Origin: Escherichia phage UE-S1
Strand: one strand, 5' to 3'
Sequence record: ON568341.1
DNA: 64,000 nucleotides
Shown here: in pieces, positions 1 through 64,000 of the stretch
Position numbering within the stretch: the first letter of the stretch is position 1
Layout: each line of letters opens with the position of its first letter
Translations under genes and position numbers: made by a program
Notes under the pieces: model-generated
The model's input: only the letters and a program-made list of their open reading frames with translations
Databases searched by the model: none
What the model was told of the DNA's origin: nothing

Positions 1-258
1 AATTACGGTTTCAATTCAGGCGGTTGTGAAAAATATCAGTACTTTATAACTGCTGATGGCGGTGTCCTGGGTATTAATACAGTTATTGTAAACATTCAGA
101 AAATTAATTTCAATGATCCAGACGATAGCCAGTTTTACATTATAGGCGTAGACGTGAACTATGAGGATGACTCACTAACTGATGATTACACTGGCGAGAA
201 GTTAGAAAGTGCATACGGTGAAGATGATTATCAGTCAGTACCAGAAGATTTCGAATAA
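1..258 (+). CDS. hypothetical protein, 5-prime truncated at window edge
   Basis: frame 1 open from base 1 to TAA 256-258; promoter follows immediately. Confidence 0.45.
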   Translation, partial: NYGFNSGGCEKYQYFITADGGVLGINTVIVNIQKINFNDPDDSQFYIIGVDVNYEDDSLTDDYTGEKLESAYGEDDYQSVPEDFE

Positions 259-272
259 TATTAAAAAATAGT

Positions 273-300
273 TTGACAATAGATTATAGTACTGTATAAT
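273..300 (+). promoter_or_regulatory. sigma70-type promoter (TTGACA-16-TATAAT)
   Basis: TTGACA 273-278, TATAAT 295-300. Confidence 0.6.
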
Positions 301-317
301 AGTTTACATCAAGAAAC

Positions 318-337
318 GGGAAGTAACAGTACTTCCC
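318..337 (+). promoter_or_regulatory. 5-prime UTR stem-loop (GGGAAGTA / TACTTCCC)
   Basis: perfect 8-bp stem, 4-nt loop, between promoter and RBS; same architecture recurs upstream of many early genes. Confidence 0.5.
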
Positions 338-358
338 TACTAACAGAGAGAAAACAAA

Positions 359-571
359 ATGGCTGATATCCGCACTTTACTGAAAAATGCAAAACGAGTT
401 TTATTTTCTGATCACGAACATTTAAACAAGGATATTACTGGCGTTCGGAATATCAAAGATGTAAAACGTGTTATGGGTATCTATTGCAATATGAAACGTG
501 TTGGCACGTTCGGTAATAAATTTCTATACCAGGCGGGGGATTACAATTTTACACTGACTATCATTAACTAA
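359..571 (+). CDS. hypothetical small early protein (70 aa)
   Basis: ORF track; promoter + hairpin + A/G-rich RBS upstream. Confidence 0.6.
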   Translation: MADIRTLLKNAKRVLFSDHEHLNKDITGVRNIKDVKRVMGIYCNMKRVGTFGNKFLYQAGDYNFTLTIIN

Positions 572-590
572 AAATATTATCACAGTACTA

Positions 591-619
591 TTGACATAGT
601 TTGATAGTACTGGCATAAT
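591..619 (+). promoter_or_regulatory. sigma70-type promoter (TTGACA-17-CATAAT)
   Basis: TTGACA 591-596, CATAAT 614-619. Confidence 0.55.
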
Positions 620-653
620 AGATTTTATCAACTACACTACTAAGGAATTAAAA

Positions 654-833
654 ATGGCTATCATCGCAAAAACTGAAATCATCGGCCTGGATTCTATCAT
701 CATGACGTTTGAAGATCAAAAAGGTATGTATGTAGTTTCCTATGGTGATTATGTTCGGGAGTATGAAACAGTAGACGAAGCCTTTGAAAGTTACATTCGC
801 CAGGTGAATAAAGCATACGACGATTACCGCTAA
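654..833 (+). CDS. hypothetical small protein (59 aa)
   Basis: ATG 654 after RBS AAGGAA; not in ORF track (below 60 aa); stop TAA 831-833. Confidence 0.5.
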   Translation: MAIIAKTEIIGLDSIIMTFEDQKGMYVVSYGDYVREYETVDEAFESYIRQVNKAYDDYR

Positions 834-860
834 AATATATTACCAGTACTATTAAAGATA

Positions 861-889
861 TTGACAACGTTTGATAGTACTGGCATAAT
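861..889 (+). promoter_or_regulatory. sigma70-type promoter (TTGACA-17-CATAAT)
   Basis: near-identical copy of promoter at 591-619. Confidence 0.55.
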
Positions 890-946
890 AAGTTTTATAA
901 ACAGTAGTCAAATAGTAGTTAACTTAACAAAAGAGAGAGAAACAAA

Positions 947-1090
947 ATGATCGCACTGGATTCATTCATCGATGCAGTTCTGGCAAAAACTGGCGAGGAT
1001 CTGACCGCAGAACAATACGCAATGATCGAGCAATGCCAGCAAGACGGTAAATCGGTGAAAGATACTGTTAAGATTATCCGCAAGATGTAA
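947..1090 (+). CDS. hypothetical small protein (47 aa)
   Basis: ATG 947 after AGAGAGAGAAACAAA RBS; terminator-like hairpin follows. Confidence 0.45.
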   Translation: MIALDSFIDAVLAKTGEDLTAEQYAMIEQCQQDGKSVKDTVKIIRKM

Positions 1091-1096
1091 GATTAT

Positions 1097-1124
1097 AAGC
1101 CCATTAGTTAACGCTGGTGGGCTT
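1097..1124 (+). terminator. terminator-like hairpin (AAGCCCA / TGGGCTT)
   Basis: 7-bp stem, weak T-run. Confidence 0.3.
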
Positions 1125-1196
1125 TAATCATTTACCCTATACAATGCCAGTACTAAACCGTTTATCTCATTAGAATGCATTACAGGACGTTTAACA

Positions 1197-1394
1197 ATGA
1201 TTAGCATGAAATCAGTACAAAAACAAATAGAAACATTATCAAAAATTAAACGTAAACAGTACTCATTAGAATATAATATCAATGGTAACTATCATCTAAT
1301 GAAAGAGAATAATTTTATCGTCATTGATGAATCATTGCAAATTATTAGTATAGTACTGAAAGCATTAATTAATGATAGAAAAAGGTTAAAATAA
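1197..1394 (+). CDS. hypothetical protein (65 aa)
   Basis: ORF track; weak RBS; 1-nt overlap with next gene. Confidence 0.4.
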   Translation: MISMKSVQKQIETLSKIKRKQYSLEYNINGNYHLMKENNFIVIDESLQIISIVLKALINDRKRLK

Positions 1395-1651
1395 TGGCAG
1401 TAGGATTCGCGAAAGATGGAGCCGAGCAAGATGAGATTAACGCAGTTATTCAAGCCGCCGTTAACCACGCTAGAAAGCAAATTAACGCACAAATAGAATC
1501 ACTGATACATTGCCTCGACTGCGGCGATAAAATCCCTGAGAATCGCCGACAGGCTGTTAAGGGATGTAAGTACTGCATTAATTGCCAAGTGGATCATGAT
1601 AGTACTTTTAAAAGAGATCCGCGTAATTGTTGGCATAGATCTATGAGATAA
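1394..1651 (+). CDS. putative TraR/DksA-like C4 zinc-finger protein
   Basis: CLDCGDKIPENRRQAVKGCKYCINCQ matches the Cx2C-x17-Cx2C pattern of TraR/DksA zinc fingers. Confidence 0.5.
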   Translation: MAVGFAKDGAEQDEINAVIQAAVNHARKQINAQIESLIHCLDCGDKIPENRRQAVKGCKYCINCQVDHDSTFKRDPRNCWHRSMR

Positions 1652-1658
1652 AAAGTAA

Positions 1659-1686
1659 TTGACAGTACTGAAAGATAGTGTATAAT
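1659..1686 (+). promoter_or_regulatory. sigma70-type promoter (TTGACA-16-TATAAT)
   Basis: TTGACA 1659-1664, TATAAT 1681-1686. Confidence 0.6.
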
Positions 1687-1715
1687 GTTTTATATCTTAA
1701 CTGAGGATAGAAATC

Positions 1716-2072
1716 ATGGGAATACAACATATCACGCGGACCACTGACAATGGCGAGATCACTGGTTATCAAGTACAGGGCAAAGTAGCACAATTGCAGT
1801 ACTGGTTTGTTAAACGTGGAATCATTGCACCGGATCTTGATTATGACCGTGTAGCGTTTATTGATTCTCTTTATGTTGATCCTGATAGTCGGGGCAATGG
1901 TGAAGGTAACGAATTAATGAATGCCTTTATCGATGCCGCCGATGATTCAGATTGTATCATCTTAGAATGCGATACGGGAGAAGATAACGCCTTTAATCTT
2001 AAAGAATGGTACGAAGGATTCGGATTCGAGGTACTGATCGATAGTGAATATCCTATCATGATTTTATCATAG
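1716..2072 (+). CDS. hypothetical protein, possible GNAT-like acetyltransferase
   Basis: VDPDSRGNGEGNELMNAF resembles GNAT motif A (R-x-x-G-x-G); 118 aa. Confidence 0.45.
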   Translation: MGIQHITRTTDNGEITGYQVQGKVAQLQYWFVKRGIIAPDLDYDRVAFIDSLYVDPDSRGNGEGNELMNAFIDAADDSDCIILECDTGEDNAFNLKEWYEGFGFEVLIDSEYPIMILS

Positions 2073-2150
2073 TACTTGCATTTAGTTTTCAGTACTGTTA
2101 TAGTACTTGCATCAAGGGGAAACATCTTCCCCTACTAAGAGGAAATAAAA

Positions 2151-2339
2151 ATGGAAAACTTATCAAGTATTTTAGTACAAGATGATTTCGGTAATCCTGG
2201 AAGTGCTATCATTGTTCGGGGCAATAAAGCAACGTTTGTTATTGCTGGTGGACCCGTACAGCGTAGCATTAAAAATAATGCTGTTACCATTAATAATGTA
2301 CGCTATCGCTTAGATAAAGAATTAATTCATAAACTGTAA
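2151..2339 (+). CDS. hypothetical small early protein (62 aa)
   Basis: promoter, GGGGAA..TTCCCC hairpin and RBS upstream. Confidence 0.55.
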   Translation: MENLSSILVQDDFGNPGSAIIVRGNKATFVIAGGPVQRSIKNNAVTINNVRYRLDKELIHKL

Positions 2340-2347
2340 AAAAGTAC

Positions 2348-2375
2348 TGGACAATAGATTATAGTACTGTATAAT
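2348..2375 (+). promoter_or_regulatory. sigma70-type promoter (TGGACA-16-TATAAT)
   Basis: near-copy of promoter at 273-300. Confidence 0.55.
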
Positions 2376-2424
2376 AGTTTACATGAAGGGGAGAAATGAT
2401 TCTCCCCACTAAGAGGAAAGAAAA

Positions 2425-2637
2425 ATGCAAGGTCAACTAATCGTTCGTAAATGGTCTGATACTAACGAAAAACCGTGGGATGTACAATACATCGCCCCAA
2501 ATGGTGAATCCAGATATCAACCAGGTGTAACGCATAGTACTGAGCAATTCGCCGCCGCTCATCGCGAACGTCTGTTACAATCAATGCAGCACGGTTCCGG
2601 TGAAAAATTCATTCAGGATCATTGGCTGAAAGATTAA
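2425..2637 (+). CDS. hypothetical small early protein (70 aa)
   Basis: promoter, hairpin and RBS AAGAGGAAAG upstream. Confidence 0.6.
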   Translation: MQGQLIVRKWSDTNEKPWDVQYIAPNGESRYQPGVTHSTEQFAAAHRERLLQSMQHGSGEKFIQDHWLKD

Positions 2638-2644
2638 AAAGTAC

Positions 2645-2672
2645 TTGCACAGTACTGAATAAAGTGTATAAT
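2645..2672 (+). promoter_or_regulatory. sigma70-type promoter (TTGCAC-16-TATAAT)
   Basis: TTGCAC 2645-2650, TATAAT 2667-2672. Confidence 0.55.
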
Positions 2673-2723
2673 GTTTTATATCGGAAGGGGAATAGTTCCC
2701 CTCCTAACAAAGAGGAAAGTATA

Positions 2724-2897
2724 ATGGTCCAGGTAGAATTAACAGTACTGAAAGATCTGTTTTATCGGATTGGTACTACTGGCGAATATCCGAAGGGTGA
2801 TAATGCAAAACTTTACGTATCACTCGACTTATGGCAACGCGAACAATTAGCAACGGCCTGGCGTAAAGGCAAAGCAGATAGCGAGGTGAAAGCATGA
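2724..2897 (+). CDS. hypothetical small protein (57 aa)
   Basis: ATG 2724 after RBS; track ORF 2622-2897 would run through the promoter, so the internal start is preferred. Confidence 0.5.
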   Translation: MVQVELTVLKDLFYRIGTTGEYPKGDNAKLYVSLDLWQREQLATAWRKGKADSEVKA

Positions 2898-3043
2898 AAG
2901 AATTCTTATTTGAAGTAGTGTTTCAAGGTGTCGGTAATAACCAACTGATTCGAACAAGTGGTTATAATGTTAACCAGGCATGGAATAACATTAAACAAAT
3001 GTACCCGAACGCTATCACATATCGCAACCCGAAAGAAGTTTAA
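2894..3043 (+). CDS. hypothetical small protein (49 aa)
   Basis: ATGA overlap with upstream stop; not in track (below 60 aa). Confidence 0.4.
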   Translation: MKEFLFEVVFQGVGNNQLIRTSGYNVNQAWNNIKQMYPNAITYRNPKEV

Positions 3044-3052
3044 AAATAATTG

Positions 3053-3093
3053 AAAAAGGGATTGACTCCGGTCAGTCCCTTTGCTATTATATA
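3053..3093 (+). promoter_or_regulatory. repeated promoter-like dyad element, copy 1 (TTGACT-17-TATTAT)
   Basis: AAAAAGGGATTGACTCCGGTCAGTCCCTTTGCTATTATATA; exact copies at 6060 and 8319. Confidence 0.55.
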
Positions 3094-3191
3094 CGCATAG
3101 AAACAAATTAGCCCACCGGGTGCATAAATGTATCTATTGTTTGCTGGTGGCTAGTACTATCAAGTACTGAAAACTATTTTTAAAAAAGTAC

Positions 3192-3219
3192 TTGCAAAGT
3201 ATCACGATAAGCGTATAAT
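3192..3219 (+). promoter_or_regulatory. sigma70-type promoter (TTGCAA-16-TATAAT)
   Basis: TTGCAA 3192-3197, TATAAT 3214-3219; structured ORF-less segment downstream. Confidence 0.5.
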
Positions 3220-3307
3220 GTTTTACATCAGGACGGGGAACGAAATAAGTAACCCCGTTAAGTAGTCCAGGAGTAAGACATACGAAAAACTCCCCTGATA
3301 AAATAGT

Positions 3308-3335
3308 TTGACAATAGAAAGTAAACGAGTATAAT
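3308..3335 (+). promoter_or_regulatory. sigma70-type promoter (TTGACA-16-TATAAT)
   Basis: TTGACA 3308-3313, TATAAT 3330-3335. Confidence 0.55.
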
Positions 3336-3368
3336 ACTTACATCAACCACTGATAAGGAAACATTAAA

Positions 3369-3644
3369 ATGCGGACTTTACTTACAGCTAACGAAATCGA
3401 GCAAGTACTGACTACTAATCTGGAACAATGGAAACGTGAAGCAGATATCCAGGCGGTTCAATGCCTTAACGATAAGTTAACGCCAGATGACTTAAGCACG
3501 ATTGTTGATCCACAATTTTATGAAGATATTCACGACACGTCTTTAAGCGTCGAGGATGTACTTGATAAGCACTACATTGATACTGATTTACATGTTTACG
3601 GTCGTAAAAACTTTATCACTATTCACGACATTTACAATACTTAA
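3369..3644 (+). CDS. hypothetical early protein (91 aa)
   Basis: promoter and RBS upstream. Confidence 0.6.
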   Translation: MRTLLTANEIEQVLTTNLEQWKREADIQAVQCLNDKLTPDDLSTIVDPQFYEDIHDTSLSVEDVLDKHYIDTDLHVYGRKNFITIHDIYNT

Positions 3645-3647
3645 GTA

Positions 3648-3675
3648 TTGACAAAGTATCTTAGTACTGTATAAT
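3648..3675 (+). promoter_or_regulatory. sigma70-type promoter (TTGACA-16-TATAAT)
   Basis: TTGACA 3648-3653, TATAAT 3670-3675. Confidence 0.55.
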
Positions 3676-3731
3676 AGTTTACATCAAGCGAGGGGAATGG
3701 TTCCCCTCCTAACAAAGAGAGAGAAATAAAA

Positions 3732-4055
3732 ATGGCTATGATCCTTACCCAGAAAGTAGAACTGAAAATTGTAACCTCCTTTGACATTAAAGTTAATCGG
3801 TGGACTGATAGCCACGGCAATACTTACCACTCCTGCTACGTGTCCGCATTGATTGGTGATCGCTGGGAAGACCTGGGACACGAAACCTTTACATACGGTT
3901 ACGGCACACAAGGCGAGTACACGGGTTTAGAAATCATTAAGGAAACTGTAATAGGTTTCAACCCGAAAGAGAAAGTACTACACAGAATTGAGAAAGAGAT
4001 CAACAAAGAAATTACAGTTCGCTACTACGATGTAAAACGTAAGAAAGACATGTAA
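3732..4055 (+). CDS. hypothetical early protein (107 aa)
   Basis: promoter, GGGGAATGGTTCCCC hairpin, RBS. Confidence 0.6.
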   Translation: MAMILTQKVELKIVTSFDIKVNRWTDSHGNTYHSCYVSALIGDRWEDLGHETFTYGYGTQGEYTGLEIIKETVIGFNPKEKVLHRIEKEINKEITVRYYDVKRKKDM

Positions 4056-4077
4056 TAGAATCCATTTAAAGTACTAT

Positions 4078-4106
4078 TTGACATTGCCCAGATAGTACTT
4101 TATAAT
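4078..4106 (+). promoter_or_regulatory. sigma70-type promoter (TTGACA-17-TATAAT)
   Basis: TTGACA 4078-4083, TATAAT 4101-4106. Confidence 0.55.
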
Positions 4107-4150
4107 AGACTCTAACTTGTAGTACTAACTCAACTAATAGGATGTATACC

Positions 4151-4546
4151 ATGATTACTAAATTCTACGCTACCCGTGAAGCTGCCCGTATTGTTGCACG
4201 CGAGGAAGGAGCAGCATTTAAAGACATGGGCAAAGATGCAACGAAAGGTCAACGCTGGGCCGTACAGTTCAAAGAAATCTCTGATATTGTGAATTCACCT
4301 GAGCCAGTACTGACAGCAGCAGAACTAAAACGAGCGGATATGCTGGCGGCAATACTTGACGCACAAGATGAGTTTATCGCTGACTCTGATATCAAAGTAC
4401 AGGTAAACCACACCGCATGGACTCACGCGGATCACCTGGCAAACCTTAAGCGTCCAAGTGAACTGATTCGCAACCAGAAAGAGATCCGACATGATCGTAA
4501 GGGTAATCGTGTAACAGTATACAGTAAACGCCGCCAGGTTATCTAA
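4151..4546 (+). CDS. hypothetical protein (131 aa; alternative start 4142)
   Basis: AGGA RBS 9 nt upstream of ATG 4151; intrinsic terminator follows. Confidence 0.6.
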   Translation: MITKFYATREAARIVAREEGAAFKDMGKDATKGQRWAVQFKEISDIVNSPEPVLTAAELKRADMLAAILDAQDEFIADSDIKVQVNHTAWTHADHLANLKRPSELIRNQKEIRHDRKGNRVTVYSKRRQVI

Positions 4547-4568
4547 TAACTTGCAGTACTAACAACAC

Positions 4569-4593
4569 GGCGGGATCAGTTCCCGCCTTTTTT
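4569..4593 (+). terminator. rho-independent terminator
   Basis: GGCGGGA / TCCCGCC stem followed by TTTTTT. Confidence 0.7.
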
Positions 4594-4607
4594 ATAGGAC
4601 AAACAAA

Positions 4608-4862
4608 ATGATTAAGGTTCAACTATATAAAGATAACATCTTACGGGTACACTATAAAGCACCTCAGAGAATCATCACAAAGGCCGTACAGCTTGCTAAT
4701 GAGTTTATTAATGGTAACCTATTACCTAGGAAGTTAAGCAACGGAAAACTGCGTGTAATCGACGTGGACACTAACAACAGGATAGTAATCGAGAACACAG
4801 GAAAAATAAACCTATATGAACACCAACAATACAATAAGAAAATAAAACTAATATCACGTTGA
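4608..4862 (+). CDS. hypothetical protein (84 aa)
   Basis: RBS GGACAAACAAA upstream. Confidence 0.5.
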   Translation: MIKVQLYKDNILRVHYKAPQRIITKAVQLANEFINGNLLPRKLSNGKLRVIDVDTNNRIVIENTGKINLYEHQQYNKKIKLISR

Positions 4863-4887
4863 CAGTACTCAAATGTTTTAGTATTAT
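4859..4887 (+). promoter_or_regulatory. sigma70-type promoter (TTGACA-17-TATTAT), duplicated unit A
   Basis: 60-bp promoter/5-prime UTR block nearly identical to 5135-5191. Confidence 0.5.
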
Positions 4888-4915
4888 GTACACATACCAA
4901 CACGGGAGAAACAAA

Positions 4916-5134
4916 ATGAAATTATCTAAAATCGAAAAGAAAACTATTGATGAAGCAGTTAAGCACGGTTATACCTTTCGTAATGATTCACATTTTACCA
5001 ATTTTCAACAGGGGTATCGTACTATTAAAAAACTAATTGACAAAGGTTTATTAGTTGAAGTCAATAATGGGAACGGTATCGAGTATCAGCCAACCCAAGA
5101 CGCATTATCTTTAAAGAAATATAATATTATCTAA
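4916..5134 (+). CDS. hypothetical protein (72 aa)
   Basis: ATG 4916 after GGGAGAAACAAA RBS; track ORF from 4859 includes the promoter. Confidence 0.55.
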   Translation: MKLSKIEKKTIDEAVKHGYTFRNDSHFTNFQQGYRTIKKLIDKGLLVEVNNGNGIEYQPTQDALSLKKYNII

Positions 5135-5163
5135 TTGACAGTACTCAAATGTTTTAGTACTAT
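5135..5163 (+). promoter_or_regulatory. sigma70-type promoter (TTGACA-17-TACTAT), duplicated unit B
   Basis: copy of 4859-4887 block. Confidence 0.5.
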
Positions 5164-5191
5164 ATGTACATACCAACACGGGGGAAACAAA

Positions 5192-5434
5192 ATGATTACT
5201 TTAGAAAAACGTATCAAAGAAACTACATCGCTGGTGGAACTGTTAACAGTACTCAAATGTAAAACAACACCATTTAGCACGCCGGACTTTATTAATATGG
5301 TTGATGTTAATGGTCGCTATCGTATCACGGTCGAACAAGGAGCGGCGAAAGTATTCAGTACTAAAAACACGAAGGAAGTGATCCACGCCGTTAATGTTAA
5401 AAAAGTAGTTGCCATTGATAGTAAAGTACTGTAA
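5192..5434 (+). CDS. hypothetical protein (80 aa)
   Basis: ATG 5192 after GGGGGAAACAAA RBS. Confidence 0.55.
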   Translation: MITLEKRIKETTSLVELLTVLKCKTTPFSTPDFINMVDVNGRYRITVEQGAAKVFSTKNTKEVIHAVNVKKVVAIDSKVL

Positions 5435-5465
5435 TATAGTTTCATTAACTCAAGGAGAACATGCA

Positions 5466-6050
5466 ATGCGTAATTATACTAAATTCATCCGTACACTGTC
5501 AGAAATGGAAACCAACAAAGAGATCCTTTCAGCTTGTCGGTTAGCTGGCCTGGAGATCATCGGTGCTGGTTCTTCCCGTATAGTTTTCGCTTTAAATGAT
5601 CGGTTAGTGATTAAGGTCGCGAATTGTGATGCGGGTGTAGAACAAAATGAAACTGAATGTAAGGTATGGAATTTTTTAGACTATGACCGCCCTCAGTTGA
5701 AACAGTACTTTGCAAAGGTGCATATGCATTTATGCGATCCTGATAATATGTTTATCGTTATGGATCGGTTGAGTACTGCAAGCAAAGGTAGTGTGAAGCA
5801 CGTAAACGCGTGCAATGAATTAAAGTACAATATTAAACGTAATGCAATCGAACGCCATCACCGCTTTGCTGATGCACTACAACACGTCGATGATACATTA
5901 TCAACACTAACGATAAGAGATATCAGAAAACAGAATATCGGCCAGGATCGTAATGGCCTTATTAAAGTACTTGATTACGGTTTAACCTGCAATATCTGGA
6001 ATCAGTACTATAAAAAGCGTGATGTGGCAGCAAGTAAGGTAACACGATAA
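5466..6050 (+). CDS. putative minimal Hanks-type protein kinase-like protein
   Basis: GAGSSRIV (Gly loop), VIK (lysine), IRDIRKQNIG (catalytic loop), LDYG (DFG-like) in canonical order; RBS AAGGAGAA. Confidence 0.45.
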   Translation: MRNYTKFIRTLSEMETNKEILSACRLAGLEIIGAGSSRIVFALNDRLVIKVANCDAGVEQNETECKVWNFLDYDRPQLKQYFAKVHMHLCDPDNMFIVMDRLSTASKGSVKHVNACNELKYNIKRNAIERHHRFADALQHVDDTLSTLTIRDIRKQNIGQDRNGLIKVLDYGLTCNIWNQYYKKRDVAASKVTR

Positions 6051-6059
6051 AAAAGATTA

Positions 6060-6100
6060 AAAAAGGGATTGACTCCGGTCAGTCCCTTTGCTATTATATA
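6060..6100 (+). promoter_or_regulatory. repeated promoter-like dyad element, copy 2
   Basis: TTGACT 6069-6074, TATTAT 6092-6097. Confidence 0.55.
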
Positions 6101-6191
6101 TCCATTGAGAGATAACTCACTGACCCATAGGGTGCGGAAGTGTATCTATTATATAAGTATTCAGTACTGAAAACTATTTTTAAAAAAGTAC

Positions 6192-6219
6192 TTGCAAACT
6201 ATCTCAATGAGCGTATAAT
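6192..6219 (+). promoter_or_regulatory. sigma70-type promoter (TTGCAA-16-TATAAT)
   Basis: copy of promoter at 3192-3219. Confidence 0.55.
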
Positions 6220-6274
6220 GTTTTATATCGAGAGGGGGAAATGGTTCTCCCTAGTACTAAAAGGAATCAAGACG

Positions 6275-6496
6275 ATGACTACTATGACCTGCGTTCACGC
6301 TTCAAATCTTCTGAATGATGCAGCATTTAAAGCAGGTGAAGAATATCAATGCTATCGGGATGAAAATAAAAAAGTTTTTGTAGTTGATAATAATGGTTTC
6401 CATATTGAATTACAATCCGGCTTCACTGGTTTAAATGGTAAATCAGTATGGGGCGTACAGGATGATAAAGGTACATATCATTTTAAACGTAATTAA
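6275..6496 (+). CDS. hypothetical protein (73 aa)
   Basis: ATG 6275 after hairpin and AAAAGGAA RBS; track start 6140 lies upstream of the promoter. Confidence 0.5.
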   Translation: MTTMTCVHASNLLNDAAFKAGEEYQCYRDENKKVFVVDNNGFHIELQSGFTGLNGKSVWGVQDDKGTYHFKRN

Positions 6497-6499
6497 GTA

Positions 6500-6527
6500 T
6501 TGACAAAGTATATCAGTACTGTATAAT
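6500..6527 (+). promoter_or_regulatory. sigma70-type promoter (TTGACA-16-TATAAT)
   Basis: TTGACA 6500-6505, TATAAT 6522-6527. Confidence 0.55.
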
Positions 6528-6577
6528 AGTTTACATCAAGGGGAGAATGGTTCTCCCCACTAAAAGGAAACAAAATT

Positions 6578-6850
6578 ATGTCCAGCTACTCCGCTACTAT
6601 GATCATTAAAGATATGAACGGTAATCCTACTTCTGCTGGTGGATCATTTGGAAACATTAATTTAGATGGTCGGTTATCCATGCAATCAGCCATCGATGCA
6701 GCGAAAGAAGTTTTTAAGAATGAATGTACTGTTAGTAAGCTGGATTATATGGGTTTCGCTATCGAGAAAACTACTCGTTTTGTGAACTACAAAAATCCAC
6801 TGATGATTGATACTAACCTGAAAGCTAACGAAGTGGGGTACTTATTATGA
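6578..6850 (+). CDS. hypothetical protein (90 aa)
   Basis: promoter, hairpin, RBS. Confidence 0.6.
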   Translation: MSSYSATMIIKDMNGNPTSAGGSFGNINLDGRLSMQSAIDAAKEVFKNECTVSKLDYMGFAIEKTTRFVNYKNPLMIDTNLKANEVGYLL

Positions 6851-7038
6851 CAGTAGAAGAAGTAAAAAAAGTACTGGCAGTACTACGATATCATAATCAT
6901 TGCAAGGTGAAGAATGATCCTGATTATCTTGATTCATCCCTGGAGGAAGACACCTTGAACGCTATAAGCCATATGCAGACATTAGCAAAGCGTATGACTG
7001 AAAAGAACATGCCGGACTATATCGGAAATAAAATTTAA
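6847..7038 (+). CDS. hypothetical protein (63 aa)
   Basis: ATGA overlap with upstream gene. Confidence 0.5.
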   Translation: MTVEEVKKVLAVLRYHNHCKVKNDPDYLDSSLEEDTLNAISHMQTLAKRMTEKNMPDYIGNKI

Positions 7039-7045
7039 AAAGTAC

Positions 7046-7073
7046 TTGCATTGTAGTTAGATTAACGTATAAT
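7046..7073 (+). promoter_or_regulatory. sigma70-type promoter (TTGCAT-16-TATAAT)
   Basis: TTGCAT 7046-7051, TATAAT 7068-7073. Confidence 0.5.
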
Positions 7074-7124
7074 GTTTTATATCGAGAGGGGAAATGGTTT
7101 CCCCTCAAGTCCAGGAGATACACC

Positions 7125-7388
7125 ATGAACACTATCGAAATCACTATCAATGCACACGTATACGACAACGTAGTACTGCAAACTACTATGACCGCCAATG
7201 ATACCAGTACTTTGCGGAATACTGTTATTAGTGCTGTATGTGCCGCTATCGGTGATGTATCCCTGGAAAATTCAGAACACATCAACAACGGTTTCACTAT
7301 GTGCAAACGTGATAACGCAAAACATATCATCGTGGAAGGTTACGGCGGTGTAGAATTTAATGTTTATATGAAAAAAGTACTTGCATAA
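7125..7388 (+). CDS. hypothetical protein (87 aa)
   Basis: promoter, hairpin, RBS CAGGAGA. Confidence 0.6.
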   Translation: MNTIEITINAHVYDNVVLQTTMTANDTSTLRNTVISAVCAAIGDVSLENSEHINNGFTMCKRDNAKHIIVEGYGGVEFNVYMKKVLA

Positions 7389-7408
7389 TAACTAAAACAA
7401 AGTATAAT
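7381..7408 (+). promoter_or_regulatory. sigma70-type promoter (TTGCAT-16-TATAAT)
   Basis: overlaps 3-prime end of preceding gene. Confidence 0.5.
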
Positions 7409-7455
7409 GTTTTGCATAGGGGGAGATATCCTCCCCCACTAAAAGGAGTAATAAA

Positions 7456-7680
7456 ATGGCTAACTTTGATGAACTGATGCGGGAAGTAGCTTACCTGGCA
7501 GAAGAGAAGAAATCATTCGATTCTATCTATAACACCGCTCACCGTGATTCAGTACTGGCATGTAACCAGGATCAAAAAGATGAACTAATCGCCACCTATC
7601 ATGAAGCATGGAAGTACTACCGACAATGGGAGAAAGAAGAAAGTGAGTCTACCATTGACGGCCTCAATAATCTAATCTAA
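7456..7680 (+). CDS. hypothetical protein (74 aa)
   Basis: promoter, GGGGGAGATATCCTCCCCC hairpin, RBS. Confidence 0.6.
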   Translation: MANFDELMREVAYLAEEKKSFDSIYNTAHRDSVLACNQDQKDELIATYHEAWKYYRQWEKEESESTIDGLNNLI

Positions 7681-7699
7681 AAGTTTTATTTCAGTACTA

Positions 7700-7728
7700 T
7701 TGACATAGCTTGATAGTACTGATGTAAT
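7700..7728 (+). promoter_or_regulatory. sigma70-type promoter (TTGACA-17-TGTAAT)
   Basis: TTGACA 7700-7705. Confidence 0.5.
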
Positions 7729-7756
7729 AACTTTACTAACTACAAGGGGAAACATA

Positions 7757-8014
7757 ATGGATCAATTCACACAATATCGGGTAAATCCTCAAGCTATGGC
7801 CTACGTAGAAGACCATAAAACGTTACCAGTACTGCAACCAGTTAAAGGCCGTATCTATCGTGGCCTTGCCTGGGATACGGCCCAGGATGGATATAAAACC
7901 GTCGCCGTGGGTATGTATTGCGGTGATGGTGAATGGTTTGATCCAAATAATCCGGTATCCATTGACAGTACTGAAAAAATGAAATGGGCCGACTACATCG
8001 AAGATATTTCATAA
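7757..8014 (+). CDS. hypothetical protein (85 aa)
   Basis: promoter and RBS upstream. Confidence 0.6.
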   Translation: MDQFTQYRVNPQAMAYVEDHKTLPVLQPVKGRIYRGLAWDTAQDGYKTVAVGMYCGDGEWFDPNNPVSIDSTEKMKWADYIEDIS

Positions 8015-8021
8015 AAACTAT

Positions 8022-8049
8022 TTGACAGTACTAACCAGTAATGTATAAT
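8022..8049 (+). promoter_or_regulatory. sigma70-type promoter (TTGACA-16-TATAAT)
   Basis: TTGACA 8022-8027, TATAAT 8044-8049. Confidence 0.55.
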
Positions 8050-8104
8050 GTTTTACATAGAGCGGGGGAATAGTTCTCCCGCCAATAGTTTGGAGTAAAA
8101 CATT

Positions 8105-8305
8105 ATGTCTATCGCTATCGCCCTGGTTGAAGTACTGAAAGAAGCTAAAGCCAACCTTATCGACGTAAAGATCCAGGAACTACAAAACGGCTTAATCGGC
8201 TGTACTTGTACCGCTGGTGGAGCGGCAGACTATCGAGAACACGAATCACTCGAATCACTGGTTCGGTATCTTACCATGATCGTTGATGATTGGAGAATCA
8301 TCTAA
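8105..8305 (+). CDS. hypothetical protein (66 aa)
   Basis: promoter, hairpin, RBS. Confidence 0.55.
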   Translation: MSIAIALVEVLKEAKANLIDVKIQELQNGLIGCTCTAGGAADYREHESLESLVRYLTMIVDDWRII

Positions 8306-8318
8306 CAAAAAAGAATAA

Positions 8319-8359
8319 AAAAAGGGATTGACTCCGGTCAGTCCCTTTGCTATTATATA
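8319..8359 (+). promoter_or_regulatory. repeated promoter-like dyad element, copy 3
   Basis: TTGACT 8328-8333, TATTAT 8351-8356. Confidence 0.55.
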
Positions 8360-8468
8360 CGCATAGACAAAAACTAGCCCACAGGGTGCATAGGTGTATC
8401 CAAAATATATAGTTAATAACGGTGAGTAACTATCTGCTGGTGGAACTAAAACTATTAATAAAAAAGTA

Positions 8469-8497
8469 TTGACAAAGTATATCAGTACTGCAATAAT
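8469..8497 (+). promoter_or_regulatory. sigma70-type promoter (TTGACA-17-AATAAT)
   Basis: TTGACA 8469-8474; weaker -10. Confidence 0.45.
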
Positions 8498-8550
8498 GTA
8501 TCTCGTAGGGCGGCAATGGTGCGACGGCCCACAAAGTTAGGAGATTCACC

Positions 8551-8883
8551 ATGAGTACTTCAATCGCTATCGTTAAAGCTTTCATCCGTACTAATGTTTC
8601 CTCTGTATTCATCGACGGCCTCGACCGTAACGTAGAATACTCAATCATTATCGCACAAACGGCAAACGGTTCTCGGTACATCCTGAATGATAGTGAAGCA
8701 AATCACTACTACTTCACTAAAGCCACTGGCTTTAAACGCATCGATGCTGATGTAGTATACGCTAAGATGAATAAGCTGGTAGACAAGATTAACGCGAAAG
8801 GTACTATCGATTTACAGTACTGGACCGAAACCGATCCAGAATATGGATCTCACCGCTACCTGAATCCAGGTATCAAAATGTAA
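8551..8883 (+). CDS. hypothetical protein (110 aa)
   Basis: RBS AGGAGA upstream. Confidence 0.6.
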   Translation: MSTSIAIVKAFIRTNVSSVFIDGLDRNVEYSIIIAQTANGSRYILNDSEANHYYFTKATGFKRIDADVVYAKMNKLVDKINAKGTIDLQYWTETDPEYGSHRYLNPGIKM

Positions 8884-8890
8884 AAAGTAC

Positions 8891-8918
8891 TTGCATAGTA
8901 CTTAGATTCATGTATAAT
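8891..8918 (+). promoter_or_regulatory. sigma70-type promoter (TTGCAT-16-TATAAT)
   Basis: TTGCAT 8891-8896, TATAAT 8913-8918. Confidence 0.5.
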
Positions 8919-8972
8919 GTTTTACATAGAGAGGGGGAAATGGTTCTCCCTCCTAAATTAAGGAGTTTTATC

Positions 8973-9374
8973 ATGACCTTCTCAATCACTTCCTTCGCTG
9001 ACGTTTTAGTACTGGCCCGGACTTTTGGTAAAGCTGGCCTTGAGCACGCTGTAAGTAATGGTCATATGCACCCTGAATATTGCCGCATCATCGGTAGCTG
9101 CAAACGTTGGGCCGTGTCCCGTAACATTGAGATTGAAAACTTCAATGACGGCAACAACGAATATACAGTTGATGCAGTATTCGAAGCCGTTGATCTCGGC
9201 GGTATCTATAACACTAACCTGAATGATGTGCGTATCGTTCGCACGGGGTTCGGTGCTTATGATGTATCTATCCGTGAAGCTATGGACAAGGGATACATTA
9301 GCAAGGACCAGTTAGCTTACATCATGCAGCAAACTAAGGAACGTAACGAAGCACGTACTATCTTAGGGTTGTAA
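8973..9374 (+). CDS. hypothetical protein (133 aa)
   Basis: ATG 8973 after AAGGAG RBS; track start 8910 lies in the promoter. Confidence 0.6.
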   Translation: MTFSITSFADVLVLARTFGKAGLEHAVSNGHMHPEYCRIIGSCKRWAVSRNIEIENFNDGNNEYTVDAVFEAVDLGGIYNTNLNDVRIVRTGFGAYDVSIREAMDKGYISKDQLAYIMQQTKERNEARTILGL

Positions 9375-9442
9375 GCGTTACACATCACCAAACATCATAG
9401 GCCGCCTTGTAGCGGCCTTAACTATATCAGGAGTTCATACAC

Positions 9443-9652
9443 ATGAACTATACAGTATACAGCGTTCTAGGCACTATTGCAGGCGTACATGATAACGTCG
9501 ATGGTGCTATGCGTACAGTACTGCAACAGGTTCCACTAAAGCCTAAGACCATTAAGCAGATGACAGCACGACTAACCAGGGCGACGGCTGGCGTGGAAGT
9601 ATGGCAGGACTATGGGGATACACAGATAATCGTAAGCGTAACGAAGGATTAA
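9443..9652 (+). CDS. hypothetical protein (69 aa)
   Basis: RBS CAGGAG upstream. Confidence 0.55.
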   Translation: MNYTVYSVLGTIAGVHDNVDGAMRTVLQQVPLKPKTIKQMTARLTRATAGVEVWQDYGDTQIIVSVTKD

Positions 9653-9680
9653 TGCGTAAAAGGATTTAGTACTGATTCAG

Positions 9681-9747
9681 AAAAAAGTCAAGGCGTTTTT
9701 TAAATTATGCGTTAAAAAAATGCATAGGTAATCCCTTGACTTTTTTG
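9681..9747. promoter_or_regulatory. long inverted repeat at module boundary (13-bp arms AAAAAAGTCAAGG / CCTTGACTTTTTT)
   Basis: perfect arms ~40 bp apart, T-run after right arm; possible terminator of early unit. Confidence 0.4.
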
Positions 9748-9843
9748 AAATAAAAGGGATTGGACTATGGCAAAATGCGTAGGGGGCTAAAGGGCGGGTA
9801 ACCTTAGCGACTTCGTTAAAGGGGTATTACGAATAAAATGTTA

Positions 9844-9871
9844 TTGACTTTTTATATAAATCGTATAAAAT
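9844..9871 (+). promoter_or_regulatory. sigma70-type promoter (TTGACT-16-TAAAAT) for FamA array
   Basis: TTGACT 9844-9849; only clear promoter before a 6-kb run of overlapping genes. Confidence 0.45.
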
Positions 9872-9901
9872 ATGATTGATAATAATTTTAAGGGAGTCCC
9901 T

Positions 9902-10099
9902 GTGCGTATTTTAACTCAAGCAGAACACCACGAAAGACTTATCAATAACATGGCTATGATAATGTATAAGTCCCATGACCGTGGTATTGCATATAAGCGT
10001 GAATTAGTACTGGAACTATTCATTGGGACTAACTATCAGGAAAGGTATGTCAACGATTGGATTTGGTATTTAATTGAAGATATAACGAGTAAACTATGA
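9902..10099 (+). CDS. FamA small paralog (LGTNYQE family)
   Basis: GTG 9902 after AAGGGAG RBS (track ATG 9872 sits inside promoter); motif FIGTNYQERYV. Confidence 0.6.
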   Translation: MRILTQAEHHERLINNMAMIMYKSHDRGIAYKRELVLELFIGTNYQERYVNDWIWYLIEDITSKL

Positions 10100-10290
10100 T
10101 AATTTTAACTAAAGAAGAATATCAATCACTGTTACGTAAAAACTACGTAAAGATTTACAATACAGCCACACACGTAGAACGAATGGAGTTATACCTTTTG
10201 ATTACATTGGGAACTAACTATCAGGAAAGATGGGTGATTCAATATATGGATACATTGAAAAATAAAATATTGTCCACGAGGAAACAATGA
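10096..10290 (+). CDS. FamA small paralog
   Basis: motif LGTNYQERWV; 4-nt overlaps. Confidence 0.65.
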   Translation: MIILTKEEYQSLLRKNYVKIYNTATHVERMELYLLITLGTNYQERWVIQYMDTLKNKILSTRKQ

Positions 10291-10496
10291 AAATCATAAC
10301 ACACAGACAAGCATTGAGTCGTATGGTGAAGTATCTTGAATTGATGGTGTCTATACCAAAGAGCTTACCAAAAACTGAAAGAGAGATACATTCAGCAGAG
10401 TATCGTCTATTAGCAGTACTGAATACTAACTACCAAGATGAATATGTTGACGATTGGATTCTATCATTAATAGAAGATATAAAGAGTAAACTATGA
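10287..10496 (+). CDS. FamA small paralog
   Basis: motif LNTNYQDEYV. Confidence 0.65.
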   Translation: MKIITHRQALSRMVKYLELMVSIPKSLPKTEREIHSAEYRLLAVLNTNYQDEYVDDWILSLIEDIKSKL

Positions 10497-10708
10497 ATAT
10501 CATTGCGAACTCACATCAATATACCGAACGCGTCGCTGCCAGACAACTTGAAATCCTCATAATATACGAAGAAACTTCTGATTTAAACTTAGCTGAGGTA
10601 TTGGAAAATGAAATACTTTTGGGTGCATTCTTGGGAACAGACTATCAGGAGTATTATGAGGAAAAGTATTTGTCATCTCTTGAGAAATACATCAGGAGTA
10701 AACAATGA
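10493..10708 (+). CDS. FamA small paralog
   Basis: motif LGTDYQEYYE. Confidence 0.65.
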   Translation: MNIIANSHQYTERVAARQLEILIIYEETSDLNLAEVLENEILLGAFLGTDYQEYYEEKYLSSLEKYIRSKQ

Positions 10709-10932
10709 AACATTTAAGTATAAGAGAGAAGAATAAAATTATCATCAATGTCATGAACCGATATAATCAACTATTGGATAGAGAATACTCAAGTTCATAT
10801 GTGCACAGGATAAACACTACGGATGTACGCATGATGGCTGTACTGGGGACAAACTATCAGGAAAGTTATGTTCATGAGCACATAGTTGCACTCACTAATT
10901 ACATAATGGACAAATGTAATGAACATCATTAA
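10705..10932 (+). CDS. FamA small paralog
   Basis: motif LGTNYQESYV. Confidence 0.65.
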   Translation: MKHLSIREKNKIIINVMNRYNQLLDREYSSSYVHRINTTDVRMMAVLGTNYQESYVHEHIVALTNYIMDKCNEHH

Positions 10933-11143
10933 TAACTTTGAATACGAGGCCCGTGTTAAGAGTGCCAGAGAAAAAGAGAACACCATTTACTTCACTATGA
11001 TGTACTTACAATGGACTGAAATTGAAGAAAAGGTTGCTGAAGTATGGATGTTGGAATTCATGGGGACGCAGTATCAGAATATGTTTGCGGGTGAGTATAT
11101 CAATGTTCTTATGAAACAAATAGAAAGGAAGGAAAAGAACTAA
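10919..11143 (+). CDS. FamA small paralog
   Basis: motif MGTQYQNMF. Confidence 0.6.
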   Translation: MNIINNFEYEARVKSAREKENTIYFTMMYLQWTEIEEKVAEVWMLEFMGTQYQNMFAGEYINVLMKQIERKEKN

Positions 11144-11232
11144 TGGAGGGATGCTGTACTTTATTTGAACTTTTATATATTCATGAACACATAGTTGCCC
11201 TCACAAATCTAATAAAGGATAAATGTAAATGA
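11143..11232 (+). pseudogene. truncated FamA paralog remnant (29 codons)
   Basis: encodes MEGCCTLFELLYIHEHIVALTNLIKDKCK; 3-prime part matches C-terminus of gene 10705-10932 (HEHIVALTNYIMDKC); central motif deleted; start/stop overlaps retained. Confidence 0.4.
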
Positions 11233-11486
11233 AACACTTGACTGATGATGAACATGAAACTATAATTCGTAAACTAACCCCCATCACAAGGATAGTATAC
11301 GGTGATCCCAGCCTTACATGGAACCAAATGCAAGCTAAAGTTAATGAGCTATGGTTGCTGTACTTTATGGGGACTCAATATCAAGATAAGTTTTGCACAG
11401 AATATATCGAACAATTAACGAATGTTATACAGGATAAACTAAATGAACGAATTGTGGAAAAATATGAAAACTTTATCAAGCATTGA
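11229..11486 (+). CDS. FamA small paralog
   Basis: motif MGTQYQDKF. Confidence 0.6.
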   Translation: MKHLTDDEHETIIRKLTPITRIVYGDPSLTWNQMQAKVNELWLLYFMGTQYQDKFCTEYIEQLTNVIQDKLNERIVEKYENFIKH

Positions 11487-11715
11487 GTATCAGACTGCCC
11501 TCTTCTCTCTTCTAAATACCCTCCGCACGAACAATAAACTTTATAATTCCCGTGAAGCTGATATTGTCAACGCTGATGTATATCTTAATAAATTCATTGG
11601 GACTAACTATCAAGAACTGTTTGTTTTACGATATATCTCTGCACTAAGAAACGAAATATCAGATAAAACCCGACAAGCCAGAAGAGAATGGAAGAAACAA
11701 TGCGACACAGACTAA
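11443..11715 (+). CDS. FamA small paralog
   Basis: motif IGTNYQELFV. Confidence 0.6.
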   Translation: MNELWKNMKTLSSIEYQTALFSLLNTLRTNNKLYNSREADIVNADVYLNKFIGTNYQELFVLRYISALRNEISDKTRQARREWKKQCDTD

Positions 11716-11951
11716 ATCACAAAATGTATTGTAAACTATTACAGGAACTGACACAGAAACACTATAATACAATATCTTCCATATTACCCTATGATATCAT
11801 GCGTTTAATTCATAGTGAGGCAGAGATGTTAGTACTGATGACCGGTACTGATAAAATAGCAATCACCAGATCGATAGAGCAATATATTGATGCACACTGT
11901 CAATGTATTAGAACTGAGATATGGAGGCGAGTAAATGAAAGTACTGAATGA
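11688..11951 (+). CDS. FamA-like divergent paralog
   Basis: motif degenerate (MTGTDKIAI); same size and packing. Confidence 0.5.
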   Translation: MEETMRHRLNHKMYCKLLQELTQKHYNTISSILPYDIMRLIHSEAEMLVLMTGTDKIAITRSIEQYIDAHCQCIRTEIWRRVNESTE

Positions 11952-12150
11952 GTATCAGTATCATTGGAGGTTACAAACTATAAGAGGGAAAGTTGTTAGT
12001 ATTTCTTTAGACAAGTCTATTGCACAAGAGGACAAATGTGTTATAATAGCTGAAATGAAGTTGGGTGTATTTGTAGGAACAAACTATCAAAACATCTACA
12101 CTGACGTATTATTAAGTGCCTTACGCAACAAGGTGTTATCCAGAGAATGA
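11935..12150 (+). CDS. FamA small paralog
   Basis: motif VGTNYQNIYT. Confidence 0.65.
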   Translation: MKVLNEYQYHWRLQTIRGKVVSISLDKSIAQEDKCVIIAEMKLGVFVGTNYQNIYTDVLLSALRNKVLSRE

Positions 12151-12365
12151 GAAAATTAATAGGTTACGAATATGTTAAGCTTCTGAAAACCTGTAGTATT
12201 AGCAGGGTAAAGATTCAATCTGATAAGAGTATTCCTGTTGAACTAAAGTACGCAATGATGGCTGAACTTTATGTAGGTGCACTATTGGGGACAAACTATC
12301 AACAAATGTATGTAGACCTATGGGTTGACGCTCTACAGAAAGAGGTCCAAAGTAAATGCAAATGA
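12147..12365 (+). CDS. FamA small paralog
   Basis: motif LGTNYQQMYV. Confidence 0.65.
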   Translation: MRKLIGYEYVKLLKTCSISRVKIQSDKSIPVELKYAMMAELYVGALLGTNYQQMYVDLWVDALQKEVQSKCK

Positions 12366-12577
12366 TTCATTTATCTTACTATGAATATCAAAAACGTTTA
12401 AATGCATCAAGAGGTATAAGGATTCAAATCTTCAATAACAAAAGATTGAAATCTGAAGCCAAAAAAATCAAAATCATAGAAGCAGAGTTGTGCAACTTTC
12501 TAGGGACGAACTATCAGGAAGGTAAGATAAAAAACTATCTTAGAGAACTAATGATTAGTATCAAGAGTAAATGTTAG
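12356..12577 (+). CDS. FamA small paralog
   Basis: motif LGTNYQEGKI. Confidence 0.65.
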   Translation: MQMIHLSYYEYQKRLNASRGIRIQIFNNKRLKSEAKKIKIIEAELCNFLGTNYQEGKIKNYLRELMISIKSKC

Positions 12578-12581
12578 GCAG

Positions 12582-12839
12582 ATGTACATGAAAATGATTA
12601 AATTATCTCAAGCAAAATATAAAGAACGCCTGGAAAAAATTACACCTAAACTTAATGAAATCCATCACGGAGAAGTCATTAAACACGGAAATAAGATGAT
12701 TATGAAACTTGAGTTAAAGGTGGGTGCATTCATAGGAACAAACTATCAGGAGTATTATGTAGATGAATACATAATCGCACTTAAGAGATACATTGGAAGA
12801 AAACTATATCTACAAACTAAAGAATTGTATTGCAAATAA
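12582..12839 (+). CDS. FamA small paralog
   Basis: motif IGTNYQEYYV. Confidence 0.65.
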   Translation: MYMKMIKLSQAKYKERLEKITPKLNEIHHGEVIKHGNKMIMKLELKVGAFIGTNYQEYYVDEYIIALKRYIGRKLYLQTKELYCK

Positions 12840-12850
12840 ATGTGAGGTTG

Positions 12851-13120
12851 ATGAACATGCAAATGATTAATTTAAGTAAAGATGAATATACCGAGCGTAT
12901 GACAAAAATTACGCACAAACGTAATACAATCTATCACAACCCAGAAATTCAACACAGTAAGAAAATGATTATGATGCGTGAGTTAAAGATGGGTGTATTC
13001 TTAGGAACAAACTATCAAGATACAGAAGTAAATCGCTTAATCGCGGAGTTACTACTGGAAATCAGAGGTAAGCTGTACTTTCATCAAATGACCCAACCAC
13101 TGAGGTGTACTAAGAAATGA
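12851..13120 (+). CDS. FamA small paralog
   Basis: motif LGTNYQDTEV; start chosen downstream of previous stop. Confidence 0.6.
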   Translation: MNMQMINLSKDEYTERMTKITHKRNTIYHNPEIQHSKKMIMMRELKMGVFLGTNYQDTEVNRLIAELLLEIRGKLYFHQMTQPLRCTKK

Positions 13121-13332
13121 TCAACATCACATTGCAAGAAAGATTCATCCGAATCAACTATGCAATTACCAAATTAGATGCTACTATAGGATTCCAAAGT
13201 CTACCGTTCCAAACAAGAATGATATTAGAGTGCGAAGCTAAATTGGGTGTACTGTTAGGAACGCAACACCAACAACGATATGTGGAAATCTGGATTGATC
13301 TTTTAACCCAAAATGTACATGAGAAAATGTAA
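13117..13332 (+). CDS. FamA small paralog
   Basis: motif LGTQHQQRYV. Confidence 0.65.
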   Translation: MINITLQERFIRINYAITKLDATIGFQSLPFQTRMILECEAKLGVLLGTQHQQRYVEIWIDLLTQNVHEKM

Positions 13333-13569
13333 ATGAAAAATGAAATGATATACTTAACGAATGAAGAGTTTCAAGAGAAGATGTTAAAAATCTATGATAA
13401 TACTCTTGAGTACGTTCCAAATCAATCAATATATGAAGTGTCTGCGAATGTATTATTTCAGAAGCTACCATACGTTCTTGGTACTGATAAACAAGAATTT
13501 ATGGTCAAAAATATGATTGAACATCTTATGATGAGTATTAAGGAAAAAGTAAATGCAAAAACAAAATAA
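13333..13569 (+). CDS. FamA small paralog
   Basis: motif LGTDKQEFMV. Confidence 0.6.
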   Translation: MKNEMIYLTNEEFQEKMLKIYDNTLEYVPNQSIYEVSANVLFQKLPYVLGTDKQEFMVKNMIEHLMMSIKEKVNAKTK

Positions 13570-13570
13570 A

Positions 13571-13816
13571 ATGATATACTTAACACCTGCTGAGTTAACA
13601 GAAAGACTAGTTAAATCCAGAAGATATACAAATCAACTTCCTCACAACCCAAATCAAAGCCCAGCGGAAAGGAGTGCAGAAGTTTTATTCCAATCACTAC
13701 CATACCTTCTTGGAACTAATAGACAAGAGTATCATATCGAACGTATAATTAAATATCTTAAAATTACTATTAAGGAAAAGATACATGCTCAAGAATTTAA
13801 AAATCCTAACAGCTAA
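13571..13816 (+). CDS. FamA small paralog
   Basis: motif LGTNRQEYHI. Confidence 0.6.
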   Translation: MIYLTPAELTERLVKSRRYTNQLPHNPNQSPAERSAEVLFQSLPYLLGTNRQEYHIERIIKYLKITIKEKIHAQEFKNPNS

Positions 13817-14027
13817 TGAATATCATAAGATTGTAATGACGACTAATAGTGCAATTTCTAAAAAATCAAATCCCAAATACATACTGGAACACACATTTGA
13901 AGAACGACAATTAACTTTAGTTGAAGCAAAACTTCTTGCACTCCTAGGAACAAACTATCAAGAAGAGTACGTTAGAAAACTAATATACCTTTTAACTAAA
14001 CATATTAGAAAAAAGAAAAACGCATGA
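13785..14027 (+). CDS. FamA small paralog
   Basis: motif LGTNYQEEYV. Confidence 0.6.
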   Translation: MLKNLKILTANEYHKIVMTTNSAISKKSNPKYILEHTFEERQLTLVEAKLLALLGTNYQEEYVRKLIYLLTKHIRKKKNA

Positions 14028-14254
14028 AACACTTGACAGATGATGAACATGGGCTTATAGTAATGGATGTAATCAACATCGAATACAAAAAGTTGATACG
14101 CTACCGTTGTTATGAAGATAAGCAACTCGTTCTAGAAGAACAGAAGTTGTTTCGACTCTTAAACACAAACTACCAAGCACAATACGAAGAATCGTATATG
14201 TACCTTTTGGCGAGGAAAGCAAAAAGAGATTATGAAAATTTTAAGCGAAGGTGA
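14024..14254 (+). CDS. FamA small paralog
   Basis: motif LNTNYQAQYE; N-terminus MKHLTDDEH shared with gene 11229. Confidence 0.65.
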   Translation: MKHLTDDEHGLIVMDVINIEYKKLIRYRCYEDKQLVLEEQKLFRLLNTNYQAQYEESYMYLLARKAKRDYENFKRR

Positions 14255-14447
14255 TGCAGTAATATTACTTATCGAGAATTCACGTAAATTCGTAAACATA
14301 ACACTGTCTGATATAGATGAAGATGACAAAGAAGTACTGAGAGCAGATTTAAGAGTACTGTTACATCTCGGAACAAACCTACAAGAAAGATATGTAGAGT
14401 TCTACATTGATGAACTTAAAGAATCAGTACTGAAAAGATGCAAATGA
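14232..14447 (+). CDS. FamA small paralog
   Basis: motif LGTNLQERYV. Confidence 0.6.
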   Translation: MKILSEGDAVILLIENSRKFVNITLSDIDEDDKEVLRADLRVLLHLGTNLQERYVEFYIDELKESVLKRCK

Positions 14448-14665
14448 AAATCATTACTGACGAAGAATACCTAACAATCATAAATGGACTGTTTTTGAAG
14501 CTATATGCTATTAACATATCAAACCTACCAGATATGGATAAAATTATTAAGAGAAATGAAATCTATGTTCTAGCTACCCTGGGAACTAACTATCAAGAAT
14601 ACGATATTAATGATTATATTAAGACACTTAAACGAGCGATTGAACTAAAATGCCAAAACCACTAG
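14438..14665 (+). CDS. FamA small paralog
   Basis: motif LGTNYQEYDI. Confidence 0.65.
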   Translation: MQMKIITDEEYLTIINGLFLKLYAINISNLPDMDKIIKRNEIYVLATLGTNYQEYDINDYIKTLKRAIELKCQNH

Positions 14666-14865
14666 GAACAGCAGAATACATTGAACTCATGGGATTACAC
14701 TTCTCATCCTTTCAGAAACTTATGCGAGAATCAAAGAATGATTTAGAATATACCATCAGAGGTTCAGATTTAAGAATGCTTCTCACCCTAGACACAGATT
14801 CCCAAGAGCGATTTGTCAATGAGCACATTAGAGCACTTTTAATGGAAATTCAAAGTAAACTATGA
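14650..14865 (+). CDS. FamA small paralog
   Basis: motif LDTDSQERFV. Confidence 0.6.
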   Translation: MPKPLGTAEYIELMGLHFSSFQKLMRESKNDLEYTIRGSDLRMLLTLDTDSQERFVNEHIRALLMEIQSKL

Positions 14866-15077
14866 AGGAAATATCAAACCAAGAGTACTTGGCACTATTC
14901 AGAAAGAATAATCATAAATTTATGGCACTTGATACAAGAACTGATATAGGGGAACTTGAAAAAAATCTTTTGCGTTCAGAGATGATAGTACTGACACTTT
15001 TAGGAACACAGCATCAAGAGAGAACTGTTAATTCATATATTGAGATTCTTACGAAGCTTATACAGGAAAAACTATGA
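14862..15077 (+). CDS. FamA small paralog
   Basis: motif LGTQHQERTV. Confidence 0.65.
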   Translation: MKEISNQEYLALFRKNNHKFMALDTRTDIGELEKNLLRSEMIVLTLLGTQHQERTVNSYIEILTKLIQEKL

Positions 15078-15295
15078 GAATCATAACACAAACAGACATA
15101 TTTAAGTTAGCAAGAGAACATACATCTGAAATTGATGCTATAGTATCAAAAAGTTACAATGACCCTTATACACAAGATGTACACTACAATGAATTATGGG
15201 TGTATATACTTTTAGGTACAAATTATCAAGAGCAAGCAGTACAGAAGTATTTGACAGCCTTAAGTACTGCTATTGCTAATGGAATAGGTGTTTAA
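15074..15295 (+). CDS. FamA small paralog
   Basis: motif LGTNYQEQAV. Confidence 0.65.
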   Translation: MRIITQTDIFKLAREHTSEIDAIVSKSYNDPYTQDVHYNELWVYILLGTNYQEQAVQKYLTALSTAIANGIGV

Positions 15296-15539
15296 AATGC
15301 TAGTACTGACAGAACTAGAAATGTATCATAGATTTAACAAGTACTATCATTTACTTAAGCCTATACAGAGGATTAAATGTCCATTTGAAGAGAAACAGGT
15401 ATTAATTTATGAGCATAAGTTATTTGTATCATTAGGTACGAATGAACAAGAGTATTATTTGAAGTTGTACTTAATTACTTTAATTGAATTGATTAATCAC
15501 AAAACTCAGAAAGCTAAGAAATCTAAAAATGAAAACTAA
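15288..15539 (+). CDS. FamA small paralog
   Basis: motif LGTNEQEYYL. Confidence 0.6.
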   Translation: MFKMLVLTELEMYHRFNKYYHLLKPIQRIKCPFEEKQVLIYEHKLFVSLGTNEQEYYLKLYLITLIELINHKTQKAKKSKNEN

Positions 15540-15867
15540 TATTCAACTCAAGGTATACATATCTTATGAATCTATATACATCAAATGCAGTCTATGTAAA
15601 GATGTAATGGATTATAAAGGTAAGCCATTCACAATTACTTACAGTCTAACAGGAGGTTTTTATATATCTTTTGTTGATTACGAAAATAAAATATACAAGC
15701 ACATTGATATTAAAGATTTAAGTACCTTGTCAGATGAGGAATACTTTCAAGAATCATTAGTATGGGATTTAGAGTTTCCTATGACATTAGTACACAAAAT
15801 GATAGTTCTAATGAAAGAAACTAAACCTGAGCCGAGTGGTTATGAAGAATTCATTATTGAGTATTAA
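15529..15867 (+). CDS. FamB paralog (FQ-S motif family)
   Basis: motif SDEEYFQESLVWD. Confidence 0.6.
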   Translation: MKTNIQLKVYISYESIYIKCSLCKDVMDYKGKPFTITYSLTGGFYISFVDYENKIYKHIDIKDLSTLSDEEYFQESLVWDLEFPMTLVHKMIVLMKETKPEPSGYEEFIIEY

Positions 15868-15879
15868 GAGTACTGATAT

Positions 15880-16095
15880 ATGAAAATATTATCATACAAA
15901 GATTATAGTAAGCTTATCAGTGCTTTGCAACCAGAAATTAGGAGAATTAATTCTCTTCCTGTATCTAATGCAGAATGTACAGTACTGAAAAAAGAGTTAA
16001 TATTAAAACGCACAGTAGGTACTAACTATCAGGATAATAGTGTTCGAGATTTAATTAGAGGGTTAATGAACACAATAAAGGCCAAGTGCCATTGA
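15880..16095 (+). CDS. FamA small paralog
   Basis: motif VGTNYQDNSV. Confidence 0.6.
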   Translation: MKILSYKDYSKLISALQPEIRRINSLPVSNAECTVLKKELILKRTVGTNYQDNSVRDLIRGLMNTIKAKCH

Positions 16096-16101
16096 CAGTA
16101 C

Positions 16102-16130
16102 TTGACGGAGCTTTTCATTACTGATATAGT
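16102..16130 (+). promoter_or_regulatory. sigma70-type promoter (TTGACG-17-TATAGT)
   Basis: TTGACG 16102-16107, TATAGT 16125-16130. Confidence 0.45.
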
Positions 16131-16159
16131 ACACAAACGTTAATCATAGGGTAGAAATT

Positions 16160-16405
16160 ATGTTAAAATTTTTAAATTTCCTTATCGTCTTGTGTATTGT
16201 TCTTGGGATTGCACCGTTTGTACTGGTGTATATGGATTCAGATGAAATGCAAAAGATGAATTGCACAAAGACGGGACAGAGTAGAGAAGAGACGATTCTT
16301 ATGCCTGTTACCGTTATTGTTAATAATATGCCCATTACAAACATGGTCCCTAACCTAACGACAACGTACCAGTACTCTTGTACAGACGGGGAGAGGTGGA
16401 GATGA
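16160..16405 (+). CDS. hypothetical small membrane protein
   Basis: N-terminal hydrophobic segment FLNFLIVLCIVLGIAPFVLVY. Confidence 0.5.
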   Translation: MLKFLNFLIVLCIVLGIAPFVLVYMDSDEMQKMNCTKTGQSREETILMPVTVIVNNMPITNMVPNLTTTYQYSCTDGERWR

Positions 16406-16722
16406 AATTTAATATAGCAAAAACATCGAATGTATGTATATTTGGTTATGCAGATGAGTTAGGTGATCTTGACATTCTTTTGTACAAAAAGGATGGTGTT
16501 ATGCATTTCAAGTACCAGGATGAAGAGGCAGACAATTATCCTTTACCTAATTTAGTACAAATGCAGGAAGAGGAATTATTCCAGTACAGCTTAGTATATG
16601 ACATTGATATTTGCACGATGCCAGTACTAATTAATATTCAAAAAGTGATGCTCGATGTGTTTGATAGGCTAATACAAGGCACACAAGGAAGAACCATATA
16701 TGTCAATGTACAAGACAATTAA
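16402..16722 (+). CDS. FamB paralog
   Basis: motif EEELFQYSLVYD; ATGA overlap. Confidence 0.6.
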   Translation: MKFNIAKTSNVCIFGYADELGDLDILLYKKDGVMHFKYQDEEADNYPLPNLVQMQEEELFQYSLVYDIDICTMPVLINIQKVMLDVFDRLIQGTQGRTIYVNVQDN

Positions 16723-16915
16723 TCAAGAATGGAAGACCCAAAAATACAGAGAATTCAATAGGAATTTTACAAAAGACGAATTGAATATAAAAACAACAGA
16801 ATTTGATATGTTTATTTTTCTCGGAACACGTTCACAGGAGCAATTTGTTCATTATTATATAAATTCGTTGCGAACGGAGATAGTATGCAAAACAAAGGGT
16901 ATTATAAAAAGGTAA
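16700..16915 (+). CDS. FamA-like paralog
   Basis: motif LGTRSQEQFV. Confidence 0.55.
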   Translation: MSMYKTINQEWKTQKYREFNRNFTKDELNIKTTEFDMFIFLGTRSQEQFVHYYINSLRTEIVCKTKGIIKR

Positions 16916-17151
16916 ACCAACATTTGTACGCTACAAAGTACAGGGATTTTTGTTTAAAGGGTGGTGATGAAGATTTTTCTTTGCGATTATCAGAATTTAA
17001 TCTGTTATTTTATCTTGGTACATCGGAACAAGAAGAAATGGCACAGAAATTTATCAAGCACCTTGTACAAAAAATTAATATGCAAATTTTGATGCTTAAG
17101 TTACAGAATGAGATAAATGAATATGAACCCAACAATAGTACTGGATCTTAA
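16885..17151 (+). CDS. FamA-like paralog
   Basis: motif LGTSEQEEMA. Confidence 0.55.
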   Translation: MQNKGYYKKVNQHLYATKYRDFCLKGGDEDFSLRLSEFNLLFYLGTSEQEEMAQKFIKHLVQKINMQILMLKLQNEINEYEPNNSTGS

Positions 17152-17506
17152 AAAAGTAATATTTCTATTGAATGCCAGAAGTGAATTGTATACAGAGTTA
17201 AAAGAGATTAATGCATTTTATCAGAATTTTGTAATCCAAGAGTTCAGTGATTTAATTACAGATGCATTATTTGAATTCTCGGAGAAATACAAAGGAGCCG
17301 AGTTCAGTGTTAAGAATGTATTACGTCCTTTATCTAAGCGTATAATAAAATTGGATCATTTTAAATTTGACAATAAAGATTTATTCAGCTATAATCCTAA
17401 TACAGCTTTATATTTTATTCCTGATTCAGACAAAGATCACCCAATTCATTACGGATGGATTCTGTCGTACATAGAACAAGGAAAGGAGTATCCTATTAAA
17501 TGGTAA
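17117..17506 (+). CDS. hypothetical protein (129 aa)
   Basis: ORF track. Confidence 0.5.
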   Translation: MNMNPTIVLDLKKVIFLLNARSELYTELKEINAFYQNFVIQEFSDLITDALFEFSEKYKGAEFSVKNVLRPLSKRIIKLDHFKFDNKDLFSYNPNTALYFIPDSDKDHPIHYGWILSYIEQGKEYPIKW

Positions 17507-17660
17507 GATTATGGCGTTTAGATTATTACACAATTAATGTAAATTATTTGCTGAGTAATATAAAATCCGATTACAAAATATGGATAAAGAACAGAGATAG
17601 TATGTGTTATGAATTTTATTTAGATTATGCTATCAAACGATTTTTAAGAGAAGAACATTA

Positions 17661-17864
17661 GTGCAAAATAGTAATACGATAACATTAAATGCATTACAGG
17701 ATTCATTATTAGATAGTATTAAGATGTATTACAATATACATTTGAGGGGTGGCATTGATGATTATAATTATTATTTGAGTTTAATTGTAATTGAGCACCT
17801 TTCAGTACAGGACAGGATTTTACATCCTACAAATCCTATGTATCCATCAATAGGTAAATTATGA
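17661..17864 (+). CDS. hypothetical protein (67 aa)
   Basis: ORF track; ATGA overlap with next gene. Confidence 0.4.
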   Translation: MQNSNTITLNALQDSLLDSIKMYYNIHLRGGIDDYNYYLSLIVIEHLSVQDRILHPTNPMYPSIGKL

Positions 17865-18418
17865 ATGAGATAGAGTTATTAGCACACAAGATAAGTACAA
17901 TAATGCTTATCCTCAATAACAACCATCCTATATCGCAGATAGATGGAATCCTGAGTCAGAGGACAGGTGGTAGTTTATATTTGTCCATAAACGCAAATAT
18001 CGCAAGGAAATACATTGACATTGGTGATGTTGATGCTGAAATCGAATGTGATACAACTGGAATTGTTGATGTAGGTGCATTAATCAGTTCAAATCCTGTA
18101 TCAGTATCCCCATTGACCAAAGGTGTTAGTACAGGATTCGAAGGATATTTGTGGTATAATGCTAATGATAATTATTTTATATATCAGCATTCCAATACAA
18201 ATTATGATGAAGATAAATTTGAGTTCATTGACCCTTATGATGAAGCTGGAGTATTTCAACAATCATTAATCACAAAACCACATCAAATGATGTATCTAAT
18301 GTTATTCAGTACAATGAATTTGAATCCATTAATTAATGGTTTAAAGTTTTATATTCAATTGAATCTGGTTCATATAGTTTATGATTTATTAATGCAAGGA
18401 TATAGTTATGAAGTATAA
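17861..18418 (+). CDS. FamB paralog
   Basis: motif EAGVFQQSLITK. Confidence 0.55.
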   Translation: MNEIELLAHKISTIMLILNNNHPISQIDGILSQRTGGSLYLSINANIARKYIDIGDVDAEIECDTTGIVDVGALISSNPVSVSPLTKGVSTGFEGYLWYNANDNYFIYQHSNTNYDEDKFEFIDPYDEAGVFQQSLITKPHQMMYLMLFSTMNLNPLINGLKFYIQLNLVHIVYDLLMQGYSYEV

Positions 18419-18710
18419 AATGATGTATACTCCAGATATGATTTATGTTGAATTAGAAGACGATGACGACGGGTGGAATTTGATTTATTCAATTAGTTCA
18501 GGTTGGTACATGGCACATTTAAATGATAACAAAGTTACAGATTATTTTGTAGATTTCAACACCTTATCCGATGAAGAATTGTTTCAACAACAATTAGTGA
18601 TTGATACAGGTGGTTATGATGTGTTATTATTAAAAAAGATACAGAAAGCTGTTATTGATTTTAAGCCCAATATGTTGCAAAGGAAATATTATGACATCGA
18701 AGTACAATAA
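18408..18710 (+). CDS. FamB paralog
   Basis: motif DEELFQQQLVID. Confidence 0.6.
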   Translation: MKYKMMYTPDMIYVELEDDDDGWNLIYSISSGWYMAHLNDNKVTDYFVDFNTLSDEELFQQQLVIDTGGYDVLLLKKIQKAVIDFKPNMLQRKYYDIEVQ

Positions 18711-19044
18711 TGTATTTGATATTAAGAAATTAAAAGAATGGGTTTATAGTATTGAAATTGAAGCAATTCCTTATCATAGATACAAACAATATGATTTATG
18801 TAATATAGATATTCGTGAGTTGTACGCATATTATCAGAGTGCATTAGAGATGCATAAGATATTTTTGAGTTCAAATTACATGACACGTTGTAATGATGCT
18901 TTTAAAGAATTTAATAATTATAATTTAGTACAAAAATATGTAGTATCAAAGTACATGTACAATCAAGGAATTAAAGGTTGTATTGAATTCAATTCGGTCT
19001 TTGCTTTAGTTGAGATAATTTTATGCAGTACATGTCTGATTTAG
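18691..19044 (+). CDS. hypothetical protein
   Basis: ATG 18691 after AAGGAAA RBS; no FamB motif. Confidence 0.45.
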   Translation: MTSKYNNVFDIKKLKEWVYSIEIEAIPYHRYKQYDLCNIDIRELYAYYQSALEMHKIFLSSNYMTRCNDAFKEFNNYNLVQKYVVSKYMYNQGIKGCIEFNSVFALVEIILCSTCLI

Positions 19045-19520
19045 AGTTTAGTTTAGATGCTGCTTTTAAATTTGTACACAAGATAGAAACAATATATCGT
19101 ACATTATGTGCAATACGATTAGTAACATCTGAACTTGATGTTGGTAAAAGGTATCAGGTATGGAATAACACATTTCTAGACAAAGAGCGTTGTTCAACTG
19201 GGTTTAATATTTTATCATTTAATCCAAGTAATTGTTACCCAGAGAAGCATGAGCGTTATCCGAATGATGACATGTGGTTTGAGTACAAAGAAGATGGTGA
19301 TATGTCGTTCATTGAAGTTCCTGATGATTTTAATGCACAAGATTTAACTGAAGAATGGTGGTTCCAGCAGAATTTAGTCCACGATGATATTGATTTATTT
19401 TTTTATGTAGTATTTAAAATGCTTTATCATAACAAGATAGTACAAGATAGTGTATTTTTTTCATGTCTATATATTGATGATTTGTACAATGAAATTCAAA
19501 TCAACATGCCTGTATCGTAA
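19023..19520 (+). CDS. FamB paralog
   Basis: motif EEWWFQQNLVHD. Confidence 0.6.
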   Translation: MQYMSDLEFSLDAAFKFVHKIETIYRTLCAIRLVTSELDVGKRYQVWNNTFLDKERCSTGFNILSFNPSNCYPEKHERYPNDDMWFEYKEDGDMSFIEVPDDFNAQDLTEEWWFQQNLVHDDIDLFFYVVFKMLYHNKIVQDSVFFSCLYIDDLYNEIQINMPVS

Positions 19521-19545
19521 GATATGGGCTTTTTTTGTTTTGGTA

Positions 19546-19574
19546 TTGACATAGAAGTACAAAACTGTTATCAT
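19546..19574 (+). promoter_or_regulatory. sigma70-type promoter, extended -10 (TTGACA-17-TGTTATCAT)
   Basis: TTGACA 19546-19551; followed by strong RBS AAAGGAGGAA. Confidence 0.5.
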
Positions 19575-19600
19575 GGGTAATCATTTTAAAGGAGGAATTT

Positions 19601-20134
19601 ATGGCGAGTTTTATGGTTCCAAGTACATACGAAGATGCATCAAGTGCAGTGCATAAGGTTCATCATATTTTTAATTTAATTATTAATGCATCAAAAAATA
19701 AAATGTATGCACCTCTAGTGAAATTTAATAAAAATGAGGAAATTTTTGTTAGTACAGAACAAACGATTTTTCCATATTTCAATAAAGATAGATTATGGTT
19801 CATGCATTCAGTCGCATTACAAAGATATAATATAACAAGATCCAACGAAAATCATAATCCAAGATATTTGCATATATCGTTATACCATCCCGATATTGGA
19901 GAGGATGAATATTTTCAGTACAGCACAGTACACCACCATGAAGATATCTTTGCTGCTATGCTTATTGCTAAATTGAACACCGTTGATTTGGAGAAGCACA
20001 AATACAATAATAAATCATGTAAGATCATAATCCCTGCATTCATAGCTCTTTATGATTATGTGGTGCATAACAAAAAAGATGATACATATGCTTTCAATGA
20101 AGAGTATTTGAATTTTTTTAAGGAGAACATATGA
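19601..20134 (+). CDS. FamB paralog
   Basis: motif EDEYFQYSTVHH; RBS AAAGGAGG. Confidence 0.65.
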   Translation: MASFMVPSTYEDASSAVHKVHHIFNLIINASKNKMYAPLVKFNKNEEIFVSTEQTIFPYFNKDRLWFMHSVALQRYNITRSNENHNPRYLHISLYHPDIGEDEYFQYSTVHHHEDIFAAMLIAKLNTVDLEKHKYNNKSCKIIIPAFIALYDYVVHNKKDDTYAFNEEYLNFFKENI

Positions 20135-20661
20135 GCAGTACAACAGTACAGAAAGCAATGACATTCAATGAAATTGGTACATTTAAAGATAAGATCATTG
20201 ATTGCCTTGAATACATGATTTGTAGTAATATTGAGAGTATCGAAATATTTAACAAGAGAAATCGCTCTTACCATATGATGTACACTGCAAAAAATACTGG
20301 TATCATTCCATTTATTTCGGATAGCACAATATGGTACGCATGTGATACGAAAAAATACACAGCAGGTTCGTATAGCGTAGGGTCACATACGGAATTGATT
20401 ATTCCTGAGCATTGTATACAAGAAGAAGAATATTTTCAAATGCAATGTGTACATTCACCATTAGAGTTGTTTAGTTTATATATGATACCGTATATTTCTA
20501 AATGTGTTCATGAGAATAAAGCTCCGTGGAATCATGAATTTGTATCGTTGAAGTTATTGTATAATGTATTAGTAGAATATTATGATTACAGGCACAATGG
20601 TACAATCAGTGATGTATGGGATTTTGAATCGCTAAGGGTGAAAACATACACAGGTGAATGA
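20131..20661 (+). CDS. FamB paralog
   Basis: motif EEEYFQMQCVHS. Confidence 0.6.
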   Translation: MSSTTVQKAMTFNEIGTFKDKIIDCLEYMICSNIESIEIFNKRNRSYHMMYTAKNTGIIPFISDSTIWYACDTKKYTAGSYSVGSHTELIIPEHCIQEEEYFQMQCVHSPLELFSLYMIPYISKCVHENKAPWNHEFVSLKLLYNVLVEYYDYRHNGTISDVWDFESLRVKTYTGE

Positions 20662-21277
20662 TATGACCAGAATTAAAATGTATGATTTGATGCAGTACAG
20701 TAAAATTGCAATTCCAGTACTTAATAAAGTGCTGGATGCATTCATTGCCAAATACCCTGAGAATTCAGAGTTACGCATTCCATTTCGTGTACCAGATAAA
20801 GATGATATATTCCAAGTGAATGTCAGTACACGTGGTATTACATTGCAGCAGAAATACATGGATACAGAATATTATGGAATAAAGTTGGATTCAGTTCAGG
20901 GTTCGAAATCAGCCTATGATTTTTTTGTTCCTAATAATATAGAGTCATGGGAAACAAACATTTCAAAGAAAGATGAAAATGATGTTCCTATTAGCGGTGA
21001 ATTAAACAATAAAGTTTTTTATTATTACGAAACTGATAAATTCCCTGAAGAGTTATATTACAATTCAGAAATGAGTGAAGATGTAGATGCATTTATGTTT
21101 CAATTATCTTTAGTACATGATATCATCGACGTTCAAGAGTTAAGAGCAGAAATCAATTTAGCTAAAGAGTTGTCGGACATGTTGCCACCGTTTAGTATGA
21201 TTTTTTGTGAAGGAGGTTATTTTACAAAAGAAGTGTTTGAACATTTCGTAGATGTTGTAAAAGGGTTGGATATATAG
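20654..21277 (+). CDS. FamB paralog
   Basis: motif DAFMFQLSLVHD. Confidence 0.6.
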   Translation: MNDMTRIKMYDLMQYSKIAIPVLNKVLDAFIAKYPENSELRIPFRVPDKDDIFQVNVSTRGITLQQKYMDTEYYGIKLDSVQGSKSAYDFFVPNNIESWETNISKKDENDVPISGELNNKVFYYYETDKFPEELYYNSEMSEDVDAFMFQLSLVHDIIDVQELRAEINLAKELSDMLPPFSMIFCEGGYFTKEVFEHFVDVVKGLDI

Positions 21278-21278
21278 T

Positions 21279-21473
21279 ATGCTTACTGATGATATTAAAC
21301 AAAAATACCGTAAGTTTGATTGGTTCACCGACAGTTTCCAGCTTGAATTACTGCATTTGAATATAAGTGAGACATTATGTGCAGAAACACAAGATGAATT
21401 TGATGACAGAGTTCTTAACATAGTAATGCTTTCTTGCTTTAAACATTTTGGTTATTTTTTCGAACAGGATTAA
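21279..21473 (+). CDS. hypothetical protein (64 aa)
   Basis: ORF track. Confidence 0.4.
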   Translation: MLTDDIKQKYRKFDWFTDSFQLELLHLNISETLCAETQDEFDDRVLNIVMLSCFKHFGYFFEQD

Positions 21474-21481
21474 GGTACAAA

Positions 21482-21997
21482 ATGCATCAACACAAGCATC
21501 ATTCATATGATTTTGCAATTAACATTATGAAGTTCATTCGAGCGTTGGAGGATGGGAAGCTTAGTCATAAGTACAGGAAAGAGGGTAACAATTGGTTCAG
21601 AAATGATTCCGAGTTCAGGAGTCATAACATCGTGTATAGCAATCAGTACAGTGCCAATTACCTACAAGATGTAGTGATGTGTTTTGAATATGTATTGCAG
21701 TTCAGGGGTACAATCCAGAATGAATTAATGGATCACATGTACATCCGATACCTTCCAATGCATAAAGATGAAAATGCATTATTAGGTTCAATATACCAAC
21801 GAGTAAGGGAAATTGAGTGCAGGGATATATTAGATACAGAAGAATCGTATTTCCAGCAATCTCTTATTACTGCACCTGATTCATTACAGGCACATAATTT
21901 GTTTAATACATTACGTCAGAACATCAGTACAGACATATTTTTGTCATTATTGGATTATGATACATTTGTCAAAGATTTAGAGGAAATAGGTTTATGA
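21482..21997 (+). CDS. FamB paralog
   Basis: motif EESYFQQSLITA. Confidence 0.6.
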   Translation: MHQHKHHSYDFAINIMKFIRALEDGKLSHKYRKEGNNWFRNDSEFRSHNIVYSNQYSANYLQDVVMCFEYVLQFRGTIQNELMDHMYIRYLPMHKDENALLGSIYQRVREIECRDILDTEESYFQQSLITAPDSLQAHNLFNTLRQNISTDIFLSLLDYDTFVKDLEEIGL

Positions 21998-22350
21998 GTA
22001 TATTTTCGGTTTGTGTGGTAAACATAAAAAGTGATGGTAGTTTAATTGAATTTGAACTAGTTGATGACGATTATAATGCATATGGTATTAAAGTACAGGG
22101 CAATGATGTACAGTTCAGTGCAAGAACAGATTATGAAAATCCAGTCCATGTTCCTAATTTCATAGAAGATGAAGCAACCCGATTCCAATACGAAACGGTA
22201 TATGACAATGTACATATGCATATTGTTATGCAACAAAGTTTAGTTCAATTAGTTCCTTTGTTCAGACAAAATATATATGTACACGAGATAACGATTGGTG
22301 GCATAAGTAAATCCGTGTTATTCCGTACAATTGATTCCTATGATATGTAA
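21994..22350 (+). CDS. FamB paralog
   Basis: motif EATRFQYETVYD. Confidence 0.55.
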   Translation: MSIFSVCVVNIKSDGSLIEFELVDDDYNAYGIKVQGNDVQFSARTDYENPVHVPNFIEDEATRFQYETVYDNVHMHIVMQQSLVQLVPLFRQNIYVHEITIGGISKSVLFRTIDSYDM

Positions 22351-22359
22351 GGAAGTACA

Positions 22360-22908
22360 ATGAGTTTATTAGATACATTAGAAAAAGACAGAAGTGCAAT
22401 TAAGCGTTTAAAAGAGCAAGTACAAAAGATTGTATACAACGTTGATAAGTTTGAGGTTCCCGGAAGATTTGGTGATATTTCCCATACGGAGATCAAATCC
22501 CTGAAGTCAGATTTGTTGATTAAAAATAAAAATGAGTTGATTTTAGTTTTGAGTTCAGATATGATGGGGGCAAGATATGGTTTTAATTCAATATCAGTAC
22601 ATCCTAAGAGTGAAGGGTTATATCTATCACAGGGTTTCAATAGCAACGAGCAGAAGTGTTTTTGTGATGCCGTGCATGATCCTATGAAGTTCAGGAGAAG
22701 TGAAGCCCAAGCGTTATTAGAGCTATCAGACGAAAGTTTGTTTCAGTACAGTACAATATACGACAATGACAAGCTTCGTTGTATGTACGCAGTGAAGCAT
22801 TATGCACATGAGTTCTCTGGATTTGAATACCTTTTAGTCAGAACCAATACAATGTATCTTGATATGTTAGAAGAATACATCGATAAAGTTGTCAATGAGT
22901 ATTACTAA
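22360..22908 (+). CDS. FamB paralog
   Basis: motif DESLFQYSTIYD. Confidence 0.6.
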   Translation: MSLLDTLEKDRSAIKRLKEQVQKIVYNVDKFEVPGRFGDISHTEIKSLKSDLLIKNKNELILVLSSDMMGARYGFNSISVHPKSEGLYLSQGFNSNEQKCFCDAVHDPMKFRRSEAQALLELSDESLFQYSTIYDNDKLRCMYAVKHYAHEFSGFEYLLVRTNTMYLDMLEEYIDKVVNEYY

Positions 22909-23069
22909 TGAAAGAGTTATTTGAAGATCAGTTCAATACCTATGTGGATAATATTCTTTATTCCAGTCGTGACAGTCAACGAGGGAATCGTGCTTACAAT
23001 ATTGATTACCTATTAGTGGTACTGAGTTCACAGTACACACACGCTGTACAGAGGATGTATTATGAATAG
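22908..23069 (+). CDS. hypothetical small protein (53 aa)
   Basis: TAATG overlap with upstream gene; not in track. Confidence 0.3.
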   Translation: MKELFEDQFNTYVDNILYSSRDSQRGNRAYNIDYLLVVLSSQYTHAVQRMYYE

Positions 23070-23265
23070 TTATCACGATATTGCAAAGGAGAAGTTGGAG
23101 TGCAGTTTAGATTACGGTTTAAATGATTTTCTTACATGCACAATGTACAGGAATGATGATTATGAGCAATCCGTAATTTCGTTGCACAGATATTTCGAAA
23201 TAATTTACGCAAGATATCTTAGAAGGTTAGAGGGAATAGGGGATTGGAATTATGATTACGTTTGA
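23062..23265 (+). CDS. hypothetical protein (67 aa)
   Basis: ORF track. Confidence 0.4.
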   Translation: MNSYHDIAKEKLECSLDYGLNDFLTCTMYRNDDYEQSVISLHRYFEIIYARYLRRLEGIGDWNYDYV

Positions 23266-23497
23266 AGAGCCGGAAACAATGAGTCCATATACGATGAAAG
23301 GTTTTGAATTCATGATGGATTCGATTTTGAAGAGTTCGTGTTTAGTACACAATCCTGGATGTGCTACAGTGAGGGAATATCAGGACAATGCATTGCATCG
23401 TGTAATGAATATGTACAGGAATACGAGCCGTAAGCTTTGTGCGATTAAAAGGATTAAAGAAATCAAGGCTTCTAAGATGAATAAAATCAATCCGTGA
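23252..23497 (+). CDS. hypothetical protein (81 aa)
   Basis: ORF track. Confidence 0.4.
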   Translation: MITFEEPETMSPYTMKGFEFMMDSILKSSCLVHNPGCATVREYQDNALHRVMNMYRNTSRKLCAIKRIKEIKASKMNKINP

Positions 23498-23542
23498 GAT
23501 TTTTGAAATCTTCGTATTCATATATCATAAGGTTTAATAAAA

Positions 23543-24271
23543 ATGAAATATAAAGAATTTTGTATAAAAACATGGATGTACACTGGTGAATTGCTTACGT
23601 GTTGTAATTTGTACAAGCGTGATGTAAACTTCACAAAGGACAAAGTTATCAAGTATGAAAATTCTCAATTTTATTTGATGGATTTTAGTACTGGGTTTCA
23701 TGGTAAATCAACCGAGATGCTGGATTATACATTAATGGATGAGGCGGCACTATTTCAAGAATCATTAGTATTTGATAAGAAGTACATCTGTACATTAGAA
23801 GAGATGATTGAAATTCAGAATAAAATTAAATGTGTTCACAGGGAATGTATTGATAAATGGTGTAAAACTGGTGAAACTGATTTTAGTAATCATTTTAATC
23901 TAGGAGAAAGAGTGATGGAATTTGATTTTTTAATATCAGTGCATACATTCAAGAATACACATCAGTACTTTTGTAATTTAAACAAAGGTGATTTAATGCA
24001 CAGTGCGAATGAGTATATTCATTTTATGGATGGTAAATTCACATTCATTGATTACAGTTCATTACAATATCCACATCAAGATATGCCGGACTATACAATA
24101 ATGAATGAGGCTGAACTATTTCAAGCTTCATTAGTATTTGACAAGAAGTACATCTGTACATTTGAAGAAGTAATTACTATACAAAATGAAATGAAGGAGT
24201 ATGCATCTTTGAATAAACCCAATGAAGGTATTAATCAAGAATACAAATTCAATATAGAGATTCCAAAATGA
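23543..24271 (+). CDS. FamB paralog with two tandem copies of the conserved module
   Basis: DEAALFQESLVFDKKYICTLEEMIEIQNKIK and NEAELFQASLVFDKKYICTFEEVITIQNEMK in one 242-aa ORF. Confidence 0.6.
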   Translation: MKYKEFCIKTWMYTGELLTCCNLYKRDVNFTKDKVIKYENSQFYLMDFSTGFHGKSTEMLDYTLMDEAALFQESLVFDKKYICTLEEMIEIQNKIKCVHRECIDKWCKTGETDFSNHFNLGERVMEFDFLISVHTFKNTHQYFCNLNKGDLMHSANEYIHFMDGKFTFIDYSSLQYPHQDMPDYTIMNEAELFQASLVFDKKYICTFEEVITIQNEMKEYASLNKPNEGINQEYKFNIEIPK

Positions 24272-24627
24272 CATATGATTACTCTATGTACTATTATAAG
24301 TTACCTAAAGGATGGGACTTGTGCTGTAATCTTATTAAGGGAGACTCGGAACATGAGTTGAATTTATATATGCACTACAAAGATTCTTGTTTTAAATTTA
24401 TTCATGTATCACATGATGACTATGACTATGAATCTGAGAGTCTTATAGATTATACAGTACTGGACGATGGCGAACTATTTCAGGAAGCATTAGTGTTTGA
24501 TAAGAATAAGTACTCCTGTACATTTGAAGAAATGGTTTCTTTGCAAACTGAAATGAAGAGATTTGAAAAAGAAAACGTATTTAATCCATCCCCATCAAGA
24601 ACGAATAATTATTATTTCAATATATGA
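24268..24627 (+). CDS. FamB paralog
   Basis: motif DGELFQEALVFDKNKYSCTFEEMVSLQTEMK, near-identical to modules of upstream gene. Confidence 0.6.
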   Translation: MTYDYSMYYYKLPKGWDLCCNLIKGDSEHELNLYMHYKDSCFKFIHVSHDDYDYESESLIDYTVLDDGELFQEALVFDKNKYSCTFEEMVSLQTEMKRFEKENVFNPSPSRTNNYYFNI

Positions 24628-24636
24628 GATTATAAA

Positions 24637-25110
24637 ATGACATTACAGAGTTCATTGGAAAAAGCAAAGAAGATCCATGAGTACATGAATATGGCAAAAG
24701 AAGGTTCAGTTTACGGTGTTTTCAAAGACACAAGTACTCAATATTATGTGCCGGATAACCTCCTTTATAATGACTACTCAGATACAGAAACGTGCGTACT
24801 GGATACCGACCCTAAAGATTATGAATGTTTCATTGATATGCATTATGAGTACATGGTCTATATTAATGATGCAGATATTACCATCTACAGTACTGACAGC
24901 GATTCCGATGACATTATAATTCCGAGTGAAGTTCTGGAAGGTCCGTGGGATAGTGAAGAGTATTACTTCCAACAAAGTACTGTGTATGATGAAGAAGTTT
25001 TAGATGTTATTGTAATTATGTGGTATTTTAAAAGTATTGGTTCTGGGAACTTCTATTTCGATTACAAATACGTAAAGAAAACTGTAGATAACGGTATTAA
25101 CAGGGGTTGA
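24637..25110 (+). CDS. FamB paralog, subfamily B2
   Basis: N-terminus MTLQSSLEKAKKIHEY; motif EEYYFQQSTVYD..IVIMWYFKS. Confidence 0.65.
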   Translation: MTLQSSLEKAKKIHEYMNMAKEGSVYGVFKDTSTQYYVPDNLLYNDYSDTETCVLDTDPKDYECFIDMHYEYMVYINDADITIYSTDSDSDDIIIPSEVLEGPWDSEEYYFQQSTVYDEEVLDVIVIMWYFKSIGSGNFYFDYKYVKKTVDNGINRG

Positions 25111-25111
25111 A

Positions 25112-25582
25112 ATGAGTTTAGAAAGAGCATTAGAGATTGCGAAGTTAATTGATTTATGCAGCAAAGAAATTGTATCAAATTGTCTCAATGGATATCTATT
25201 CAAGGAAGGTAAATCATATTGTCGAATGAGATACGATGACAGTAGTGAGTATATTCACATGTATGAAGAAGACCTTGATGATTCCGAAATAACACTGAAT
25301 GGGTGTGATGTTAATCTGGAAGATAATTACATTTACTTCAGTCGTGGTGCTGATATTTTAATACAAGAAACATCAATTCAACATGTGAATCCAGATGTAT
25401 ATCTTCCATATTCAGTACTGGATAATGACTGGGGAAGTGAAGAGGTTTACTTTCAGCATAATACTATCTATGATGAAGATGTGCTTGACAAGCTTGTCAT
25501 TCTGTGGTACTTTAAGAACACTGATACTCCCAACTTCTATATGGATTTGGATCTACTACGAGTTATAAAAGAGGATATATGA
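25112..25582 (+). CDS. FamB paralog, subfamily B2
   Basis: motif EEVYFQHNTIYD..LVILWYFKN. Confidence 0.65.
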   Translation: MSLERALEIAKLIDLCSKEIVSNCLNGYLFKEGKSYCRMRYDDSSEYIHMYEEDLDDSEITLNGCDVNLEDNYIYFSRGADILIQETSIQHVNPDVYLPYSVLDNDWGSEEVYFQHNTIYDEDVLDKLVILWYFKNTDTPNFYMDLDLLRVIKEDI

Positions 25583-26022
25583 GTTTAGCAAGTGCACTTA
25601 AACTGGCACACAAAATACATCACTTCCACGATAACATAAAAAGTGGGTTTTATGGTGATAAAGTACATACATATGGAAATGAATATTATCTATCAGGTGT
25701 GACAAGATACTCTAATGATATTTTACTTATGGGATGTGATAAAGATAACTTCATGCAGTACACGTCATGTAGCTTATACACTAATTTTATTGTATATATG
25801 CCTGGTGCTAATATTACATTTGACACATCAAATACCTCGGTAGATTTTGGAATACTGGATGGGCCGTGGGGGACTGAAGAGTATTACTTCCAACAGAGTT
25901 TTATTTTCAGCCAAGAAATGCTTGATTCCTTGGTTGTTTTGTGGTACTTTAAGGAATTAGATATAGAACCCTTCTTTATGGACTGGGGGGCGTGTGAGTA
26001 TTTAGAGACAGAGGTATATTAA
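25579..26022 (+). CDS. FamB paralog, subfamily B2
   Basis: motif EEYYFQQSFIFS..LVVLWYFKE. Confidence 0.65.
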   Translation: MSLASALKLAHKIHHFHDNIKSGFYGDKVHTYGNEYYLSGVTRYSNDILLMGCDKDNFMQYTSCSLYTNFIVYMPGANITFDTSNTSVDFGILDGPWGTEEYYFQQSFIFSQEMLDSLVVLWYFKELDIEPFFMDWGACEYLETEVY

Positions 26023-26510
26023 TGTCATTGCAGAGTGCATTAAAAGAGGCAAAGAAGATTCATGAGTACATGATTATGGTACAGGAAGGTTTAGTGCCTG
26101 GTGTATACAAAACATCAGATACGGAATTCTTTGTTCTGGACAGGGATGATTATGATGAGTCCGAGGTACATGCTGAAACATTAGTTCTGCACACTGATAC
26201 TGGTGATAGTGACAACTGTGAATATCATATGTACAATCAATACATTAGTTATTGCCGTAATGAAGATATTACCATCTACAACACAGATATTGATGCTGAT
26301 GACACTATCATTCCATATTCAGTTCTGGAAGGTCCGTGGGATAGTGAAGAGTATTACTTTCAGAATAGTACTATCTACAGTGAAGAAGAACTGGATGTTA
26401 TTGTGATTATGTGGTACTTTAAAAGTATTGACTCCAGTAGTTTCTATTTTGATTATGAATATGTAGAGAATACAGTAGGAGAAGGTAATGTCATTACAAA
26501 GTGCTCTTGA
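26022..26510 (+). CDS. FamB paralog, subfamily B2
   Basis: motif EEYYFQNSTIYS; near-duplicate of 24637-25110. Confidence 0.65.
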   Translation: MSLQSALKEAKKIHEYMIMVQEGLVPGVYKTSDTEFFVLDRDDYDESEVHAETLVLHTDTGDSDNCEYHMYNQYISYCRNEDITIYNTDIDADDTIIPYSVLEGPWDSEEYYFQNSTIYSEEELDVIVIMWYFKSIDSSSFYFDYEYVENTVGEGNVITKCS

Positions 26511-26934
26511 AAAAGCAAAAGAACTACATGGATACTTTGAAGATATAAAGGCAGGAAAGTTCAAAGAAGTATACAAAACCGAGAACGGTAACTACTACAA
26601 AGATGAAATATATAATAATTCCGTTGGTGTAAGGGTTATTCTTGGGTTGAATTCCAATAGTCCTGTGTCGTTTTCTGAATACAATAGAGATGCAGAATTC
26701 ATTAGTTATGTTGAAAATGGTAGCATTCGTTTTATTAATAGACAAAAACCATTAATTTTGAATTATGAAGTTCTGGATGGTCAGTGGAATAATGAAGAGT
26801 ATTACTTCCAAAACAGTACTGTATACGACGATGAAGTACTTGAAGCATTAGTTATTATGTGGTACTTCAAGAGTATTAACTGTCCTCGATTTTATTTGGA
26901 TTTCGAAGAACTTGGTAAAGATCCAGAGGTATAG
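26488..26934 (+). CDS. FamB paralog, subfamily B2
   Basis: motif EEYYFQNSTVYD. Confidence 0.65.
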   Translation: MSLQSALEKAKELHGYFEDIKAGKFKEVYKTENGNYYKDEIYNNSVGVRVILGLNSNSPVSFSEYNRDAEFISYVENGSIRFINRQKPLILNYEVLDGQWNNEEYYFQNSTVYDDEVLEALVIMWYFKSINCPRFYLDFEELGKDPEV

Positions 26935-26935
26935 A

Positions 26936-27250
26936 ATGAAAAACTTATTCAGTGTTCAGTACGTTCCAGGTGAAATTAGTTTATTGTATCTCTTTGACCA
27001 TGATAATTCATTATTACTAGTAGTGAAGAAATGCCAAGCTAGTTCGTTTGTTGAATACATTCACGATAATGAATATATACCTGATTTTTTAGAGTGTGAT
27101 TATCACGATGAACATGAATCATTTATTTTCCAGGAATCGCTAGTATGGGATAAGTCGATTAACTTTTTTACGTTAATTGAATTACAAAAGCAGGTGAAAT
27201 ATCATTGGGATTACTTAATTACCCAAGACTACATAGAGATAGAAATATAA
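26936..27250 (+). CDS. FamB paralog
   Basis: motif ESFIFQESLVWD; ATG 26936 just after upstream stop. Confidence 0.55.
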   Translation: MKNLFSVQYVPGEISLLYLFDHDNSLLLVVKKCQASSFVEYIHDNEYIPDFLECDYHDEHESFIFQESLVWDKSINFFTLIELQKQVKYHWDYLITQDYIEIEI

Positions 27251-27558
27251 TGACTAAAAATGAATTTGATTCACTTTGTACGGTTTATAATTCATTGACA
27301 GCAATACCTGACTTTATTAATTATATTTCAGCTTTAAATCACATTATGCATAGTTTTGAACAATCATTTGAAGAGAAATATGCTGGAAGAAAAGTTCTAT
27401 GTCATATGACAATGTACTTAGGAGATGGTGAGCCTTACACTACAAGTACTACATGTGAAATAAAAAAATATAATATATTATTGGGAACTATAGAATTCAC
27501 AGTATCCAATGGCGGTAGTTATATGTACTTTAGAGATGGAGTGGTTGAATTATTATGA
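27250..27558 (+). CDS. hypothetical protein
   Basis: TAATG overlap; no FamB motif. Confidence 0.45.
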   Translation: MTKNEFDSLCTVYNSLTAIPDFINYISALNHIMHSFEQSFEEKYAGRKVLCHMTMYLGDGEPYTTSTTCEIKKYNILLGTIEFTVSNGGSYMYFRDGVVELL

Positions 27559-28004
27559 GTTACGAAAGTGCAATCAAGAAAGCAAATGATATTCTACGCG
27601 TCGTTCAATTCTTCAAAGAAAATCCTGAATACGTAGATGATAAAAACCAAGAGAACGATGAGAGATTGAGACGAAAAATTATCTCTTTATTTGACACTAA
27701 TAAAGATAATTGGAGTCTATGTGAGTTAGCATACGATTATATTTCATTGAACCGAAATGATGATGTAGTTAAGATAGAAAGGCATGAATCAGAAGAATCT
27801 TTTAAAATTTCAGATATTTTATCCCTGAGTACTGAAGAAGGGTACTTCCAGGGTAGCACTCTTTATAATGAAGAAACACTTGACAATCTATGCACATTCA
27901 GTGTAATATATCAGAAATCTGTACTAGATATATTTTATCTTGACACTGCTGAACTGCATACCCTAACCAATTTTGTTACTACCGAAGAGGCTACATTCGA
28001 GTGA
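27555..28004 (+). CDS. FamB paralog
   Basis: motif EEGYFQGSTLYN. Confidence 0.6.
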   Translation: MSYESAIKKANDILRVVQFFKENPEYVDDKNQENDERLRRKIISLFDTNKDNWSLCELAYDYISLNRNDDVVKIERHESEESFKISDILSLSTEEGYFQGSTLYNEETLDNLCTFSVIYQKSVLDIFYLDTAELHTLTNFVTTEEATFE

Positions 28005-28537
28005 TGAAAGTTAACATTAATGACTTTGATGCATTACAAGATTTATCAAAAAAGATTCGCACCATCGTACCAGTACTTAAAAAATGCAGTACTGGTTTAA
28101 TCGATCCTAGTACTGTTGTTAATGAGAAGTACAATTTTCATCGTGTATTACAGGGGACAGGTGCATTTCAGAAGTGTGAGGTACGTGAGAAACATGTAAT
28201 TGATACATCGTTGTTTTCTATTGGTGCACCTGTGTCAAACAATACTATTTTCCTGGATGCCTCTGGAAATATTCAACAATTAACATTTAAGAAAAGGAAA
28301 AAGAATAATAACATTGGTGTGTACGCGATGAAGTGGGGACAGCCAGCGTTGATGCGTGACATTCACATTCCTAAGTACAATTTCAATGCATTTGAAGAAC
28401 AGTGTTTTCAACTTTCTTGTACTGACCCTGACTATGCTATCATTCAATTCTATATGGAATTGCAGATTGCATTTAATAGTAATTTGTATATTAACTTATT
28501 GGCAATGAACATAGATGAAGTATTCAAAAACATTTAA
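28001..28537 (+). CDS. FamB-like paralog
   Basis: motif EEQCFQLSCTDP (divergent). Confidence 0.5.
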   Translation: MMKVNINDFDALQDLSKKIRTIVPVLKKCSTGLIDPSTVVNEKYNFHRVLQGTGAFQKCEVREKHVIDTSLFSIGAPVSNNTIFLDASGNIQQLTFKKRKKNNNIGVYAMKWGQPALMRDIHIPKYNFNAFEEQCFQLSCTDPDYAIIQFYMELQIAFNSNLYINLLAMNIDEVFKNI

Positions 28538-28733
28538 TCGAATTGAATACATGAGAACTGTGAGAGCGGTGTGGAATATATGGTACACTACTAAACCAAA
28601 AATGGATTACCATGATTTTAAGCTCTTGTTCTTTGTTGGCTCTAACAAACAGGATGTTGCAATGAAGGGTTATATTCAGCACTTACAGGAACTAATCCAG
28701 AAGAGAATATATGAAAATAATAGACCAAAATGA
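28515..28733 (+). CDS. FamA-like paralog inside FamB array
   Basis: motif VGSNKQDVAM; start uncertain. Confidence 0.5.
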   Translation: MKYSKTFNRIEYMRTVRAVWNIWYTTKPKMDYHDFKLLFFVGSNKQDVAMKGYIQHLQELIQKRIYENNRPK

Positions 28734-28902
28734 CATTGCTAAACTATTCAATATATATTCTACTAGAATGATGCAAACAGATTCATATAGTACTAAATTC
28801 AAAGAGTTGAAAGTACTGATGTACTTGGGAACACAATATCAGGAACAAGTTATTTTAGAATATATTAATTCATTAAAGAAGGATATCCGTGATGTACGAT
28901 GA
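28711..28902 (+). CDS. FamA paralog inside FamB array
   Basis: motif LGTQYQEQVI. Confidence 0.55.
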   Translation: MKIIDQNDIAKLFNIYSTRMMQTDSYSTKFKELKVLMYLGTQYQEQVILEYINSLKKDIRDVR

Positions 28903-29452
28903 TTTAGATCTTGCGTTTGAACGCATGAAAATTTTAATGCAATGCAATGAAATGCATGAGACAATCCGTCGCACCAAAGGGATTGAATATACAAGTAAAC
29001 TATTCTCATACGAAAGTCGTCGAGGGATGGATCATTTTTACTGCACTGATTGTTCAAAGTTTTCAGTACTGAAATATTATCATCCTACTGTTTCCAATAA
29101 TAGTTTAATATCCACATATGACGGTGATCTGTTTAGTGTAATGTATGACACATTACATCCATCAATTTCAATATATAAAGATTGCGATAGTAGTCTATCG
29201 TATATAATTGAAGATTACTTATCTCCTAATACTGAAGAGAATATATTTCAAAACAGTGTATTGCATGATGAATTAAGTATAAAATGCATCTATATGTTCA
29301 ATAAGTTAAAAGAATACGTTGATAATAATTACTTAATTGATGAGTTAGCTGTGTTTTCGGTTTCAGTTTTCAATACAAATGATGTTGATATGAAATACTA
29401 TAATGAAATTTGTAAAGTACATAACATGTATAAGGAACTCTTATGCTACTAA
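28889..29452 (+). CDS. FamB paralog
   Basis: motif EENIFQNSVLHD. Confidence 0.6.
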   Translation: MMYDDLDLAFERMKILMQCNEMHETIRRTKGIEYTSKLFSYESRRGMDHFYCTDCSKFSVLKYYHPTVSNNSLISTYDGDLFSVMYDTLHPSISIYKDCDSSLSYIIEDYLSPNTEENIFQNSVLHDELSIKCIYMFNKLKEYVDNNYLIDELAVFSVSVFNTNDVDMKYYNEICKVHNMYKELLCY

Positions 29453-30045
29453 ATGCCAATAAATGTTGTAGTGCAGATGTGCATTTGTTTTTTAAGAAAT
29501 TGGCAAATGATATTATATATATGCAGGAAATGATTTACCACAAACGAACAGATTTAGAAAAAGCATTAGTACAGTTCTCCTTTATGCTTGATGGTGATAT
29601 ATTTCTACATGGTGATACATTGCGAACAGTACTGGACGGAAATTCAAATAGAAGTTTCATTTGTACAAATAATAAATTTTCTTCCACGATGTGCCGTACT
29701 TTTTATAATCCTGATTCGGACTTATATCAAGTGTCGTATTCTAAAGGTGCAGTTGAATCATCATATTGTGATAGTTCAGCTTTAGGTAAAAGTCGTCCAT
29801 ATATGCAATCATTTGAAATTGAACTCATCAGTACTGATGAAGATGCAATGTTCACAAATGATATAACGATGGATCGTGAATCGGCAATGATATATATTAC
29901 AAATTCTATGCATACATTCTTTCAACGATTAGAATTTGATAATGTATATATATCAAATGTAAATATTTTCAATGATCTGTGTCAGTACTTGAAAAGTGTT
30001 TGTGATTTTGATGAAAGCTATTGTAAGCTTTATACTGAGGTATAA
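29443..30045 (+). CDS. FamB-like divergent paralog
   Basis: degenerate motif EDAMFTNDITMD. Confidence 0.5.
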   Translation: MLLNANKCCSADVHLFFKKLANDIIYMQEMIYHKRTDLEKALVQFSFMLDGDIFLHGDTLRTVLDGNSNRSFICTNNKFSSTMCRTFYNPDSDLYQVSYSKGAVESSYCDSSALGKSRPYMQSFEIELISTDEDAMFTNDITMDRESAMIYITNSMHTFFQRLEFDNVYISNVNIFNDLCQYLKSVCDFDESYCKLYTEV

Positions 30046-30050
30046 AACAA

Positions 30051-30413
30051 ATGAACACATTAAGTATTACATACTATACAACTAAAAAATTAATTACTTG
30101 TTTAATATCATTGAAGTCAAAAAATGATGATATGTTTGATATGGCTGCATATGAATTAGAATTATCAGAAGATGGTTTCAAGATCTATGAAGTATATAGC
30201 TATGTTCGTGAAGATGTAATTGACACTACACTAATGCAAGAGGATGAGTTATTCCAAGAAAGTTTAGTATGGGATAATAAGTACGATTGTAACTTTGATT
30301 TCTTATGTTTAATCCAAAAAGAAATGAAAAGAATCTTTGATAATTATCCAATCAAACGTTTCAGTACTGCACCTGAGCAATATAAAAGGATTATATTCAC
30401 CTATGAAGATTGA
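30051..30413 (+). CDS. FamB paralog
   Basis: motif EDELFQESLVWD. Confidence 0.6.
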   Translation: MNTLSITYYTTKKLITCLISLKSKNDDMFDMAAYELELSEDGFKIYEVYSYVREDVIDTTLMQEDELFQESLVWDNKYDCNFDFLCLIQKEMKRIFDNYPIKRFSTAPEQYKRIIFTYED

Positions 30414-30780
30414 ATTTGAAGTTATTACATATAGTATAGGTGATGGTATCCGTTGCTACGTACAAGCAAGGCATATTGTTCCTGATGATAAACTGTCACC
30501 CAAAAGTTTCCTTATTACACAAGAACTCTTAGATATTAACAGAGAGAACAAGTATACATATTATCTCACTAAGGGTTATTGTGGTTCGCGTGGATTTAAT
30601 ATTGTAGCTGTTTCTAGAGATGAAATTGATGATTTAACTGAGTACGGTGAAGAAGAGATGTTCCAGTACAGTACTGTTTTTAATGAACTGGATGTGTTTC
30701 TGTTACGAAAAATACAACACATTATGAAAGAATGTTTGCATCATAAGAGAGGTATTGTATGCGACGTGAATCTGAATTAG
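30403..30780 (+). CDS. FamB paralog
   Basis: motif EEEMFQYSTVFN; ATG 30403 overlapping upstream stop. Confidence 0.55.
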   Translation: MKIEFEVITYSIGDGIRCYVQARHIVPDDKLSPKSFLITQELLDINRENKYTYYLTKGYCGSRGFNIVAVSRDEIDDLTEYGEEEMFQYSTVFNELDVFLLRKIQHIMKECLHHKRGIVCDVNLN

Positions 30781-31100
30781 TTAAAGTAATGTACGCTACT
30801 CATATTAAACTACTACTTGTGAAATTTGATTATAATATAAAACATAATAATTTCTATACGTTGATTCGTGATGAAAATTCATTCTCATTGCGATGCAACA
30901 ATATACAGTGGACGATAAGTGATTTTACTTCACTTGACGAGGGTGAATTATTTCAAGAATCATTAGTTTTTAATAGTAATATAAAAGTTGATATAGAAGC
31001 AATTAAACAGTATCAAATATTATTAAACAAAATTATGGATTGTTATCCATGTGAAATAGGTGGTCATATGCAGTTCAAATCAAAAATGTACGAGTTATGA
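30759..31100 (+). CDS. FamB paralog
   Basis: motif EGELFQESLVFN. Confidence 0.55.
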   Translation: MRRESELVKVMYATHIKLLLVKFDYNIKHNNFYTLIRDENSFSLRCNNIQWTISDFTSLDEGELFQESLVFNSNIKVDIEAIKQYQILLNKIMDCYPCEIGGHMQFKSKMYEL

Positions 31101-31107
31101 GGTCTTT

Positions 31108-31644
31108 ATGTTAGATAAAAAAATGAACACTGGAACTCTATACAATCATCTTAAGTTGGATACTTTCGAATCAGCTATCAGTACTGCACAAGATATTATC
31201 GATATTATTAAGTACATTAAAGAAAATAAGTTAAAATGTGTGAAAACACCCGAACGTACAATGTATAAAGATGACTGTATTCACGTATCTGTTGTTAATC
31301 CAAAAGATAAGGATGGTAATAGAGATTTCTATAATAACAGTGAGCAGTTCGAATGTGAATATGATCCAGAATTCAGAGGTGGTTTCATGTGTTACAGTAT
31401 GAAGGATACCTCACACATTGAGATACGTTCATCTAAAGGTGGCATACGTACATTAGAGTTCATTGATATAGTTTTAAATCAGGAATACTACTTTCAACTA
31501 TCATTATTGTTTCCTGCATACGATTTAGGAGTTCTATTCATGTATAAGTACTTTCATGAGCACTGGAATGAAGACTTCTATCTGGACTTAGAAGATTACC
31601 AATTAGTTTGGGAAGAAATGGTAGAACTTCGCAACCACTCTTGA
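31108..31644 (+). CDS. FamB paralog
   Basis: motif QEYYFQLSLLFP; start after TGAGG RBS. Confidence 0.55.
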   Translation: MLDKKMNTGTLYNHLKLDTFESAISTAQDIIDIIKYIKENKLKCVKTPERTMYKDDCIHVSVVNPKDKDGNRDFYNNSEQFECEYDPEFRGGFMCYSMKDTSHIEIRSSKGGIRTLEFIDIVLNQEYYFQLSLLFPAYDLGVLFMYKYFHEHWNEDFYLDLEDYQLVWEEMVELRNHS

Positions 31645-31670
31645 CACCCACCGATTTTTTGTGATATAAT
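31641..31670 (+). promoter_or_regulatory. sigma70-type promoter, extended -10 (TTGACA-18-TGATATAAT)
   Basis: TTGACA 31641-31646, TATAAT 31665-31670; hairpin CCCTTTA..TAAAGGG follows. Confidence 0.5.
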
Positions 31671-31703
31671 CCCTTTATATTAATTTTAAAGGGTTATAAC
31701 ACA

Positions 31704-32180
31704 ATGTCCAACGAACTCACATTCACCAATGCACAAAAAATAGCAAAAGACATTATCAGGGTTTATAAATTCCTTGCGAATGTTACTGAAGATTTTTTAA
31801 TTGATAAAAATAAAGTTATTAAGCGAAATGGATACCTTTCCTTTATGGATGGGTTGCTCTATAGTTCAGATGAGTCAGCTTGTAGTATTAGAGTACTTGA
31901 TACTGTACCAAGTGGTGATTTTATTTCATACCATTTTCCAAGTTCAGATAAGTTCAAATACTACAATAGTATTCTCATAGCAGAAGACTTTGATACGATT
32001 GTAATTAACACTGAAGAAGAGTTCTTCCAGTACAGTACTGTGTACCCAGAGAGGATTGTTTTCAGTTCAGTGATTTACACTACCCTTAAAAATGAACTAA
32101 ATTCCGATAGTGATCATTTCTACTTGGACCTGAATAATATCGATTGTATTATTGAGTACATGGAGAAAAATGGTTTATGA
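31704..32180 (+). CDS. FamB paralog
   Basis: motif EEEFFQYSTVYP. Confidence 0.6.
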   Translation: MSNELTFTNAQKIAKDIIRVYKFLANVTEDFLIDKNKVIKRNGYLSFMDGLLYSSDESACSIRVLDTVPSGDFISYHFPSSDKFKYYNSILIAEDFDTIVINTEEEFFQYSTVYPERIVFSSVIYTTLKNELNSDSDHFYLDLNNIDCIIEYMEKNGL

Positions 32181-32680
32181 TTACTACAGAATATGATTAC
32201 AATAGTGTCCTTGAATTTGCAGAAAATATATATCGTATTGCAAAGGAGTTCAGAAGTCCTGAGCCGTTTGGTGGTATGTTCGAATACGATGAGTTTAGTT
32301 CATCAAAAGGAAGACTTGCATTTACTAATGGTAGAGGTAATCAAATCTACACAGAGTACTTTGATGACAATGACTTTCATCACAAAGCCGAATACATTTC
32401 ATATTGCCCTGGGTCTGATTTGAAGATTCATATTGAAAGAGATATAGAAAATGTATTTGTTCCATATACTGATTTAGTCTTCATGTCAGAGGAAATGTAC
32501 TTTCAGGAATCATTGATTCATGATACAAAAGTACTTAATACTATATTATTATATGGTACACTACTTAATCATTACAAATACAATCAAAGATTCTTTTTAG
32601 ATTTAGTAGTATACCATCAATGTGTGGATTATTTGAATGCAAAATCAGACAACAATTCAGTACATGACCGATGGTTCTGA
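32177..32680 (+). CDS. FamB paralog
   Basis: motif EEMYFQESLIHD. Confidence 0.6.
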   Translation: MITTEYDYNSVLEFAENIYRIAKEFRSPEPFGGMFEYDEFSSSKGRLAFTNGRGNQIYTEYFDDNDFHHKAEYISYCPGSDLKIHIERDIENVFVPYTDLVFMSEEMYFQESLIHDTKVLNTILLYGTLLNHYKYNQRFFLDLVVYHQCVDYLNAKSDNNSVHDRWF

Positions 32681-32999
32681 ATACTTTGTTTCAAGATATG
32701 TAATAAATCACAACCATTATGTAACCTATATTCCAGAGTACAATCAATTTTATATCCAGATTTATCAACATAATGGAAAGAGAAATGATATATATTCAGA
32801 AATAAAAATCCCTGATTATAGTTCTTTATCAGAAGAGGAATTGTTTCAGGAGAGCACTATCAGTACTGAAGATGTGTACGAAATAATGGAGTACCAGAAG
32901 GTACTTAAACATTTTCATGAAACAAATGATATACAAATAGATATTGTTAAACCGTGGTGTTACAATACATATGAGGTAAATTATGTTAGAAATGATTAA
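32664..32999 (+). CDS. FamB paralog
   Basis: motif EEELFQESTIST. Confidence 0.55.
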   Translation: MTDGSEYFVSRYVINHNHYVTYIPEYNQFYIQIYQHNGKRNDIYSEIKIPDYSSLSEEELFQESTISTEDVYEIMEYQKVLKHFHETNDIQIDIVKPWCYNTYEVNYVRND

Positions 33000-33396
33000 A
33001 ATTATGCAACGCTGTCTTATTGACAAATACGGGATATATGGATATCGTTTAAGTGCTCCTATTGACAAAAATAAAACAACCTATGTAAGCTATAATGCTG
33101 TACAAGGGTTTGATATATTCATTAGTACTAATTATCAAATCAAACAAGCTAAAGATGTGTCTATAATGACCCCTGATGAGTTATTTCAGTACAGCTTAGT
33201 TCTTCCTACATGTATCGATTTACAACGTCTAGGAGCGATACAGAAGGTTTTACGCGAACATAAAATACAACCCAATAAAGTTACACACATTCCAGAAACA
33301 ATCTTCAAAACAATAGAAGTAGAAACCCCTGATTATATGTTAAGTGATGATGAATTCTACGAGAAGCACTTCCCTGGTAAAGTTTGGAGAGACTAA
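32983..33396 (+). CDS. FamB paralog
   Basis: motif PDELFQYSLVLP. Confidence 0.6.
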   Translation: MLEMIKIMQRCLIDKYGIYGYRLSAPIDKNKTTYVSYNAVQGFDIFISTNYQIKQAKDVSIMTPDELFQYSLVLPTCIDLQRLGAIQKVLREHKIQPNKVTHIPETIFKTIEVETPDYMLSDDEFYEKHFPGKVWRD

Positions 33397-33878
33397 TGAA
33401 CCGAAAGTACAGAGAAACTATGAAGTTCGCTAAGGAGTGTTTAGAGACATTTGATTTCATTTTCGATAACAACGAATCACTAGGTCATTACTTCGTAATT
33501 ACAAAGGAAGAAGATAATAGATACAAGTGTCAAAGATTAGGATACAGTATTGAGTTATCCTTAATGAGTGATGGTTTGATAAACTCCGTCTATGAATCTG
33601 GTAAGACAGATTACATTTCATTTAGATCATGGAGTGATAATATAATGTTCTTGAGTCCTAATGGAAGTAAATATCCATTCATTAATGATTTATCAGAAGA
33701 AAGTTACTTTCAAAACAGTTTAATTTATACAGAAAAAGAACTCAAAATGTTATTCATAATGTCGTACTTTAAAAAGTACTGTAAATTTAAATCATTATCT
33801 TTTGAGATTTCTGCGATGAAAGTATTCATTAAAAATGTAAAAGAATTAAAGAGGGCTTTTAATGTACATAGAAAATGA
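33384..33878 (+). CDS. FamB paralog
   Basis: motif EESYFQNSLIYT. Confidence 0.6.
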   Translation: MERLMNRKYRETMKFAKECLETFDFIFDNNESLGHYFVITKEEDNRYKCQRLGYSIELSLMSDGLINSVYESGKTDYISFRSWSDNIMFLSPNGSKYPFINDLSEESYFQNSLIYTEKELKMLFIMSYFKKYCKFKSLSFEISAMKVFIKNVKELKRAFNVHRK

Positions 33879-34404
33879 GAATGTAAAATGCATCACTGAC
33901 ATTTGTATAAAATTAATGAAAATTTTCATTAACCCAAAATACAAGACTCGTTCTTTACGTCATAATATTGATGAGCATTGTACCATTAATATCCTAGGTA
34001 GTATTCTTGATGTAAAATATGATGGTAAACTGTTATTCGGTATAAGAGAAGAGAAAATGGATGATGCATTCTTTTCTTGTAAAGATAAATTTGAACCTTC
34101 TGATTATAAAGTAATTATTCGTGATGATAGCATCTATATTAGTAGTGATTATTCAAATTACTTCGATAAAATATACACTGAAAACGTTGATTACCATTAT
34201 GAAATGCTAGATTTACCAGTAACAGACATTGATATGGAGAGAATCAAATTTTCATTATCAGATAATGAGTACTTAGGTATACAAACATATTATTCACTAC
34301 AAGGAAAGATTCCACCTGCTATGTATATAAGGATTGAGATTGGTAATGTATTCAATGATAAGGTTATATCAATTGCTGATAAAATATTGAGGGTTGAATT
34401 ATGA
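33862..34404 (+). CDS. hypothetical protein, possible divergent FamB
   Basis: same size and packing; motif not clear. Confidence 0.45.
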   Translation: MYIENENVKCITDICIKLMKIFINPKYKTRSLRHNIDEHCTINILGSILDVKYDGKLLFGIREEKMDDAFFSCKDKFEPSDYKVIIRDDSIYISSDYSNYFDKIYTENVDYHYEMLDLPVTDIDMERIKFSLSDNEYLGIQTYYSLQGKIPPAMYIRIEIGNVFNDKVISIADKILRVEL

Positions 34405-34964
34405 ATGGCCATGATTACCAATTCCATAGACTAGAATTTAGACACTGTGTTGCATATGCAAAAACATTAATGTGCATCATTGACACTCTTTCATCCGAAC
34501 AATTTCGTAAGGATAATGATTTATTGCTGAAAAAAGGTCGTATAACATCATCCGATATCGGTATTGAACTATTTGTTGAAATCAGTGTTGATACCGGAGA
34601 CAGTACAAGGGCTGGTTGTATAGGTCATATTGGTACACATTGTTTCACATGGAATCCAAATACAAGTCAAGTTAGAATTGATTATAGAAATTCACGTTGG
34701 GTTGATCTTAGTACTGAATCAGATTTAGAATCAGTTATGTTCCAGCTAAGTTTAATTCACGATCCTAATGAACTTCTTTATATTATTACTTTCAGTTATC
34801 TGTTACAAAACTACGATAGTCCATCAGGGTTTTTCATAGAATCAGATATAGATGAAATTATGGAAGAGATTCCTAGTTTAAAGAATATTCTGGAAAAAAA
34901 AGATTTCTATAATGACTTCAGAGATTTATACGACATGCACTTGGAGTTATTTAAGAATGGATAA
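34401..34964 (+). CDS. FamB paralog
   Basis: motif ESVMFQLSLIHD. Confidence 0.6.
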   Translation: MNGHDYQFHRLEFRHCVAYAKTLMCIIDTLSSEQFRKDNDLLLKKGRITSSDIGIELFVEISVDTGDSTRAGCIGHIGTHCFTWNPNTSQVRIDYRNSRWVDLSTESDLESVMFQLSLIHDPNELLYIITFSYLLQNYDSPSGFFIESDIDEIMEEIPSLKNILEKKDFYNDFRDLYDMHLELFKNG

Positions 34965-35475
34965 AGATGATATTCTAATTAGACTAGTTCAAAGTTTGAT
35001 AAAGTTCGCAAATAATGATATCAATACATACAAAGTAGGTGATATTGAATTCAAATCATTTGGTATGTACGGTGATGACGAAACATATTATGCTTCAATG
35101 AAATTTCAAGAATTTCACGAGATGTTAATATCGTTATCATACGAAGATGTTGACCCAAGATGGAGTTCCAGTATTTCACTATCGAGAATGGTAATTCGTA
35201 GTAAGCATCGTTACATTTCGTCAAAGAATACTCCTAACTTGATTAATATTGTGTTGAATGAAAATACAAACCCCCTATCTAAATATGATATCGTACCTTT
35301 AACCGATGAAGCAATTTTTCAATTGAGTACCATTTGTGATGAAGATGTGATATCATGTATGAAAATTTATGAGAAAGTTGGGGGTGATATTCCCATGAAC
35401 TATTACCTAACTATAGATGAAACGTATCTCCAAGATGATGTTCTGGCGTACATTGACAGTGTTTTACCAAAATAA
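34957..35475 (+). CDS. FamB paralog
   Basis: motif DEAIFQLSTICD; ATGGATAA start/stop overlap. Confidence 0.55.
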   Translation: MDKDDILIRLVQSLIKFANNDINTYKVGDIEFKSFGMYGDDETYYASMKFQEFHEMLISLSYEDVDPRWSSSISLSRMVIRSKHRYISSKNTPNLINIVLNENTNPLSKYDIVPLTDEAIFQLSTICDEDVISCMKIYEKVGGDIPMNYYLTIDETYLQDDVLAYIDSVLPK

Positions 35476-35496
35476 AGACCCGTTATGGGTCTTTTT
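35475..35496 (+). terminator. rho-independent terminator
   Basis: AAGACCC / GGGTCTT stem plus T-run. Confidence 0.65.
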
Positions 35497-35551
35497 GTGT
35501 TTATGGCTTTACAAGAGCATTCAGGTGTGTTATACTTGATTTCAAATAGAG

Positions 35552-36130
35552 TTGGAGGAATCTATGAGTACTGAATTAATTAAAGAAGTTACCTTACTTC
35601 TGAAGCATTGTTTTAAGTTCATTCCTGATACTGGTTCACGCCAGTACATTAAAGTTAATGAGAAATATAACATCAATATCCTTGTATCTGAAACTGCGAG
35701 CAGCTATGCTAACATTGAGTTGGATTCTGAAGAAAAATATACAGTATTACAAATCATAGCAGATGTACAACGTAAACAAGATTATCGTTCTTCATTTGAC
35801 AACGATTATCTGTGTGTTTGCTCAAACTTCAGTGAGAATAAAATTGTGTATAAGAATTTATACACACATGAAGTGATTGATACATATAATTATAAAATTT
35901 CATCTGATGAATACAATGTGCTAATGTTCAACGCAAACCTTTTGTATGATGCCAGTACTGTACGCTGTTTAGAGTTAGCATATAAAATTCCAAAGATCAT
36001 GGAAAGAAAAGATTTGATTCACTTTAAAACTATTTTAAAATACAGTACAAAAGAATTAGAAGATTTAGTACAGGCTCTTAAGAATTTCATTAATGAACAT
36101 GTACCTGTTAAATTCGAGGATGCACAATGA
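35552..36130 (+). CDS. hypothetical protein, possible divergent FamB
   Basis: RBS GGAGGAA; degenerate motif. Confidence 0.5.
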   Translation: MEESMSTELIKEVTLLLKHCFKFIPDTGSRQYIKVNEKYNINILVSETASSYANIELDSEEKYTVLQIIADVQRKQDYRSSFDNDYLCVCSNFSENKIVYKNLYTHEVIDTYNYKISSDEYNVLMFNANLLYDASTVRCLELAYKIPKIMERKDLIHFKTILKYSTKELEDLVQALKNFINEHVPVKFEDAQ

Positions 36131-36711
36131 ACCATATCAGAACTAAAATTTTGAGACTCATGCATGACATTTCAGAACTTTCAGAGATTCATGACATTAC
36201 AGAAATTGTTGAATTTGATGATTATCGACTGAAAATTGAAAACAAATCCAAACATCGTTTTGGTTCAGTTCAGTTGGATGTATATAAAACTTATGAATTT
36301 TCTAAAAAAATTAAAAGTTCATGGGATACGATTACTATGTACATTCGCACATCCAGAAATCGTGAACGTATTGGTTCTATTTCTTCTAATATGATATTTG
36401 CGAATGCATTACATGAAAAAATGAATAAAATTGTAGAATCTGATTTCAGTAAAGATGATGGTTTTATTGGTTTGGATGTTCCACCAGAATTAGATCAAAG
36501 TGAAGATATTCGAGATGCATTCATTTTCCAGAAATCATTGTTGGACAATTACAAAGAATTCGAGTACTTAATGCTTTGTTACGATACTGCAAAAATTCTT
36601 GATTGTGGTGAACTAGTTATGTACAATGATTTTATCAATTGCAAGACTGATGTTCTGAATACACTACTTCAAAATATAGAATCTGTTAAGGAAAAATATG
36701 AACGCTTATAG
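36127..36711 (+). CDS. FamB paralog
   Basis: motif DAFIFQKSLLDN. Confidence 0.55.
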   Translation: MNHIRTKILRLMHDISELSEIHDITEIVEFDDYRLKIENKSKHRFGSVQLDVYKTYEFSKKIKSSWDTITMYIRTSRNRERIGSISSNMIFANALHEKMNKIVESDFSKDDGFIGLDVPPELDQSEDIRDAFIFQKSLLDNYKEFEYLMLCYDTAKILDCGELVMYNDFINCKTDVLNTLLQNIESVKEKYERL

Positions 36712-37276
36712 TTATATGACAGAACGTCATCAGATATTATATGATATCAGTGCTAAAATGTTATCAATTGTTAGTAGTACAAAAGAAATTGAAAAACAAT
36801 ACCTCATCCGTGATGTAGCAATTTCATCTAAATGTTGGTCCAATGAATATTACGATCACGGTATTCTTACTATTTCTGGGGCTAGAAATATTTGTATTGT
36901 AAAAAATAAGAAAAAATGCAATGAAGAGTGTGAAATTAGTTCTGATATCCAAATAAAGGATGATGGAAGCTTTTCTCATCATCCATTCCATATTAGTACT
37001 ATTGGTGTTTTATATAATATTAAAGTACTATTCGGTGATGAAGAGTATGTGTTAAAAGCTATCAATCCAGAATCAAGTACAGTTGAAGAAGAACTGTTCC
37101 AGATGAGCACGGTTATACCTGAAGAGGTTCTTAGTACTGTTATTTTTTGTAGTTTAATTTATCATGAATACAAAAAGAACCAGTTCGATTTCCACATGTT
37201 AGGAACGTACATCTTCAATAATTTGAGCGTAGATCGTTTAAAAGCATTAAATTCAGCGATGGATAAGGTTCTATAA
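36698..37276 (+). CDS. FamB paralog
   Basis: motif EEELFQMSTVIP. Confidence 0.6.
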   Translation: MNAYSYMTERHQILYDISAKMLSIVSSTKEIEKQYLIRDVAISSKCWSNEYYDHGILTISGARNICIVKNKKKCNEECEISSDIQIKDDGSFSHHPFHISTIGVLYNIKVLFGDEEYVLKAINPESSTVEEELFQMSTVIPEEVLSTVIFCSLIYHEYKKNQFDFHMLGTYIFNNLSVDRLKALNSAMDKVL

Positions 37277-37704
37277 TGACAAGAGATGATTGTTTGTACA
37301 TATGGGATGTAGTTGAAAATACACTTTCAAATCCAGAAAATTATAAAACACAAAAAAGACAGCGACACAAAACATGGATAGATTTGTTCGTTGAGGACAT
37401 ACATGCAGTGACTATTTGGGATTCACCGAGGGCATCAGCATCTACTCTATTGGACAATGAATGCATTGATTGCATTAATTCCACTTTTCATCTACACGGT
37501 TCTACAATTTTTGGTACATTTCTGGATATTGAAAATAAAGATGATATTGATTCACTTGCGTTACAATATCAAGTACTGTATAATACTAAATTAATTTACG
37601 ATTTAGTACTAGCTTCTTATGTGTATAAATTAATGATGAAATATAATCACATTTCTGTATCAGTTTATACCAAGGATATTCTTTCATTAAGAGACAAAAC
37701 ATGA
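37276..37704 (+). CDS. hypothetical protein, possible divergent FamB
   Basis: degenerate motif SLALQYQVLYN. Confidence 0.45.
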   Translation: MTRDDCLYIWDVVENTLSNPENYKTQKRQRHKTWIDLFVEDIHAVTIWDSPRASASTLLDNECIDCINSTFHLHGSTIFGTFLDIENKDDIDSLALQYQVLYNTKLIYDLVLASYVYKLMMKYNHISVSVYTKDILSLRDKT

Positions 37705-38210
37705 GTTTATTAAATGCACGAGAATTAGTTGAGATGTATGAGATCTTATCTTCATATAAAAATTCCCCAAAAGATGTAATTCTCAACAAAAAGTTCCATG
37801 TCAATGTTGATCATATGAAAAATATAGATATGATTTCTTTAGTGGAAAGTAGTAAATCGGGTCTTGAGCGTGATATCATGCGTTTGATTTATATTACCAA
37901 ACCATCATATACTAATGATAGTTCAATTAGTAATGAGACGTTTTTGTACACTCCTTATACTGATTGTACTTTAGTTTCAGTGTCTAATCAGAAACAAGAT
38001 ACTATCCAATTCATCAATACCAGTACTGATAACATTGAAGAAAATGAATTCCAAAACAATACATTAAGTTCATGTAGTAGTGTTATAACCTTTATGTCAT
38101 ATCTGTGGTCAATAAAATCAAATGCAATTGTATATAGTTCTAATTACACACAAGATAGTATTGTTGAATCATATAAAGCTCTGAAGGAATACTATGAAAA
38201 TAACAAATGA
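37701..38210 (+). CDS. FamB-like paralog
   Basis: motif EENEFQNNTLSS. Confidence 0.5.
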   Translation: MSLLNARELVEMYEILSSYKNSPKDVILNKKFHVNVDHMKNIDMISLVESSKSGLERDIMRLIYITKPSYTNDSSISNETFLYTPYTDCTLVSVSNQKQDTIQFINTSTDNIEENEFQNNTLSSCSSVITFMSYLWSIKSNAIVYSSNYTQDSIVESYKALKEYYENNK

Positions 38211-38775
38211 TTTTTTTAAATGTTTAGTACACCCTATGCTGAGTGTTATGAAAAAATTACAGAATCTACCGGAAGACAACGATTACAAGTTTAATCGTTT
38301 TGATTCAGATGTATTTTGTATTGAAATTGAAATGAATAATAATCGTAATTTGCATTTAAAATTCAAAGAATCGTCAAGTCCGTATTACAACTTTGATATG
38401 AATTTTAAAATAGATACTGACATTGAAGAAAACGTAATATCAAATCATACTAGCAAAAATGGTTTTAAGCATAGAACTACTATGTACAATAATAAAAATA
38501 GTATTATATCTAAATGGTTTCACCAATTCACAAAAATTGGTGAAATTGAATATAGTGATTTTGGTGAAGAGCAATACTTTCAGTTGAGTACAATTCATGA
38601 ACTTCCACCATATGATTATGTTAAAACATGGTTTGATATTCATAATATAATTGATGATGCAATCAAACTTCCATTTGGGGTATCAATATCATATACTGCT
38701 CCTAAAACATTTGTTTTTACTGAAGATATGATTATGAAAAAGATATGGGCAATTATCCCACTTATGATGGATTAA
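38194..38775 (+). CDS. FamB paralog
   Basis: motif EEQYFQLSTIHE. Confidence 0.6.
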   Translation: MKITNDFFKCLVHPMLSVMKKLQNLPEDNDYKFNRFDSDVFCIEIEMNNNRNLHLKFKESSSPYYNFDMNFKIDTDIEENVISNHTSKNGFKHRTTMYNNKNSIISKWFHQFTKIGEIEYSDFGEEQYFQLSTIHELPPYDYVKTWFDIHNIIDDAIKLPFGVSISYTAPKTFVFTEDMIMKKIWAIIPLMMD

Positions 38776-38836
38776 ATTTATACCAGGGGTTGACTCTGGT
38801 ATTTTTGTATGATACATTATCCTAAAGGAGAATTTT

Positions 38837-39388
38837 ATGAACTACAATCATGATCTTTTTACATTATGTGCATCAAAATGTGTTGATGGTTGGGCAGATA
38901 AAATCAATACCATAATTCATCGATATCTCGTCTTTAGTTCCCGTGCACGAAGTGAGGGGGCTATGGATTTCAAATATACACTATCTATTGATGGTGTAAC
39001 TATCCATGCAGACGAAGAACGTCTGAGCATTAATTTGTATGATTCCTGTGTATTTGCTATTCACCAAAAGATGGGGACAGGATGGGGTTGTAATAACATT
39101 AACTCCAAAGCTATCTTTTGGGTTGGTCACCATCAGACAGTACTTGATCCTTCAATTAAATCTAATCTTTTATCCGATAATATGGTTTATGATTTATTGT
39201 ACTCCGAAGAACAACATTTTCAATTAAGTACATTGCATGATCTGGCACAGTACGAGGATTGTTACAAAACATTAGAACTATGCCATTCCCTTGAACTCAA
39301 AGATAAATTGATACAAGTTTACCCTTCATTCTTTCATGAAGAAGTACAATGCACACTAGAACATATTTTATATGGGTACGACAAATGA
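38837..39388 (+). CDS. FamB paralog
   Basis: motif EEQHFQLSTLHD; RBS AAAGGAGAA. Confidence 0.6.
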   Translation: MNYNHDLFTLCASKCVDGWADKINTIIHRYLVFSSRARSEGAMDFKYTLSIDGVTIHADEERLSINLYDSCVFAIHQKMGTGWGCNNINSKAIFWVGHHQTVLDPSIKSNLLSDNMVYDLLYSEEQHFQLSTLHDLAQYEDCYKTLELCHSLELKDKLIQVYPSFFHEEVQCTLEHILYGYDK

Positions 39389-39987
39389 GAAAAAGTTATC
39401 AAGAAACTATTGACCTAATTAGAGAAGTTATTAAAGTGGCCCCTGGTGCGATAGCATTCAAGAAGTCCCTATATAAAAAGTATGGCTCCATGTCAAATAT
39501 GTGTTGTCAAAAGAAACGTAGTAAATTCACTACGCAGTACTGGCATGATTCTATTATCCTTAGTAATGAACATCAGCGTATTTTAACAATCGAATCAGTA
39601 GATAATCAATATGGTGAAGGAATGATTTGTGTACCTGATTATGATGAAATTAACTTCAACTGCGGTGATTTTGAAACAACATTATTACTTCACGAGGGTT
39701 ATCCAGAAGGTGATGTATTAGCTGAGTACAATCCAAAAACTAAAATTCTCAAAAGAGGAATCCAGTTCACTATTAATAACAAAGATGATGTTGAAGCAGC
39801 ACTAATGCAACTGAGTACAAGTGAACCTATTACTATTAGTGTAGAAGAGTTATGGGGAATTATTTCAGTCCTCAATGAATGCTACAAAGTAAAATCATTG
39901 CGTAATCACACCCTTATATTGCATACTAATATGGCAAATATAAAATGTAAGCACATTCAAGAAATGGCGGTTCCAGATGGACTTTAA
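39385..39987 (+). CDS. FamB-like divergent paralog
   Basis: motif EAALMQLSTSEP; ATGA overlap. Confidence 0.5.
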   Translation: MRKSYQETIDLIREVIKVAPGAIAFKKSLYKKYGSMSNMCCQKKRSKFTTQYWHDSIILSNEHQRILTIESVDNQYGEGMICVPDYDEINFNCGDFETTLLLHEGYPEGDVLAEYNPKTKILKRGIQFTINNKDDVEAALMQLSTSEPITISVEELWGIISVLNECYKVKSLRNHTLILHTNMANIKCKHIQEMAVPDGL

Positions 39988-40561
39988 AGAAATTGAAAGT
40001 AAATTAAAGTACTTCAAAGATATCAAACTTCTTTGGGAAAAGTATAAAATTGATTACAAATTCAGTGATGATGAGACAATAAAATCCATTGATATTAATA
40101 TCAAAATCAAGTTCAAGAATAATAATTATGGTGAAGTAAGCTTAAATCATACTGGTGTATCACTCAGGGACTATGATGGTTCAACACTCGCATATTTCGA
40201 CTTCATTCCAGAACCAGGTGAAACACTACTTAGTGAGATAAATTCCTATGATATGGAAATATTCGGCGGGAATCCGTTACTGTTCCGACTGTCTGAAGAG
40301 TGGAGTGAAGAATACTACACTTACAAAGATGGTGTAGTACTTGACATTAATGGAGAAGTTGTGAATGACTTGGAAGAACGTTTGTTCCAAGAATTGTGTG
40401 TTTCAAATACTTCATATGCATACAATCATATCCTTGACATGTTTGATTTATATAGTAAAATAGATGCTGAAATGAATGCACATGGTATTCATTACCTTAC
40501 AATTAACGACTATGCTCAACTCGAAACCGCTGTGAAAGCATTGACTAAAGTACTGAAATAG
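39977..40561 (+). CDS. FamB-like paralog
   Basis: motif EERLFQELCVSN. Confidence 0.5.
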   Translation: MDFKEIESKLKYFKDIKLLWEKYKIDYKFSDDETIKSIDINIKIKFKNNNYGEVSLNHTGVSLRDYDGSTLAYFDFIPEPGETLLSEINSYDMEIFGGNPLLFRLSEEWSEEYYTYKDGVVLDINGEVVNDLEERLFQELCVSNTSYAYNHILDMFDLYSKIDAEMNAHGIHYLTINDYAQLETAVKALTKVLK

Positions 40562-40570
40562 GAATGAAAT

Positions 40571-40984
40571 ATGAAACTGTATCATGCGAGTACTGTAAAA
40601 ATTGATAACTTTTATATCCCGTATGGTGGTCTTCATATGGGAGGTAAACACAGTGCTTTGGAAGCTGCATTACGCAAGCTGAGAAGCCCACTGAACGTAG
40701 TAGACGCATGTACAGTATACTTGCATACCTTAGAAGTTGATGTTGATAACGTGCTTCTGTGTGAAGATTTAGGCAGTGATGATGAGTGGCGTTCACTTAT
40801 TGAGAATTGCACTGCTCAAGGTTATGATGCTGTTCAGTACAAAAATGATTACGAGCCAGACAATGTTCCTAGCTTTATGATTTGGGATGCATCTAAAGTT
40901 CGCATCATTGAAGTTGATGCTATGCATATGGATGAAGCTGAAATGATTATCGAAGATTTTCTTGATGAATATGAAGGTGTATAA
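40571..40984 (+). CDS. hypothetical protein (137 aa)
   Basis: ORF track; no family motif. Confidence 0.5.
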   Translation: MKLYHASTVKIDNFYIPYGGLHMGGKHSALEAALRKLRSPLNVVDACTVYLHTLEVDVDNVLLCEDLGSDDEWRSLIENCTAQGYDAVQYKNDYEPDNVPSFMIWDASKVRIIEVDAMHMDEAEMIIEDFLDEYEGV

Positions 40985-41520
40985 TGACTGACCCGATGGT
41001 AGCACTGGCACGTACTAAGTTACTATTAAAGATTGGTGAGATTTTTACGGTTCTTCTGTCCAATAATATTGATATTACTGAGCTAGATATTAAGCAACCG
41101 TGGGAAGTGACTATGTTCTCGGCGTTCCACCGATTGTCATATAAAGGTGAAAGTGTTCTTGATTTTAACCCTAAAGCAAAATTCATAGATTATGCTGCGT
41201 TGTACAGAGAGTTGCACCGAAATATTTATTCCGGTTGTATAACCAATAACTTCAAAGAAATTAAAGTTCAAACTGCATCACATGAGTTCAATGATTTACT
41301 CTATCCAGAATTTAATCTAACTGAAGAATTACTTTTTCAGTACTCGTTAATTCTCACAAATCTAGAATCACTCGAGTACTACACAAAGTTAGTAGATATT
41401 TTTATGAATACACGACTTTCAAAAGATATTGTGATATTCTGGTATACAGAGCATGTTACGGAGGAATTGCTTACTGAATTTCTTCTAAATATGACAGCTA
41501 TAAAGGAGAAGTTATGTTAG
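40984..41520 (+). CDS. FamB paralog
   Basis: motif EELLFQYSLILT. Confidence 0.6.
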   Translation: MTDPMVALARTKLLLKIGEIFTVLLSNNIDITELDIKQPWEVTMFSAFHRLSYKGESVLDFNPKAKFIDYAALYRELHRNIYSGCITNNFKEIKVQTASHEFNDLLYPEFNLTEELLFQYSLILTNLESLEYYTKLVDIFMNTRLSKDIVIFWYTEHVTEELLTEFLLNMTAIKEKLC

Positions 41521-41987
41521 ATATTTTAGGAAACATCGATACTGCAAATTATTTTATCCAAGACGCACTGTTTAATACACTACAAAAAGGTTTAGAAGTT
41601 CGTTACAACGTATATCAAGGTGATGGATATTTTGTTGATATTCTAGAAACACGTAAAAATACATTTAATGTTAACATTACGACGTTTGGAAGACAGAACA
41701 TTGCACGAATTTTAGTAAGTAAAGATGAAATAGTACTGAGATACAGTGCTAAGTTTATGTTGACGTACAAGAAAAAAACAGACATGTTCAGTACTAATTT
41801 ATTTGATGAACCATTTGACCTTGTAGATATTGAAGCTACTTTCTTTACTCAAAGTACTATGGTAAAATACACTGATGTTCAATTTTCATCAGACGTTATG
41901 TCTGAAACATTACAAATGATCAAGGTATTATTTTATGCATTTGAGCAATTCAGAGAAGAAAGAAACAAGGTTAACAACCACAGATGA
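41514..41987 (+). CDS. FamB-like divergent paralog
   Basis: motif EATFFTQSTMVK. Confidence 0.5.
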   Translation: MLDILGNIDTANYFIQDALFNTLQKGLEVRYNVYQGDGYFVDILETRKNTFNVNITTFGRQNIARILVSKDEIVLRYSAKFMLTYKKKTDMFSTNLFDEPFDLVDIEATFFTQSTMVKYTDVQFSSDVMSETLQMIKVLFYAFEQFREERNKVNNHR

Positions 41988-42348
41988 ACTAATAGAGGCG
42001 ATCACTAAGGAGTCAAAATACCACAAAGGGATTCGTCTATATTTTATAGATCTTGGTTCGATGGAAGGTACATACATTTATGGTTCACAATCATTGTCTT
42101 ATGATGCAATGCCAGATAAACATGTTAAAATCTTTCTAGGTTCAAGTAATAAAACTTTCTTGACAATTAATGATAACAGTGTTATTATGAATTCCCTGGG
42201 TCATGACAAAGTAGAAATTGACCTAAACACATTAGAAGAAATGGATTTTTTTCAATACGAGTGTTTAGGCGTTGACTTACATGGTATCAGTAGTGATATG
42301 ATAAAATCATTAATTAAATATTTCGAAGGTGTTTATAAATGTATCTAA
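41935..42348 (+). CDS. FamB-like paralog
   Basis: motif EEMDFFQYECLG; start uncertain (53-nt overlap). Confidence 0.45.
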   Translation: MHLSNSEKKETRLTTTDELIEAITKESKYHKGIRLYFIDLGSMEGTYIYGSQSLSYDAMPDKHVKIFLGSSNKTFLTINDNSVIMNSLGHDKVEIDLNTLEEMDFFQYECLGVDLHGISSDMIKSLIKYFEGVYKCI

Positions 42349-42845
42349 CTAAATCGATGAAAAATTCATTAGATAATATAAAGAGTGTAATTAGTGGTGA
42401 GTATATTGCTAGTGTAACACAAACTGCTGACCAGATACAAAGTAGTTCTAGTGATTGTACTGTGATTCTCGGTTTACACAGTCTACGTTTATCAATAGTA
42501 AATAATATTGACAACACTGCTATTGTAATCACACCATGTCATATTCAAAATGAGAATGGTGTATATCTTCATCACATGGGAACAGTATTTTACATTTTCA
42601 ATACAAACAATACACTCGAAACAATTGTCAAAGAATATAATACACTTAACATTGATCCGGGTGAATTATTTCAGATGAGTACGTTGTATTCATGTGATTT
42701 TACAGATACCTCACATATTTTACCATTTTTCTTGGAAATTCTAAAGAAAATGGAAAAATTAAATCGTGAATACAATAAAAAAATGGTTCCAGAAGCTATA
42801 TTAAATATTACTGATGCTATGAAAAAATATAAAGCAGTGCCTTAA
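42339..42845 (+). CDS. FamB paralog
   Basis: motif PGELFQMSTLYS. Confidence 0.6.
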   Translation: MYLTKSMKNSLDNIKSVISGEYIASVTQTADQIQSSSSDCTVILGLHSLRLSIVNNIDNTAIVITPCHIQNENGVYLHHMGTVFYIFNTNNTLETIVKEYNTLNIDPGELFQMSTLYSCDFTDTSHILPFFLEILKKMEKLNREYNKKMVPEAILNITDAMKKYKAVP

Positions 42846-42890
42846 TAAAAAAAACGCACATGGAGTGCATATGAAGATCAAGGATAGATC

Positions 42891-43364
42891 ATGGAGATTA
42901 AAACTGTTGAAAATGGGAAAATTGATGACATTTTAGACTTGGACGCATTCAAAGTTCATGATATAATGTTTAATGTGAAGGACATTATTCAATGTCTGTT
43001 TTTATGCAGCAAGACTATGCATGATTTTTTTCACAACCCGAATACTAATGTTTTTATACTTACAATCAGTACTGAAAACTCGTTTATCATGGGTATGCCC
43101 ATGAGTACAAATGAACAGTATATTGATTGTGTTATTCGCAATAATGATTGTATTACCCCACAATCTGAAGTTCGCAAAAAGAAAAACACTTACACAATCA
43201 AAGATGATAAAATCATGATGTGTTGCAGTAAAGGATTTATATTGGACAATTTCATCGTCAAAGATAGTTATCATGACTTTAAAATTTCCGAAAATCAATC
43301 CAATGTAGTTCTTTATGCTAGTGATATCGAAAGTTTAACAGTCAAAGATCCTAGTTTGGAGTAA
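42891..43364 (+). CDS. hypothetical protein (157 aa)
   Basis: ORF track. Confidence 0.5.
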   Translation: MEIKTVENGKIDDILDLDAFKVHDIMFNVKDIIQCLFLCSKTMHDFFHNPNTNVFILTISTENSFIMGMPMSTNEQYIDCVIRNNDCITPQSEVRKKKNTYTIKDDKIMMCCSKGFILDNFIVKDSYHDFKISENQSNVVLYASDIESLTVKDPSLE

Positions 43365-43366
43365 GT

Positions 43367-43498
43367 ATGGCTAAGAAAGTAAACAATTTCGTACAGAAAC
43401 ACATGAATGAGTTTAACAAGCCTCAGACACATGTGGATCGTAAAAAAGAAATGAAAAATGGTAAAGTAAAACACAAGTCGAGATTTATTCTCGACTAA
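43367..43498 (+). CDS. hypothetical small basic protein (43 aa)
   Basis: ATG after GGAGT RBS; lysine-rich; ends inside terminator hairpin; not in track. Confidence 0.3.
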   Translation: MAKKVNNFVQKHMNEFNKPQTHVDRKKEMKNGKVKHKSRFILD

Positions 43499-43505
43499 TT
43501 TTTTG
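43477..43505 (+). terminator. rho-independent terminator
   Basis: GTCGAG / CTCGAC stem followed by TTTTTT. Confidence 0.5.
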
Positions 43506-43527
43506 TCTAAATTTTTGAGGATTGTAT

Positions 43528-44376
43528 ATGTTGGACATTTCAGATTTTCTTAATTTTAAAAAGTATTCAGTACTTGAACATATCAACGAATTTCTGAATT
43601 CCCCAACACCATTTGGTATCAGTACATCAGATTCATACGATGGATATAGAATCTTCCCATGCAATGACTTTCAAATTTCTGTCAAAAAAGGTTTTACAAA
43701 AGAAGTTGCAATTCGTGATGTAGTAATGTATAGCGATTCTTCTATTTCTTACTGTCATGATGTGAACAATTTTGAATCTCTTTCAACACCTAATTGTTCA
43801 TACTACAAATCCCATGACACGATGATGTATAAAGAACAACATATCAATGGTGTTTCGTTCTACAAAACTAGCAGTGATAAATCATATACATCTAGAGATG
43901 ATTTTGGAAAATACACATGTACTATGCACACGGATAATGAAAAAACAAATTACACTCATTCATTCGAGTCCAAATTCCAAGAGAGTGAAGTTTCAAATAT
44001 CACTATACAAGAACAGGTTTCAGAAGGCATTGTATATCGTAGTACTGCATTCTTTCGCATGAAAGATGTTGCCACAGGCAGACCAATGATGTACAATATT
44101 GACATATACATGAAAGGTGATATATCAGAAGTAGTGATTAGTACTGGTTATCGTGAAAAATATACAGTTACAATGGAATCACCAGATGCATCGTTAGTTC
44201 ACCTCTTTAACAATTTATATACATTCCAATTCGAACTTAGTTTAGACTACAATGAATATCAAATATTCGATATATTAAAAAGTAATATTATTAATAAGTT
44301 AGAATATTACTACAAGTTAGGTGGTAAGATGTGCATAGTTAATACTATGTTACATAACATAAAAGAAACATTATAA
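43528..44376 (+). CDS. hypothetical protein, possible divergent FamB (283 aa)
   Basis: ATG 43528 after GAGG RBS; C-terminal YTFQFELSLDY. Confidence 0.5.
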   Translation: MLDISDFLNFKKYSVLEHINEFLNSPTPFGISTSDSYDGYRIFPCNDFQISVKKGFTKEVAIRDVVMYSDSSISYCHDVNNFESLSTPNCSYYKSHDTMMYKEQHINGVSFYKTSSDKSYTSRDDFGKYTCTMHTDNEKTNYTHSFESKFQESEVSNITIQEQVSEGIVYRSTAFFRMKDVATGRPMMYNIDIYMKGDISEVVISTGYREKYTVTMESPDASLVHLFNNLYTFQFELSLDYNEYQIFDILKSNIINKLEYYYKLGGKMCIVNTMLHNIKETL

Positions 44377-44392
44377 ATCTGGAGGATTTGGT

Positions 44393-44686
44393 ATGGATAC
44401 TAAATTCAAAATTATTTTTAAAACTAAGCCGTATATTCCACATACAGCAGAACGTTTTATACCACATGATGCAGAGGAAATTATTCATCAAGATGGTACA
44501 AAGTTATATCTAGTGCCATGTTCATATGAACGTGCAGTAGAAATGTTACTCATGAATTCTAAATTATGTACAAACAAGTACATTAGTTACTTATATAATG
44601 AACATATTTTAGATTTTAATGATGAAAATATGTTTATTCTGGCAATTGAAGATTTTAATAATTGGTACAACATTATTAAAATCTGA
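44393..44686 (+). CDS. hypothetical protein (97 aa)
   Basis: RBS GGAGGA upstream. Confidence 0.5.
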   Translation: MDTKFKIIFKTKPYIPHTAERFIPHDAEEIIHQDGTKLYLVPCSYERAVEMLLMNSKLCTNKYISYLYNEHILDFNDENMFILAIEDFNNWYNIIKI

Positions 44687-44693
44687 TAAAATA

Positions 44694-44731
44694 TTGTGAA
44701 CATATTAAATCTTTATGATATAATGTTCACA
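44694..44731 (+). promoter_or_regulatory. promoter flanked by 9-bp inverted repeat (TGTGAACAT / ATGTTCACA)
   Basis: TTGTGA -35 and TATAAT 44719-44724 lie inside a perfect palindrome; candidate operator. Confidence 0.45.
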
Positions 44732-44756
44732 TCTTTTTTTGATAATGGAGATATAG

Positions 44757-45143
44757 ATGAATACAAGTTCAATCCTAAAAGCAATTGGTGGTGTTTTACT
44801 TATTGAAGTGAAAGGTGAACCAAAACTGTGCTGTTTGGAAGATATGAAGAATACAAAACACTTCAGTACTGGTCAGATTTTTAATGCCATTCGTGTTCTA
44901 AATGATAAATCAATCGCTGATTATGGTAAAGTTTGGCCTGTATATCAAAACGCAGATGGTGATATCAGTTCTGACTGGAAAACCATTGAAGCAGTCCGAC
45001 AAAGTTGTGATAGCGACTGGGACTTCATTGTAGAAGTATGTGACCAACTTCAAGAAGATGTACCAGAAATTGTGGAACGAAAGGAAGTTCTGGCAAATCT
45101 AGAAAAGTTCCGTCATGGAACACTACCATATGATACAATCTAA
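44757..45143 (+). CDS. hypothetical protein (128 aa)
   Basis: RBS GGAGATA; downstream of palindromic promoter. Confidence 0.5.
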   Translation: MNTSSILKAIGGVLLIEVKGEPKLCCLEDMKNTKHFSTGQIFNAIRVLNDKSIADYGKVWPVYQNADGDISSDWKTIEAVRQSCDSDWDFIVEVCDQLQEDVPEIVERKEVLANLEKFRHGTLPYDTI

Positions 45144-45193
45144 TCTACTTATTAAAAAATAGCTAGTTAACATTATATAAAAAGGAATTTAAA

Positions 45194-45499
45194 ATGGAAG
45201 ATAATGGAATGAAATTTGATATGTTTGAGGGTGTACCTGAGTTTGATTTTAACAAACTAGAAAATGGTGAAGAGTCAGAACTCGTTAGTGTTACACTTAA
45301 AGCAGATTCTAAAAAGAAATATTCATCAACGGTACGTTCACGTTCACAAGAAGAATATGAATCTTTCATTGAGAGTATTCATTATGAAACATTATATCAT
45401 AAAGATGGAACTCCATATGAAGTACGTGTAACAGTACTGAAGCCTGAAGTGAATCCAATGGAAAATCTACGTCCTGTTTACTGCTGGGCAAGTCACTAA
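45194..45499 (+). CDS. hypothetical protein (101 aa)
   Basis: RBS AAGGAA; terminator follows. Confidence 0.5.
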   Translation: MEDNGMKFDMFEGVPEFDFNKLENGEESELVSVTLKADSKKKYSSTVRSRSQEEYESFIESIHYETLYHKDGTPYEVRVTVLKPEVNPMENLRPVYCWASH

Positions 45500-45508
45500 T
45501 AAACCAAT

Positions 45509-45537
45509 GGACGGGATTTCATATCTCGTCCTTTTTT
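45509..45537 (+). terminator. rho-independent terminator
   Basis: GGACGGGAT / ATCTCGTCC imperfect stem plus TTTTTT. Confidence 0.5.
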
Positions 45538-45550
45538 ATATGGAGATTTT

Positions 45551-46405
45551 ATGAAACTTTATCTAATAGTTGACTATAATAAGGATTATGCTGGTAACTT
45601 CACCGAAGATTCGGATGGATATTGCACATCGACTAATGTCAATGTACGTAGCAGTAGTGCTCATGAACATGAATCTTGTAAAAATCTAAAAGATTTTATC
45701 ACATACCGAGCATTTGAAAAGAACTTCTGCCGCAGTAGATATTCTAAGTTTGAGTACCCATTAATTGATGTTCCTGATGAATTGATGTTCCAGCTAATGT
45801 TAACTGGAGTTCAAGATTATGATTATATTGCTTATAATCACATAACAAAGAAGATTTACATTGGAACATCAGTACACGATACTTCCATGTATGCATCATG
45901 CCCAGATGATCGAATGAAGCATAGAAATTCATACTATAGTGGATCAGTTGGTTCAAATAATTCATCAAATAAAAATTCATTCTTTGAGTACGTGTATGAT
46001 TACCATCACGAGAAAAAAGAACGTGAAGATTACTGTATAGAGATTGATAGTACTAATGGATATGAAGACGTAAAAGAAGCTCTTATGCCATACATTATAG
46101 AAAAATACTACAAAGATTTTCAGTACTGTAGTAATTTTCTAATCAGAAATTCTATTCAAATCGGTCGTCAATCCACTGCATACGCTATGTACTACAGTGA
46201 TTCTCCAGTTGTAGCAGGAAATGAAAGGGGTGATATCCTACCAATTCCACGTGAAGATATGACATTCATTTTTACATCTTTTATTGAGGATGATGAATTG
46301 TACGTTAAAAATAAGCATCGTTTCATGCCAAGTAAAATTGAGATTATTAGAAGCATCAGTGTTGATATATTAACCAATTTTACTGAAAAAACTGAATATA
46401 ACTGA
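45551..46405 (+). CDS. hypothetical protein with FamB-like motif (284 aa)
   Basis: motif DELMFQLMLTGV at residues 67-78; RBS GGAGA. Confidence 0.55.
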   Translation: MKLYLIVDYNKDYAGNFTEDSDGYCTSTNVNVRSSSAHEHESCKNLKDFITYRAFEKNFCRSRYSKFEYPLIDVPDELMFQLMLTGVQDYDYIAYNHITKKIYIGTSVHDTSMYASCPDDRMKHRNSYYSGSVGSNNSSNKNSFFEYVYDYHHEKKEREDYCIEIDSTNGYEDVKEALMPYIIEKYYKDFQYCSNFLIRNSIQIGRQSTAYAMYYSDSPVVAGNERGDILPIPREDMTFIFTSFIEDDELYVKNKHRFMPSKIEIIRSISVDILTNFTEKTEYN

Positions 46406-46435
46406 GACAAAATAGAAGTTAATGATATAATGTGA

Positions 46436-46463
46436 GGTGACAGTATATACTGTCACCTTTTTT
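46436..46463 (+). terminator. rho-independent terminator
   Basis: GGTGACAGTAT / ATACTGTCACC stem followed by TTTTTT. Confidence 0.7.
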
Positions 46464-46554
46464 AATCCTGAAAGGTTCCTATAAGGAAATGATTAAAAGC
46501 CTAATCCACTCGAAAATGTAGAGGGTAGATGAGTAGTCCTTTCAGTACGAACAG

Positions 46555-46664
46555 CAGAAGAAACCCGTCAGATGTGGGCATAGTTTGAACCCCTCACGGC
46601 AATGCGGCTCAGAAGAAACCCGTCAGATGTGGGCATAGTTTGAACCCCTCACGGCAATGCGGCT
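46555..46664. repeat. perfect 55-bp direct tandem repeat (2 copies)
   Basis: CAGAAGAAACCCGTCAGATGTGGGCATAGTTTGAACCCCTCACGGCAATGCGGCT at 46555-46609 and 46610-46664. Confidence 0.9.
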
Positions 46665-47083
46665 GTATAAAGAACTCCAATAGGATAAAGAGAGTTCCTC
46701 GATAGACATATAAGGATCGCACCTTACCAATTATCTAAGGGAGATTTCATAAGAAATATGCGGTCGGAATTATACAATATAGTTGCGTCCAAATTTTGTG
46801 AAATCAAATACAAGTACTGGTCATATGGTATTTGTATTATGTGTCGGGATGTTTAAGACCGACGACCGTTGCTACAAGAACCGCGATAGAGAGAAACAGA
46901 GCAACCCGCTTTCGTCTCGTAAGAGAATTCGTGATATGAACTATGTGAAGGCCACCAGCGTCAAACTTTTTTGTTCTTTCCCCTGCGGGGGGATGAAATA
47001 TGCTCAAGCAAACCTCGTCAATATTAATTAAAAGACTTTATAATACTTGTAGAATTGTACATGCACCGCATGGAGAATTCTAC

Positions 47084-47106
47084 TGATGTTGATGTAATCA
47101 ACATCA
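47084..47106. promoter_or_regulatory. palindrome TGATGTTGAT-gta-ATCAACATCA upstream of gene 47137
   Basis: 10-bp perfect arms, 3-bp spacer, ~30 bp before ATG. Confidence 0.4.
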
Positions 47107-47136
47107 CGTATATTCATTGATGTTTCCATAGGAATA

Positions 47137-47682
47137 ATGATGGCATTTATTAAAAAAGAAAAAACTATTACTTATAAAACTTTGAATTTTGATGATTGTA
47201 TTAATCAATCACAGGACGAAAATATTTTTACTGGATATGTGGTTATTAAAGAAAAAGGATGCATTTCTTATATAAAGGAATTGCAAAATGGCATTGAAGT
47301 CACTTCAGTTAAATTACTTCCTACACAAAAACCAACAATATCAAAAGCCCAGTACGGTAATTATTTCGAGGAAAGATACAGTAATAATTTAATAAGTGTT
47401 AAAGCTCATATTGTAAAAGGAGAACTAGAAGGAGAATATAGAAAATTCAACCCACAAGGAAAATGTGTTTGGGTTAAATACTACAATTCAGGTGTTGACA
47501 TAACATCTGAAATTATTGAGTTTTTAGGATTGACATGTACACCTGAAACTCTTCATGACTACAAATTTAATACTGAAGAAGAGTTTAATCTGATGATGCG
47601 TTATGGATCACATTTTAAATTTTTATATGAATATAACGTTGACAGTAGTATTTTTGATAAAATAGTACATAATTGTCTATAA
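47137..47682 (+). CDS. hypothetical protein (181 aa)
   Basis: ORF track; first gene after noncoding island. Confidence 0.55.
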   Translation: MMAFIKKEKTITYKTLNFDDCINQSQDENIFTGYVVIKEKGCISYIKELQNGIEVTSVKLLPTQKPTISKAQYGNYFEERYSNNLISVKAHIVKGELEGEYRKFNPQGKCVWVKYYNSGVDITSEIIEFLGLTCTPETLHDYKFNTEEEFNLMMRYGSHFKFLYEYNVDSSIFDKIVHNCL

Positions 47683-47698
47683 CAAAAGGATTTATATA

Positions 47699-48220
47699 AT
47701 GTCGAAGAAGGATACTTCGAATAAACATTCAGTACATTTCAGTACTGGAAAAGATAACTGGACAACCCCAAAAGATTTTTTTGAAGATTTAGATGAGTTA
47801 TGGGGATTTACACTTGATGCTGCTTGTGTAGATGAGACTGCATTGTGTGATAATTTTTTCACTCCAGAAGATGATTCACTGTCACAGGATTGGGGAAATA
47901 ATATAGTTTGGTTGAATCCACCATATAGTGACTTAAAAACATGGTTATCTAAAGCTGTAGATGCATATAATAACGGAGCAACTGTAGTTATTCTTGTACC
48001 CTCAAGAACCGATACAATTGCTTTTCAGGATTATGCTGCTAAAATATGTGATTGTATTTGTTTTATTAAGGGAAGATTGCGATTTGGTATACCAGAAGAA
48101 CCCGATAAGAAAACTGATTCAGCACCATTTCCTTCGTGTCTGATAGTTCTGGATAAGTACTTAACCACTGCTAAAATCAATTGTCTTAAATCTCTCGGAT
48201 TGGTGATGAAGAATTTATGA
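47699..48220 (+). CDS. dam: DNA N6-adenine methyltransferase, phage Dam type
   Basis: catalytic NPPY motif (WLNPPYSD) and overall resemblance to small phage Dam methylases; 173 aa. Confidence 0.75.
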   Translation: MSKKDTSNKHSVHFSTGKDNWTTPKDFFEDLDELWGFTLDAACVDETALCDNFFTPEDDSLSQDWGNNIVWLNPPYSDLKTWLSKAVDAYNNGATVVILVPSRTDTIAFQDYAAKICDCICFIKGRLRFGIPEEPDKKTDSAPFPSCLIVLDKYLTTAKINCLKSLGLVMKNL

Positions 48221-48750
48221 AAGAAACATGTATATTATCATTTATGAGATGTAACCCAGTCCACAATGGACATGGTTTAGTTTTTGAAAAGGCCAAAACA
48301 TTACAAGAACAGTACAATGCTGATTTAAAAATTTATCTAAGCACTAGTACTGACAATATAAAAAACCCACTACCACCTGAACTAAAAATGTATTATACAG
48401 AGGGATTCTATCCTTCAGTGCAAGAGAACATCTACACAGAGGACAATCTATTTGATATAATGAGAGAACTGGATGGAAAGTACTTAGATGTTCTCTTCAT
48501 ATGTGGTTCTGACCGTATTGATTCTTTTCAGAAAACCCTTGACACTTACAATGGGAAGTTGTATAATTTTTGTAATATAAAAGTAATTCAAGCAGGTATT
48601 GACCGCCAATCAAGTCGATATAGCTCAACACAAATGCGTAAGTTTGCCAAAAATGAAGATTTTGATAGTTTTCGTGAGTTTTTGCCTGGAAATGACGAGA
48701 ACTTAAAAATTCAATTATTTGAAGATGTTATAAAATACATGAGGAAATAA
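48217..48750 (+). CDS. HxGH-motif nucleotidyltransferase (cytidylyltransferase superfamily, NMN adenylyltransferase-like)
   Basis: N-terminal FMRCNPVHNGH matches the (T/H)xGH nucleotidyltransferase signature; ATGA overlap with dam. Confidence 0.5.
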   Translation: MKETCILSFMRCNPVHNGHGLVFEKAKTLQEQYNADLKIYLSTSTDNIKNPLPPELKMYYTEGFYPSVQENIYTEDNLFDIMRELDGKYLDVLFICGSDRIDSFQKTLDTYNGKLYNFCNIKVIQAGIDRQSSRYSSTQMRKFAKNEDFDSFREFLPGNDENLKIQLFEDVIKYMRK

Positions 48751-48752
48751 TT

Positions 48753-49046
48753 ATGTCAGTACTGTTCAAAACTAATCCAGTACTTTGGGAACAAAATGAA
48801 CAATCAGGATTTCGTTCCATCCATGTTGAATACAAAGGTAATACAGTAGTTGCAATTATTGCTAACAAAACTCTAGGAAAATGGACCGCACAGGTTGTTC
48901 CTATGGGCTATTCTTATACATCTGATGAGGTTCAATTTTTAGCTGAACTTTATCGTCAAGTTCCTTTTATTATTAATGTGTTAGAAGGCAATGATACATT
49001 ATCACATGAAGATGTGATTGATTTTCTTGGAAACTTACATGTGTGA
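48753..49046 (+). CDS. hypothetical protein (97 aa)
   Basis: ORF track. Confidence 0.5.
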   Translation: MSVLFKTNPVLWEQNEQSGFRSIHVEYKGNTVVAIIANKTLGKWTAQVVPMGYSYTSDEVQFLAELYRQVPFIINVLEGNDTLSHEDVIDFLGNLHV

Positions 49047-49326
49047 TGAAATAAATCTTACAGGATATTTTTTACAAGAATCTATGATTAAATTTAGTGA
49101 ACATTTCCCAGTACTGGATGGTATCGAAATGTGGCATGTCAAACCACTGTTCCACACTTTCAGTAAAGAGCACAAAATGTTATTGACTGAGGCGAGTAAA
49201 TCAAATAACATATGTGAAATCAAAATTGGTGTAAATGTCTATAAAGGGATGGTTATCTTTTTTGACAATAACAGCAACTACTTTTATATTGTTAAGGAGC
49301 ATTACGTTGACAAATACAAATACTAA
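49039..49326 (+). CDS. hypothetical protein (95 aa)
   Basis: ATG 49039 overlapping upstream stop. Confidence 0.45.
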   Translation: MCDEINLTGYFLQESMIKFSEHFPVLDGIEMWHVKPLFHTFSKEHKMLLTEASKSNNICEIKIGVNVYKGMVIFFDNNSNYFYIVKEHYVDKYKY

Positions 49327-49915
49327 TACATACTTCCGTTATCTTCGCTTAGGTCTTTCCCTGCGACCGATCCGTGGAAAGTGCGATTCACTCGCGGACC
49401 TTGACTATGCATATGCATTACATCATGAAGGTGTACAGTATGTATTGGGTGATTATGGTGAATTTGAAGAAACAAATGACAGTACTGGAATTAATGCTGG
49501 TGTAGATAATCTCAACAACATTGCAAACAGTTCTCGTCATGATATTGTATTACAAATCCAGAACTTTATTGAGCAACACACAGGAAAACGTGTTTGGTGC
49601 TATGTCGGAACTGATGCACAAATGTCTATTTCATTCGGTAATGATGATGGATATGTCGCACAGCTAATTATGGATTTTGAATCTGAAGAGAAGTTTTTAG
49701 AATTTAAAGAGAAAATCATCAAATCACTCGTTGATATGGGTGTCCCCGAAAATAAAATGCCAGAAGTTCAAAATATTGATGAATTTGTTTTGATTCCATC
49801 TGATGAGAAATATGATGCAATGTTTACTGCTCTTGATATTCCTGGAGTTATTGTGGAGTACTTTGATGATGGTGATGATAGTATCTATATAGATCTAGAT
49901 GACGACGATGAATAA
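49235..49915 (+). CDS. hypothetical acidic protein; start uncertain
   Basis: 226-aa ORF with DDGDDSIYIDLDDDDE tail; first 92 nt overlap previous gene; no in-frame ATG after 49326. Confidence 0.4.
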   Translation: MSIKGWLSFLTITATTFILLRSITLTNTNTNTYFRYLRLGLSLRPIRGKCDSLADLDYAYALHHEGVQYVLGDYGEFEETNDSTGINAGVDNLNNIANSSRHDIVLQIQNFIEQHTGKRVWCYVGTDAQMSISFGNDDGYVAQLIMDFESEEKFLEFKEKIIKSLVDMGVPENKMPEVQNIDEFVLIPSDEKYDAMFTALDIPGVIVEYFDDGDDSIYIDLDDDDE

Positions 49916-49920
49916 TATAT

Positions 49921-49947
49921 AGCCCGACATAAGTTCGGGCTATTTTT
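49921..49947 (+). terminator. rho-independent terminator
   Basis: AGCCCGA / TCGGGCT stem followed by ATTTTTG. Confidence 0.65.
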
Positions 49948-49959
49948 GTAAGGGGATAT

Positions 49960-50235
49960 ATGAATTATAAAGTTCTACAATATACATACAGTGTTTTGTT
50001 TGATTTACATCACAATGGAAGATATCTCAATACAATACGAGAAAACACATTTACTCATATGTTATGGATTGATTACTTAGAAACGATTCGTGCATATTTT
50101 GTTAATACTGAGATAATCATTCGTGGTAAAAAACAGAAGATTCAACATGTTAATAGTTATGGTGGTAAATTAACTCTAACATTTACCGATAATAATACTA
50201 ATGAAATGTGTTGTATCGAGTTGGTGAACATATGA
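49960..50235 (+). CDS. FamC small paralog
   Basis: N-terminus MNYKVLQYTYSVLFDL. Confidence 0.55.
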   Translation: MNYKVLQYTYSVLFDLHHNGRYLNTIRENTFTHMLWIDYLETIRAYFVNTEIIIRGKKQKIQHVNSYGGKLTLTFTDNNTNEMCCIELVNI

Positions 50236-50498
50236 ATTATAAAGATTTCCAATTAACATATAAGATTATTCGCAATCTAGCACACAACAATGATAGCCCT
50301 AGTCTAGAAGACACATGCACAGAAATGATCCATACGATTCGTGCAAAGATTGAAGAAAATTTCAGTACTGTTATTATTAATGATGACCATGCAGAATTTT
50401 CTGATATAATCATTAGACGTGATGGTAAAGTTGAGGTTCAGTACTACACTGATTTTGGATTTACAAGTGTACCGTTGGAGATATTCCCTTGGGATTAA
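50232..50498 (+). CDS. FamC small paralog
   Basis: N-terminus MNYKDFQLTYKII; ATGA overlap. Confidence 0.55.
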   Translation: MNYKDFQLTYKIIRNLAHNNDSPSLEDTCTEMIHTIRAKIEENFSTVIINDDHAEFSDIIIRRDGKVEVQYYTDFGFTSVPLEIFPWD

Positions 50499-50800
50499 AT
50501 TTAAATGATATACAATTCACTTATAAGGTACTATATGATTTGTATGATGCATACCTTGTTAGTAACAAAATAGGTTCACATAACCCAACCAAAGAACAAT
50601 CATTTATTGATTTATATATTGAGTACTTAGATTCTATTGAAAACTATCTCAAAAAGAATTACAGTACTTTTATCGATGGAAATGATACATTCGATTTCTA
50701 TGGTGTGCAATCATATGATGGTATAATCCATGTTCAATTTCAGGAAAGAACCGATAGGGAATTTATCGAAATTAAAGTTGTGAAGTTGGTGAATTTATAA
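50489..50800 (+). CDS. FamC small paralog
   Basis: N-terminus LNDIQFTYKVLYDL. Confidence 0.55.
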   Translation: MGLNLNDIQFTYKVLYDLYDAYLVSNKIGSHNPTKEQSFIDLYIEYLDSIENYLKKNYSTFIDGNDTFDFYGVQSYDGIIHVQFQERTDREFIEIKVVKLVNL

Positions 50801-50810
50801 GAGGTTACAT

Positions 50811-51122
50811 ATGTTATTAAATGATATACAATTTACATACAAATTTTTGTATATCCAATTCGCAACGGTTGATGCTGGTCAATATATCTACAGTGAAGTT
50901 TATCGTTCGATATGGATAAAGTTTTTGGATGAATTACATGATTATTACCATGATTTGTGTATAGTTCGTGATAATAAAATATACAAATTCCGCGATATTG
51001 TTAGCCATAGCGGTAAGCTAAGATTGGAATTAAGTACTGATAAGGATGTTGATTGGATTGGTGTAAATTTACTGGAGTTGGAGAATGAAAAACAACTTAA
51101 AGGAAATACAAGTATTTTATAA
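50811..51122 (+). CDS. FamC small paralog
   Basis: N-terminus MLLNDIQFTYKFLY. Confidence 0.55.
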   Translation: MLLNDIQFTYKFLYIQFATVDAGQYIYSEVYRSIWIKFLDELHDYYHDLCIVRDNKIYKFRDIVSHSGKLRLELSTDKDVDWIGVNLLELENEKQLKGNTSIL

Positions 51123-51369
51123 ATTCTTATACTTATCATATGTAAAAGATGAGTATTATGAAAGTGTGTATTATTTTTTATGGCAACATTACCGTACTAT
51201 AGTAAGAGATTTATATATAGGAAAATCTATCATATCCAATGGTGAAAAATGTACCTGTACGGATGTAGTTAGTTTTAATGGTTCTTTAACACTGTGTTTC
51301 AGATGCGATAATAATAGTGGGTCATTTTCATTAAACGTATATCAGTTAGAAGGAATAAATTTTGAATAA
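51085..51369 (+). CDS. FamC small paralog
   Basis: N-terminus LKEIQVFYKFLYL. Confidence 0.5.
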   Translation: MKNNLKEIQVFYKFLYLSYVKDEYYESVYYFLWQHYRTIVRDLYIGKSIISNGEKCTCTDVVSFNGSLTLCFRCDNNSGSFSLNVYQLEGINFE

Positions 51370-51562
51370 ATGTCCATACTGTAACAGTACTCAATTAGCT
51401 CGTTTCCGTTTAGATTCAGACTGGGCGACTGGTGCTGGTGATTTCTTTCCTATTAATGATGATGCGGAATACACCGAAGAACAACTCAAAGATTTTGATA
51501 AATCATGGCGACCTGACATTGAGTGTATTTATTGCCTTAATTGTGAGCGTGTCCATGACTAA
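51362..51562 (+). CDS. putative zinc-ribbon protein (66 aa)
   Basis: CPYCNS ... CIYCLNC (Cx2C-x40-Cx2C). Confidence 0.5.
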   Translation: MNKCPYCNSTQLARFRLDSDWATGAGDFFPINDDAEYTEEQLKDFDKSWRPDIECIYCLNCERVHD

Positions 51563-51818
51563 AGCTGAACTAATAGTTCATACATATAAAATGATATCAA
51601 GTACTGAGTCTTCGTATAGTGAAGATAATCCGGTACTGGATTATTTTGTTGAATTATTGAAAGAGCATTATATTGGTAAATCACTGATTCTCAATAATAT
51701 TAATTTCACGGTAAAGGATGTAGCACCTGGAAAAAACATACTAATAGTATGTGTTACTTCATCTGATAACCCAGTATACCCAATATCAATAATTTTTGAG
51801 ATATTAGGAGATTTATGA
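51555..51818 (+). CDS. hypothetical small protein, FamC-like
   Basis: ATG 51555 overlapping upstream stop; track start 51432 rejected. Confidence 0.45.
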   Translation: MTKAELIVHTYKMISSTESSYSEDNPVLDYFVELLKEHYIGKSLILNNINFTVKDVAPGKNILIVCVTSSDNPVYPISIIFEILGDL

Positions 51819-52105
51819 ATATCATTTTAATGCAGAAAACATATGCTATATTGGTGAAAGATTATTCCATTACTTTCGATTTACAAGAAAGTGCTCTGCA
51901 TAACCTATACAAAAACGTAACACAAGAATACAGAAATATGTTTTCTGACTTAGTAGTAGGAAGGTATTTCAGAACTAGAAAATACCCAAAACTTCAAATA
52001 GTTGATGTTTCTTTTTATTTCAATGGTCATATTACTATTCATAGTTTAGACCAAGATTCAACAACGTACTTAAACTTTTCATTTGATGAGGTAACATTTT
52101 TATGA
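51815..52105 (+). CDS. hypothetical small protein, FamC-like
   Basis: ATGA overlap. Confidence 0.45.
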   Translation: MNIILMQKTYAILVKDYSITFDLQESALHNLYKNVTQEYRNMFSDLVVGRYFRTRKYPKLQIVDVSFYFNGHITIHSLDQDSTTYLNFSFDEVTFL

Positions 52106-52278
52106 GAACAGTATTTTTTATCTGGAGTCTTTTTTCATTGGCAGTACTGACAGTATGTGGGATTTGTTTCCTTTCATCAATTAATACTTGGTATATCAAT
52201 TTACTATTTCCATTTGTCGGTGTTGGTTTAGGGTTTACTTTGCATAGTGTATGTAAGGATTACAATGAGAACAAATGA
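52102..52278 (+). CDS. hypothetical small membrane protein (58 aa)
   Basis: two hydrophobic segments; fills a 160-bp gap; not in track. Confidence 0.3.
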   Translation: MRTVFFIWSLFSLAVLTVCGICFLSSINTWYINLLFPFVGVGLGFTLHSVCKDYNENK

Positions 52279-52543
52279 AGTACTTATTGCTGAAACAATG
52301 AAGATGATTTACAATATCACGTCAGCACAGAATATGCCCTATCCAACTAAGTCTTTATTGAGGACTGTGTATCTGGGGATAGTACAGGAGTACTACAAAT
52401 CCAAGCACCTAAGCATTATTAGTGTTTATCGTGATTATGAAAGGATTCGTATTTTATTCTGGAACAAGAATCGAGTACGTTCTGAATGTGACCTAGTGGA
52501 CTTTAAATTAGAGAATCTTTATTGCTATAAACAGGGACAATAG
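52265..52543 (+). CDS. hypothetical small protein (92 aa)
   Basis: ATG 52265 after AAGGA RBS (track start 52247 is GTG). Confidence 0.45.
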   Translation: MRTNEVLIAETMKMIYNITSAQNMPYPTKSLLRTVYLGIVQEYYKSKHLSIISVYRDYERIRILFWNKNRVRSECDLVDFKLENLYCYKQGQ

Positions 52544-52601
52544 TTTAATTCATGATATAATAATGGGTAAGGAACAATAATTAACACAAGGAGTGTGTGA
52601 A

Positions 52602-53330
52602 ATGCTTGACCGTATCCGTTTCGCTACAGAGATGGCGAATGAATTAAACATGGCAAATTTCCAAATGTTAACATCAGTAATGGCTGAACATGCATGTGCT
52701 TATTCTGTAAGTGGTGTGCAGTGTGGTCAGGAGAATATGTTAGCAGATGTTTATAGTGAAGTGCAAAGTAAGCAATATAGTGTAAAGACATATAAGGATA
52801 AGTTTGTTAGTCTTTATATGAACGAAGATATTGCCGAAGACCGTAAATTCACTGATTTTATTATTGAACGCCGAGTATCAGGTGTATCTAATCCTAATGC
52901 ATCAAGCGAGGAAGTTTTTGCAGAAGTACTGAAAGATATATACGAAAATGAATTAAAAAGTAAGAATCATTACAATGTACGTGAAACTAACACAGTGCTC
53001 TTGGGATATGATGAAGACGAAGAATACTATTATTTTCGTATGACTGAAGTTCCTTTTGAATACAAATCTCCATATACAACTACAGTGAAAGAATTTACTG
53101 AAAAAAGTAAAAACTTCATGAAGCATGAAGGAAATCGTTGTAGTATAAATGGTTATGACGAAAATGGCATTCACATTTATGAATGGGTTCACCCAAATTG
53201 TCAGACATACACTCGTTGCTTGAAAAAACGTTATAATTTAGAAGAGCATGAATCATTCTATTTTAAAGTTAAGAAGCAAGGTTATACTCGCCCCGCCGAT
53301 TCTGAATTGATGGGTATGATATATTTCTAA
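52602..53330 (+). CDS. hypothetical protein (242 aa)
   Basis: ATG 52602 after AAGGAG RBS. Confidence 0.55.
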   Translation: MLDRIRFATEMANELNMANFQMLTSVMAEHACAYSVSGVQCGQENMLADVYSEVQSKQYSVKTYKDKFVSLYMNEDIAEDRKFTDFIIERRVSGVSNPNASSEEVFAEVLKDIYENELKSKNHYNVRETNTVLLGYDEDEEYYYFRMTEVPFEYKSPYTTTVKEFTEKSKNFMKHEGNRCSINGYDENGIHIYEWVHPNCQTYTRCLKKRYNLEEHESFYFKVKKQGYTRPADSELMGMIYF

Positions 53331-53340
53331 GGAAACTTCT

Positions 53341-53622
53341 ATGGATTTTTATCTACACACATGGACATACGAACAATATATTACATTATATCTTGAAATT
53401 ATTAACACAGAACCTAGGTGTGGTTGTTGGTTCGCAGATATCATAAAAGAGTATGCTGACGAGTTCGAGTTTGTGTATCTTGGGTCTGATATATTTGTAA
53501 AAAGTGTAGGTAAAACCGGACGAATCACTGATATAGATTACGACACTGTTAGTGTCAATTTCTATGTTGATTTTCCTGATGCTGGCGTTGATGGTGTATA
53601 TTGTCTTTATGAAATAATTTAA
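53341..53622 (+). CDS. hypothetical small protein
   Basis: ORF track; terminator follows. Confidence 0.5.
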   Translation: MDFYLHTWTYEQYITLYLEIINTEPRCGCWFADIIKEYADEFEFVYLGSDIFVKSVGKTGRITDIDYDTVSVNFYVDFPDAGVDGVYCLYEII

Positions 53623-53630
53623 ATTCTTAG

Positions 53631-53654
53631 GCCAGCGTTTGCTGGTCTTTTTTC
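53631..53654 (+). terminator. rho-independent terminator
   Basis: CCAGC / GCTGG stem followed by TCTTTTTTC. Confidence 0.55.
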
Positions 53655-53666
53655 GCAGGTACAAAG

Positions 53667-53969
53667 ATGTTCAGTATAGATTTAATTAACAGTACTATCA
53701 AAATGTTGGCTGATTTGGTGAGACAATCCAATGGAACTTTATATCCATCAATGTATAAAATGTTTGACCGATACATCAAGGATTGTAACATATCATTATA
53801 TGGACTTGCTGTTGATATAGACGATTACTATGGAATTAATACTTCATATGAAAGAGGAATTTTGATTGGTATTAATATAAAGATGGGATATTATCCTTAT
53901 TACTGTATAGGATTACCAGATAATACTTTTGTAGAATATCCAGCCAGTACTATTAAATTAAGAGGATAA
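53667..53969 (+). CDS. hypothetical protein (100 aa)
   Basis: ORF track. Confidence 0.5.
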   Translation: MFSIDLINSTIKMLADLVRQSNGTLYPSMYKMFDRYIKDCNISLYGLAVDIDDYYGINTSYERGILIGINIKMGYYPYYCIGLPDNTFVEYPASTIKLRG

Positions 53970-53976
53970 AACTAAA

Positions 53977-54555
53977 ATGAATGTATTAGAATTAAGTACT
54001 AAGCTGATTAGTATGCGTAATGAGTGGTACGATTGGTTTTATAATGGTACTGATATGGATTTTTCAAAATATCCATTTATGGAATCAGGATGTGATGCAA
54101 GATACCGCTGGTTGAGCAAAGATTGTTCTGGTTTACATATTCTAGTTGACGATAGTGGTCAGGGAATTATAAAAGATTTACTTCAAGTTGAACAACTCGT
54201 CCATGATAATTGGTGTGATAACGATCCATACCTTGGAAATATGATTTATGTAAGTGAAGATGATTGCATATTCGTTATCCAGCGTCATGGTAATTCTATG
54301 TTTTATGTAGCAGATAGCAGTACTCCAGAAGGTGCAGCAGCCGATGGACTTATGCCTAAGATTGATATATTGGAATTTGGATTACCTGAGCACTTCCAGA
54401 TTAGTACTTTATACGATATTCCACCACTTGAGTTCTTTGAAGAATTTAAATTGTACTACAATGATCTTCAAAAATTGAGTACTGATCGACGCATTGAAAT
54501 AACTGTTAAGTACATGGACGGAACGAAATTAACTGATACGGGGATAGAATTTTGA
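53977..54555 (+). CDS. FamB paralog outside main array
   Basis: motif PEHFQISTLYD; RBS AAGAGGA. Confidence 0.55.
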   Translation: MNVLELSTKLISMRNEWYDWFYNGTDMDFSKYPFMESGCDARYRWLSKDCSGLHILVDDSGQGIIKDLLQVEQLVHDNWCDNDPYLGNMIYVSEDDCIFVIQRHGNSMFYVADSSTPEGAAADGLMPKIDILEFGLPEHFQISTLYDIPPLEFFEEFKLYYNDLQKLSTDRRIEITVKYMDGTKLTDTGIEF

Positions 54556-55241
54556 TTAAAGATTTAGATAGAATTTTATATGTACTAAGGGGTGTAATTA
54601 CATTACATCCACAAATCAATCGAATTGAAAGTACATTTCAGTTGGAGTCAAGAGAAACTCCATATTCACATATATCAAATGTAGTTGGTTCACTCAGTAC
54701 TGAAGACTCGTCTTACGATATTTGTGTATGTGAAGTACAACCAAGTTCGGATCTTGGATTTGCTATTTTTGATAAAGATCAAAATCTCATTAGTATGTTT
54801 CAGTGCAATAATCCTTTTTGGAAAACATGCCTGTATCCAGAGTGGGCTATGCTTGATCCAACCAAGAGTACCATTAAAGTTTATGACTCTAAAAATGATG
54901 AAGTCGTTATTGATTTGGATGAGTCAATGTCAGAGGAAGAACACTTTCAGCTAATGATGATGCGTGCTATGCCGGAATACAATGCAATGATTAACACTGT
55001 GCAATACATTAAGGATACCATGCCAGCGTTGCGTACACATGAGTTTTGTCATCCGGTATTGTATGAACATCTAGATTTAGACTTCAGTACTATTAAATTT
55101 AAAGATAGTGTTAAAAAATATATTCAAGAGAATGTTAAATTTGATTTTATTAGTACTATGAACAATAATCCAAAAACTAATTTTAGGCATCAGTACAATG
55201 AATCTTTGTCTAATGGACGTGATACCAGTTGGTGGAAATAA
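54552..55241 (+). CDS. FamB paralog outside main array
   Basis: motif EEEHFQLMMMRA; probable TTG start overlapping upstream stop. Confidence 0.5.
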   Translation: MIKDLDRILYVLRGVITLHPQINRIESTFQLESRETPYSHISNVVGSLSTEDSSYDICVCEVQPSSDLGFAIFDKDQNLISMFQCNNPFWKTCLYPEWAMLDPTKSTIKVYDSKNDEVVIDLDESMSEEEHFQLMMMRAMPEYNAMINTVQYIKDTMPALRTHEFCHPVLYEHLDLDFSTIKFKDSVKKYIQENVKFDFISTMNNNPKTNFRHQYNESLSNGRDTSWWK

Positions 55242-55242
55242 T

Positions 55243-55506
55243 ATGAATATTCAAGATAGATTACAATTACTGTACACACTTGAACAGGCTGCTTATGATC
55301 TTGTTCGAAAAATCTCAGATGAACTACCTAAAGGAACTAAAGTTCGTGTACGTGAGATGAATTATTTTTCTGGAGTAATTGAAGAACAAGTACTAACAGT
55401 GAATAAAGTAACATACTATGAATCTGAGTTGTCTATTCAGTGTGAATCTGATGATGGATTAATATCATATTATGGAACTGATGTAGATATAGAGGTAATA
55501 AAATGA
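55243..55506 (+). CDS. hypothetical small protein
   Basis: ATG 55243 just after upstream stop. Confidence 0.45.
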   Translation: MNIQDRLQLLYTLEQAAYDLVRKISDELPKGTKVRVREMNYFSGVIEEQVLTVNKVTYYESELSIQCESDDGLISYYGTDVDIEVIK

Positions 55507-56645
55507 CCCTTTTGCAAATATATGAAGATTTAATGCACTTATGTAATACAAACGATGCATTCTTTTATGTGGATCATAAAAGTCCTGCTGGTGGCACGTA
55601 TCGTGTATTCAGTTATCGCCTAGCATCATACAATGATTTCATGCAACCAAATGCACTAGAAACCCGTGGCTCTATGTGGGAAATTGATGAAGAAGGTAAT
55701 ATGATTCGTTGTGCTGCTCGTACTATGAAAAAGTTCTTCAATGCTTACGAGAATCCTGCTACAATGTTCCCTGCTAACACCACATGCGATGACATTGCGG
55801 TAGTGATGCCTAAATTAGATGGTTCAGTGATCAGTACTTACCGTGATAATGATGGTGAGATTCGTTGTAAATCACATACTGCATTGTATTCTGACCATGC
55901 GATTAACAGTACTCGACTTATTAACGAAAACCAGAATTTGTATCAGTACATCGACGAAGCTGAACGTTTAGGTTACACAGTTAATATGGAGTATACAAGC
56001 CCAGAGTACCGAATTGTATTACCATATCAGGTAGAACAACTGTTTGTATTGAACGTTCGTCATCGTGTGAGTGGTGAGTTGCTATGTGGTAAAGCACTAC
56101 GTGATAAGTTTCCATGTCTTGCACAGTACAGCACTAACATGACAGGCCAAGATATTCATCACACTTTTCCTGTACGAAATACATTCCGTGAAAGTGTTGA
56201 TGAAGTTCATAAAATGCTTGATATTGAGGGGTTTGTGTGCATCTTAAATAATGGGACAATGTGTAAAATAAAGACTGACTGGTACAGTTCATTACATCTT
56301 ACAAAAGATAGTATTATTATTGATTCTCATTTATATGAAGCTGTATTAAATGGTTCAAGTGATGATTTAAAACAATTGTTCAGTACTGATGAATATGCTA
56401 TGCAAAAGATATTAAGAATGGAACAGTTGGTTTTTTCGTGCTATAATGCATTACAAGATGAAGTAGAAAGCTTCGTCAATGAACACAAGCACTTAGAGCG
56501 AAAGGAATTCGCATTGAAGGTTCAGTCGTGTTTATCTAGTGAACTGAATCGTCAGGGCTTGGCATTTGCAATGTATAATAATAAGAAAGTTGATTATAAA
56601 GATACTCTTATCAAATACATGAAAATTATACTAAAAGATTTTTAG
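55503..56645 (+). CDS. rnlA: RNA ligase 1 (T4 RnlA-like ATP-dependent RNA ligase)
   Basis: collinear with T4 Rnl1 as I recall it: FFYVDHKSPAGGTYRVFSY, active-site KLDGS (KxDG), KIKTDWYSSLHLTK, GSSDDLKQLFSTDEY; 380 aa. Confidence 0.9.
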   Translation: MTLLQIYEDLMHLCNTNDAFFYVDHKSPAGGTYRVFSYRLASYNDFMQPNALETRGSMWEIDEEGNMIRCAARTMKKFFNAYENPATMFPANTTCDDIAVVMPKLDGSVISTYRDNDGEIRCKSHTALYSDHAINSTRLINENQNLYQYIDEAERLGYTVNMEYTSPEYRIVLPYQVEQLFVLNVRHRVSGELLCGKALRDKFPCLAQYSTNMTGQDIHHTFPVRNTFRESVDEVHKMLDIEGFVCILNNGTMCKIKTDWYSSLHLTKDSIIIDSHLYEAVLNGSSDDLKQLFSTDEYAMQKILRMEQLVFSCYNALQDEVESFVNEHKHLERKEFALKVQSCLSSELNRQGLAFAMYNNKKVDYKDTLIKYMKIILKDF

Positions 56646-56675
56646 TACTAACTAGCCTAAGCACAAGGAGAAGTG

Positions 56676-56930
56676 ATGGCTAAACCTAAGTATAAAAATG
56701 ACGGTTCCCTTTCTCCAACTGAGTTCAGGAAAATACAACAAGAAATCGATGAATTACAGCACAAACGCTCAATGAAAGGTGTGAAGATAAGTAAGAAGAG
56801 AATCGAGAATACTTTCGGATGTAGTAGTACTGAATATAAGAAGAAAAGGAAACCGAAGGGTGTTAAGCCGAGAATACATGATGTAACTCGCTATACATCA
56901 AAACGTGAAAATAAATTTGATCCACTATAA
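56676..56930 (+). CDS. hypothetical highly basic protein
   Basis: ATG 56676 after AAGGAGAA RBS; Lys/Arg-rich. Confidence 0.5.
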   Translation: MAKPKYKNDGSLSPTEFRKIQQEIDELQHKRSMKGVKISKKRIENTFGCSSTEYKKKRKPKGVKPRIHDVTRYTSKRENKFDPL

Positions 56931-56939
56931 GGAGTTCAT

Positions 56940-57170
56940 ATGAAAGTTGAAGTTCAGCATAGTATTGTTCAAGATATGTCTGTAGTTAAATTTCTTTCAT
57001 TAAAAGATTACTTTAGATGTATCAAGTTCCTAGAAGAATCTCATTTAAAATGGACTCCATTAAAGTACAGTTCATCCAAAGACACTGCTAGTATTCGTTG
57101 TGATGAAGCTGTACTCGTAAAAATCTCTAAAAGATTTGGGATAGGTAAAGTGAATGAGCACAGTAAATGA
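56940..57170 (+). CDS. hypothetical protein (76 aa)
   Basis: RBS AAGGAG. Confidence 0.5.
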   Translation: MKVEVQHSIVQDMSVVKFLSLKDYFRCIKFLEESHLKWTPLKYSSSKDTASIRCDEAVLVKISKRFGIGKVNEHSK

Positions 57171-57408
57171 ACTAAAATACTACAACAAAATTGCGGATAC
57201 GTTTATTACTCATTTATATGAAGAATTCAGTAGTATCCGCAAGGAATATACAGGTAAATGTATTTTATATAGTTCTTATCTTAGTGGAAGAATTGAACGT
57301 GCTTACATTACTAAAGTGAAGTTTTCTGATGATTATCAATTACTATTTGAATTGGATGATTGTTTAGTCATTGAAGCTGATTTAATAGTAGATGTGCTGA
57401 ACAATTGA
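57154..57408 (+). CDS. hypothetical small protein
   Basis: ORF track. Confidence 0.45.
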   Translation: MSTVNELKYYNKIADTFITHLYEEFSSIRKEYTGKCILYSSYLSGRIERAYITKVKFSDDYQLLFELDDCLVIEADLIVDVLNN

Positions 57409-57414
57409 GGACAT

Positions 57415-57729
57415 ATGAATAAAGAACTTGCATATAAGGGTATCGAAAAGCTAAAGTTCGTTGAAAAGGAACTAATAGAATCAGTTGAAACAATGGTTGA
57501 AGATTACGTTTTTGATTTTAAGAAAACATTAATTGGATGTAAAGTCAAATGCTGGGATCATACCATTAGAGAATGGTTCAGTGCTATAATTCTTGATGTT
57601 AAAGTATCTCGAACTGGTATTGGTAACTTAGTAAATGGTGAATGCTTTGTATACACTGAATACAATAACGGTACAAGACACCTTTCAAAAGGATGGCACA
57701 ATCTCGAAGATGTAGAATTCATTGAGTAA
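57415..57729 (+). CDS. hypothetical small protein
   Basis: RBS GAGGA. Confidence 0.5.
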   Translation: MNKELAYKGIEKLKFVEKELIESVETMVEDYVFDFKKTLIGCKVKCWDHTIREWFSAIILDVKVSRTGIGNLVNGECFVYTEYNNGTRHLSKGWHNLEDVEFIE

Positions 57730-57741
57730 CAAGGAGTAATA

Positions 57742-58674
57742 ATGCCAACTATCACCTTAACAATTGGGTTGCCTGGGTGTGGTAAAACTACATGGGCAGT
57801 GCAAGAGATTAAAAACGCCAAATCTAAGACTATCAACATCAACCGTGATGATATTCGTGAATCTATGGCGGGGTCACATGATGCTTACAAATTCAACGAT
57901 GCTAATGAGCAGTACGTAACTACTTTACAGTTCAGTGCAGCAAATTTAGCAGCAGAGAATGGTTGGAACATCATCATATCCGATACGAACCTTAAACAAC
58001 ATTTCCGTGATCTCTGGAAAGTATGGGCTAAAGATAATGATTATGATTACAAAGAAAAGAACTTCTATGATGATTTTGTACCTAATGAAGACCGTGGTGC
58101 AGATGTTCATGAATTCTTTAAGATTAAAGAGTTCGTAAAACTTTGTAAGAAATATAACCGCCAGCGTGAGCGTTCAGTACAAGATAATATCATTGATACG
58201 ATGGCAGATACTTACTATTATAGTAAAGCAATGCACATTGGTTACTATGGTAATTCAAGAGAAGCCTCTGTTATCGTTGATATCGACGGAACTCTTGCTC
58301 ATAAATGGGGTCGTAATCCTTACGATGAAAGTACTGTACTACAAGATACACCAGATGAAGAAGTTATTTTGTCTATTATCGCTGAAGCAGTTTTCCATAA
58401 ACGTAAGATTATTGTAATGAGTGGGCGTACTGAAGGGTGTCGTGCAGACACAGAACAGTGGCTTAAGAATTGGGGTGTTCCTTACGATGCATTGTTTATG
58501 CGAGGCATCGATGATAAACGACCCGATGATGTGGTAAAATATGAGTTGTATATGAATAACGTCGTGCATCATTACGATGTTAAAAAAGTATACGATGACA
58601 GATCACAAGTCGTATTCATGTGGCGTAAACTACTTGGATTAAAAGTGATGCAAGTTGCAGAAGGAAATTTCTGA
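57742..58674 (+). CDS. pseT: polynucleotide 5-prime kinase / 3-prime phosphatase (T4 Pnk-like)
   Basis: N-terminal P-loop GLPGCGKTT, NINRDD, ISDTNL; C-terminal DxDGT phosphatase motif VIVDIDGTLA; collinear with T4 Pnk as I recall it; RBS AAGGAG. Confidence 0.85.
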   Translation: MPTITLTIGLPGCGKTTWAVQEIKNAKSKTININRDDIRESMAGSHDAYKFNDANEQYVTTLQFSAANLAAENGWNIIISDTNLKQHFRDLWKVWAKDNDYDYKEKNFYDDFVPNEDRGADVHEFFKIKEFVKLCKKYNRQRERSVQDNIIDTMADTYYYSKAMHIGYYGNSREASVIVDIDGTLAHKWGRNPYDESTVLQDTPDEEVILSIIAEAVFHKRKIIVMSGRTEGCRADTEQWLKNWGVPYDALFMRGIDDKRPDDVVKYELYMNNVVHHYDVKKVYDDRSQVVFMWRKLLGLKVMQVAEGNF

Positions 58675-58677
58675 CAC

Positions 58678-58706
58678 AAAAGGGATCAATGTATGATCCC
58701 TTTTTC
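58678..58706 (+). terminator. rho-independent terminator
   Basis: AAAGGGATCA / TGATCCCTTT stem plus T-run. Confidence 0.65.
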
Positions 58707-58723
58707 TTTTAAGGTATATTATA

Positions 58724-58900
58724 ATGAATGTAAAAACACAGATGTTATTACAAAAAGAATACTTAGAAAATATAGAAATGTTCTATAGATTGTCTTTATA
58801 CGAAAATAAACATAAAAAATATAACTTTTCTAAACAACTAACCACAAGTACTAATGATTATCTATTTTCATCAATGTTTTATGTGAGAGGTTTATTATAA
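58724..58900 (+). CDS. hypothetical small protein (58 aa)
   Basis: ATG after AAGG; TAATG overlap with next gene; not in track. Confidence 0.3.
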   Translation: MNVKTQMLLQKEYLENIEMFYRLSLYENKHKKYNFSKQLTTSTNDYLFSSMFYVRGLL

Positions 58901-59157
58901 TGGATAAATTTCACACAGATATAACACAGATAGGTAATCTTATCAATAGTCTAATTACTGATTTAGAAGAAAAGTACTTAGGTCGAAATGTATACGTTGA
59001 AATGTATGAAACATATGGTGTTATTGATATGATTTATTACAGTGCATTGAAGTGTGAAATACGTTTAACAGTATGTTTGTTTGAAAAAGATACATTCAAC
59101 AGAAGTACTGCAATTCGTCAGGTTGGTGTAGATGACATTGAATTATATGAGGAATAA
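58900..59157 (+). CDS. hypothetical small protein
   Basis: ORF track. Confidence 0.5.
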   Translation: MDKFHTDITQIGNLINSLITDLEEKYLGRNVYVEMYETYGVIDMIYYSALKCEIRLTVCLFEKDTFNRSTAIRQVGVDDIELYEE

Positions 59158-59411
59158 TGATGTTTGAACAGGACGTAGAGCTATTCAAAAGACATATTGA
59201 ATATTTGACTGTTTTAGAGAATGATTTAACCACAAAATACAAAGGAATTAGAGTCCAGTGTTGGTATGATGACTGGGATTATAAAAGGGAACTTACTATT
59301 GACCGAATTTATTTCAGTGATGGTGTACTGAATGTACATGGTGTAAATGATTTTGGTCATTCATATACATATTCTAATAATGCTAAATTTAAAAGGATCT
59401 GCAATGAATGA
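59157..59411 (+). CDS. hypothetical small protein
   Basis: TAATG overlap. Confidence 0.5.
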   Translation: MMFEQDVELFKRHIEYLTVLENDLTTKYKGIRVQCWYDDWDYKRELTIDRIYFSDGVLNVHGVNDFGHSYTYSNNAKFKRICNE

Positions 59412-59706
59412 ATATTATCATAATTTATTCGATTACATAAAACTAATAGATGATCTTTCTTTTGAATTTCTCAGTACTGAAAAAGTTGATGAACCTCTCT
59501 ATTATGATTGTATTAGTTCACTGTGTTTAGATGAAAAAGAGATATTAGCAAATAACTTACCATCCACGGTCTGTGTAATCAATGGTTCCAAGGCTGTGGT
59601 GTCTGAGGTTAATTTTCATAAATCACTTAATACAATTGTTTACAAGTTCGATAACACTTGGTTTAATCACGTAACTAGTAATATTAAATCTGTGAGATTT
59701 TTATGA
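59404..59706 (+). CDS. hypothetical protein
   Basis: ATG 59404 overlapping upstream stop. Confidence 0.45.
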   Translation: MNEYYHNLFDYIKLIDDLSFEFLSTEKVDEPLYYDCISSLCLDEKEILANNLPSTVCVINGSKAVVSEVNFHKSLNTIVYKFDNTWFNHVTSNIKSVRFL

Positions 59707-59999
59707 ATATAAAAAAATTATTTGAACAAGTAAATTTATTGTACTTGTGTTCAGACGGCTCAGATAAGGAATATAGTGAAGTTTATTTAGAACTATTTAG
59801 AACTGAAATACATCTAATTCGAAGATACCTAATTGATAACAAAACTGAAGTAAAAGTTAGATACCATAATGGTACTTTAAAGAATGGTATAATTATTGGA
59901 TTGATAGTTACAAGAATGTCCAGTAATATTAAAGTTGCAGTAAGATTAATGACTGATGATGGTGTCTACACAATAGAAGCTAATGAGATTATATATTAA
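59703..59999 (+). CDS. hypothetical small protein
   Basis: ATGA overlap. Confidence 0.5.
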   Translation: MNIKKLFEQVNLLYLCSDGSDKEYSEVYLELFRTEIHLIRRYLIDNKTEVKVRYHNGTLKNGIIIGLIVTRMSSNIKVAVRLMTDDGVYTIEANEIIY

Positions 60000-60305
60000 A
60001 TGGATATACAAACATTCAATAAACTAAAGTACTATGATAATGGTTTTGTATTAATAATTAACGAACTTGATAGTATACCATACGAATATCATAATCAAGT
60101 AATGAATATAGTAAAAAATATATGTGAAGAACTAAAAAGTATATTTAAAAATGAATATGTTTATGATTTAGGTAATAATAGAACAAAACTATACATAAAG
60201 AAATTCTGGGGAACACATTGTGGTTTGATGGTCGATTTGGGTTTAAGTTTAGACAATAATTTCGAATCATGTTCATTATATTTGGACGAAATGAGAATCT
60301 CATGA
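60000..60305 (+). CDS. hypothetical protein (101 aa)
   Basis: ORF track. Confidence 0.5.
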   Translation: MDIQTFNKLKYYDNGFVLIINELDSIPYEYHNQVMNIVKNICEELKSIFKNEYVYDLGNNRTKLYIKKFWGTHCGLMVDLGLSLDNNFESCSLYLDEMRIS

Positions 60306-60362
60306 GACATAAGGACATTCGGTGATATAATTTGATTATATCATTAATAAGGAGAGGTTGAA

Positions 60363-60689
60363 GTGAATGGGTCGTTTTTAGAAATACTAGAAAAGACAAC
60401 TGGGATGCTTTCAAGTTCACTAATGCACATTTTCAGTACTAGTAATTTTTACGATTCGCGTGTGTTAGATGTAATTTGTAATAGCTATGTTGAATGTGTG
60501 TCTAATACAATATGTCCATTTAACGCTTATTCAAATGATGGTGTTGAAAAGTTTATTATATCCAAGATTCAATGTGGTTTTGGTGATTGGATAGTTCTAT
60601 GTGAACGTAGTGGTGTGTCTTTATACATCGAAGAAATTGGAAAATTTATATACAAAGGAGTAGAATATGTTAGTCCCAATTATTATTAG
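60363..60689 (+). CDS. hypothetical protein (108 aa)
   Basis: GTG start after AGGAGAGG RBS. Confidence 0.45.
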   Translation: MNGSFLEILEKTTGMLSSSLMHIFSTSNFYDSRVLDVICNSYVECVSNTICPFNAYSNDGVEKFIISKIQCGFGDWIVLCERSGVSLYIEEIGKFIYKGVEYVSPNYY

Positions 60690-61314
60690 TAGTGCATATG
60701 TCATCGGTATTATTATTTCTGGTATGCTTGCATATAACTATAACAGAAGTATTCTAGGTTATGCAGTACTTGGTGCAGTTCTAAGCCCAGTAATTGCAAT
60801 TGGTGTTCTTATCATCTTAGGTGAGAAAAACACAAAATATTTTATTACTGAAGAACTTGATAAAATCACTCCAGCACCGGAGACGGTTATTCCAGAAGTT
60901 GAAGAAGAAGTAAAAGAAGTTGAAGTTCAAATGCAAGTTAAAGTACATAATACACTCGAAGAAACTGATCCTAAAGTTGTGGTGAATGTAGTTCCTGTCG
61001 TTGAAGATGTAAAACCAAAAGCCCAAAGATCCAAAAAAACCACTAAAACACAGAAAAATACTAAAACTGCAAAAAAATCACGTAACACTAAAGGTAAGAA
61101 TAAAGGGAAATCGACGGATGAACAACAACTAGGTGTTCATAACCATACTGCACAAATTACATCGGCAGCGGCAGCGGGGGCAATCGTAACATCACCAATC
61201 TACAACAATGATGATTACAGTGATTATAGTCGTCACAGTAGTTCCCCTTCTGATTCTTGTTCTTATGATAGTTCTAGCTCTGATTCAAGTTCATCTTCTG
61301 GAAGTTGTGATTAA
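60667..61314 (+). CDS. membrane protein with low-complexity charged and Ser-rich tail
   Basis: two hydrophobic helices, then EVEEEVKEVE / KKTTKTQKNTKTAKK / SSSSDSSSSSGSCD. Confidence 0.55.
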   Translation: MLVPIIISSAYVIGIIISGMLAYNYNRSILGYAVLGAVLSPVIAIGVLIILGEKNTKYFITEELDKITPAPETVIPEVEEEVKEVEVQMQVKVHNTLEETDPKVVVNVVPVVEDVKPKAQRSKKTTKTQKNTKTAKKSRNTKGKNKGKSTDEQQLGVHNHTAQITSAAAAGAIVTSPIYNNDDYSDYSRHSSSPSDSCSYDSSSSDSSSSSGSCD

Positions 61315-61643
61315 TGTCAATGAAACCACTAATTCAACATAATATTTTTTATAGTTCATTATTCAAAATACAAGATGATTTTTATCAGACGTTGAGTAAT
61401 GATCTTATAGGTAAAACTGTACGATATTCAGACCAATACATCAAACGTATGACAAGTCAGTATATTGACCCTGAATACGAATACGACATTGAACACATTA
61501 ATCCCAATACTAGAATGAAAATCATTGAGATATTTAAGAATGGGAGAACTATAGGTGCTGAAATTGAGTACTTGAATTGTGATTGTTACATAGATACTGA
61601 GTTGAGTTTAGATTATCTTGTTTTAGTGGATGATGAGGAATAA
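61314..61643 (+). CDS. hypothetical small protein
   Basis: ORF track. Confidence 0.5.
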   Translation: MSMKPLIQHNIFYSSLFKIQDDFYQTLSNDLIGKTVRYSDQYIKRMTSQYIDPEYEYDIEHINPNTRMKIIEIFKNGRTIGAEIEYLNCDCYIDTELSLDYLVLVDDEE

Positions 61644-61645
61644 TT

Positions 61646-61861
61646 ATGATAACATTTTTCGCAATATATGGATTTGTAACATTTGTTACATTTATAACCA
61701 ACTTTTTAGTACTTAATTGGGGTTGTTTTAAAGATGAAATCATGATTGCCATGAATCTCCAAACAGCAGCACTAATGGCTATTATTTGGCCTGTAACGTT
61801 AGTATACCTTTTTATTTCACTTACTCAAGATATTATTAACAAATATAAGAGAAAGAACTAA
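61646..61861 (+). CDS. small membrane protein (71 aa)
   Basis: two hydrophobic segments, basic C-terminus KYKRKN. Confidence 0.5.
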   Translation: MITFFAIYGFVTFVTFITNFLVLNWGCFKDEIMIAMNLQTAALMAIIWPVTLVYLFISLTQDIINKYKRKN

Positions 61862-62118
61862 TGTTCAAAACCGACTTATCACATTTTCGATATCTTAGGT
61901 CTTTGGCTGATGATTTTATAAATGATCTTAAGCCAAAATATATTGGTCAAGAAGTACGATTAATAAACTCCAGAGGGTATGGAAAGTATATTATAACGGA
62001 TATGTATATTAGTGCTGGTGAGTGGTGTTTTAAAATTAACACTTATCTTAAAGATGGTTCTTTTGCTGGAACACAAGTTACTAAACATACTAATATTATA
62101 TGGTTGGAGCAACAATGA
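61861..62118 (+). CDS. hypothetical small protein
   Basis: ORF track. Confidence 0.5.
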   Translation: MFKTDLSHFRYLRSLADDFINDLKPKYIGQEVRLINSRGYGKYIITDMYISAGEWCFKINTYLKDGSFAGTQVTKHTNIIWLEQQ

Positions 62119-62858
62119 AACACTTTTTAGAAGTAACCGTGCCTGATGATAAAGATTTATATATTGTAGGTGATTTGCATGGTAATGGTAAACTATGGGA
62201 TGCTACAGTAAAAGAATTTGGTATTACACACAATGATTATGTTTTCAGTGTAGGTGATGTTATCGACCGTGGAGAACAAAATTCAAAGCTCCTTTTTGAA
62301 TTTTTGTTCGGTGAAAATCGTTACATGATTGCTGGTAATCATGAGATGATGTGTGTTGATTCTGAAACACTTCGAGATTGGTATCATTGTTGGATAAGTA
62401 ATGGTGGTGATAAATTCCTTGATGAAGTTGGAGGGACAGGTATTCAATTCTTTCGTCAGTACTTGAAAGATTTACCTATGATTATCCAAATCAACCATAG
62501 AGGCTTGAAGATCGGGTTAGTTCATGCTGGAGTTCCTTTGGAATATACAACATGGGAACGATTTGTTAATGGGACAAAATCACTTAGTGCTGATATAGTT
62601 GATAAGTGCTTGTGGGATAGGAAAACATTCGATTATTGTAGGACAAATAATACTTATTATGCACCTAAGTTAGATGGAGTGCATTGTGTCTTTAGTGGAC
62701 ATACAGCAGTTACTGAACCACTCATTTATGGCAATCGCATTTGGATTGATAGTCAGTTCTTGACGGGTGACTTAACTCTCGCTACTCCACAAAGTGGTGG
62801 GATGAGATACTTACGTAAAGAAAAAGATGAGTACTCATTCAGTCGTTTCAAAAGGTAA
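62115..62858 (+). CDS. Ser/Thr protein phosphatase (lambda-PPase-like metallophosphoesterase)
   Basis: GDLHG, GDVIDRG, GNHE motifs in canonical order; ATGA overlap. Confidence 0.8.
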   Translation: MKHFLEVTVPDDKDLYIVGDLHGNGKLWDATVKEFGITHNDYVFSVGDVIDRGEQNSKLLFEFLFGENRYMIAGNHEMMCVDSETLRDWYHCWISNGGDKFLDEVGGTGIQFFRQYLKDLPMIIQINHRGLKIGLVHAGVPLEYTTWERFVNGTKSLSADIVDKCLWDRKTFDYCRTNNTYYAPKLDGVHCVFSGHTAVTEPLIYGNRIWIDSQFLTGDLTLATPQSGGMRYLRKEKDEYSFSRFKR

Positions 62859-62863
62859 TAATT

Positions 62864-63133
62864 ATGCATGATGTAGTTAAAAAATATTTGAATGATAGAT
62901 ATATCATGGAAAAATCTATTAATTCTATCCTAAAAGATCATGATAATCAAATACGTGAGATTCTATCAAATAAACTTATTGGTTGTTCAGTTGAGTTCAA
63001 CTACAAAAAGAATGTAGTGAAGATTGGAGTTATTAAACGTGTAGTTGCTGTTTATGACCAAAATGTATATGTTGAAATTGAATATGATGGTAAATTATCA
63101 CAATTAAGTACTGAAGATTTAACATTTTTATAA
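62864..63133 (+). CDS. hypothetical small protein
   Basis: ORF track. Confidence 0.5.
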   Translation: MHDVVKKYLNDRYIMEKSINSILKDHDNQIREILSNKLIGCSVEFNYKKNVVKIGVIKRVVAVYDQNVYVEIEYDGKLSQLSTEDLTFL

Positions 63134-63143
63134 GGAAATAGAA

Positions 63144-63371
63144 ATGAAAGTAATTCAAGTTATGGTAGAAAAATACCAAACTGAAGATGGTCGTATTTTT
63201 GATTCAGCTAAACAAGCTGAACATCATGAACGTATTATTTCGGGTACACGTAAAGTGTGTCCTACATGTAATGGAACACAACAAGTGCCGTCAGAAGATT
63301 ACCGCAGCTTTTATGCTTGTCCATACTGTGATGGGAAAGGCTATGTAGAAAAACAAGAGGTATGGAAATGA
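63144..63371 (+). CDS. putative zinc-ribbon protein (75 aa)
   Basis: CPTCNG ... CPYCDG; RBS AAGGAAA. Confidence 0.5.
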   Translation: MKVIQVMVEKYQTEDGRIFDSAKQAEHHERIISGTRKVCPTCNGTQQVPSEDYRSFYACPYCDGKGYVEKQEVWK

Positions 63372-63781
63372 AATTGTATTGCTTAACTAATATGTACTGT
63401 CAAGGTGTCCAAGCTGGTATTCAAGCATTTCATGCTGGTGTTAAACTAATCAAAGAATATGAAGGTACTGCTTTCAGTACTATGATTGATGAATGGTATA
63501 ATGAGCACGAAACTATTGTAGTACTAAATGCGGGTGGACATGATAAATTAAATTCTTATTATAAAGACCTTAACAAACAGGGAACAGTTCCGTTTGCCAA
63601 ATTCAATGAAGCTGGATTGAATGATGCTATTACATGTATCGCAGTACTGTGTACATCTGAAATGATTGAAGACATGGCTGTTATGCGTATGAATCTTCCT
63701 GCTGGTGATCAGCTAATGCAAGTGAAATATGGTGCATTGTTTGACACACTTAAAGCAATCAGTACGATGAGGACAATTTGA
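63362..63781 (+). CDS. hypothetical protein (139 aa)
   Basis: ORF track. Confidence 0.5.
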   Translation: MEMKLYCLTNMYCQGVQAGIQAFHAGVKLIKEYEGTAFSTMIDEWYNEHETIVVLNAGGHDKLNSYYKDLNKQGTVPFAKFNEAGLNDAITCIAVLCTSEMIEDMAVMRMNLPAGDQLMQVKYGALFDTLKAISTMRTI

Positions 63782-64000
63782 TGGATTTTCCAGAGAAGTT
63801 ATTTGTTGCACGTTCCTATGTAAACCACAACCAAGTTGATGGTTTTATCATTGATGCAACCAAATCACACACAAAAGCATTTGAAACAAAGAAAGAAAGA
63901 GCAGAGTATTGGGCAAAGAAGAACAATCTTCCATCGTTGTTTATTGACAACGTTCCAACCACTGGATTTTGTGTAGTTGATAAATTAACAATTCATGCAC
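63781..64000 (+). CDS. hypothetical protein, 3-prime truncated at window edge
   Basis: ATG 63781 overlapping upstream TGA; open to window end. Confidence 0.4.
   Translation, partial: MDFPEKLFVARSYVNHNQVDGFIIDATKSHTKAFETKKERAEYWAKKNNLPSLFIDNVPTTGFCVVDKLTIHA

What the first reader, a model, noticed from the sequence alone, without database searches (positions are those of the whole stretch)
1..16200. Strong over-representation of the palindromic hexamer AGTACT
AGTACT occurs about 7 times in the first 900 bp and roughly 20 times in the first 2.8 kb, where about one would be expected by chance. It is embedded in most early promoters (for example TTGACAatagattatAGTACTGTATAAT) and is also frequent in coding sequence across the window. 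Enrichment of a restriction-type palindrome is the opposite of the usual palindrome avoidance in phages and may mark a site for a DNA-binding, modifying or nicking activity.
Basis: seen in the sequence. Interest (0 to 1): 0.5.

Follow-up and report, generated by a model that had tools for sequence, protein, structure and literature searches.

The report
Conserved AGTACT palindrome marking jumbo-phage DNA
A short palindromic DNA word (AGTACT, full form TTCAGTACTGAA) occurs about ten times more often than chance throughout this giant E. coli phage and its relatives, sits at fixed positions in the early promoters, and is almost absent from the sampled host DNA, so it is most likely the docking site of a still unidentified DNA-binding factor that regulates and marks the phage chromosome.

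Summary
AGTACT occurs 204 times in the 64-kb window against about 17 expected. It is by far the most over-represented hexamer, is found in all three reading frames, and is 3.4 times commoner than synonymous-codon shuffles give.

The window comes from an Asteriusvirus jumbo phage (121Q/PBECO4 group). The dense block at 1 to about 9.8 kb is the right half of the ~21-kb direct terminal repeat. In relative fEgEco12 that repeat holds 6.6 sites/kb and the 5 kb after it holds none. A related whole genome has 918 sites against 101 expected; a 50-kb E. coli sample has 0.06/kb.

The same enrichment (10-18x) occurs in RaK2, GAP32, Serratia BF and Salmonella Munch, but not in Pseudomonas phage PA5oct. Sites are under purifying selection. 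In gene-free DNA the consensus is the 12-bp palindrome TTCAGTACTGAA. In sigma70-type early promoters the site occupies three registers about 10.5 bp apart.

The best reading is a recognition site for an unidentified symmetric DNA-binding factor. No cognate protein was found, and methylation is not excluded. SlmA, TrpR, repair-drive and composition explanations were tested and rejected. No prior report was found.

The parts
1..64000 (.). 204 copies of AGTACT (47 of them CAGTACTG, 9 TCAGTACTGA, 2 TTCAGTACTGAA) spread over the whole window
   Evidence: 204 observed against 17.2 expected. Symmetric flanks, with C at -1 and G at +1 (chi-square p = 0.48 for left against complemented right).
1..9800 (+). 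Dense block (70 sites, about 7/kb). It corresponds to the right half of the direct terminal repeat, which holds small early genes, each with a sigma70-type promoter.
   Evidence: window 1 to about 9.8 kb aligns to fEgEco12 9,783-20,993. The fEgEco12 repeat (1-20,993) has 138 sites and the next 5 kb has none. The repeat ends were verified experimentally in PMC13070987.
273..300 (+). Early promoter with the site abutting the -10: TTGACA(273-278)-n9-AGTACT(288-293)-g-TATAAT(295-300)
584..619 (+). Two-site promoter: AGTACT(584-589)-a-TTGACA(591-596)-n9-AGTACT(606-611)-gg-CATAAT(614-619), with the sites 22 bp apart
1659..1686 (+). Promoter with the site on the 3' edge of the -35: TTGACAGTACT (site 1664-1669), -10 at 1681-1686
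2343..2375 (+). Two-site promoter: AGTACT(2343-2348) fused to the -35 TGGACA(2348-2353), and AGTACT(2363-2368)-g-TATAAT(2370-2375), with the sites 20 bp apart
2640..2672 (+). Promoter with sites on both edges of the -35, 11 bp apart: AGTACT(2640-2645), TTGCAC(2645-2650), AGTACT(2651-2656), TATAAT(2667-2672)
2071..2107 (+). Cluster of three sites (2071, 2091, 2102) upstream of ORF 2151-2339
3153..3192 (+). Cluster of three sites (3153, 3163, 3187) upstream of ORF 3369-3644
4070..4126 (+). Cluster of three sites (4070, 4094, 4121) around the promoter of ORF 4142-4546
28072..28114 (+). Cluster of three sites inside coding sequence (28072, 28088, 28109)
10500..14300 (+). Stretch with sites at background level (2 sites), inside the tandem paralogue array just after the repeat
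17200..23600 (+). Second stretch at background level (1 site), in partly faster-evolving DNA (86.7-94.2% identity to the relative across its bins)
23600..64000 (+). 115 sites (2.85/kb), nearly all in coding sequence, with no positional relation to gene starts or to -10-like hexamers
48217..48750 (+). Small Dam-family (PF05869) N6-adenine methyltransferase, the only methyltransferase in the window. It is syntenic in GAP32, BF and Munch and is a candidate only under the modification alternative.

Best explanation
AGTACT is the invariant core of a symmetric recognition sequence whose optimum is TTCAGTACTGAA. It is read on double-stranded DNA by a sequence-specific factor, probably a homodimer, that is conserved in the enterobacterial RaK2-like jumbo phages. 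Two roles are inferred. (1) At the host-type (sigma70) early promoters packed into the terminal repeat, the site works like an operator. It abuts the 5' edge of the -35 hexamer, the 3' edge of the -35 hexamer or the -10 hexamer, often as a pair 20-22 bp apart that brackets the -35 and spacer. Occupancy would therefore collide with sigma regions 4 and 3 and most likely shut off or time early transcription. (2) The roughly 9-fold excess everywhere else, including in coding DNA on either strand, makes phage DNA 40-100 times richer in sites than the sampled host DNA. The same factor would therefore coat or mark the phage chromosome selectively in a phage that builds no nucleus-like compartment. 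Shown here: the statistics, the symmetry, the promoter placement rules, the purifying selection, the clade distribution and the contrast with the host sample. Inferred: that a protein binds, that it represses, and what marking achieves.
For: Enrichment: 204 sites against 17 in the window; 918 against 101 in a related whole genome, in regions of either gene orientation. Selection acts on DNA and not on protein: all three frames are used and the count is 3.4x the synonymous-shuffle expectation. Within the genus, 179/198 sites are fully conserved, against 76% of flanking control hexamers (Fisher p = 2e-5) and 70% of all hexamers. Between genera, 6-8 sites share an alignment column in orthologues of about 47% amino-acid identity, against about 0.1 expected. 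Symmetry and length: C at -1 and G at +1 are symmetric (p = 0.48). In the gene-free 1.7 kb at the genome end the consensus is TTCAGTACTGAA. The relative's genome has 16 perfect 12-mers, which I estimate to be far above chance (about 0.04). Promoter placement: site starts peak at -7/-8, -17/-18 and -27 to -30 from the -10 hexamer in the window, ECO103, GAP32, BF and Munch. Pair spacing peaks at 20-23 bp, 63 pairs against about 20. 13 of 18 strong promoter-like sites in the window's early region, and about 29 of 39 in the fEgEco12 repeat, carry the site. Clade: 10-18x enrichment in RaK2, GAP32, BF and Munch and in a RaK2-like metagenomic contig; none in PA5oct. Host contrast: 3 sites in 50 kb of E. 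coli K-12. Terminal-repeat link: 6.6/kb in the repeat and 0 in the next 5 kb.
Against: No reader was identified. A Pfam census of 521 ORFs (55-330 aa) of a related genome found no Xre, TetR, MarR or RHH-type domain, only sigma70 regions 3/4. The two annotated small regulators are not conserved across the clade: the 72-aa ORF at window 4916-5134 and CBB_511. About 900 sites per genome is far more than any classical operator set, and the coding-region sites have no demonstrated function. Two regions of the genome do without the motif. Methylation of the site cannot be excluded with these tools. Repression, as opposed to activation, is inferred from geometry only.
Confidence: 0.5

Rival explanations
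1. AGTACT is the target of a phage-encoded DNA modification, for example N6-adenine methylation. The mark, read directly by RNA polymerase or by a reader protein, acts as an epigenetic label: fully modified incoming DNA against newly replicated DNA, or phage against host.
For: A small Dam-family methyltransferase (PF05869) is conserved and syntenic in the window, GAP32, BF and Munch. AGTACT-specific methylation exists in a giant virus (PMC7253447). Methylation sites overlapping -10/-35 hexamers are an established way of coupling transcription to replication (Dam/GATC in IS10 and P1; my own knowledge).
Against: Protection by modification does not select for more sites. The preferred sequence extends to a 12-bp palindrome, longer than usual methyltransferase targets. 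The 177-aa enzyme has little room for a 6-8-bp specificity domain (inference). The C5 methyltransferase is reported as CpG-specific in RaK2 (PMC3622015), and AGTACT has no CpG. There are no ScaI/RsaI or methylome data for the clade. fEgEco12 DNA is cut normally by ten other enzymes.
Confidence: 0.2
2. The sites recruit or titrate a host (Enterobacterales) DNA-binding protein. The most interesting candidate is the nucleoid-occlusion factor SlmA, whose site GTGAGTACTCAC has the same core. Binding would block FtsZ and explain the filamentation of infected cells.
For: The SlmA site shares 8 of 12 positions with TTCAGTACTGAA, including T2, A4 and G5 (PMC3020112). All motif-rich phages infect Enterobacterales, and the Pseudomonas relative lacks the motif. 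Sharanji infection causes filamentation with diffuse phage DNA (PMC11895373). No phage-encoded DNA-binding domain was found.
Against: There are 0 canonical SlmA sites (GTRAGYRCTYAC) in the window or in 350 kb of a relative. Only 19 of 918 sites have even one good SlmA half-flank. Position 1 (G, required by SlmA) is not enriched. Position 3 is mostly C, and G is the least used base there, whereas SlmA accepts purines. Chromosomal SlmA sites are not in promoters. TrpR-type geometry (GNACT-N8-AGTNC) is not enriched.
Confidence: 0.1
3. AGTACT is simply a core promoter element, an extended -35/-10 or UP-like element, for host RNA polymerase or for polymerase carrying the phage sigma70-like factor.
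For: It sits at fixed registers against the -35 and -10 hexamers in several genera. In AGTACTgg-CATAAT promoters it supplies a canonical TGn extended -10. The phage sigma70-like factor is conserved across the clade.
Against: Three different registers, not one. The element is a palindrome. 158 of 204 sites lie inside genes with no relation to starts, and outside the early region only 6 of 132 are followed by a -10-like hexamer, which is the random rate. The densest stretch is 1.7 kb of gene-free terminal DNA.
Confidence: 0.07
4. The motif acts in RNA (AGUACU), for example as the cleavage site of a phage or host endoribonuclease that turns over early transcripts, by analogy with T4 RegB.
For: Density falls from early to late regions. 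All genes in the window are on one strand, so a palindrome cannot discriminate DNA from RNA by strand.
Against: The flanks are symmetric on the coding strand (p = 0.48), which an RNA site has no reason to be. Many sites lie upstream of the transcription start, at fixed distances from the -35/-10 hexamers. Density is similar where genes are on the other strand.
Confidence: 0.04
5. The excess is a by-product of composition, codon or dipeptide usage, repeated cassettes, or a mutational or repair drive (Vsr/Dcm-type) and not of selection for function.
For: Repeated promoter cassettes contribute some of the copies in the terminal repeat. The amino-acid sequence itself raises the expectation from 21 to 47.
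Against: The excess exceeds every Markov order tested and every shuffle. One-mismatch neighbours are not depleted (AGTATT 1.22x; range 0.59-2.14), contrary to a very-short-patch-repair-type drive. Sites are conserved above their flanks and across genera. The enrichment is present in unique coding DNA of five genera.
Confidence: 0.02

Closest known systems
SlmA-binding sites (SBS, GTGAGTACTCAC) of E. coli and Noc-binding sites of B. subtilis: dispersed palindromic sites that load a chromosome-marking protein
   Same: A 12-bp palindrome with the identical AGTACT core; tens to hundreds of copies dispersed over a replicon; uneven regional distribution that carries information; read by a dimeric helix-turn-helix protein in the known cases.
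   Different: The outer positions differ (TTC...GAA against GTG...CAC) at bases SlmA requires. There are 0 canonical SBS in the phage. The phage sites sit in promoters whereas SBS do not. Density is roughly 200 times higher (about 900 sites in 350 kb against about 50 in 4.6 Mb).
Operator sets of global phage and plasmid repressors (KorB OB sites of IncP plasmids, P1 C1 operators)
   Same: One palindromic site reused at many promoters, placed next to or over the -35/-10; paired sites in helical phase; coordinated control of a block of genes.
   Different: Those systems have about 10-20 sites and a known repressor gene. Here there are about 900 sites, most of them intragenic, and no recognisable repressor.
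Dam/GATC with SeqA: a short palindrome that is both a genome-wide epigenetic mark and a regulatory element in some promoters
   Same: A short palindrome present throughout the genome and also overlapping -10/-35 elements of particular promoters; local clustering (oriC there, the terminal repeat here).
   Different: GATC is not over-represented ten-fold. Modification of AGTACT is not shown. The preferred sequence here extends to 12 bp.
phi29 protein p6, a viral histone-like protein that coats the whole genome and represses an early promoter
   Same: The proposed dual role: genome-wide binding to viral DNA plus control of early transcription, with the strongest action at the genome ends.
   Different: p6 reads a bendability pattern and not a discrete sequence word. 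No homologue was sought or found here.
Over-represented oriented words (Chi, KOPS) and DNA uptake sequences
   Same: Short words maintained far above chance by selection, in coding DNA as well.
   Different: Those words are asymmetric and strand-skewed or tied to uptake. AGTACT is a palindrome with positional rules in promoters.

Membership tests
SlmA-binding site (SBS) | 12-bp palindrome GTRAGYRCTYAC, with G1, T2, A4 and G5 required (PMC3020112) | tested here: not met
   0 matches in the window and 0 in 350 kb of the relative. 19 of 918 sites have one SlmA-type half-flank. Position 3 is mostly C.
SlmA-binding site (SBS) | Sites lie outside promoter regions | tested here: not met
   13 of 18 strong early promoter-like sites in the window carry the site at fixed registers.
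Operator of a dimeric repressor | Dyad-symmetric recognition sequence | tested here: met
   Symmetric flanks (p = 0.48); TTCAGTACTGAA consensus in non-coding DNA.
Operator of a dimeric repressor | Overlap with or abutment to the -35/-10 at a reproducible position | tested here: met
   Registers at -7/-8, -17/-18 and -27 to -30 in four genera plus Munch; pair spacing of 20-23 bp.
Operator of a dimeric repressor | An identifiable cognate DNA-binding protein | tested here: not met
   The Pfam census of 521 ORFs found no classical DNA-binding domain. The two small annotated regulators are not clade-wide.
Operator of a dimeric repressor | Actual protein binding and an effect on transcription | not testable with these tools
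   Needs EMSA, DAP-seq and reporter assays.
Type II restriction-modification target (ScaI type) | A cognate methyltransferase of that specificity, with the site modified in virion DNA | not testable with these tools
   Only a PF05869 Dam-type and a PF00145 C5 methyltransferase are present, and their specificity cannot be read from sequence. No digests or methylomes have been published.
Type II restriction-modification target (ScaI type) | A discrete 6-bp word without flank preference | tested here: not met
   Strong C/G preference at +/-1 and T/A at +/-2 and +/-3.
Repair-driven word excess (Dcm/Vsr type) | Depletion of the deamination neighbour (AGTATT/AATACT) | tested here: not met
   AGTATT is at 1.22x expectation.
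TrpR operator | Inverted GNACT half-sites with an 8-bp gap (AGTACT starts 14 bp apart) | tested here: not met
   4 pairs at 14 bp, which is background level.
Oriented architecture words (Chi, KOPS) | Asymmetric word with strand skew | tested here: not met
   The word and its flanks are palindromic.

The most novel reading that the evidence does not exclude
The enterobacterial RaK2-like jumbo phages, which have no hypermodified bases and build no phage nucleus, use a sequence word in place of a chemical mark to tell their own DNA from the host's. A conserved reader from a protein family not yet recognised as DNA-binding loads on about 900 TTCAGTACTGAA-type sites per genome. Density is highest on the terminal repeats that form both physical ends and enter the cell first.
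Probability: 0.25. Interest if true: 0.85.

Novelty: new variant of a known kind. Interest (0 to 1): 0.7.

Why it matters
Phages normally purge short palindromes to escape restriction. Here a restriction-type palindrome is kept at about ten times chance across 350 kb, in at least four named genera plus Salmonella phage Munch, under measurable purifying selection. That implies a major and still unknown DNA-protein (or DNA-mark) system in a group of phages being developed for therapy, 80% of whose genes have no known function.

It also makes several questions directly testable with one oligonucleotide:
- What shuts off early genes in these phages.
- What defines the 21-kb terminal repeat.
- How a jumbo phage without a nucleus distinguishes its DNA from the host's.

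The motif is also a practical signature. It flags RaK2-like contigs in metagenomes and marks the repeat boundary.

Tried and rejected
- **Composition, codon or dipeptide artefact:** rejected by Markov models up to order 4 and three kinds of shuffle.
- **Internal promoters for the coding sites:** rejected. There is no bias towards gene starts and no -10-like hexamer downstream.
- **SlmA recruitment:** no canonical sites, and the wrong flanks.
- **TrpR:** half-site resemblance only, and the wrong spacing.
- **LexA:** CAG-TA-CTG has the half-sites in the reverse arrangement to CTGT-N8-ACAG. I judged this from the sequence and did not count it.
- **Vsr-type mutational drive:** no depleted neighbour.
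- **Systematic sequencing error at a modified site (11 AGTTCT/AGTACT differences):** explained as synonymous GTT/GTA valine codons.
found in Asteriusvirus and in unrelated phages, but not in GAP32, BF, Munch or RaK2.
no homologue in the Asteriusvirus genome.
- **Pfam census of the whole related genome:** no classical DNA-binding domain. The PHROGs census returned only families of unknown function.
- **General 10.5-bp phasing of sites:** only the 20-23-bp pair peak exists.
- **Literature:** ten searches found no report of the motif in this clade and no ScaI/RsaI or methylome data.
- **Rfam scan of the window:** no hits.
- **Not used:** structure prediction and fold search, because no candidate was specific enough to justify them.

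Full report
**Identity of the window.** The first 8 kb and the last 25 kb match Asteriusvirus jumbo coliphages (JP4, ph0011, 121Q, Sharanji, phAPEC6 and others) at 92-97% identity. All genes called in the window are on the + strand. The window carries many small ORFs, a Dam-type methyltransferase, an RNA ligase, a polynucleotide kinase and a phosphatase.

**The observation.** AGTACT occurs 204 times in 64 kb. Dinucleotide-preserving shuffles give 17.2 +/- 4.0, with a maximum of 28. Against Markov backgrounds of order 1 to 4, AGTACT and its one-base extensions CAGTAC/GTACTG are the strongest hexamer outliers. No other palindromic hexamer exceeds 1.7x.

Codon or dipeptide usage does not explain the excess. 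The 158 sites wholly inside called genes use all three frames (67/34/57). Counting overlaps, 160 in-gene sites compare with 47 +/- 6 when synonymous codons are shuffled within each gene, and 21.5 when codon order is shuffled.

**Anatomy of the word.** The flanks are symmetric: C at -1 (44%) and G at +1 (50%). The left flank is indistinguishable from the complemented right flank (chi-square p = 0.48). Genome-wide in a close relative, C at -1 is the main extra information and G there is disfavoured.

Where no coding constraint applies, the word is longer. That is the gene-free first 1.7 kb of the fEgEco12 genome, where 17 sites give the consensus TTCAGTACTGAA, a perfect 12-bp palindrome. The relative's 350-kb sequence holds 204 CAGTACTG, 48 TCAGTACTGA and 16 perfect 12-mers. 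My rough estimate of the chance expectation for the 12-mer is about 0.04.

**Distribution.** In the window, density is 6.9/kb over 1-10.5 kb. There, intergenic DNA carries about 14/kb and coding DNA about 4.4/kb. Density is at background in 10.5-14.3 kb (2 sites) and 17.2-23.6 kb (1 site), and 2.85/kb from 23.6 kb to the end.

The dense block is the terminal repeat. Phage fEgEco12 has experimentally verified ends and a 20,993-bp direct terminal repeat (PMC13070987). Window 1 to about 9.8 kb aligns to fEgEco12 9,783-20,993. The fEgEco12 repeat carries 138 sites, evenly spread at 6.6/kb, and the 5 kb after the repeat boundary carries none.

Over the 350 kb of relative ECO103 4-12-1 there are 918 sites against 101 expected. 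Sites are present in every 5-kb bin and in regions of either gene orientation. Density falls from 6-8/kb in the early small-gene region to 2.5-3/kb and then 1.5-2/kb in the late regions. A 50-kb sample of E. coli K-12 has 3 sites, or 0.06/kb. That puts phage DNA 40-100 times richer in the word than this host sample.

**Promoter placement.** The early region is a series of sigma70-type promoters. Relative to the first base of the -10 hexamer, AGTACT starts at three preferred positions:
- -7/-8, abutting the -10.
- -17/-18, on the 3' edge of the -35 (TTGACAGTACT).
- -27 to -30, fused to or just upstream of the -35 (AGTAC-TTGCAA, AGTACTa-TTGACA).

The same three peaks appear in the window, ECO103, GAP32, BF and Munch. 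The registers are about 10.5 bp apart, which places them on one face of the helix. Pooled over six phages, the only preferred distance between neighbouring sites is 20-23 bp (63 pairs against about 20), which is the pair bracketing the -35 and spacer.

In the window, 13 of 18 strong promoter-like sequences in 1-10.5 kb carry the site in these registers. In the fEgEco12 repeat the figure is about 29 of 39. One four-copy promoter cassette lacks the site.

The coding-region sites are different. They show no bias towards the next start codon. Outside the early region only 6 of 132 are followed by a -10-like hexamer, which is the random rate. They are not promoters.

**Selection.** Against ECO103 (92.9% identity), 179 of 198 aligned sites (90.4%) are fully conserved. 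The figures are 69.8% for all hexamers and 76.1% for control hexamers 12 bp away (Fisher p = 2e-5; binomial p = 3e-12).

In orthologous genes of GAP32, BF and Munch (about 47% amino-acid identity), 6/23, 8/25 and 7/31 of the window's sites sit in exactly the same alignment column as a site in the other phage, against about 0.1 expected. The remaining sites have turned over while density is kept at 3-4/kb. Sites are gained and lost through silent changes such as GTT/GTA valine codons.

A repair-type mutational drive is not supported. One-mismatch neighbours are not depleted: AGTATT is at 1.22x, and the range is 0.59-2.14x.

**Phylogenetic extent.** AGTACT is the top hexamer in each of these 50-kb samples:
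- RaK2 (Alcyoneusvirus): 119 against 12.
- GAP32 (Mimasvirus): 253 against 14.
- Serratia phage BF (Eneladusvirus): 246 against 15.
- Salmonella phage Munch: 205 against 15.

A 26-kb CBB sample holds 78 sites, for which I computed no expectation. RaK2's early region and a RaK2-like metagenomic contig are also dense: 72 against 2.4 in 11 kb, and 86 against 3.8 in 12.6 kb. The flank preference shifts from C/G in Asteriusvirus and RaK2 to mostly A/T in GAP32, BF and Munch. The nearest outgroup examined, Pseudomonas phage PA5oct, has 1 site against 7.8 expected. The trait therefore belongs to the enterobacterial RaK2-like clade and is old.

**What reads it.** I could not identify a reader.
- The 72-aa winged-helix-like ORF at 4916-5134 is annotated as a transcriptional regulator in one relative and has no Pfam hit. 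It occurs only in Asteriusvirus and some unrelated phages.
- CBB_511 (HTH_37), next to the phage sigma70-like factor, has no homologue in Asteriusvirus, although the sigma factor itself is conserved at 35% identity.
- A Pfam scan of 521 ORFs (55-330 aa) of the relative found no Xre, TetR, MarR or RHH-type domain. It found sigma70 regions 3/4, one C5 methyltransferase, one PF05869 Dam-type methyltransferase, a DksA/TraR zinc finger and a ParE-like toxin. One family in the third batch remained unlisted.
- PHROGs added nothing.

**Host-factor candidates.** The E. coli nucleoid-occlusion protein SlmA binds GTGAGTACTCAC. It requires G1, T2, A4 and G5, with a purine at position 3 (PMC3020112). The phage optimum shares 8 of 12 positions. 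However, there is not one canonical SlmA site in the window or in 350 kb, and the phage prefers C at position 3 and shows no G at position 1. Sharanji-infected cells do filament (PMC11895373), so I keep this as a low-probability alternative. TrpR half-sites (GNACT) resemble the word, but the TrpR spacing is not enriched.

**Modification.** RaK2 is reported to carry CpG 5-methylcytosine and two methyltransferases (PMC3622015). AGTACT has no CpG. fEgEco12 DNA is cut as predicted by ten enzymes, none of which tests AGTACT. No ScaI/RsaI or methylome data exist in the searched literature. The 12-bp symmetric preference and the selection for more sites fit a binding protein better than a methyltransferase target, but modification is not excluded.

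**Interpretation.** The most economical reading is a symmetric double-stranded-DNA recognition site for a conserved factor.

At early promoters the geometry covers the extended -10 region and the upstream edge of the -35, often as a phased pair. That predicts interference with sigma regions 3 and 4 and the alpha C-terminal domain, and therefore shut-off or timing of early genes. The genome-wide excess and the 40-100-fold contrast with the host sample suggest that the same factor marks the phage chromosome. Density is highest on the terminal repeats that form both physical ends.

These functional steps are inferences. The statistics, symmetry, promoter placement, selection and clade distribution are shown.

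**Prior knowledge.** Ten full-text searches and readings of the genome papers for CBB, RaK2, PA5oct, Sharanji, fEgEco12, phAPEC6 and JP4 found no mention of this motif. The GAP32 paper is not in the library and could not be checked.

Noticed in passing
window 9872-17151 (plus 28711-28902): A tandem array of 28 paralogous genes of about 70-75 aa starts right after the terminal repeat. AGTACT density inside the array is uneven: almost none in 10.5-14.3 kb and 14 sites in 14.3-17.2 kb. A second paralogue family of about 150-aa genes lies at 24.6-26.9 kb, with further members at 32.2-32.7 and 33.4-33.9 kb.
   Followed up: partly
window 2376-2420, 2680-2720, 3676-3730, 6528-6590, 8050-8100, 8930-8960: Nearly every early promoter is followed by a conserved leader (TATAATrgTTTTACATC) and then a GGGGA...TCCCC hairpin immediately before the Shine-Dalgarno sequence. 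It looks like a repeated promoter-plus-5'UTR cassette. Rfam has no match.
   Followed up: partly
window 4608-4862 and 4916-5134: A ParE-like toxin-domain gene (Pfam E = 6e-11, conserved in GAP32, BF and Munch) is followed by a 72-aa winged-helix-like ORF. This could be a toxin-antitoxin-like pair inside the terminal repeat. Both promoters carry TTGACAGTACTC.
   Followed up: partly
window, whole: GATC is depleted two-fold (119 against 235 expected; TGATCA 0.2x, AGATCT 0.32x), even though the phage encodes a Dam-family methyltransferase. The depletion is also seen in Munch, but hardly or not at all in GAP32, BF or RaK2.
   Followed up: partly
window 3062-3090, 6069-6097, 8328-8356; fEgEco12 locus L014 9498-9526, 13496-13524, 16765-16793, 19517-19545: A distinct repeated promoter cassette without AGTACT: gggaTTGACTccggtcagtccctttgcTATTAT. 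Its -35 lies within a near-palindrome (TGACTCCGGTCA), which may be the operator of a different regulator.
   Followed up: no
L014 (fEgEco12) 1-1700: The gene-free genome end holds, besides 17 AGTACT sites, short tandem and dispersed repeats: GGCTGGATGG / CTAGACGGCTAAACGG around 800-910, GGATTTTGGGCGTAG three times, and a 44-bp duplication at 1535/1588. These may be packaging, injection or replication signals.
   Followed up: partly
window 1394-1651: A DksA/TraR-type zinc-finger protein (Pfam E = 3.5e-11) is encoded among the earliest genes and is 73% identical in Munch. It is a likely modulator of the RNA polymerase secondary channel.
   Followed up: no
window 26070-26154: ARAGORN calls a tRNA-Cys with anticodon ACA inside ORF 26022-26510. 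This is probably a false positive.
   Followed up: no
L004 (Salmonella phage Munch) 1-50000: A second palindrome, TCGCGA, is enriched in Munch only (18 against 3.8 expected).
   Followed up: no
window 52000-56000: This stretch is 99.1-99.6% identical to phage ECO103 4-12-1, while the rest of the window is 87-96% identical, which suggests a recent recombinational exchange.
   Followed up: no

What the first reader, a model, noticed from the sequence alone, without database searches (positions are those of the whole stretch)
270..9000. Stereotyped promoter / 5-prime hairpin / RBS cassette on nearly every early gene
At least 20 genes in the first 9 kb are each preceded by a near-consensus promoter (TTGACA or TTGCAT, 16-17 bp, TATAAT, then GTTTTACATC or AGTTTACATC), then a G/C-clamped stem-loop such as GGGGAATGGTTCCCC or GGGAAGTAACAGTACTTCCC, then ACTAA..AGAGGAAA and ATG. 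The hairpin lies in the 5-prime UTR, not at a terminator position. This looks like a modular expression cassette that could stabilise transcripts or be a site for an RNA-binding regulator or endonuclease.
Basis: seen in the sequence. Interest (0 to 1): 0.55.

Follow-up and report, generated by a model that had tools for sequence, protein, structure and literature searches.

The report
Phage early promoter-hairpin expression cassettes
The first 9.8 kb of the window is the end of a jumbo coliphage's roughly 20-kb terminal repeat, where most of the tiny early genes each carry a repeated unit of consensus host promoter, short G/C hairpin and ribosome-binding site; this is a variant of the 'PeSL' mobile regulatory cassettes already known in T4-type phages, so it is real and tidy but not a new kind of thing.

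Summary
The window is an Asteriusvirus (Rak2-like jumbo coliphage). Positions 1 to about 9804 are the right part of its ~20-kb direct terminal repeat.

**Observation.** It is real but overstated. 21 of 26 genes in 270-9000 have their own near-consensus sigma70 promoter: 7 perfect 12/12 matches against 0.01 expected, all on the + strand. Only 12 genes, plus one orphan unit, have the G-first hairpin.

**Geometry.** Across 80 distinct copies from related phages:
- the stem starts 10-14 nt after the -10, so it lies inside the predicted transcript;
- the stem is 7-9 bp and the loop 3-5 nt;
- the SD follows 5-9 nt later and the ATG 17-25 nt later;
- there is never a T-run.

**Pairing.** It is kept by compensatory changes (8 of 9 pairs; 0 of 500 shuffles match).

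**Indels.** Gene gains and losses between sister phages begin and end inside cassettes.

**Closest known.** This matches PeSL cassettes (Arbiol 2010; Comeau 2014), except that in RB49 the hairpin sits inside the promoter, whereas here it is in the 5' UTR.

**Most likely role.** A modular early-expression and shuffling cassette whose hairpin acts on the RNA (stabiliser or end-protector), not as a terminator. Transcription starts and function are untested.

**Verdict.** New variant of a known kind; moderate interest.

The parts
273..361 (+). Cassette 1: -35 273-278, -10 295-300, hairpin 318-337 (GGGAAGTA acag TACTTCCC), SD, ATG 359
   Evidence: MFE -11.6, z -3.8
2076..2153 (+). Cassette: -35 TTGCAT 2076, -10 TATAGT 2099-2104, hairpin 2115-2133 (AGGGGAA acatc TTCCCCT), ATG 2151
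2348..2427 (+). Cassette: -35 TGGACA 2348, -10 2370-2375, hairpin 2388-2407 (GGGGAGAA atga TTCTCCCC), ATG 2425
   Evidence: z -3.3
2645..2726 (+). Cassette: -35 TTGCAC 2645, -10 2667-2672, hairpin 2683-2704 (bulged; core AGGGGAA tag TTCCCCT), ATG 2724
3192..3305 (+). Orphan unit: promoter (-35 3192, -10 3214-3219) plus hairpin 3233-3258 and an SD-like AGGAG but no ORF. The predicted ~76-nt RNA closes on itself (-20.9 kcal/mol, z -3.25). Conserved in CRJP21 (two copies) and in Justusliebigvirus muut.
3648..3734 (+). Cassette: -35 3648, -10 3670-3675, hairpin 3690-3708 (GAGGGGAA tgg TTCCCCTC), ATG 3732. This cassette is the duplicated junction of a one-gene indel versus CRJP21 and G17.
6192..6277 (+). 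Cassette: -35 TTGCAA 6192, -10 6214-6219, hairpin 6233-6252 (AGGGGGAA atgg TTCTCCCT, one G.U), ATG 6275
6500..6580 (+). Cassette: -35 6500, -10 6522-6527, hairpin 6540-6558 (GGGGAGAA tgg TTCTCCCC), ATG 6578. Junction of a one-gene indel versus G17.
7046..7127 (+). Cassette: -35 TTGCAT 7046, -10 7068-7073, hairpin 7086-7106 (GAGGGGAAA tgg TTTCCCCTC), ATG 7125. Left breakpoint of the gene deletion in 121Q. The ortholog in G17, CRJP21 and JP4 carries GCGGGGGAA tag TTCTCCCGC.
7381..7458 (+). Cassette: -35 TTGCAT 7381, -10 7403-7408, hairpin 7419-7437 (GGGGGAG atatc CTCCCCC), ATG 7456. Right breakpoint of the 121Q deletion.
8022..8107 (+). Cassette: -35 8022, -10 8044-8049, hairpin 8062-8082 (GCGGGGGAA tag TTCTCCCGC), ATG 8105
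   Evidence: z -3.1
8469..8553 (+). Cassette with a degenerate hairpin (about 8508-8530, GGGCGGCAATGGTGCGACGGCCC; z +0.67): -35 8469, -10 AATAAT 8492-8497, ATG 8551. The muut homolog has a perfect GGGCGGCA atag TGCCGCTC. Junction of a one-gene indel versus 121Q.
8891..8975 (+). Cassette: -35 TTGCAT 8891, -10 8913-8918, hairpin 8931-8952 (GAGGGGGAA atgg TTCTCCCTC, G.U pairs), ATG 8973
591..656 (+). Hairpin-less promoter/RBS cassette (TTGACA-N17-tgGCATAAT, short UTR). Others of this kind have -35 at 861, 1659, 3308, 4078, 4859, 5135, 5409 and 7700.
3055..3190 (+). Classical PeSL-like unit: a 12-bp terminator-like hairpin overlapping the -35 (AAAGGGATTGACtccgGTCAGTCCCTTT), then TATTAT, then about 100 nt of conserved non-coding sequence. 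Repeated at 6062-6190 and 8321-8468.
   Evidence: (annotated as ARNOLD terminators in G17)
4569..4596 (+). True intrinsic terminator built from the same hairpin type plus a T-run (GGCGGGA tcagt TCCCGCC TTTTTTAT). It serves as an internal contrast to the cassette hairpins.
1..9804 (.). Right-hand ~9.8 kb of the ~20-kb direct terminal repeat. The repeat end is mapped by loss of collinearity with the tandem repeat copies in the JP4 record.

Best explanation
These are PeSL-type early-gene expression cassettes of a Rak2-like jumbo coliphage, packed into its ~20-kb direct terminal repeat.

**What each cassette is.** It is a self-contained unit: A-rich upstream tract, near-consensus sigma70 promoter read by unmodified host RNA polymerase, a conserved initial transcribed tract, in about 55% of copies a 7-9 bp G-first stem-loop, then an A-rich unpaired spacer with SD and ATG.

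**Shown here.** The repeat family; its fixed geometry; selection for base pairing; the absence of a terminator tail; and the fact that gene indels between sister phages begin and end inside cassettes.

**Inferred.**
1. Transcription starts about 7-8 nt after the -10, so the hairpin is the 5'-proximal structure of each gene's own mRNA. It also sits as an internal structure in read-through RNA from upstream promoters.
2. The hairpin acts at the RNA level, as a 5' stem-loop that slows 5'-end-dependent decay (RppH/RNase E) and/or as a 3' end-protector after cleavage of read-through RNA. It does not terminate transcription.
3. The repeated cassettes give the homology by which single genes, each with its expression signals, are inserted, deleted and swapped within and between phage lineages.
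For: **Identity and context.**
- The window is 93-97% identical to Asteriusvirus genomes.
- These phages have ~21-kb direct terminal repeats (PMC13070987). The repeat end maps to window ~9804.

**Promoters.** 7 perfect and 13 at >=11/12, against 0.01 and 0.28 expected, all on the + strand.

**Geometry in 80 distinct copies.**
- The stem starts 10-14 nt after the -10 (mode 12).
- 7-9 bp stem, 3-5 nt loop.
- SD 5-9 nt and ATG 17-25 nt after the stem.
- At most 4 T in the next 8 nt.
- Real terminators in the same window carry T-runs.

**Pairing is selected.**
- On 50 distinct stems, 8 of 9 pairs show changes on both sides, in 60 cells; 0 of 500 shuffles reach this, and slid controls score lower.
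- Orthologous genes carry different but still perfectly paired stems, with conserved flanks. Examples: GGGAAGTA/TACTTCCC vs GGGGAGAA/TTCTCCCC; GAGGGGAAA/TTTCCCCTC vs GCGGGGGAA/TTCTCCCGC.
- Internal G.T pairs number 36 against 14 A.C, which fits pairing on the sense strand.

**Folding.** In the predicted UTRs the hairpin is the only structure and the SD/AUG is left open.

**Linkage to promoters.** The hairpin type is tied to promoters: 11/13, 22/24 and 18/22 G-first hairpins lie 8-18 nt after a -10.

**Shuffling.** One-gene indels against CRJP21, G17 and 121Q have junctions inside cassettes: overlaps at 3631-3738, 6495-6590 and 8455-8522, and a deletion from 7082 to 7372.

**Precedent.**
- PeSLs combine a strong sigma70 promoter, a Gn-loop-Cn stem-loop and an SD/ATG upstream of ORFans, and mediate modular shuffling (PMC2839356 and PMC4122927).
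- 5'-terminal stem-loops stabilise E. coli mRNAs (Emory 1992 and Bouvet & Belasco 1992, as listed in PMC3997798). The T7 gene 10 leader is a further example (own knowledge).
Against: - There are no transcription-start or half-life data for any phage of this group.
- If the start is the A 8 nt after the -10, the 5' single-stranded leader is usually 5 nt (range 3-10). That is more than the roughly 2-4 nt reported as the limit for protection by the ompA-type hairpin (own knowledge of Emory et al. 1992).
- Nine promoters in the same zone do without a hairpin, so it is not needed for early expression.
- Sense and antisense folding energies of promoter-downstream segments do not differ in an unbiased set (-11.9 vs -12.0 kcal/mol). 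The G.T excess is not corrected for shared ancestry. Strand specificity is therefore only weakly supported.
- Predicted SD accessibility is the same with the hairpin (0.62) and with it deleted (0.64), so an 'RBS insulator' role gets no support.
- In RB49 PeSLs the stem-loop reduced downstream expression like a terminator, so an attenuator role cannot be dismissed from sequence alone.
Confidence: 0.6

Rival explanations
1. The hairpin is a transcription attenuator or terminator for read-through from the many upstream promoters, as proposed for canonical PeSLs. It would keep each gene's dose set by its own promoter.
For: - PeSL stem-loops are described as terminators/attenuators, and the PeSL211/210 stem-loop cut lacZ expression as strongly as rrnB T1.
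- Promoters here are only about 300 bp apart with few canonical terminators between them.
- The three hairpins overlapping a -35 (3055, 6062, 8321) are predicted terminators.
Against: - The major hairpin class lies downstream of its own promoter's predicted start, so it would attenuate its own gene equally.
- None of the 80 variants has 5 or more T in the 8 nt after the stem.
- The phage does add a T-run to the same hairpin type where it has a real terminator, at 4569.
- In RB49 the stem-loops sit inside the promoter, between -35 and -10 or over the -10, not in the UTR.
Confidence: 0.15
2. The hairpin is an RNA operator. It would be a common binding or cleavage site for a phage or host RNA-binding protein or endonuclease that shuts off or processes the whole set of terminal-repeat early mRNAs. 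One variant is a switch in which loss of the 5' arm lets the C-rich 3' arm pair with the SD.
For: - The inner stem is conserved (GGGAA/TTCCC), with A-U closing pairs in about 90% of copies.
- The position relative to the SD is fixed.
- The 3' arm resembles the anti-SD. Removing the 5' arm in silico lowers predicted SD accessibility from 0.62 to 0.43.
Against: - Loops are highly variable in sequence and length (23 different loops, 3-8 nt).
- Whole stems are replaced between orthologs. This argues for selection on shape rather than on a specific sequence.
- The 3'-arm:SD pairing is weak (mean -2.2 kcal/mol) and is expected from composition alone.
- No candidate RNA-binding protein was identified. 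Pfam found only DksA/TraR zinc finger, GNAT and a weak kinase among 10 early proteins.
Confidence: 0.1
3. The inverted repeat matters only at the DNA level. It would act as a recombination hot spot or cruciform/ssDNA hairpin that drives cassette exchange, or as a replication or packaging signal of the terminal repeat. Its presence in the transcript would be incidental.
For: - Indel junctions lie in cassettes.
- PeSLs were proposed to recombine by homologous or site-specific exchange and to form mini-circles.
- Sense and antisense fold equally well.
- The hairpin is confined to the terminal repeat.
Against: - Homology for recombination is supplied by the whole ~85-bp cassette, and hairpin-less cassettes sit in the same zone.
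- The hairpin is the most variable part of the cassette between orthologs. That is the opposite of what a recombination site needs.
- G.T exceeds A.C 36 to 14.
- The fixed spacing to the SD/ATG is unexplained by a DNA role.
Confidence: 0.1
4. There is no function. The hairpin would be a passenger inherited with a promoter cassette that spread by duplication.
For: - All copies are clearly related in sequence.
- Nine promoters lack the hairpin.
Against: - Pairing is kept through many changes on both sides and through whole-stem replacements.
- No ortholog in the sampled genomes shows a disrupted stem. The one exception is the 8469 lineage, which is shared by the window and CRJP21.
Confidence: 0.05

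Closest known systems
PeSLs (promoter-early stem-loops) of T4-type phages RB49/phi1, T4/PST and KVP40/nt-1 (Arbiol et al. 2010, PMC2839356; Comeau et al. 2014, PMC4122927)
   Same: - Repeated ~60-90 bp intergenic cassettes with an AT-rich upstream tract, a near-perfect sigma70 promoter, a Gn-loop-Cn stem-loop, and an SD plus start codon.
- They are placed before small ORFans in hyperplastic regions.
- Gene indels between sister phages are bounded by cassettes.
- Three units in the window (3055, 6062, 8321) even have the classical 'stem-loop over the -35' layout.
   Different: - In RB49 the stem-loop lies inside the promoter: TTGACA-GGGGATC...GATCCCC-TATAAT, or over the -10. It is therefore transcribed only by read-through.
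- Here the main class starts 10-14 nt after the -10, inside the gene's own 5' UTR, with no T-rich tail.
- There is no detectable sequence homology to RB49 cassettes.
- The host phages are Rak2-like jumbo phages and Stephanstirmvirinae, not Straboviridae.
- The cassettes are concentrated in a long direct terminal repeat.
- Terminator activity and mini-circles were not tested here.
5'-terminal stem-loop mRNA stabilisers: E. coli ompA and papA leaders (Emory, Bouvet & Belasco 1992; Bricker & Belasco 1999; listed in PMC3997798) and the phage T7 gene 10 leader GGGAGACCACAACGGUUUCCC (own knowledge)
   Same: A short G/C-rich hairpin close to the 5' end of the mRNA, followed by an unstructured A/U-rich ribosome-binding region. 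The T7 g10 leader even has the same G-first GGGAGA...UUUCCC form and a downstream AAGGAG.
   Different: - The predicted 5' single-stranded leader here is usually 5 nt (3-10), longer than the 0-4 nt of proven stabilisers.
- The hairpin here belongs to a multi-copy cassette.
- No half-life data exist.
Phage T5 pre-early/early expression from the terminal repeat with very strong sigma70 promoters (own knowledge), and the RpoD-like promoter clusters reported before short hypothetical ORFs in the Rak2-like phage CBB (PMC5259590)
   Same: Dense arrays of consensus host-type promoters in front of small host-takeover genes, located in or next to a long terminal repeat.
   Different: - No conserved UTR hairpin is described for T5 or CBB (zero mentions of hairpin or stem-loop).
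- The promoter/hairpin/RBS stereotypy and the cassette-bounded indels are not reported there.
Intrinsic (Rho-independent) terminators
   Same: A G/C-rich 7-9 bp stem with a short loop. The window's own terminator at 4569 uses the same stem type.
   Different: - There is no U-tract.
- The position is after a promoter and before an RBS, rather than after a stop codon.

Membership tests
PeSL cassettes (Arbiol 2010 / Comeau 2014) | Near-consensus sigma70 early promoter with an AT-rich upstream tract | tested here: met
   7 perfect and 13 at >=11/12 matches against 0.01 and 0.28 expected, all on the + strand. AAAAA tracts lie upstream of the -35.
PeSL cassettes (Arbiol 2010 / Comeau 2014) | Stable stem-loop of the form G-run, loop, C-run within the cassette | tested here: met
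   12 good hairpins in the window (-10.6 to -16 kcal/mol). 80 distinct variants elsewhere. Covariation in 8 of 9 pairs.
PeSL cassettes (Arbiol 2010 / Comeau 2014) | Stem-loop placed within or next to the promoter (upstream of -35, over -35, between the boxes, over -10, or just before the start site) | tested here: inconclusive
   Three units have it over the -35 (3055, 6062, 8321). The main class starts 10-14 nt after the -10, that is, past the expected start site. RB49 examples lie between the boxes or over the -10. The start sites have not been measured.
PeSL cassettes (Arbiol 2010 / Comeau 2014) | Intergenic, directly upstream (SD + ATG at the 3' end) of small genes of unknown function in a hyperplastic region | tested here: met
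   79 of 80 variants have an SD plus ATG 17-25 nt after the stem. The genes encode 47-194 aa and most have no Pfam hit. Gene content varies between sister phages.
PeSL cassettes (Arbiol 2010 / Comeau 2014) | Indels and replacements between closely related phages bounded by cassettes (modular shuffling) | tested here: met
   Junction overlaps at 3631-3738, 6495-6590 and 8455-8522, and a deletion from 7082 to 7372, against CRJP21, G17 and 121Q. Two other indels (about 1390 and 2339) are not cassette-bounded.
PeSL cassettes (Arbiol 2010 / Comeau 2014) | Stem-loop acts as a transcription terminator/attenuator; cassettes form encapsidated mini-circles | not testable with these tools
   This needs reporter assays and PCR on phage DNA. 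The sequence argues against termination for the main class (no T-run).
Intrinsic terminators | G/C-rich hairpin followed at once by a U-rich tract | tested here: not met
   0 of 80 variants have 5 or more T in the 8 nt after the stem; 76 of 80 have 3 or fewer. Bona fide terminators in the window (4569, 19508, 35474, 45509, 46435, 53629...) have T5-7.
5'-terminal stem-loop stabilisers (ompA type) | Hairpin within about 0-4 unpaired nt of the primary 5' end | tested here: inconclusive
   With the start taken as the A 8 nt after the -10, the leaders are 3-10 nt, mostly 5. True starts are unknown.
5'-terminal stem-loop stabilisers (ompA type) | Hairpin lengthens mRNA half-life in an RNase E / RppH-dependent way | not testable with these tools
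   This needs rifampicin-chase half-lives with and without the stem.
Known RNA families (Rfam 15) | Match to a curated covariance model | tested here: not met
   No hit at gathering score in 1-10000. There were only two sub-threshold chance-level hits, and neither lay on a cassette hairpin.
RNase III processing sites (T7 early region type) | Extended, roughly 20-bp irregular duplex between genes | tested here: not met
   Stems are 6-9 bp. That is too short for a canonical RNase III substrate (established knowledge).

The most novel reading that the evidence does not exclude
The 5'-UTR hairpin is a regulon-wide RNA control element. It would be a shape-specific tag carried by about 30 terminal-repeat early mRNAs. 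A phage or host factor would read it to time their translation or destruction together, or it would shield these first transcripts from a host RNA-targeting defence. The tag would travel horizontally with the cassette between unrelated coliphage families (Rak2-like jumbo phages and Stephanstirmvirinae).
Probability: 0.12. Interest if true: 0.7.

Novelty: new variant of a known kind. Interest (0 to 1): 0.4.

Why it matters
**If the inferred layout is right,** Rak2-like jumbo phages express the genes of their terminal repeat, presumably the first DNA to act in the cell, from some 50 near-identical plug-and-play units. Each unit brings a maximal host promoter, a structured 5' end and an open ribosome site.

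**What this would explain.**
- How dozens of unrelated tiny host-takeover genes are all expressed strongly at once.
- How single genes are gained, lost and traded between phages, including across families, without losing expression.

**Extension of the PeSL concept.** It would extend beyond T4-type phages and add a class in which the stem-loop is part of the mRNA. That makes the question 'terminator or RNA stabiliser?' directly testable.

**Practical use.**
- The cassettes are compact, naturally diversified strong expression parts for E. coli.
- They are markers for early-gene regions and terminal repeats in unannotated jumbo-phage genomes.

Tried and rejected
1. **T5 identity.** My first guess from the promoter style was wrong. 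BLAST shows Asteriusvirus.
2. **Known RNA family.** Rfam found nothing.
3. **N4-type DNA-hairpin promoters for a virion RNA polymerase.** I dropped this after considering it: every hairpin has a consensus sigma70 promoter just upstream, and relatives of this phage group are reported to rely on host polymerase with T4-like late factors (PMC5259590; PMC7318152). I ran no direct test.
4. **Small upstream ORF starting at the loop ATG.** By reading the sequences, many loops have no ATG (TAG, TGG, CGG, CAC...), and where one exists the frame relative to the main ORF is inconsistent.
5. **RBS insulator.** Predicted SD accessibility is the same with and without the hairpin (0.62 vs 0.64).
6. **Strand asymmetry of folding energy.** My first result (sense more stable in 56 of 80) was biased by how the hairpins were picked. 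In an unbiased set there is no difference. Only the G.T > A.C count (36 vs 14) remains, and it is not phylogenetically corrected.
7. **MAFFT alignments of whole cassettes or of loop-containing hairpins** (A1 and A2) were out of register for the stems. I used arms-only 10+10 nt sequences instead (A3). The rows of A3 were chosen because they form a hairpin, so the 'percent paired' figure is partly circular. The covariation measures are the informative ones.
8. **The search for related loci with one early protein** returned only 121Q.
9. **Crude test of all BLAST HSP ends** against intergenic intervals (28 of 66 vs 25% expected, P = 0.002). It is diluted by paralogous hits, so I rely on the individual collinear-chain junctions.
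10. **Literature searches** found no transcription-start data and no earlier description of these cassettes in Asteriusvirus or Rak2-like phages.

Full report
**What the region is.** Window 270-9000 is 93-97% identical to genomes of the genus Asteriusvirus: jumbo coliphages such as CRJP21, JP4, G17, 121Q and PBECO4, of 350-385 kb. These phages have direct terminal repeats of about 21 kb (fEgEco12 20,993 bp; Sharanji 20,668 bp; PMC13070987 and PMC11895373). The JP4 record carries two tandem copies of a 20,114-bp unit. Collinearity between the window and JP4 stops at window position 9804, exactly where the second copy begins. Window 1-9804 is therefore the right-hand half of the terminal repeat. 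In CRJP21, whose record appears to start at the repeat, the same architecture runs from about 1650 to 19300. Beyond window ~9400, genes become tightly packed or overlapping and no further cassette occurs.

**Checking the observation: promoters.**
- The + strand of 1-9804 has 7 perfect TTGACA-N16/17-TATAAT promoters, 13 with >=11/12 and 19 with >=10/12.
- First-order Markov simulations give 0.01, 0.28 and 4.2. The - strand has 0, 1 and 3.
- Manual curation gives 22 gene-type promoters, plus three promoters embedded in terminator-like hairpins.
- 21 of the 26 ORFs in the interval have their own promoter.

**Checking the observation: hairpins.**
- The hairpin claim is overstated. A G-first hairpin follows 13 of the 22 promoters: 12 genes plus an ORF-less unit at 3192.
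- One of these, at 8469, is weak (z = +0.67).
- The other twelve fold at -10.6 to -20.9 kcal/mol (the eleven gene-linked stems -10.6 to -16.0, the ORF-less 3192 unit -20.9), with the hairpin as the only structure and the SD/AUG unpaired.
- With a fixed criterion, 11 of 22 promoters are followed by a perfect stem, against 5.7% of background windows (P = 8e-9).
- Nine promoters have short, unstructured leaders.

**Anatomy across relatives.** I pooled the window with four Asteriusvirus loci, a Justusliebigvirus locus and IMG/VR contigs recovered with two 19-nt cassette patterns. This gave 80 distinct cassette variants.
- The stem starts 10-14 nt after the -10 in 75 of 80 variants (mode 12).
- The stem is 7-9 bp in 78 of 80.
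- The loop is 3-5 nt in 78 of 80, with 23 different loop sequences.
- The SD begins 5-9 nt after the stem, and the ATG lies 17-25 nt after it.
- No variant has 5 or more T in the 8 nt after the stem.
- By contrast, the window's other strong hairpins (4569, 19508, 25908, 35474, 38780, 45509, 46435, 53629, 58678) are followed by T-runs. The terminator at 4569 uses the same GGCGGGA...TCCCGCC stem type plus TTTTTT.
- G-first hairpins lie 8-18 nt after a -10 in 11/13 (window), 22/24 (CRJP21) and 18/22 (121Q) cases.

**Is the pairing selected?**
- On 50 distinct stems, aligned as 10+10 nt arms (A3), 8 of 9 pairs show changes on both sides, in 60 cells. No shuffle out of 500 reaches the observed covariation, and partners slid by 1-3 columns score much lower. 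The rows were chosen because they form hairpins, so the percent-paired figure is partly circular. The diversity of pair types at fixed positions is not.
- In 30 groups of orthologous downstream genes, the same gene is often preceded by different, still perfectly paired stems while the cassette flanks stay the same. Examples are GGGAAGTA/TACTTCCC vs GGGGAGAA/TTCTCCCC, GAGGGGAAA/TTTCCCCTC vs GCGGGGGAA/TTCTCCCGC, and AGGGGAAA/TTTCCCCT vs GGGGGAG/TTCCCCC.
- Single changes in these groups give G.U pairs.
- Whether these differences arise by compensatory mutation or by conversion between cassettes, a hairpin is retained and its sequence is free to vary.
- Internal G.T pairs outnumber A.C 36 to 14, which fits pairing in the sense-strand RNA. 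An unbiased comparison of sense and antisense folding energies shows no difference, and the counts are not independent events. I rate strand specificity as weakly supported.

**Where the transcript starts (inferred).** E. coli RNA polymerase normally starts 6-9 nt after the -10, preferring a purine after a pyrimidine (established knowledge). All cassettes have C-A or T-A at positions 7-8. The hairpin would then begin at about +3 to +7 (once +11) of a 41-54 nt leader. No transcription-start data for this phage group turned up.

**Comparison with what is known.**
- The architecture matches the PeSLs (promoter-early stem-loops) of T4-type phages. These have an AT-rich tract, a near-perfect sigma70 promoter, a Gn-loop-Cn stem-loop and an SD/ATG. 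They are repeated about 50 times before ORFans in hyperplastic regions and mediate modular shuffling (PMC2839356 and PMC4122927).
- I read a bona fide PeSL region of RB49. [quoted passage not shown]
- In the window, three units (3055, 6062, 8321) have that classical layout: a 12-bp stem over the -35, annotated as ARNOLD terminators in G17. The main class has the stem in the transcribed leader.
- The PeSL hallmark of cassette-bounded indels is present. One-gene insertions in CRJP21/G17 and 121Q, and a one-gene deletion in 121Q, have junctions inside cassettes, seen as duplicated overlaps at 3631-3738, 6495-6590 and 8455-8522 and as breakpoints at 7082 and 7372. Two other indels (about 1390 and 2339) are not cassette-bounded.
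- Cassette-level BLAST hits occur 8-22 times per Asteriusvirus genome. They also occur in Rak2-like Klebsiella, Salmonella and Erwinia jumbo phages and in Stephanstirmvirinae (muut, inny, ALITA, PHB05...), but not in RB49-like phages.
- Muut shares a promoter, orphan unit and gene block at 92% identity and has its own set of the same cassettes.
- For the Rak2-like phage CBB, only clusters of RpoD-like promoters before short ORFs were reported, with no mention of hairpins.

**Mechanism.**
- A terminator role is unlikely for the main class. It would act on its own gene's transcript, and it lacks the U-tract that the phage uses elsewhere.
- A sequence-specific protein site is unlikely given the variable loops and replaceable stems.
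- An 'open RBS' insulator role is not supported (SD accessibility 0.62 with the hairpin vs 0.64 without).
- What remains is an RNA-level role of a stable 5'-proximal stem. It could protect against 5'-end-dependent decay, as in the ompA and papA leaders and the T7 gene 10 leader. It could also act as a 3' end-protector once read-through RNA is cut in the A-rich spacer.
- The predicted 5-nt single-stranded leader is longer than ideal for the first role, so this step is plausible rather than shown.
- The cassette as a whole supplies homology for gene-by-gene exchange.
- The early proteins with recognisable domains are a DksA/TraR zinc finger, a GNAT acetyltransferase and a weak kinase match. This fits a host-takeover region.

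**Verdict.** The finding is real but already has a name. It is best filed as a new variant of PeSL-type cassettes: the stem-loop lies in the 5' UTR, the phages are Rak2-like jumbo phages and Stephanstirmvirinae, and the cassettes are concentrated in the terminal repeat. Interest is moderate (0.4). The most novel reading not excluded is a regulon-wide RNA control tag (probability about 0.12).

Noticed in passing
whole window (204 sites; 60 in 1-8000): AGTACT, often as CAGTACTG, is the commonest hexamer of the window: 204 copies against about 21 expected. It is 10-19 times over-represented in all the Asteriusvirus/Rak2-like loci examined. It is avoided in muut (2 vs 8) and RB49 (0 vs 16). It occurs in all three reading frames and in non-coding DNA. 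It is built into the promoters at three fixed places: AAAAAGTACTTGCAT, TTGACAGTACT and AGTACTGTATAAT. This looks like a DNA-level signal, such as a protein-binding or modification site, and is unexplained.
   Followed up: partly
whole window: The related palindromes GGTACC and CGTACG are completely absent from the 64 kb, while GTAC occurs 515 times.
   Followed up: no
window 3055-3190, 6062-6190, 8321-8468: Three copies (six per terminal repeat in CRJP21) of a ~130-nt non-coding unit. It consists of a 12-bp terminator-like hairpin overlapping a -35 (AAAGGGATTGACtccgGTCAGTCCCTTT), then TATTAT, then a conserved core AGCCCACNGGGTGCA...TGTATC and no ORF. These are candidate small RNAs. The related phage PA5oct has two highly expressed ncRNAs in its terminal repeat.
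   Followed up: partly
window 3192-3305: A promoter plus hairpin plus SD-like AGGAG with no start codon or ORF. The predicted 76-nt transcript pairs its 5' end with its 3' end (-20.9 kcal/mol, z -3.25). It is conserved in CRJP21 (two copies) and, at about 92%, in Justusliebigvirus muut. It may be a small RNA or a decayed cassette.
   Followed up: partly
window ~9804: The right end of the ~20.1-kb direct terminal repeat maps here, from the tandem repeat copies in the JP4 record. The cassette zone coincides with the repeat.
   Followed up: yes
window 3209-3720; L005 11984-16650: A block of cassette, orphan unit, gene and next cassette is shared at about 92% identity with Justusliebigvirus muut, a 146-kb phage of a different subfamily. 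Muut also has its own copies of the same cassette type. This points to cross-family exchange of early genes together with their expression signals.
   Followed up: partly
window 6578-6850: This early gene has 82-86% nucleotide matches in many ~135-140 kb coliphages (EduardKellenberger, AlexBoehm, ECP32...) and in six GenBank records named 'Campylobacter phage' (MG0656xx). Those records may be mislabelled coliphage genomes.
   Followed up: no
window 1394-1651, 1716-2072, 5466-6050: Three early proteins have recognisable domains: a DksA/TraR C4 zinc finger (E 3.5e-11), a GNAT acetyltransferase (E 4e-9), and a weak, sub-threshold protein-kinase match (E 0.003). The last is annotated as Ser/Thr kinase in some relatives. 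Seven other early proteins had no Pfam hit.
   Followed up: partly
window 4569-4596: A canonical terminator (GGCGGGAtcagtTCCCGCC + TTTTTT) uses the same stem type as the cassette hairpins. The next gene (4608) has no promoter of its own.
   Followed up: partly
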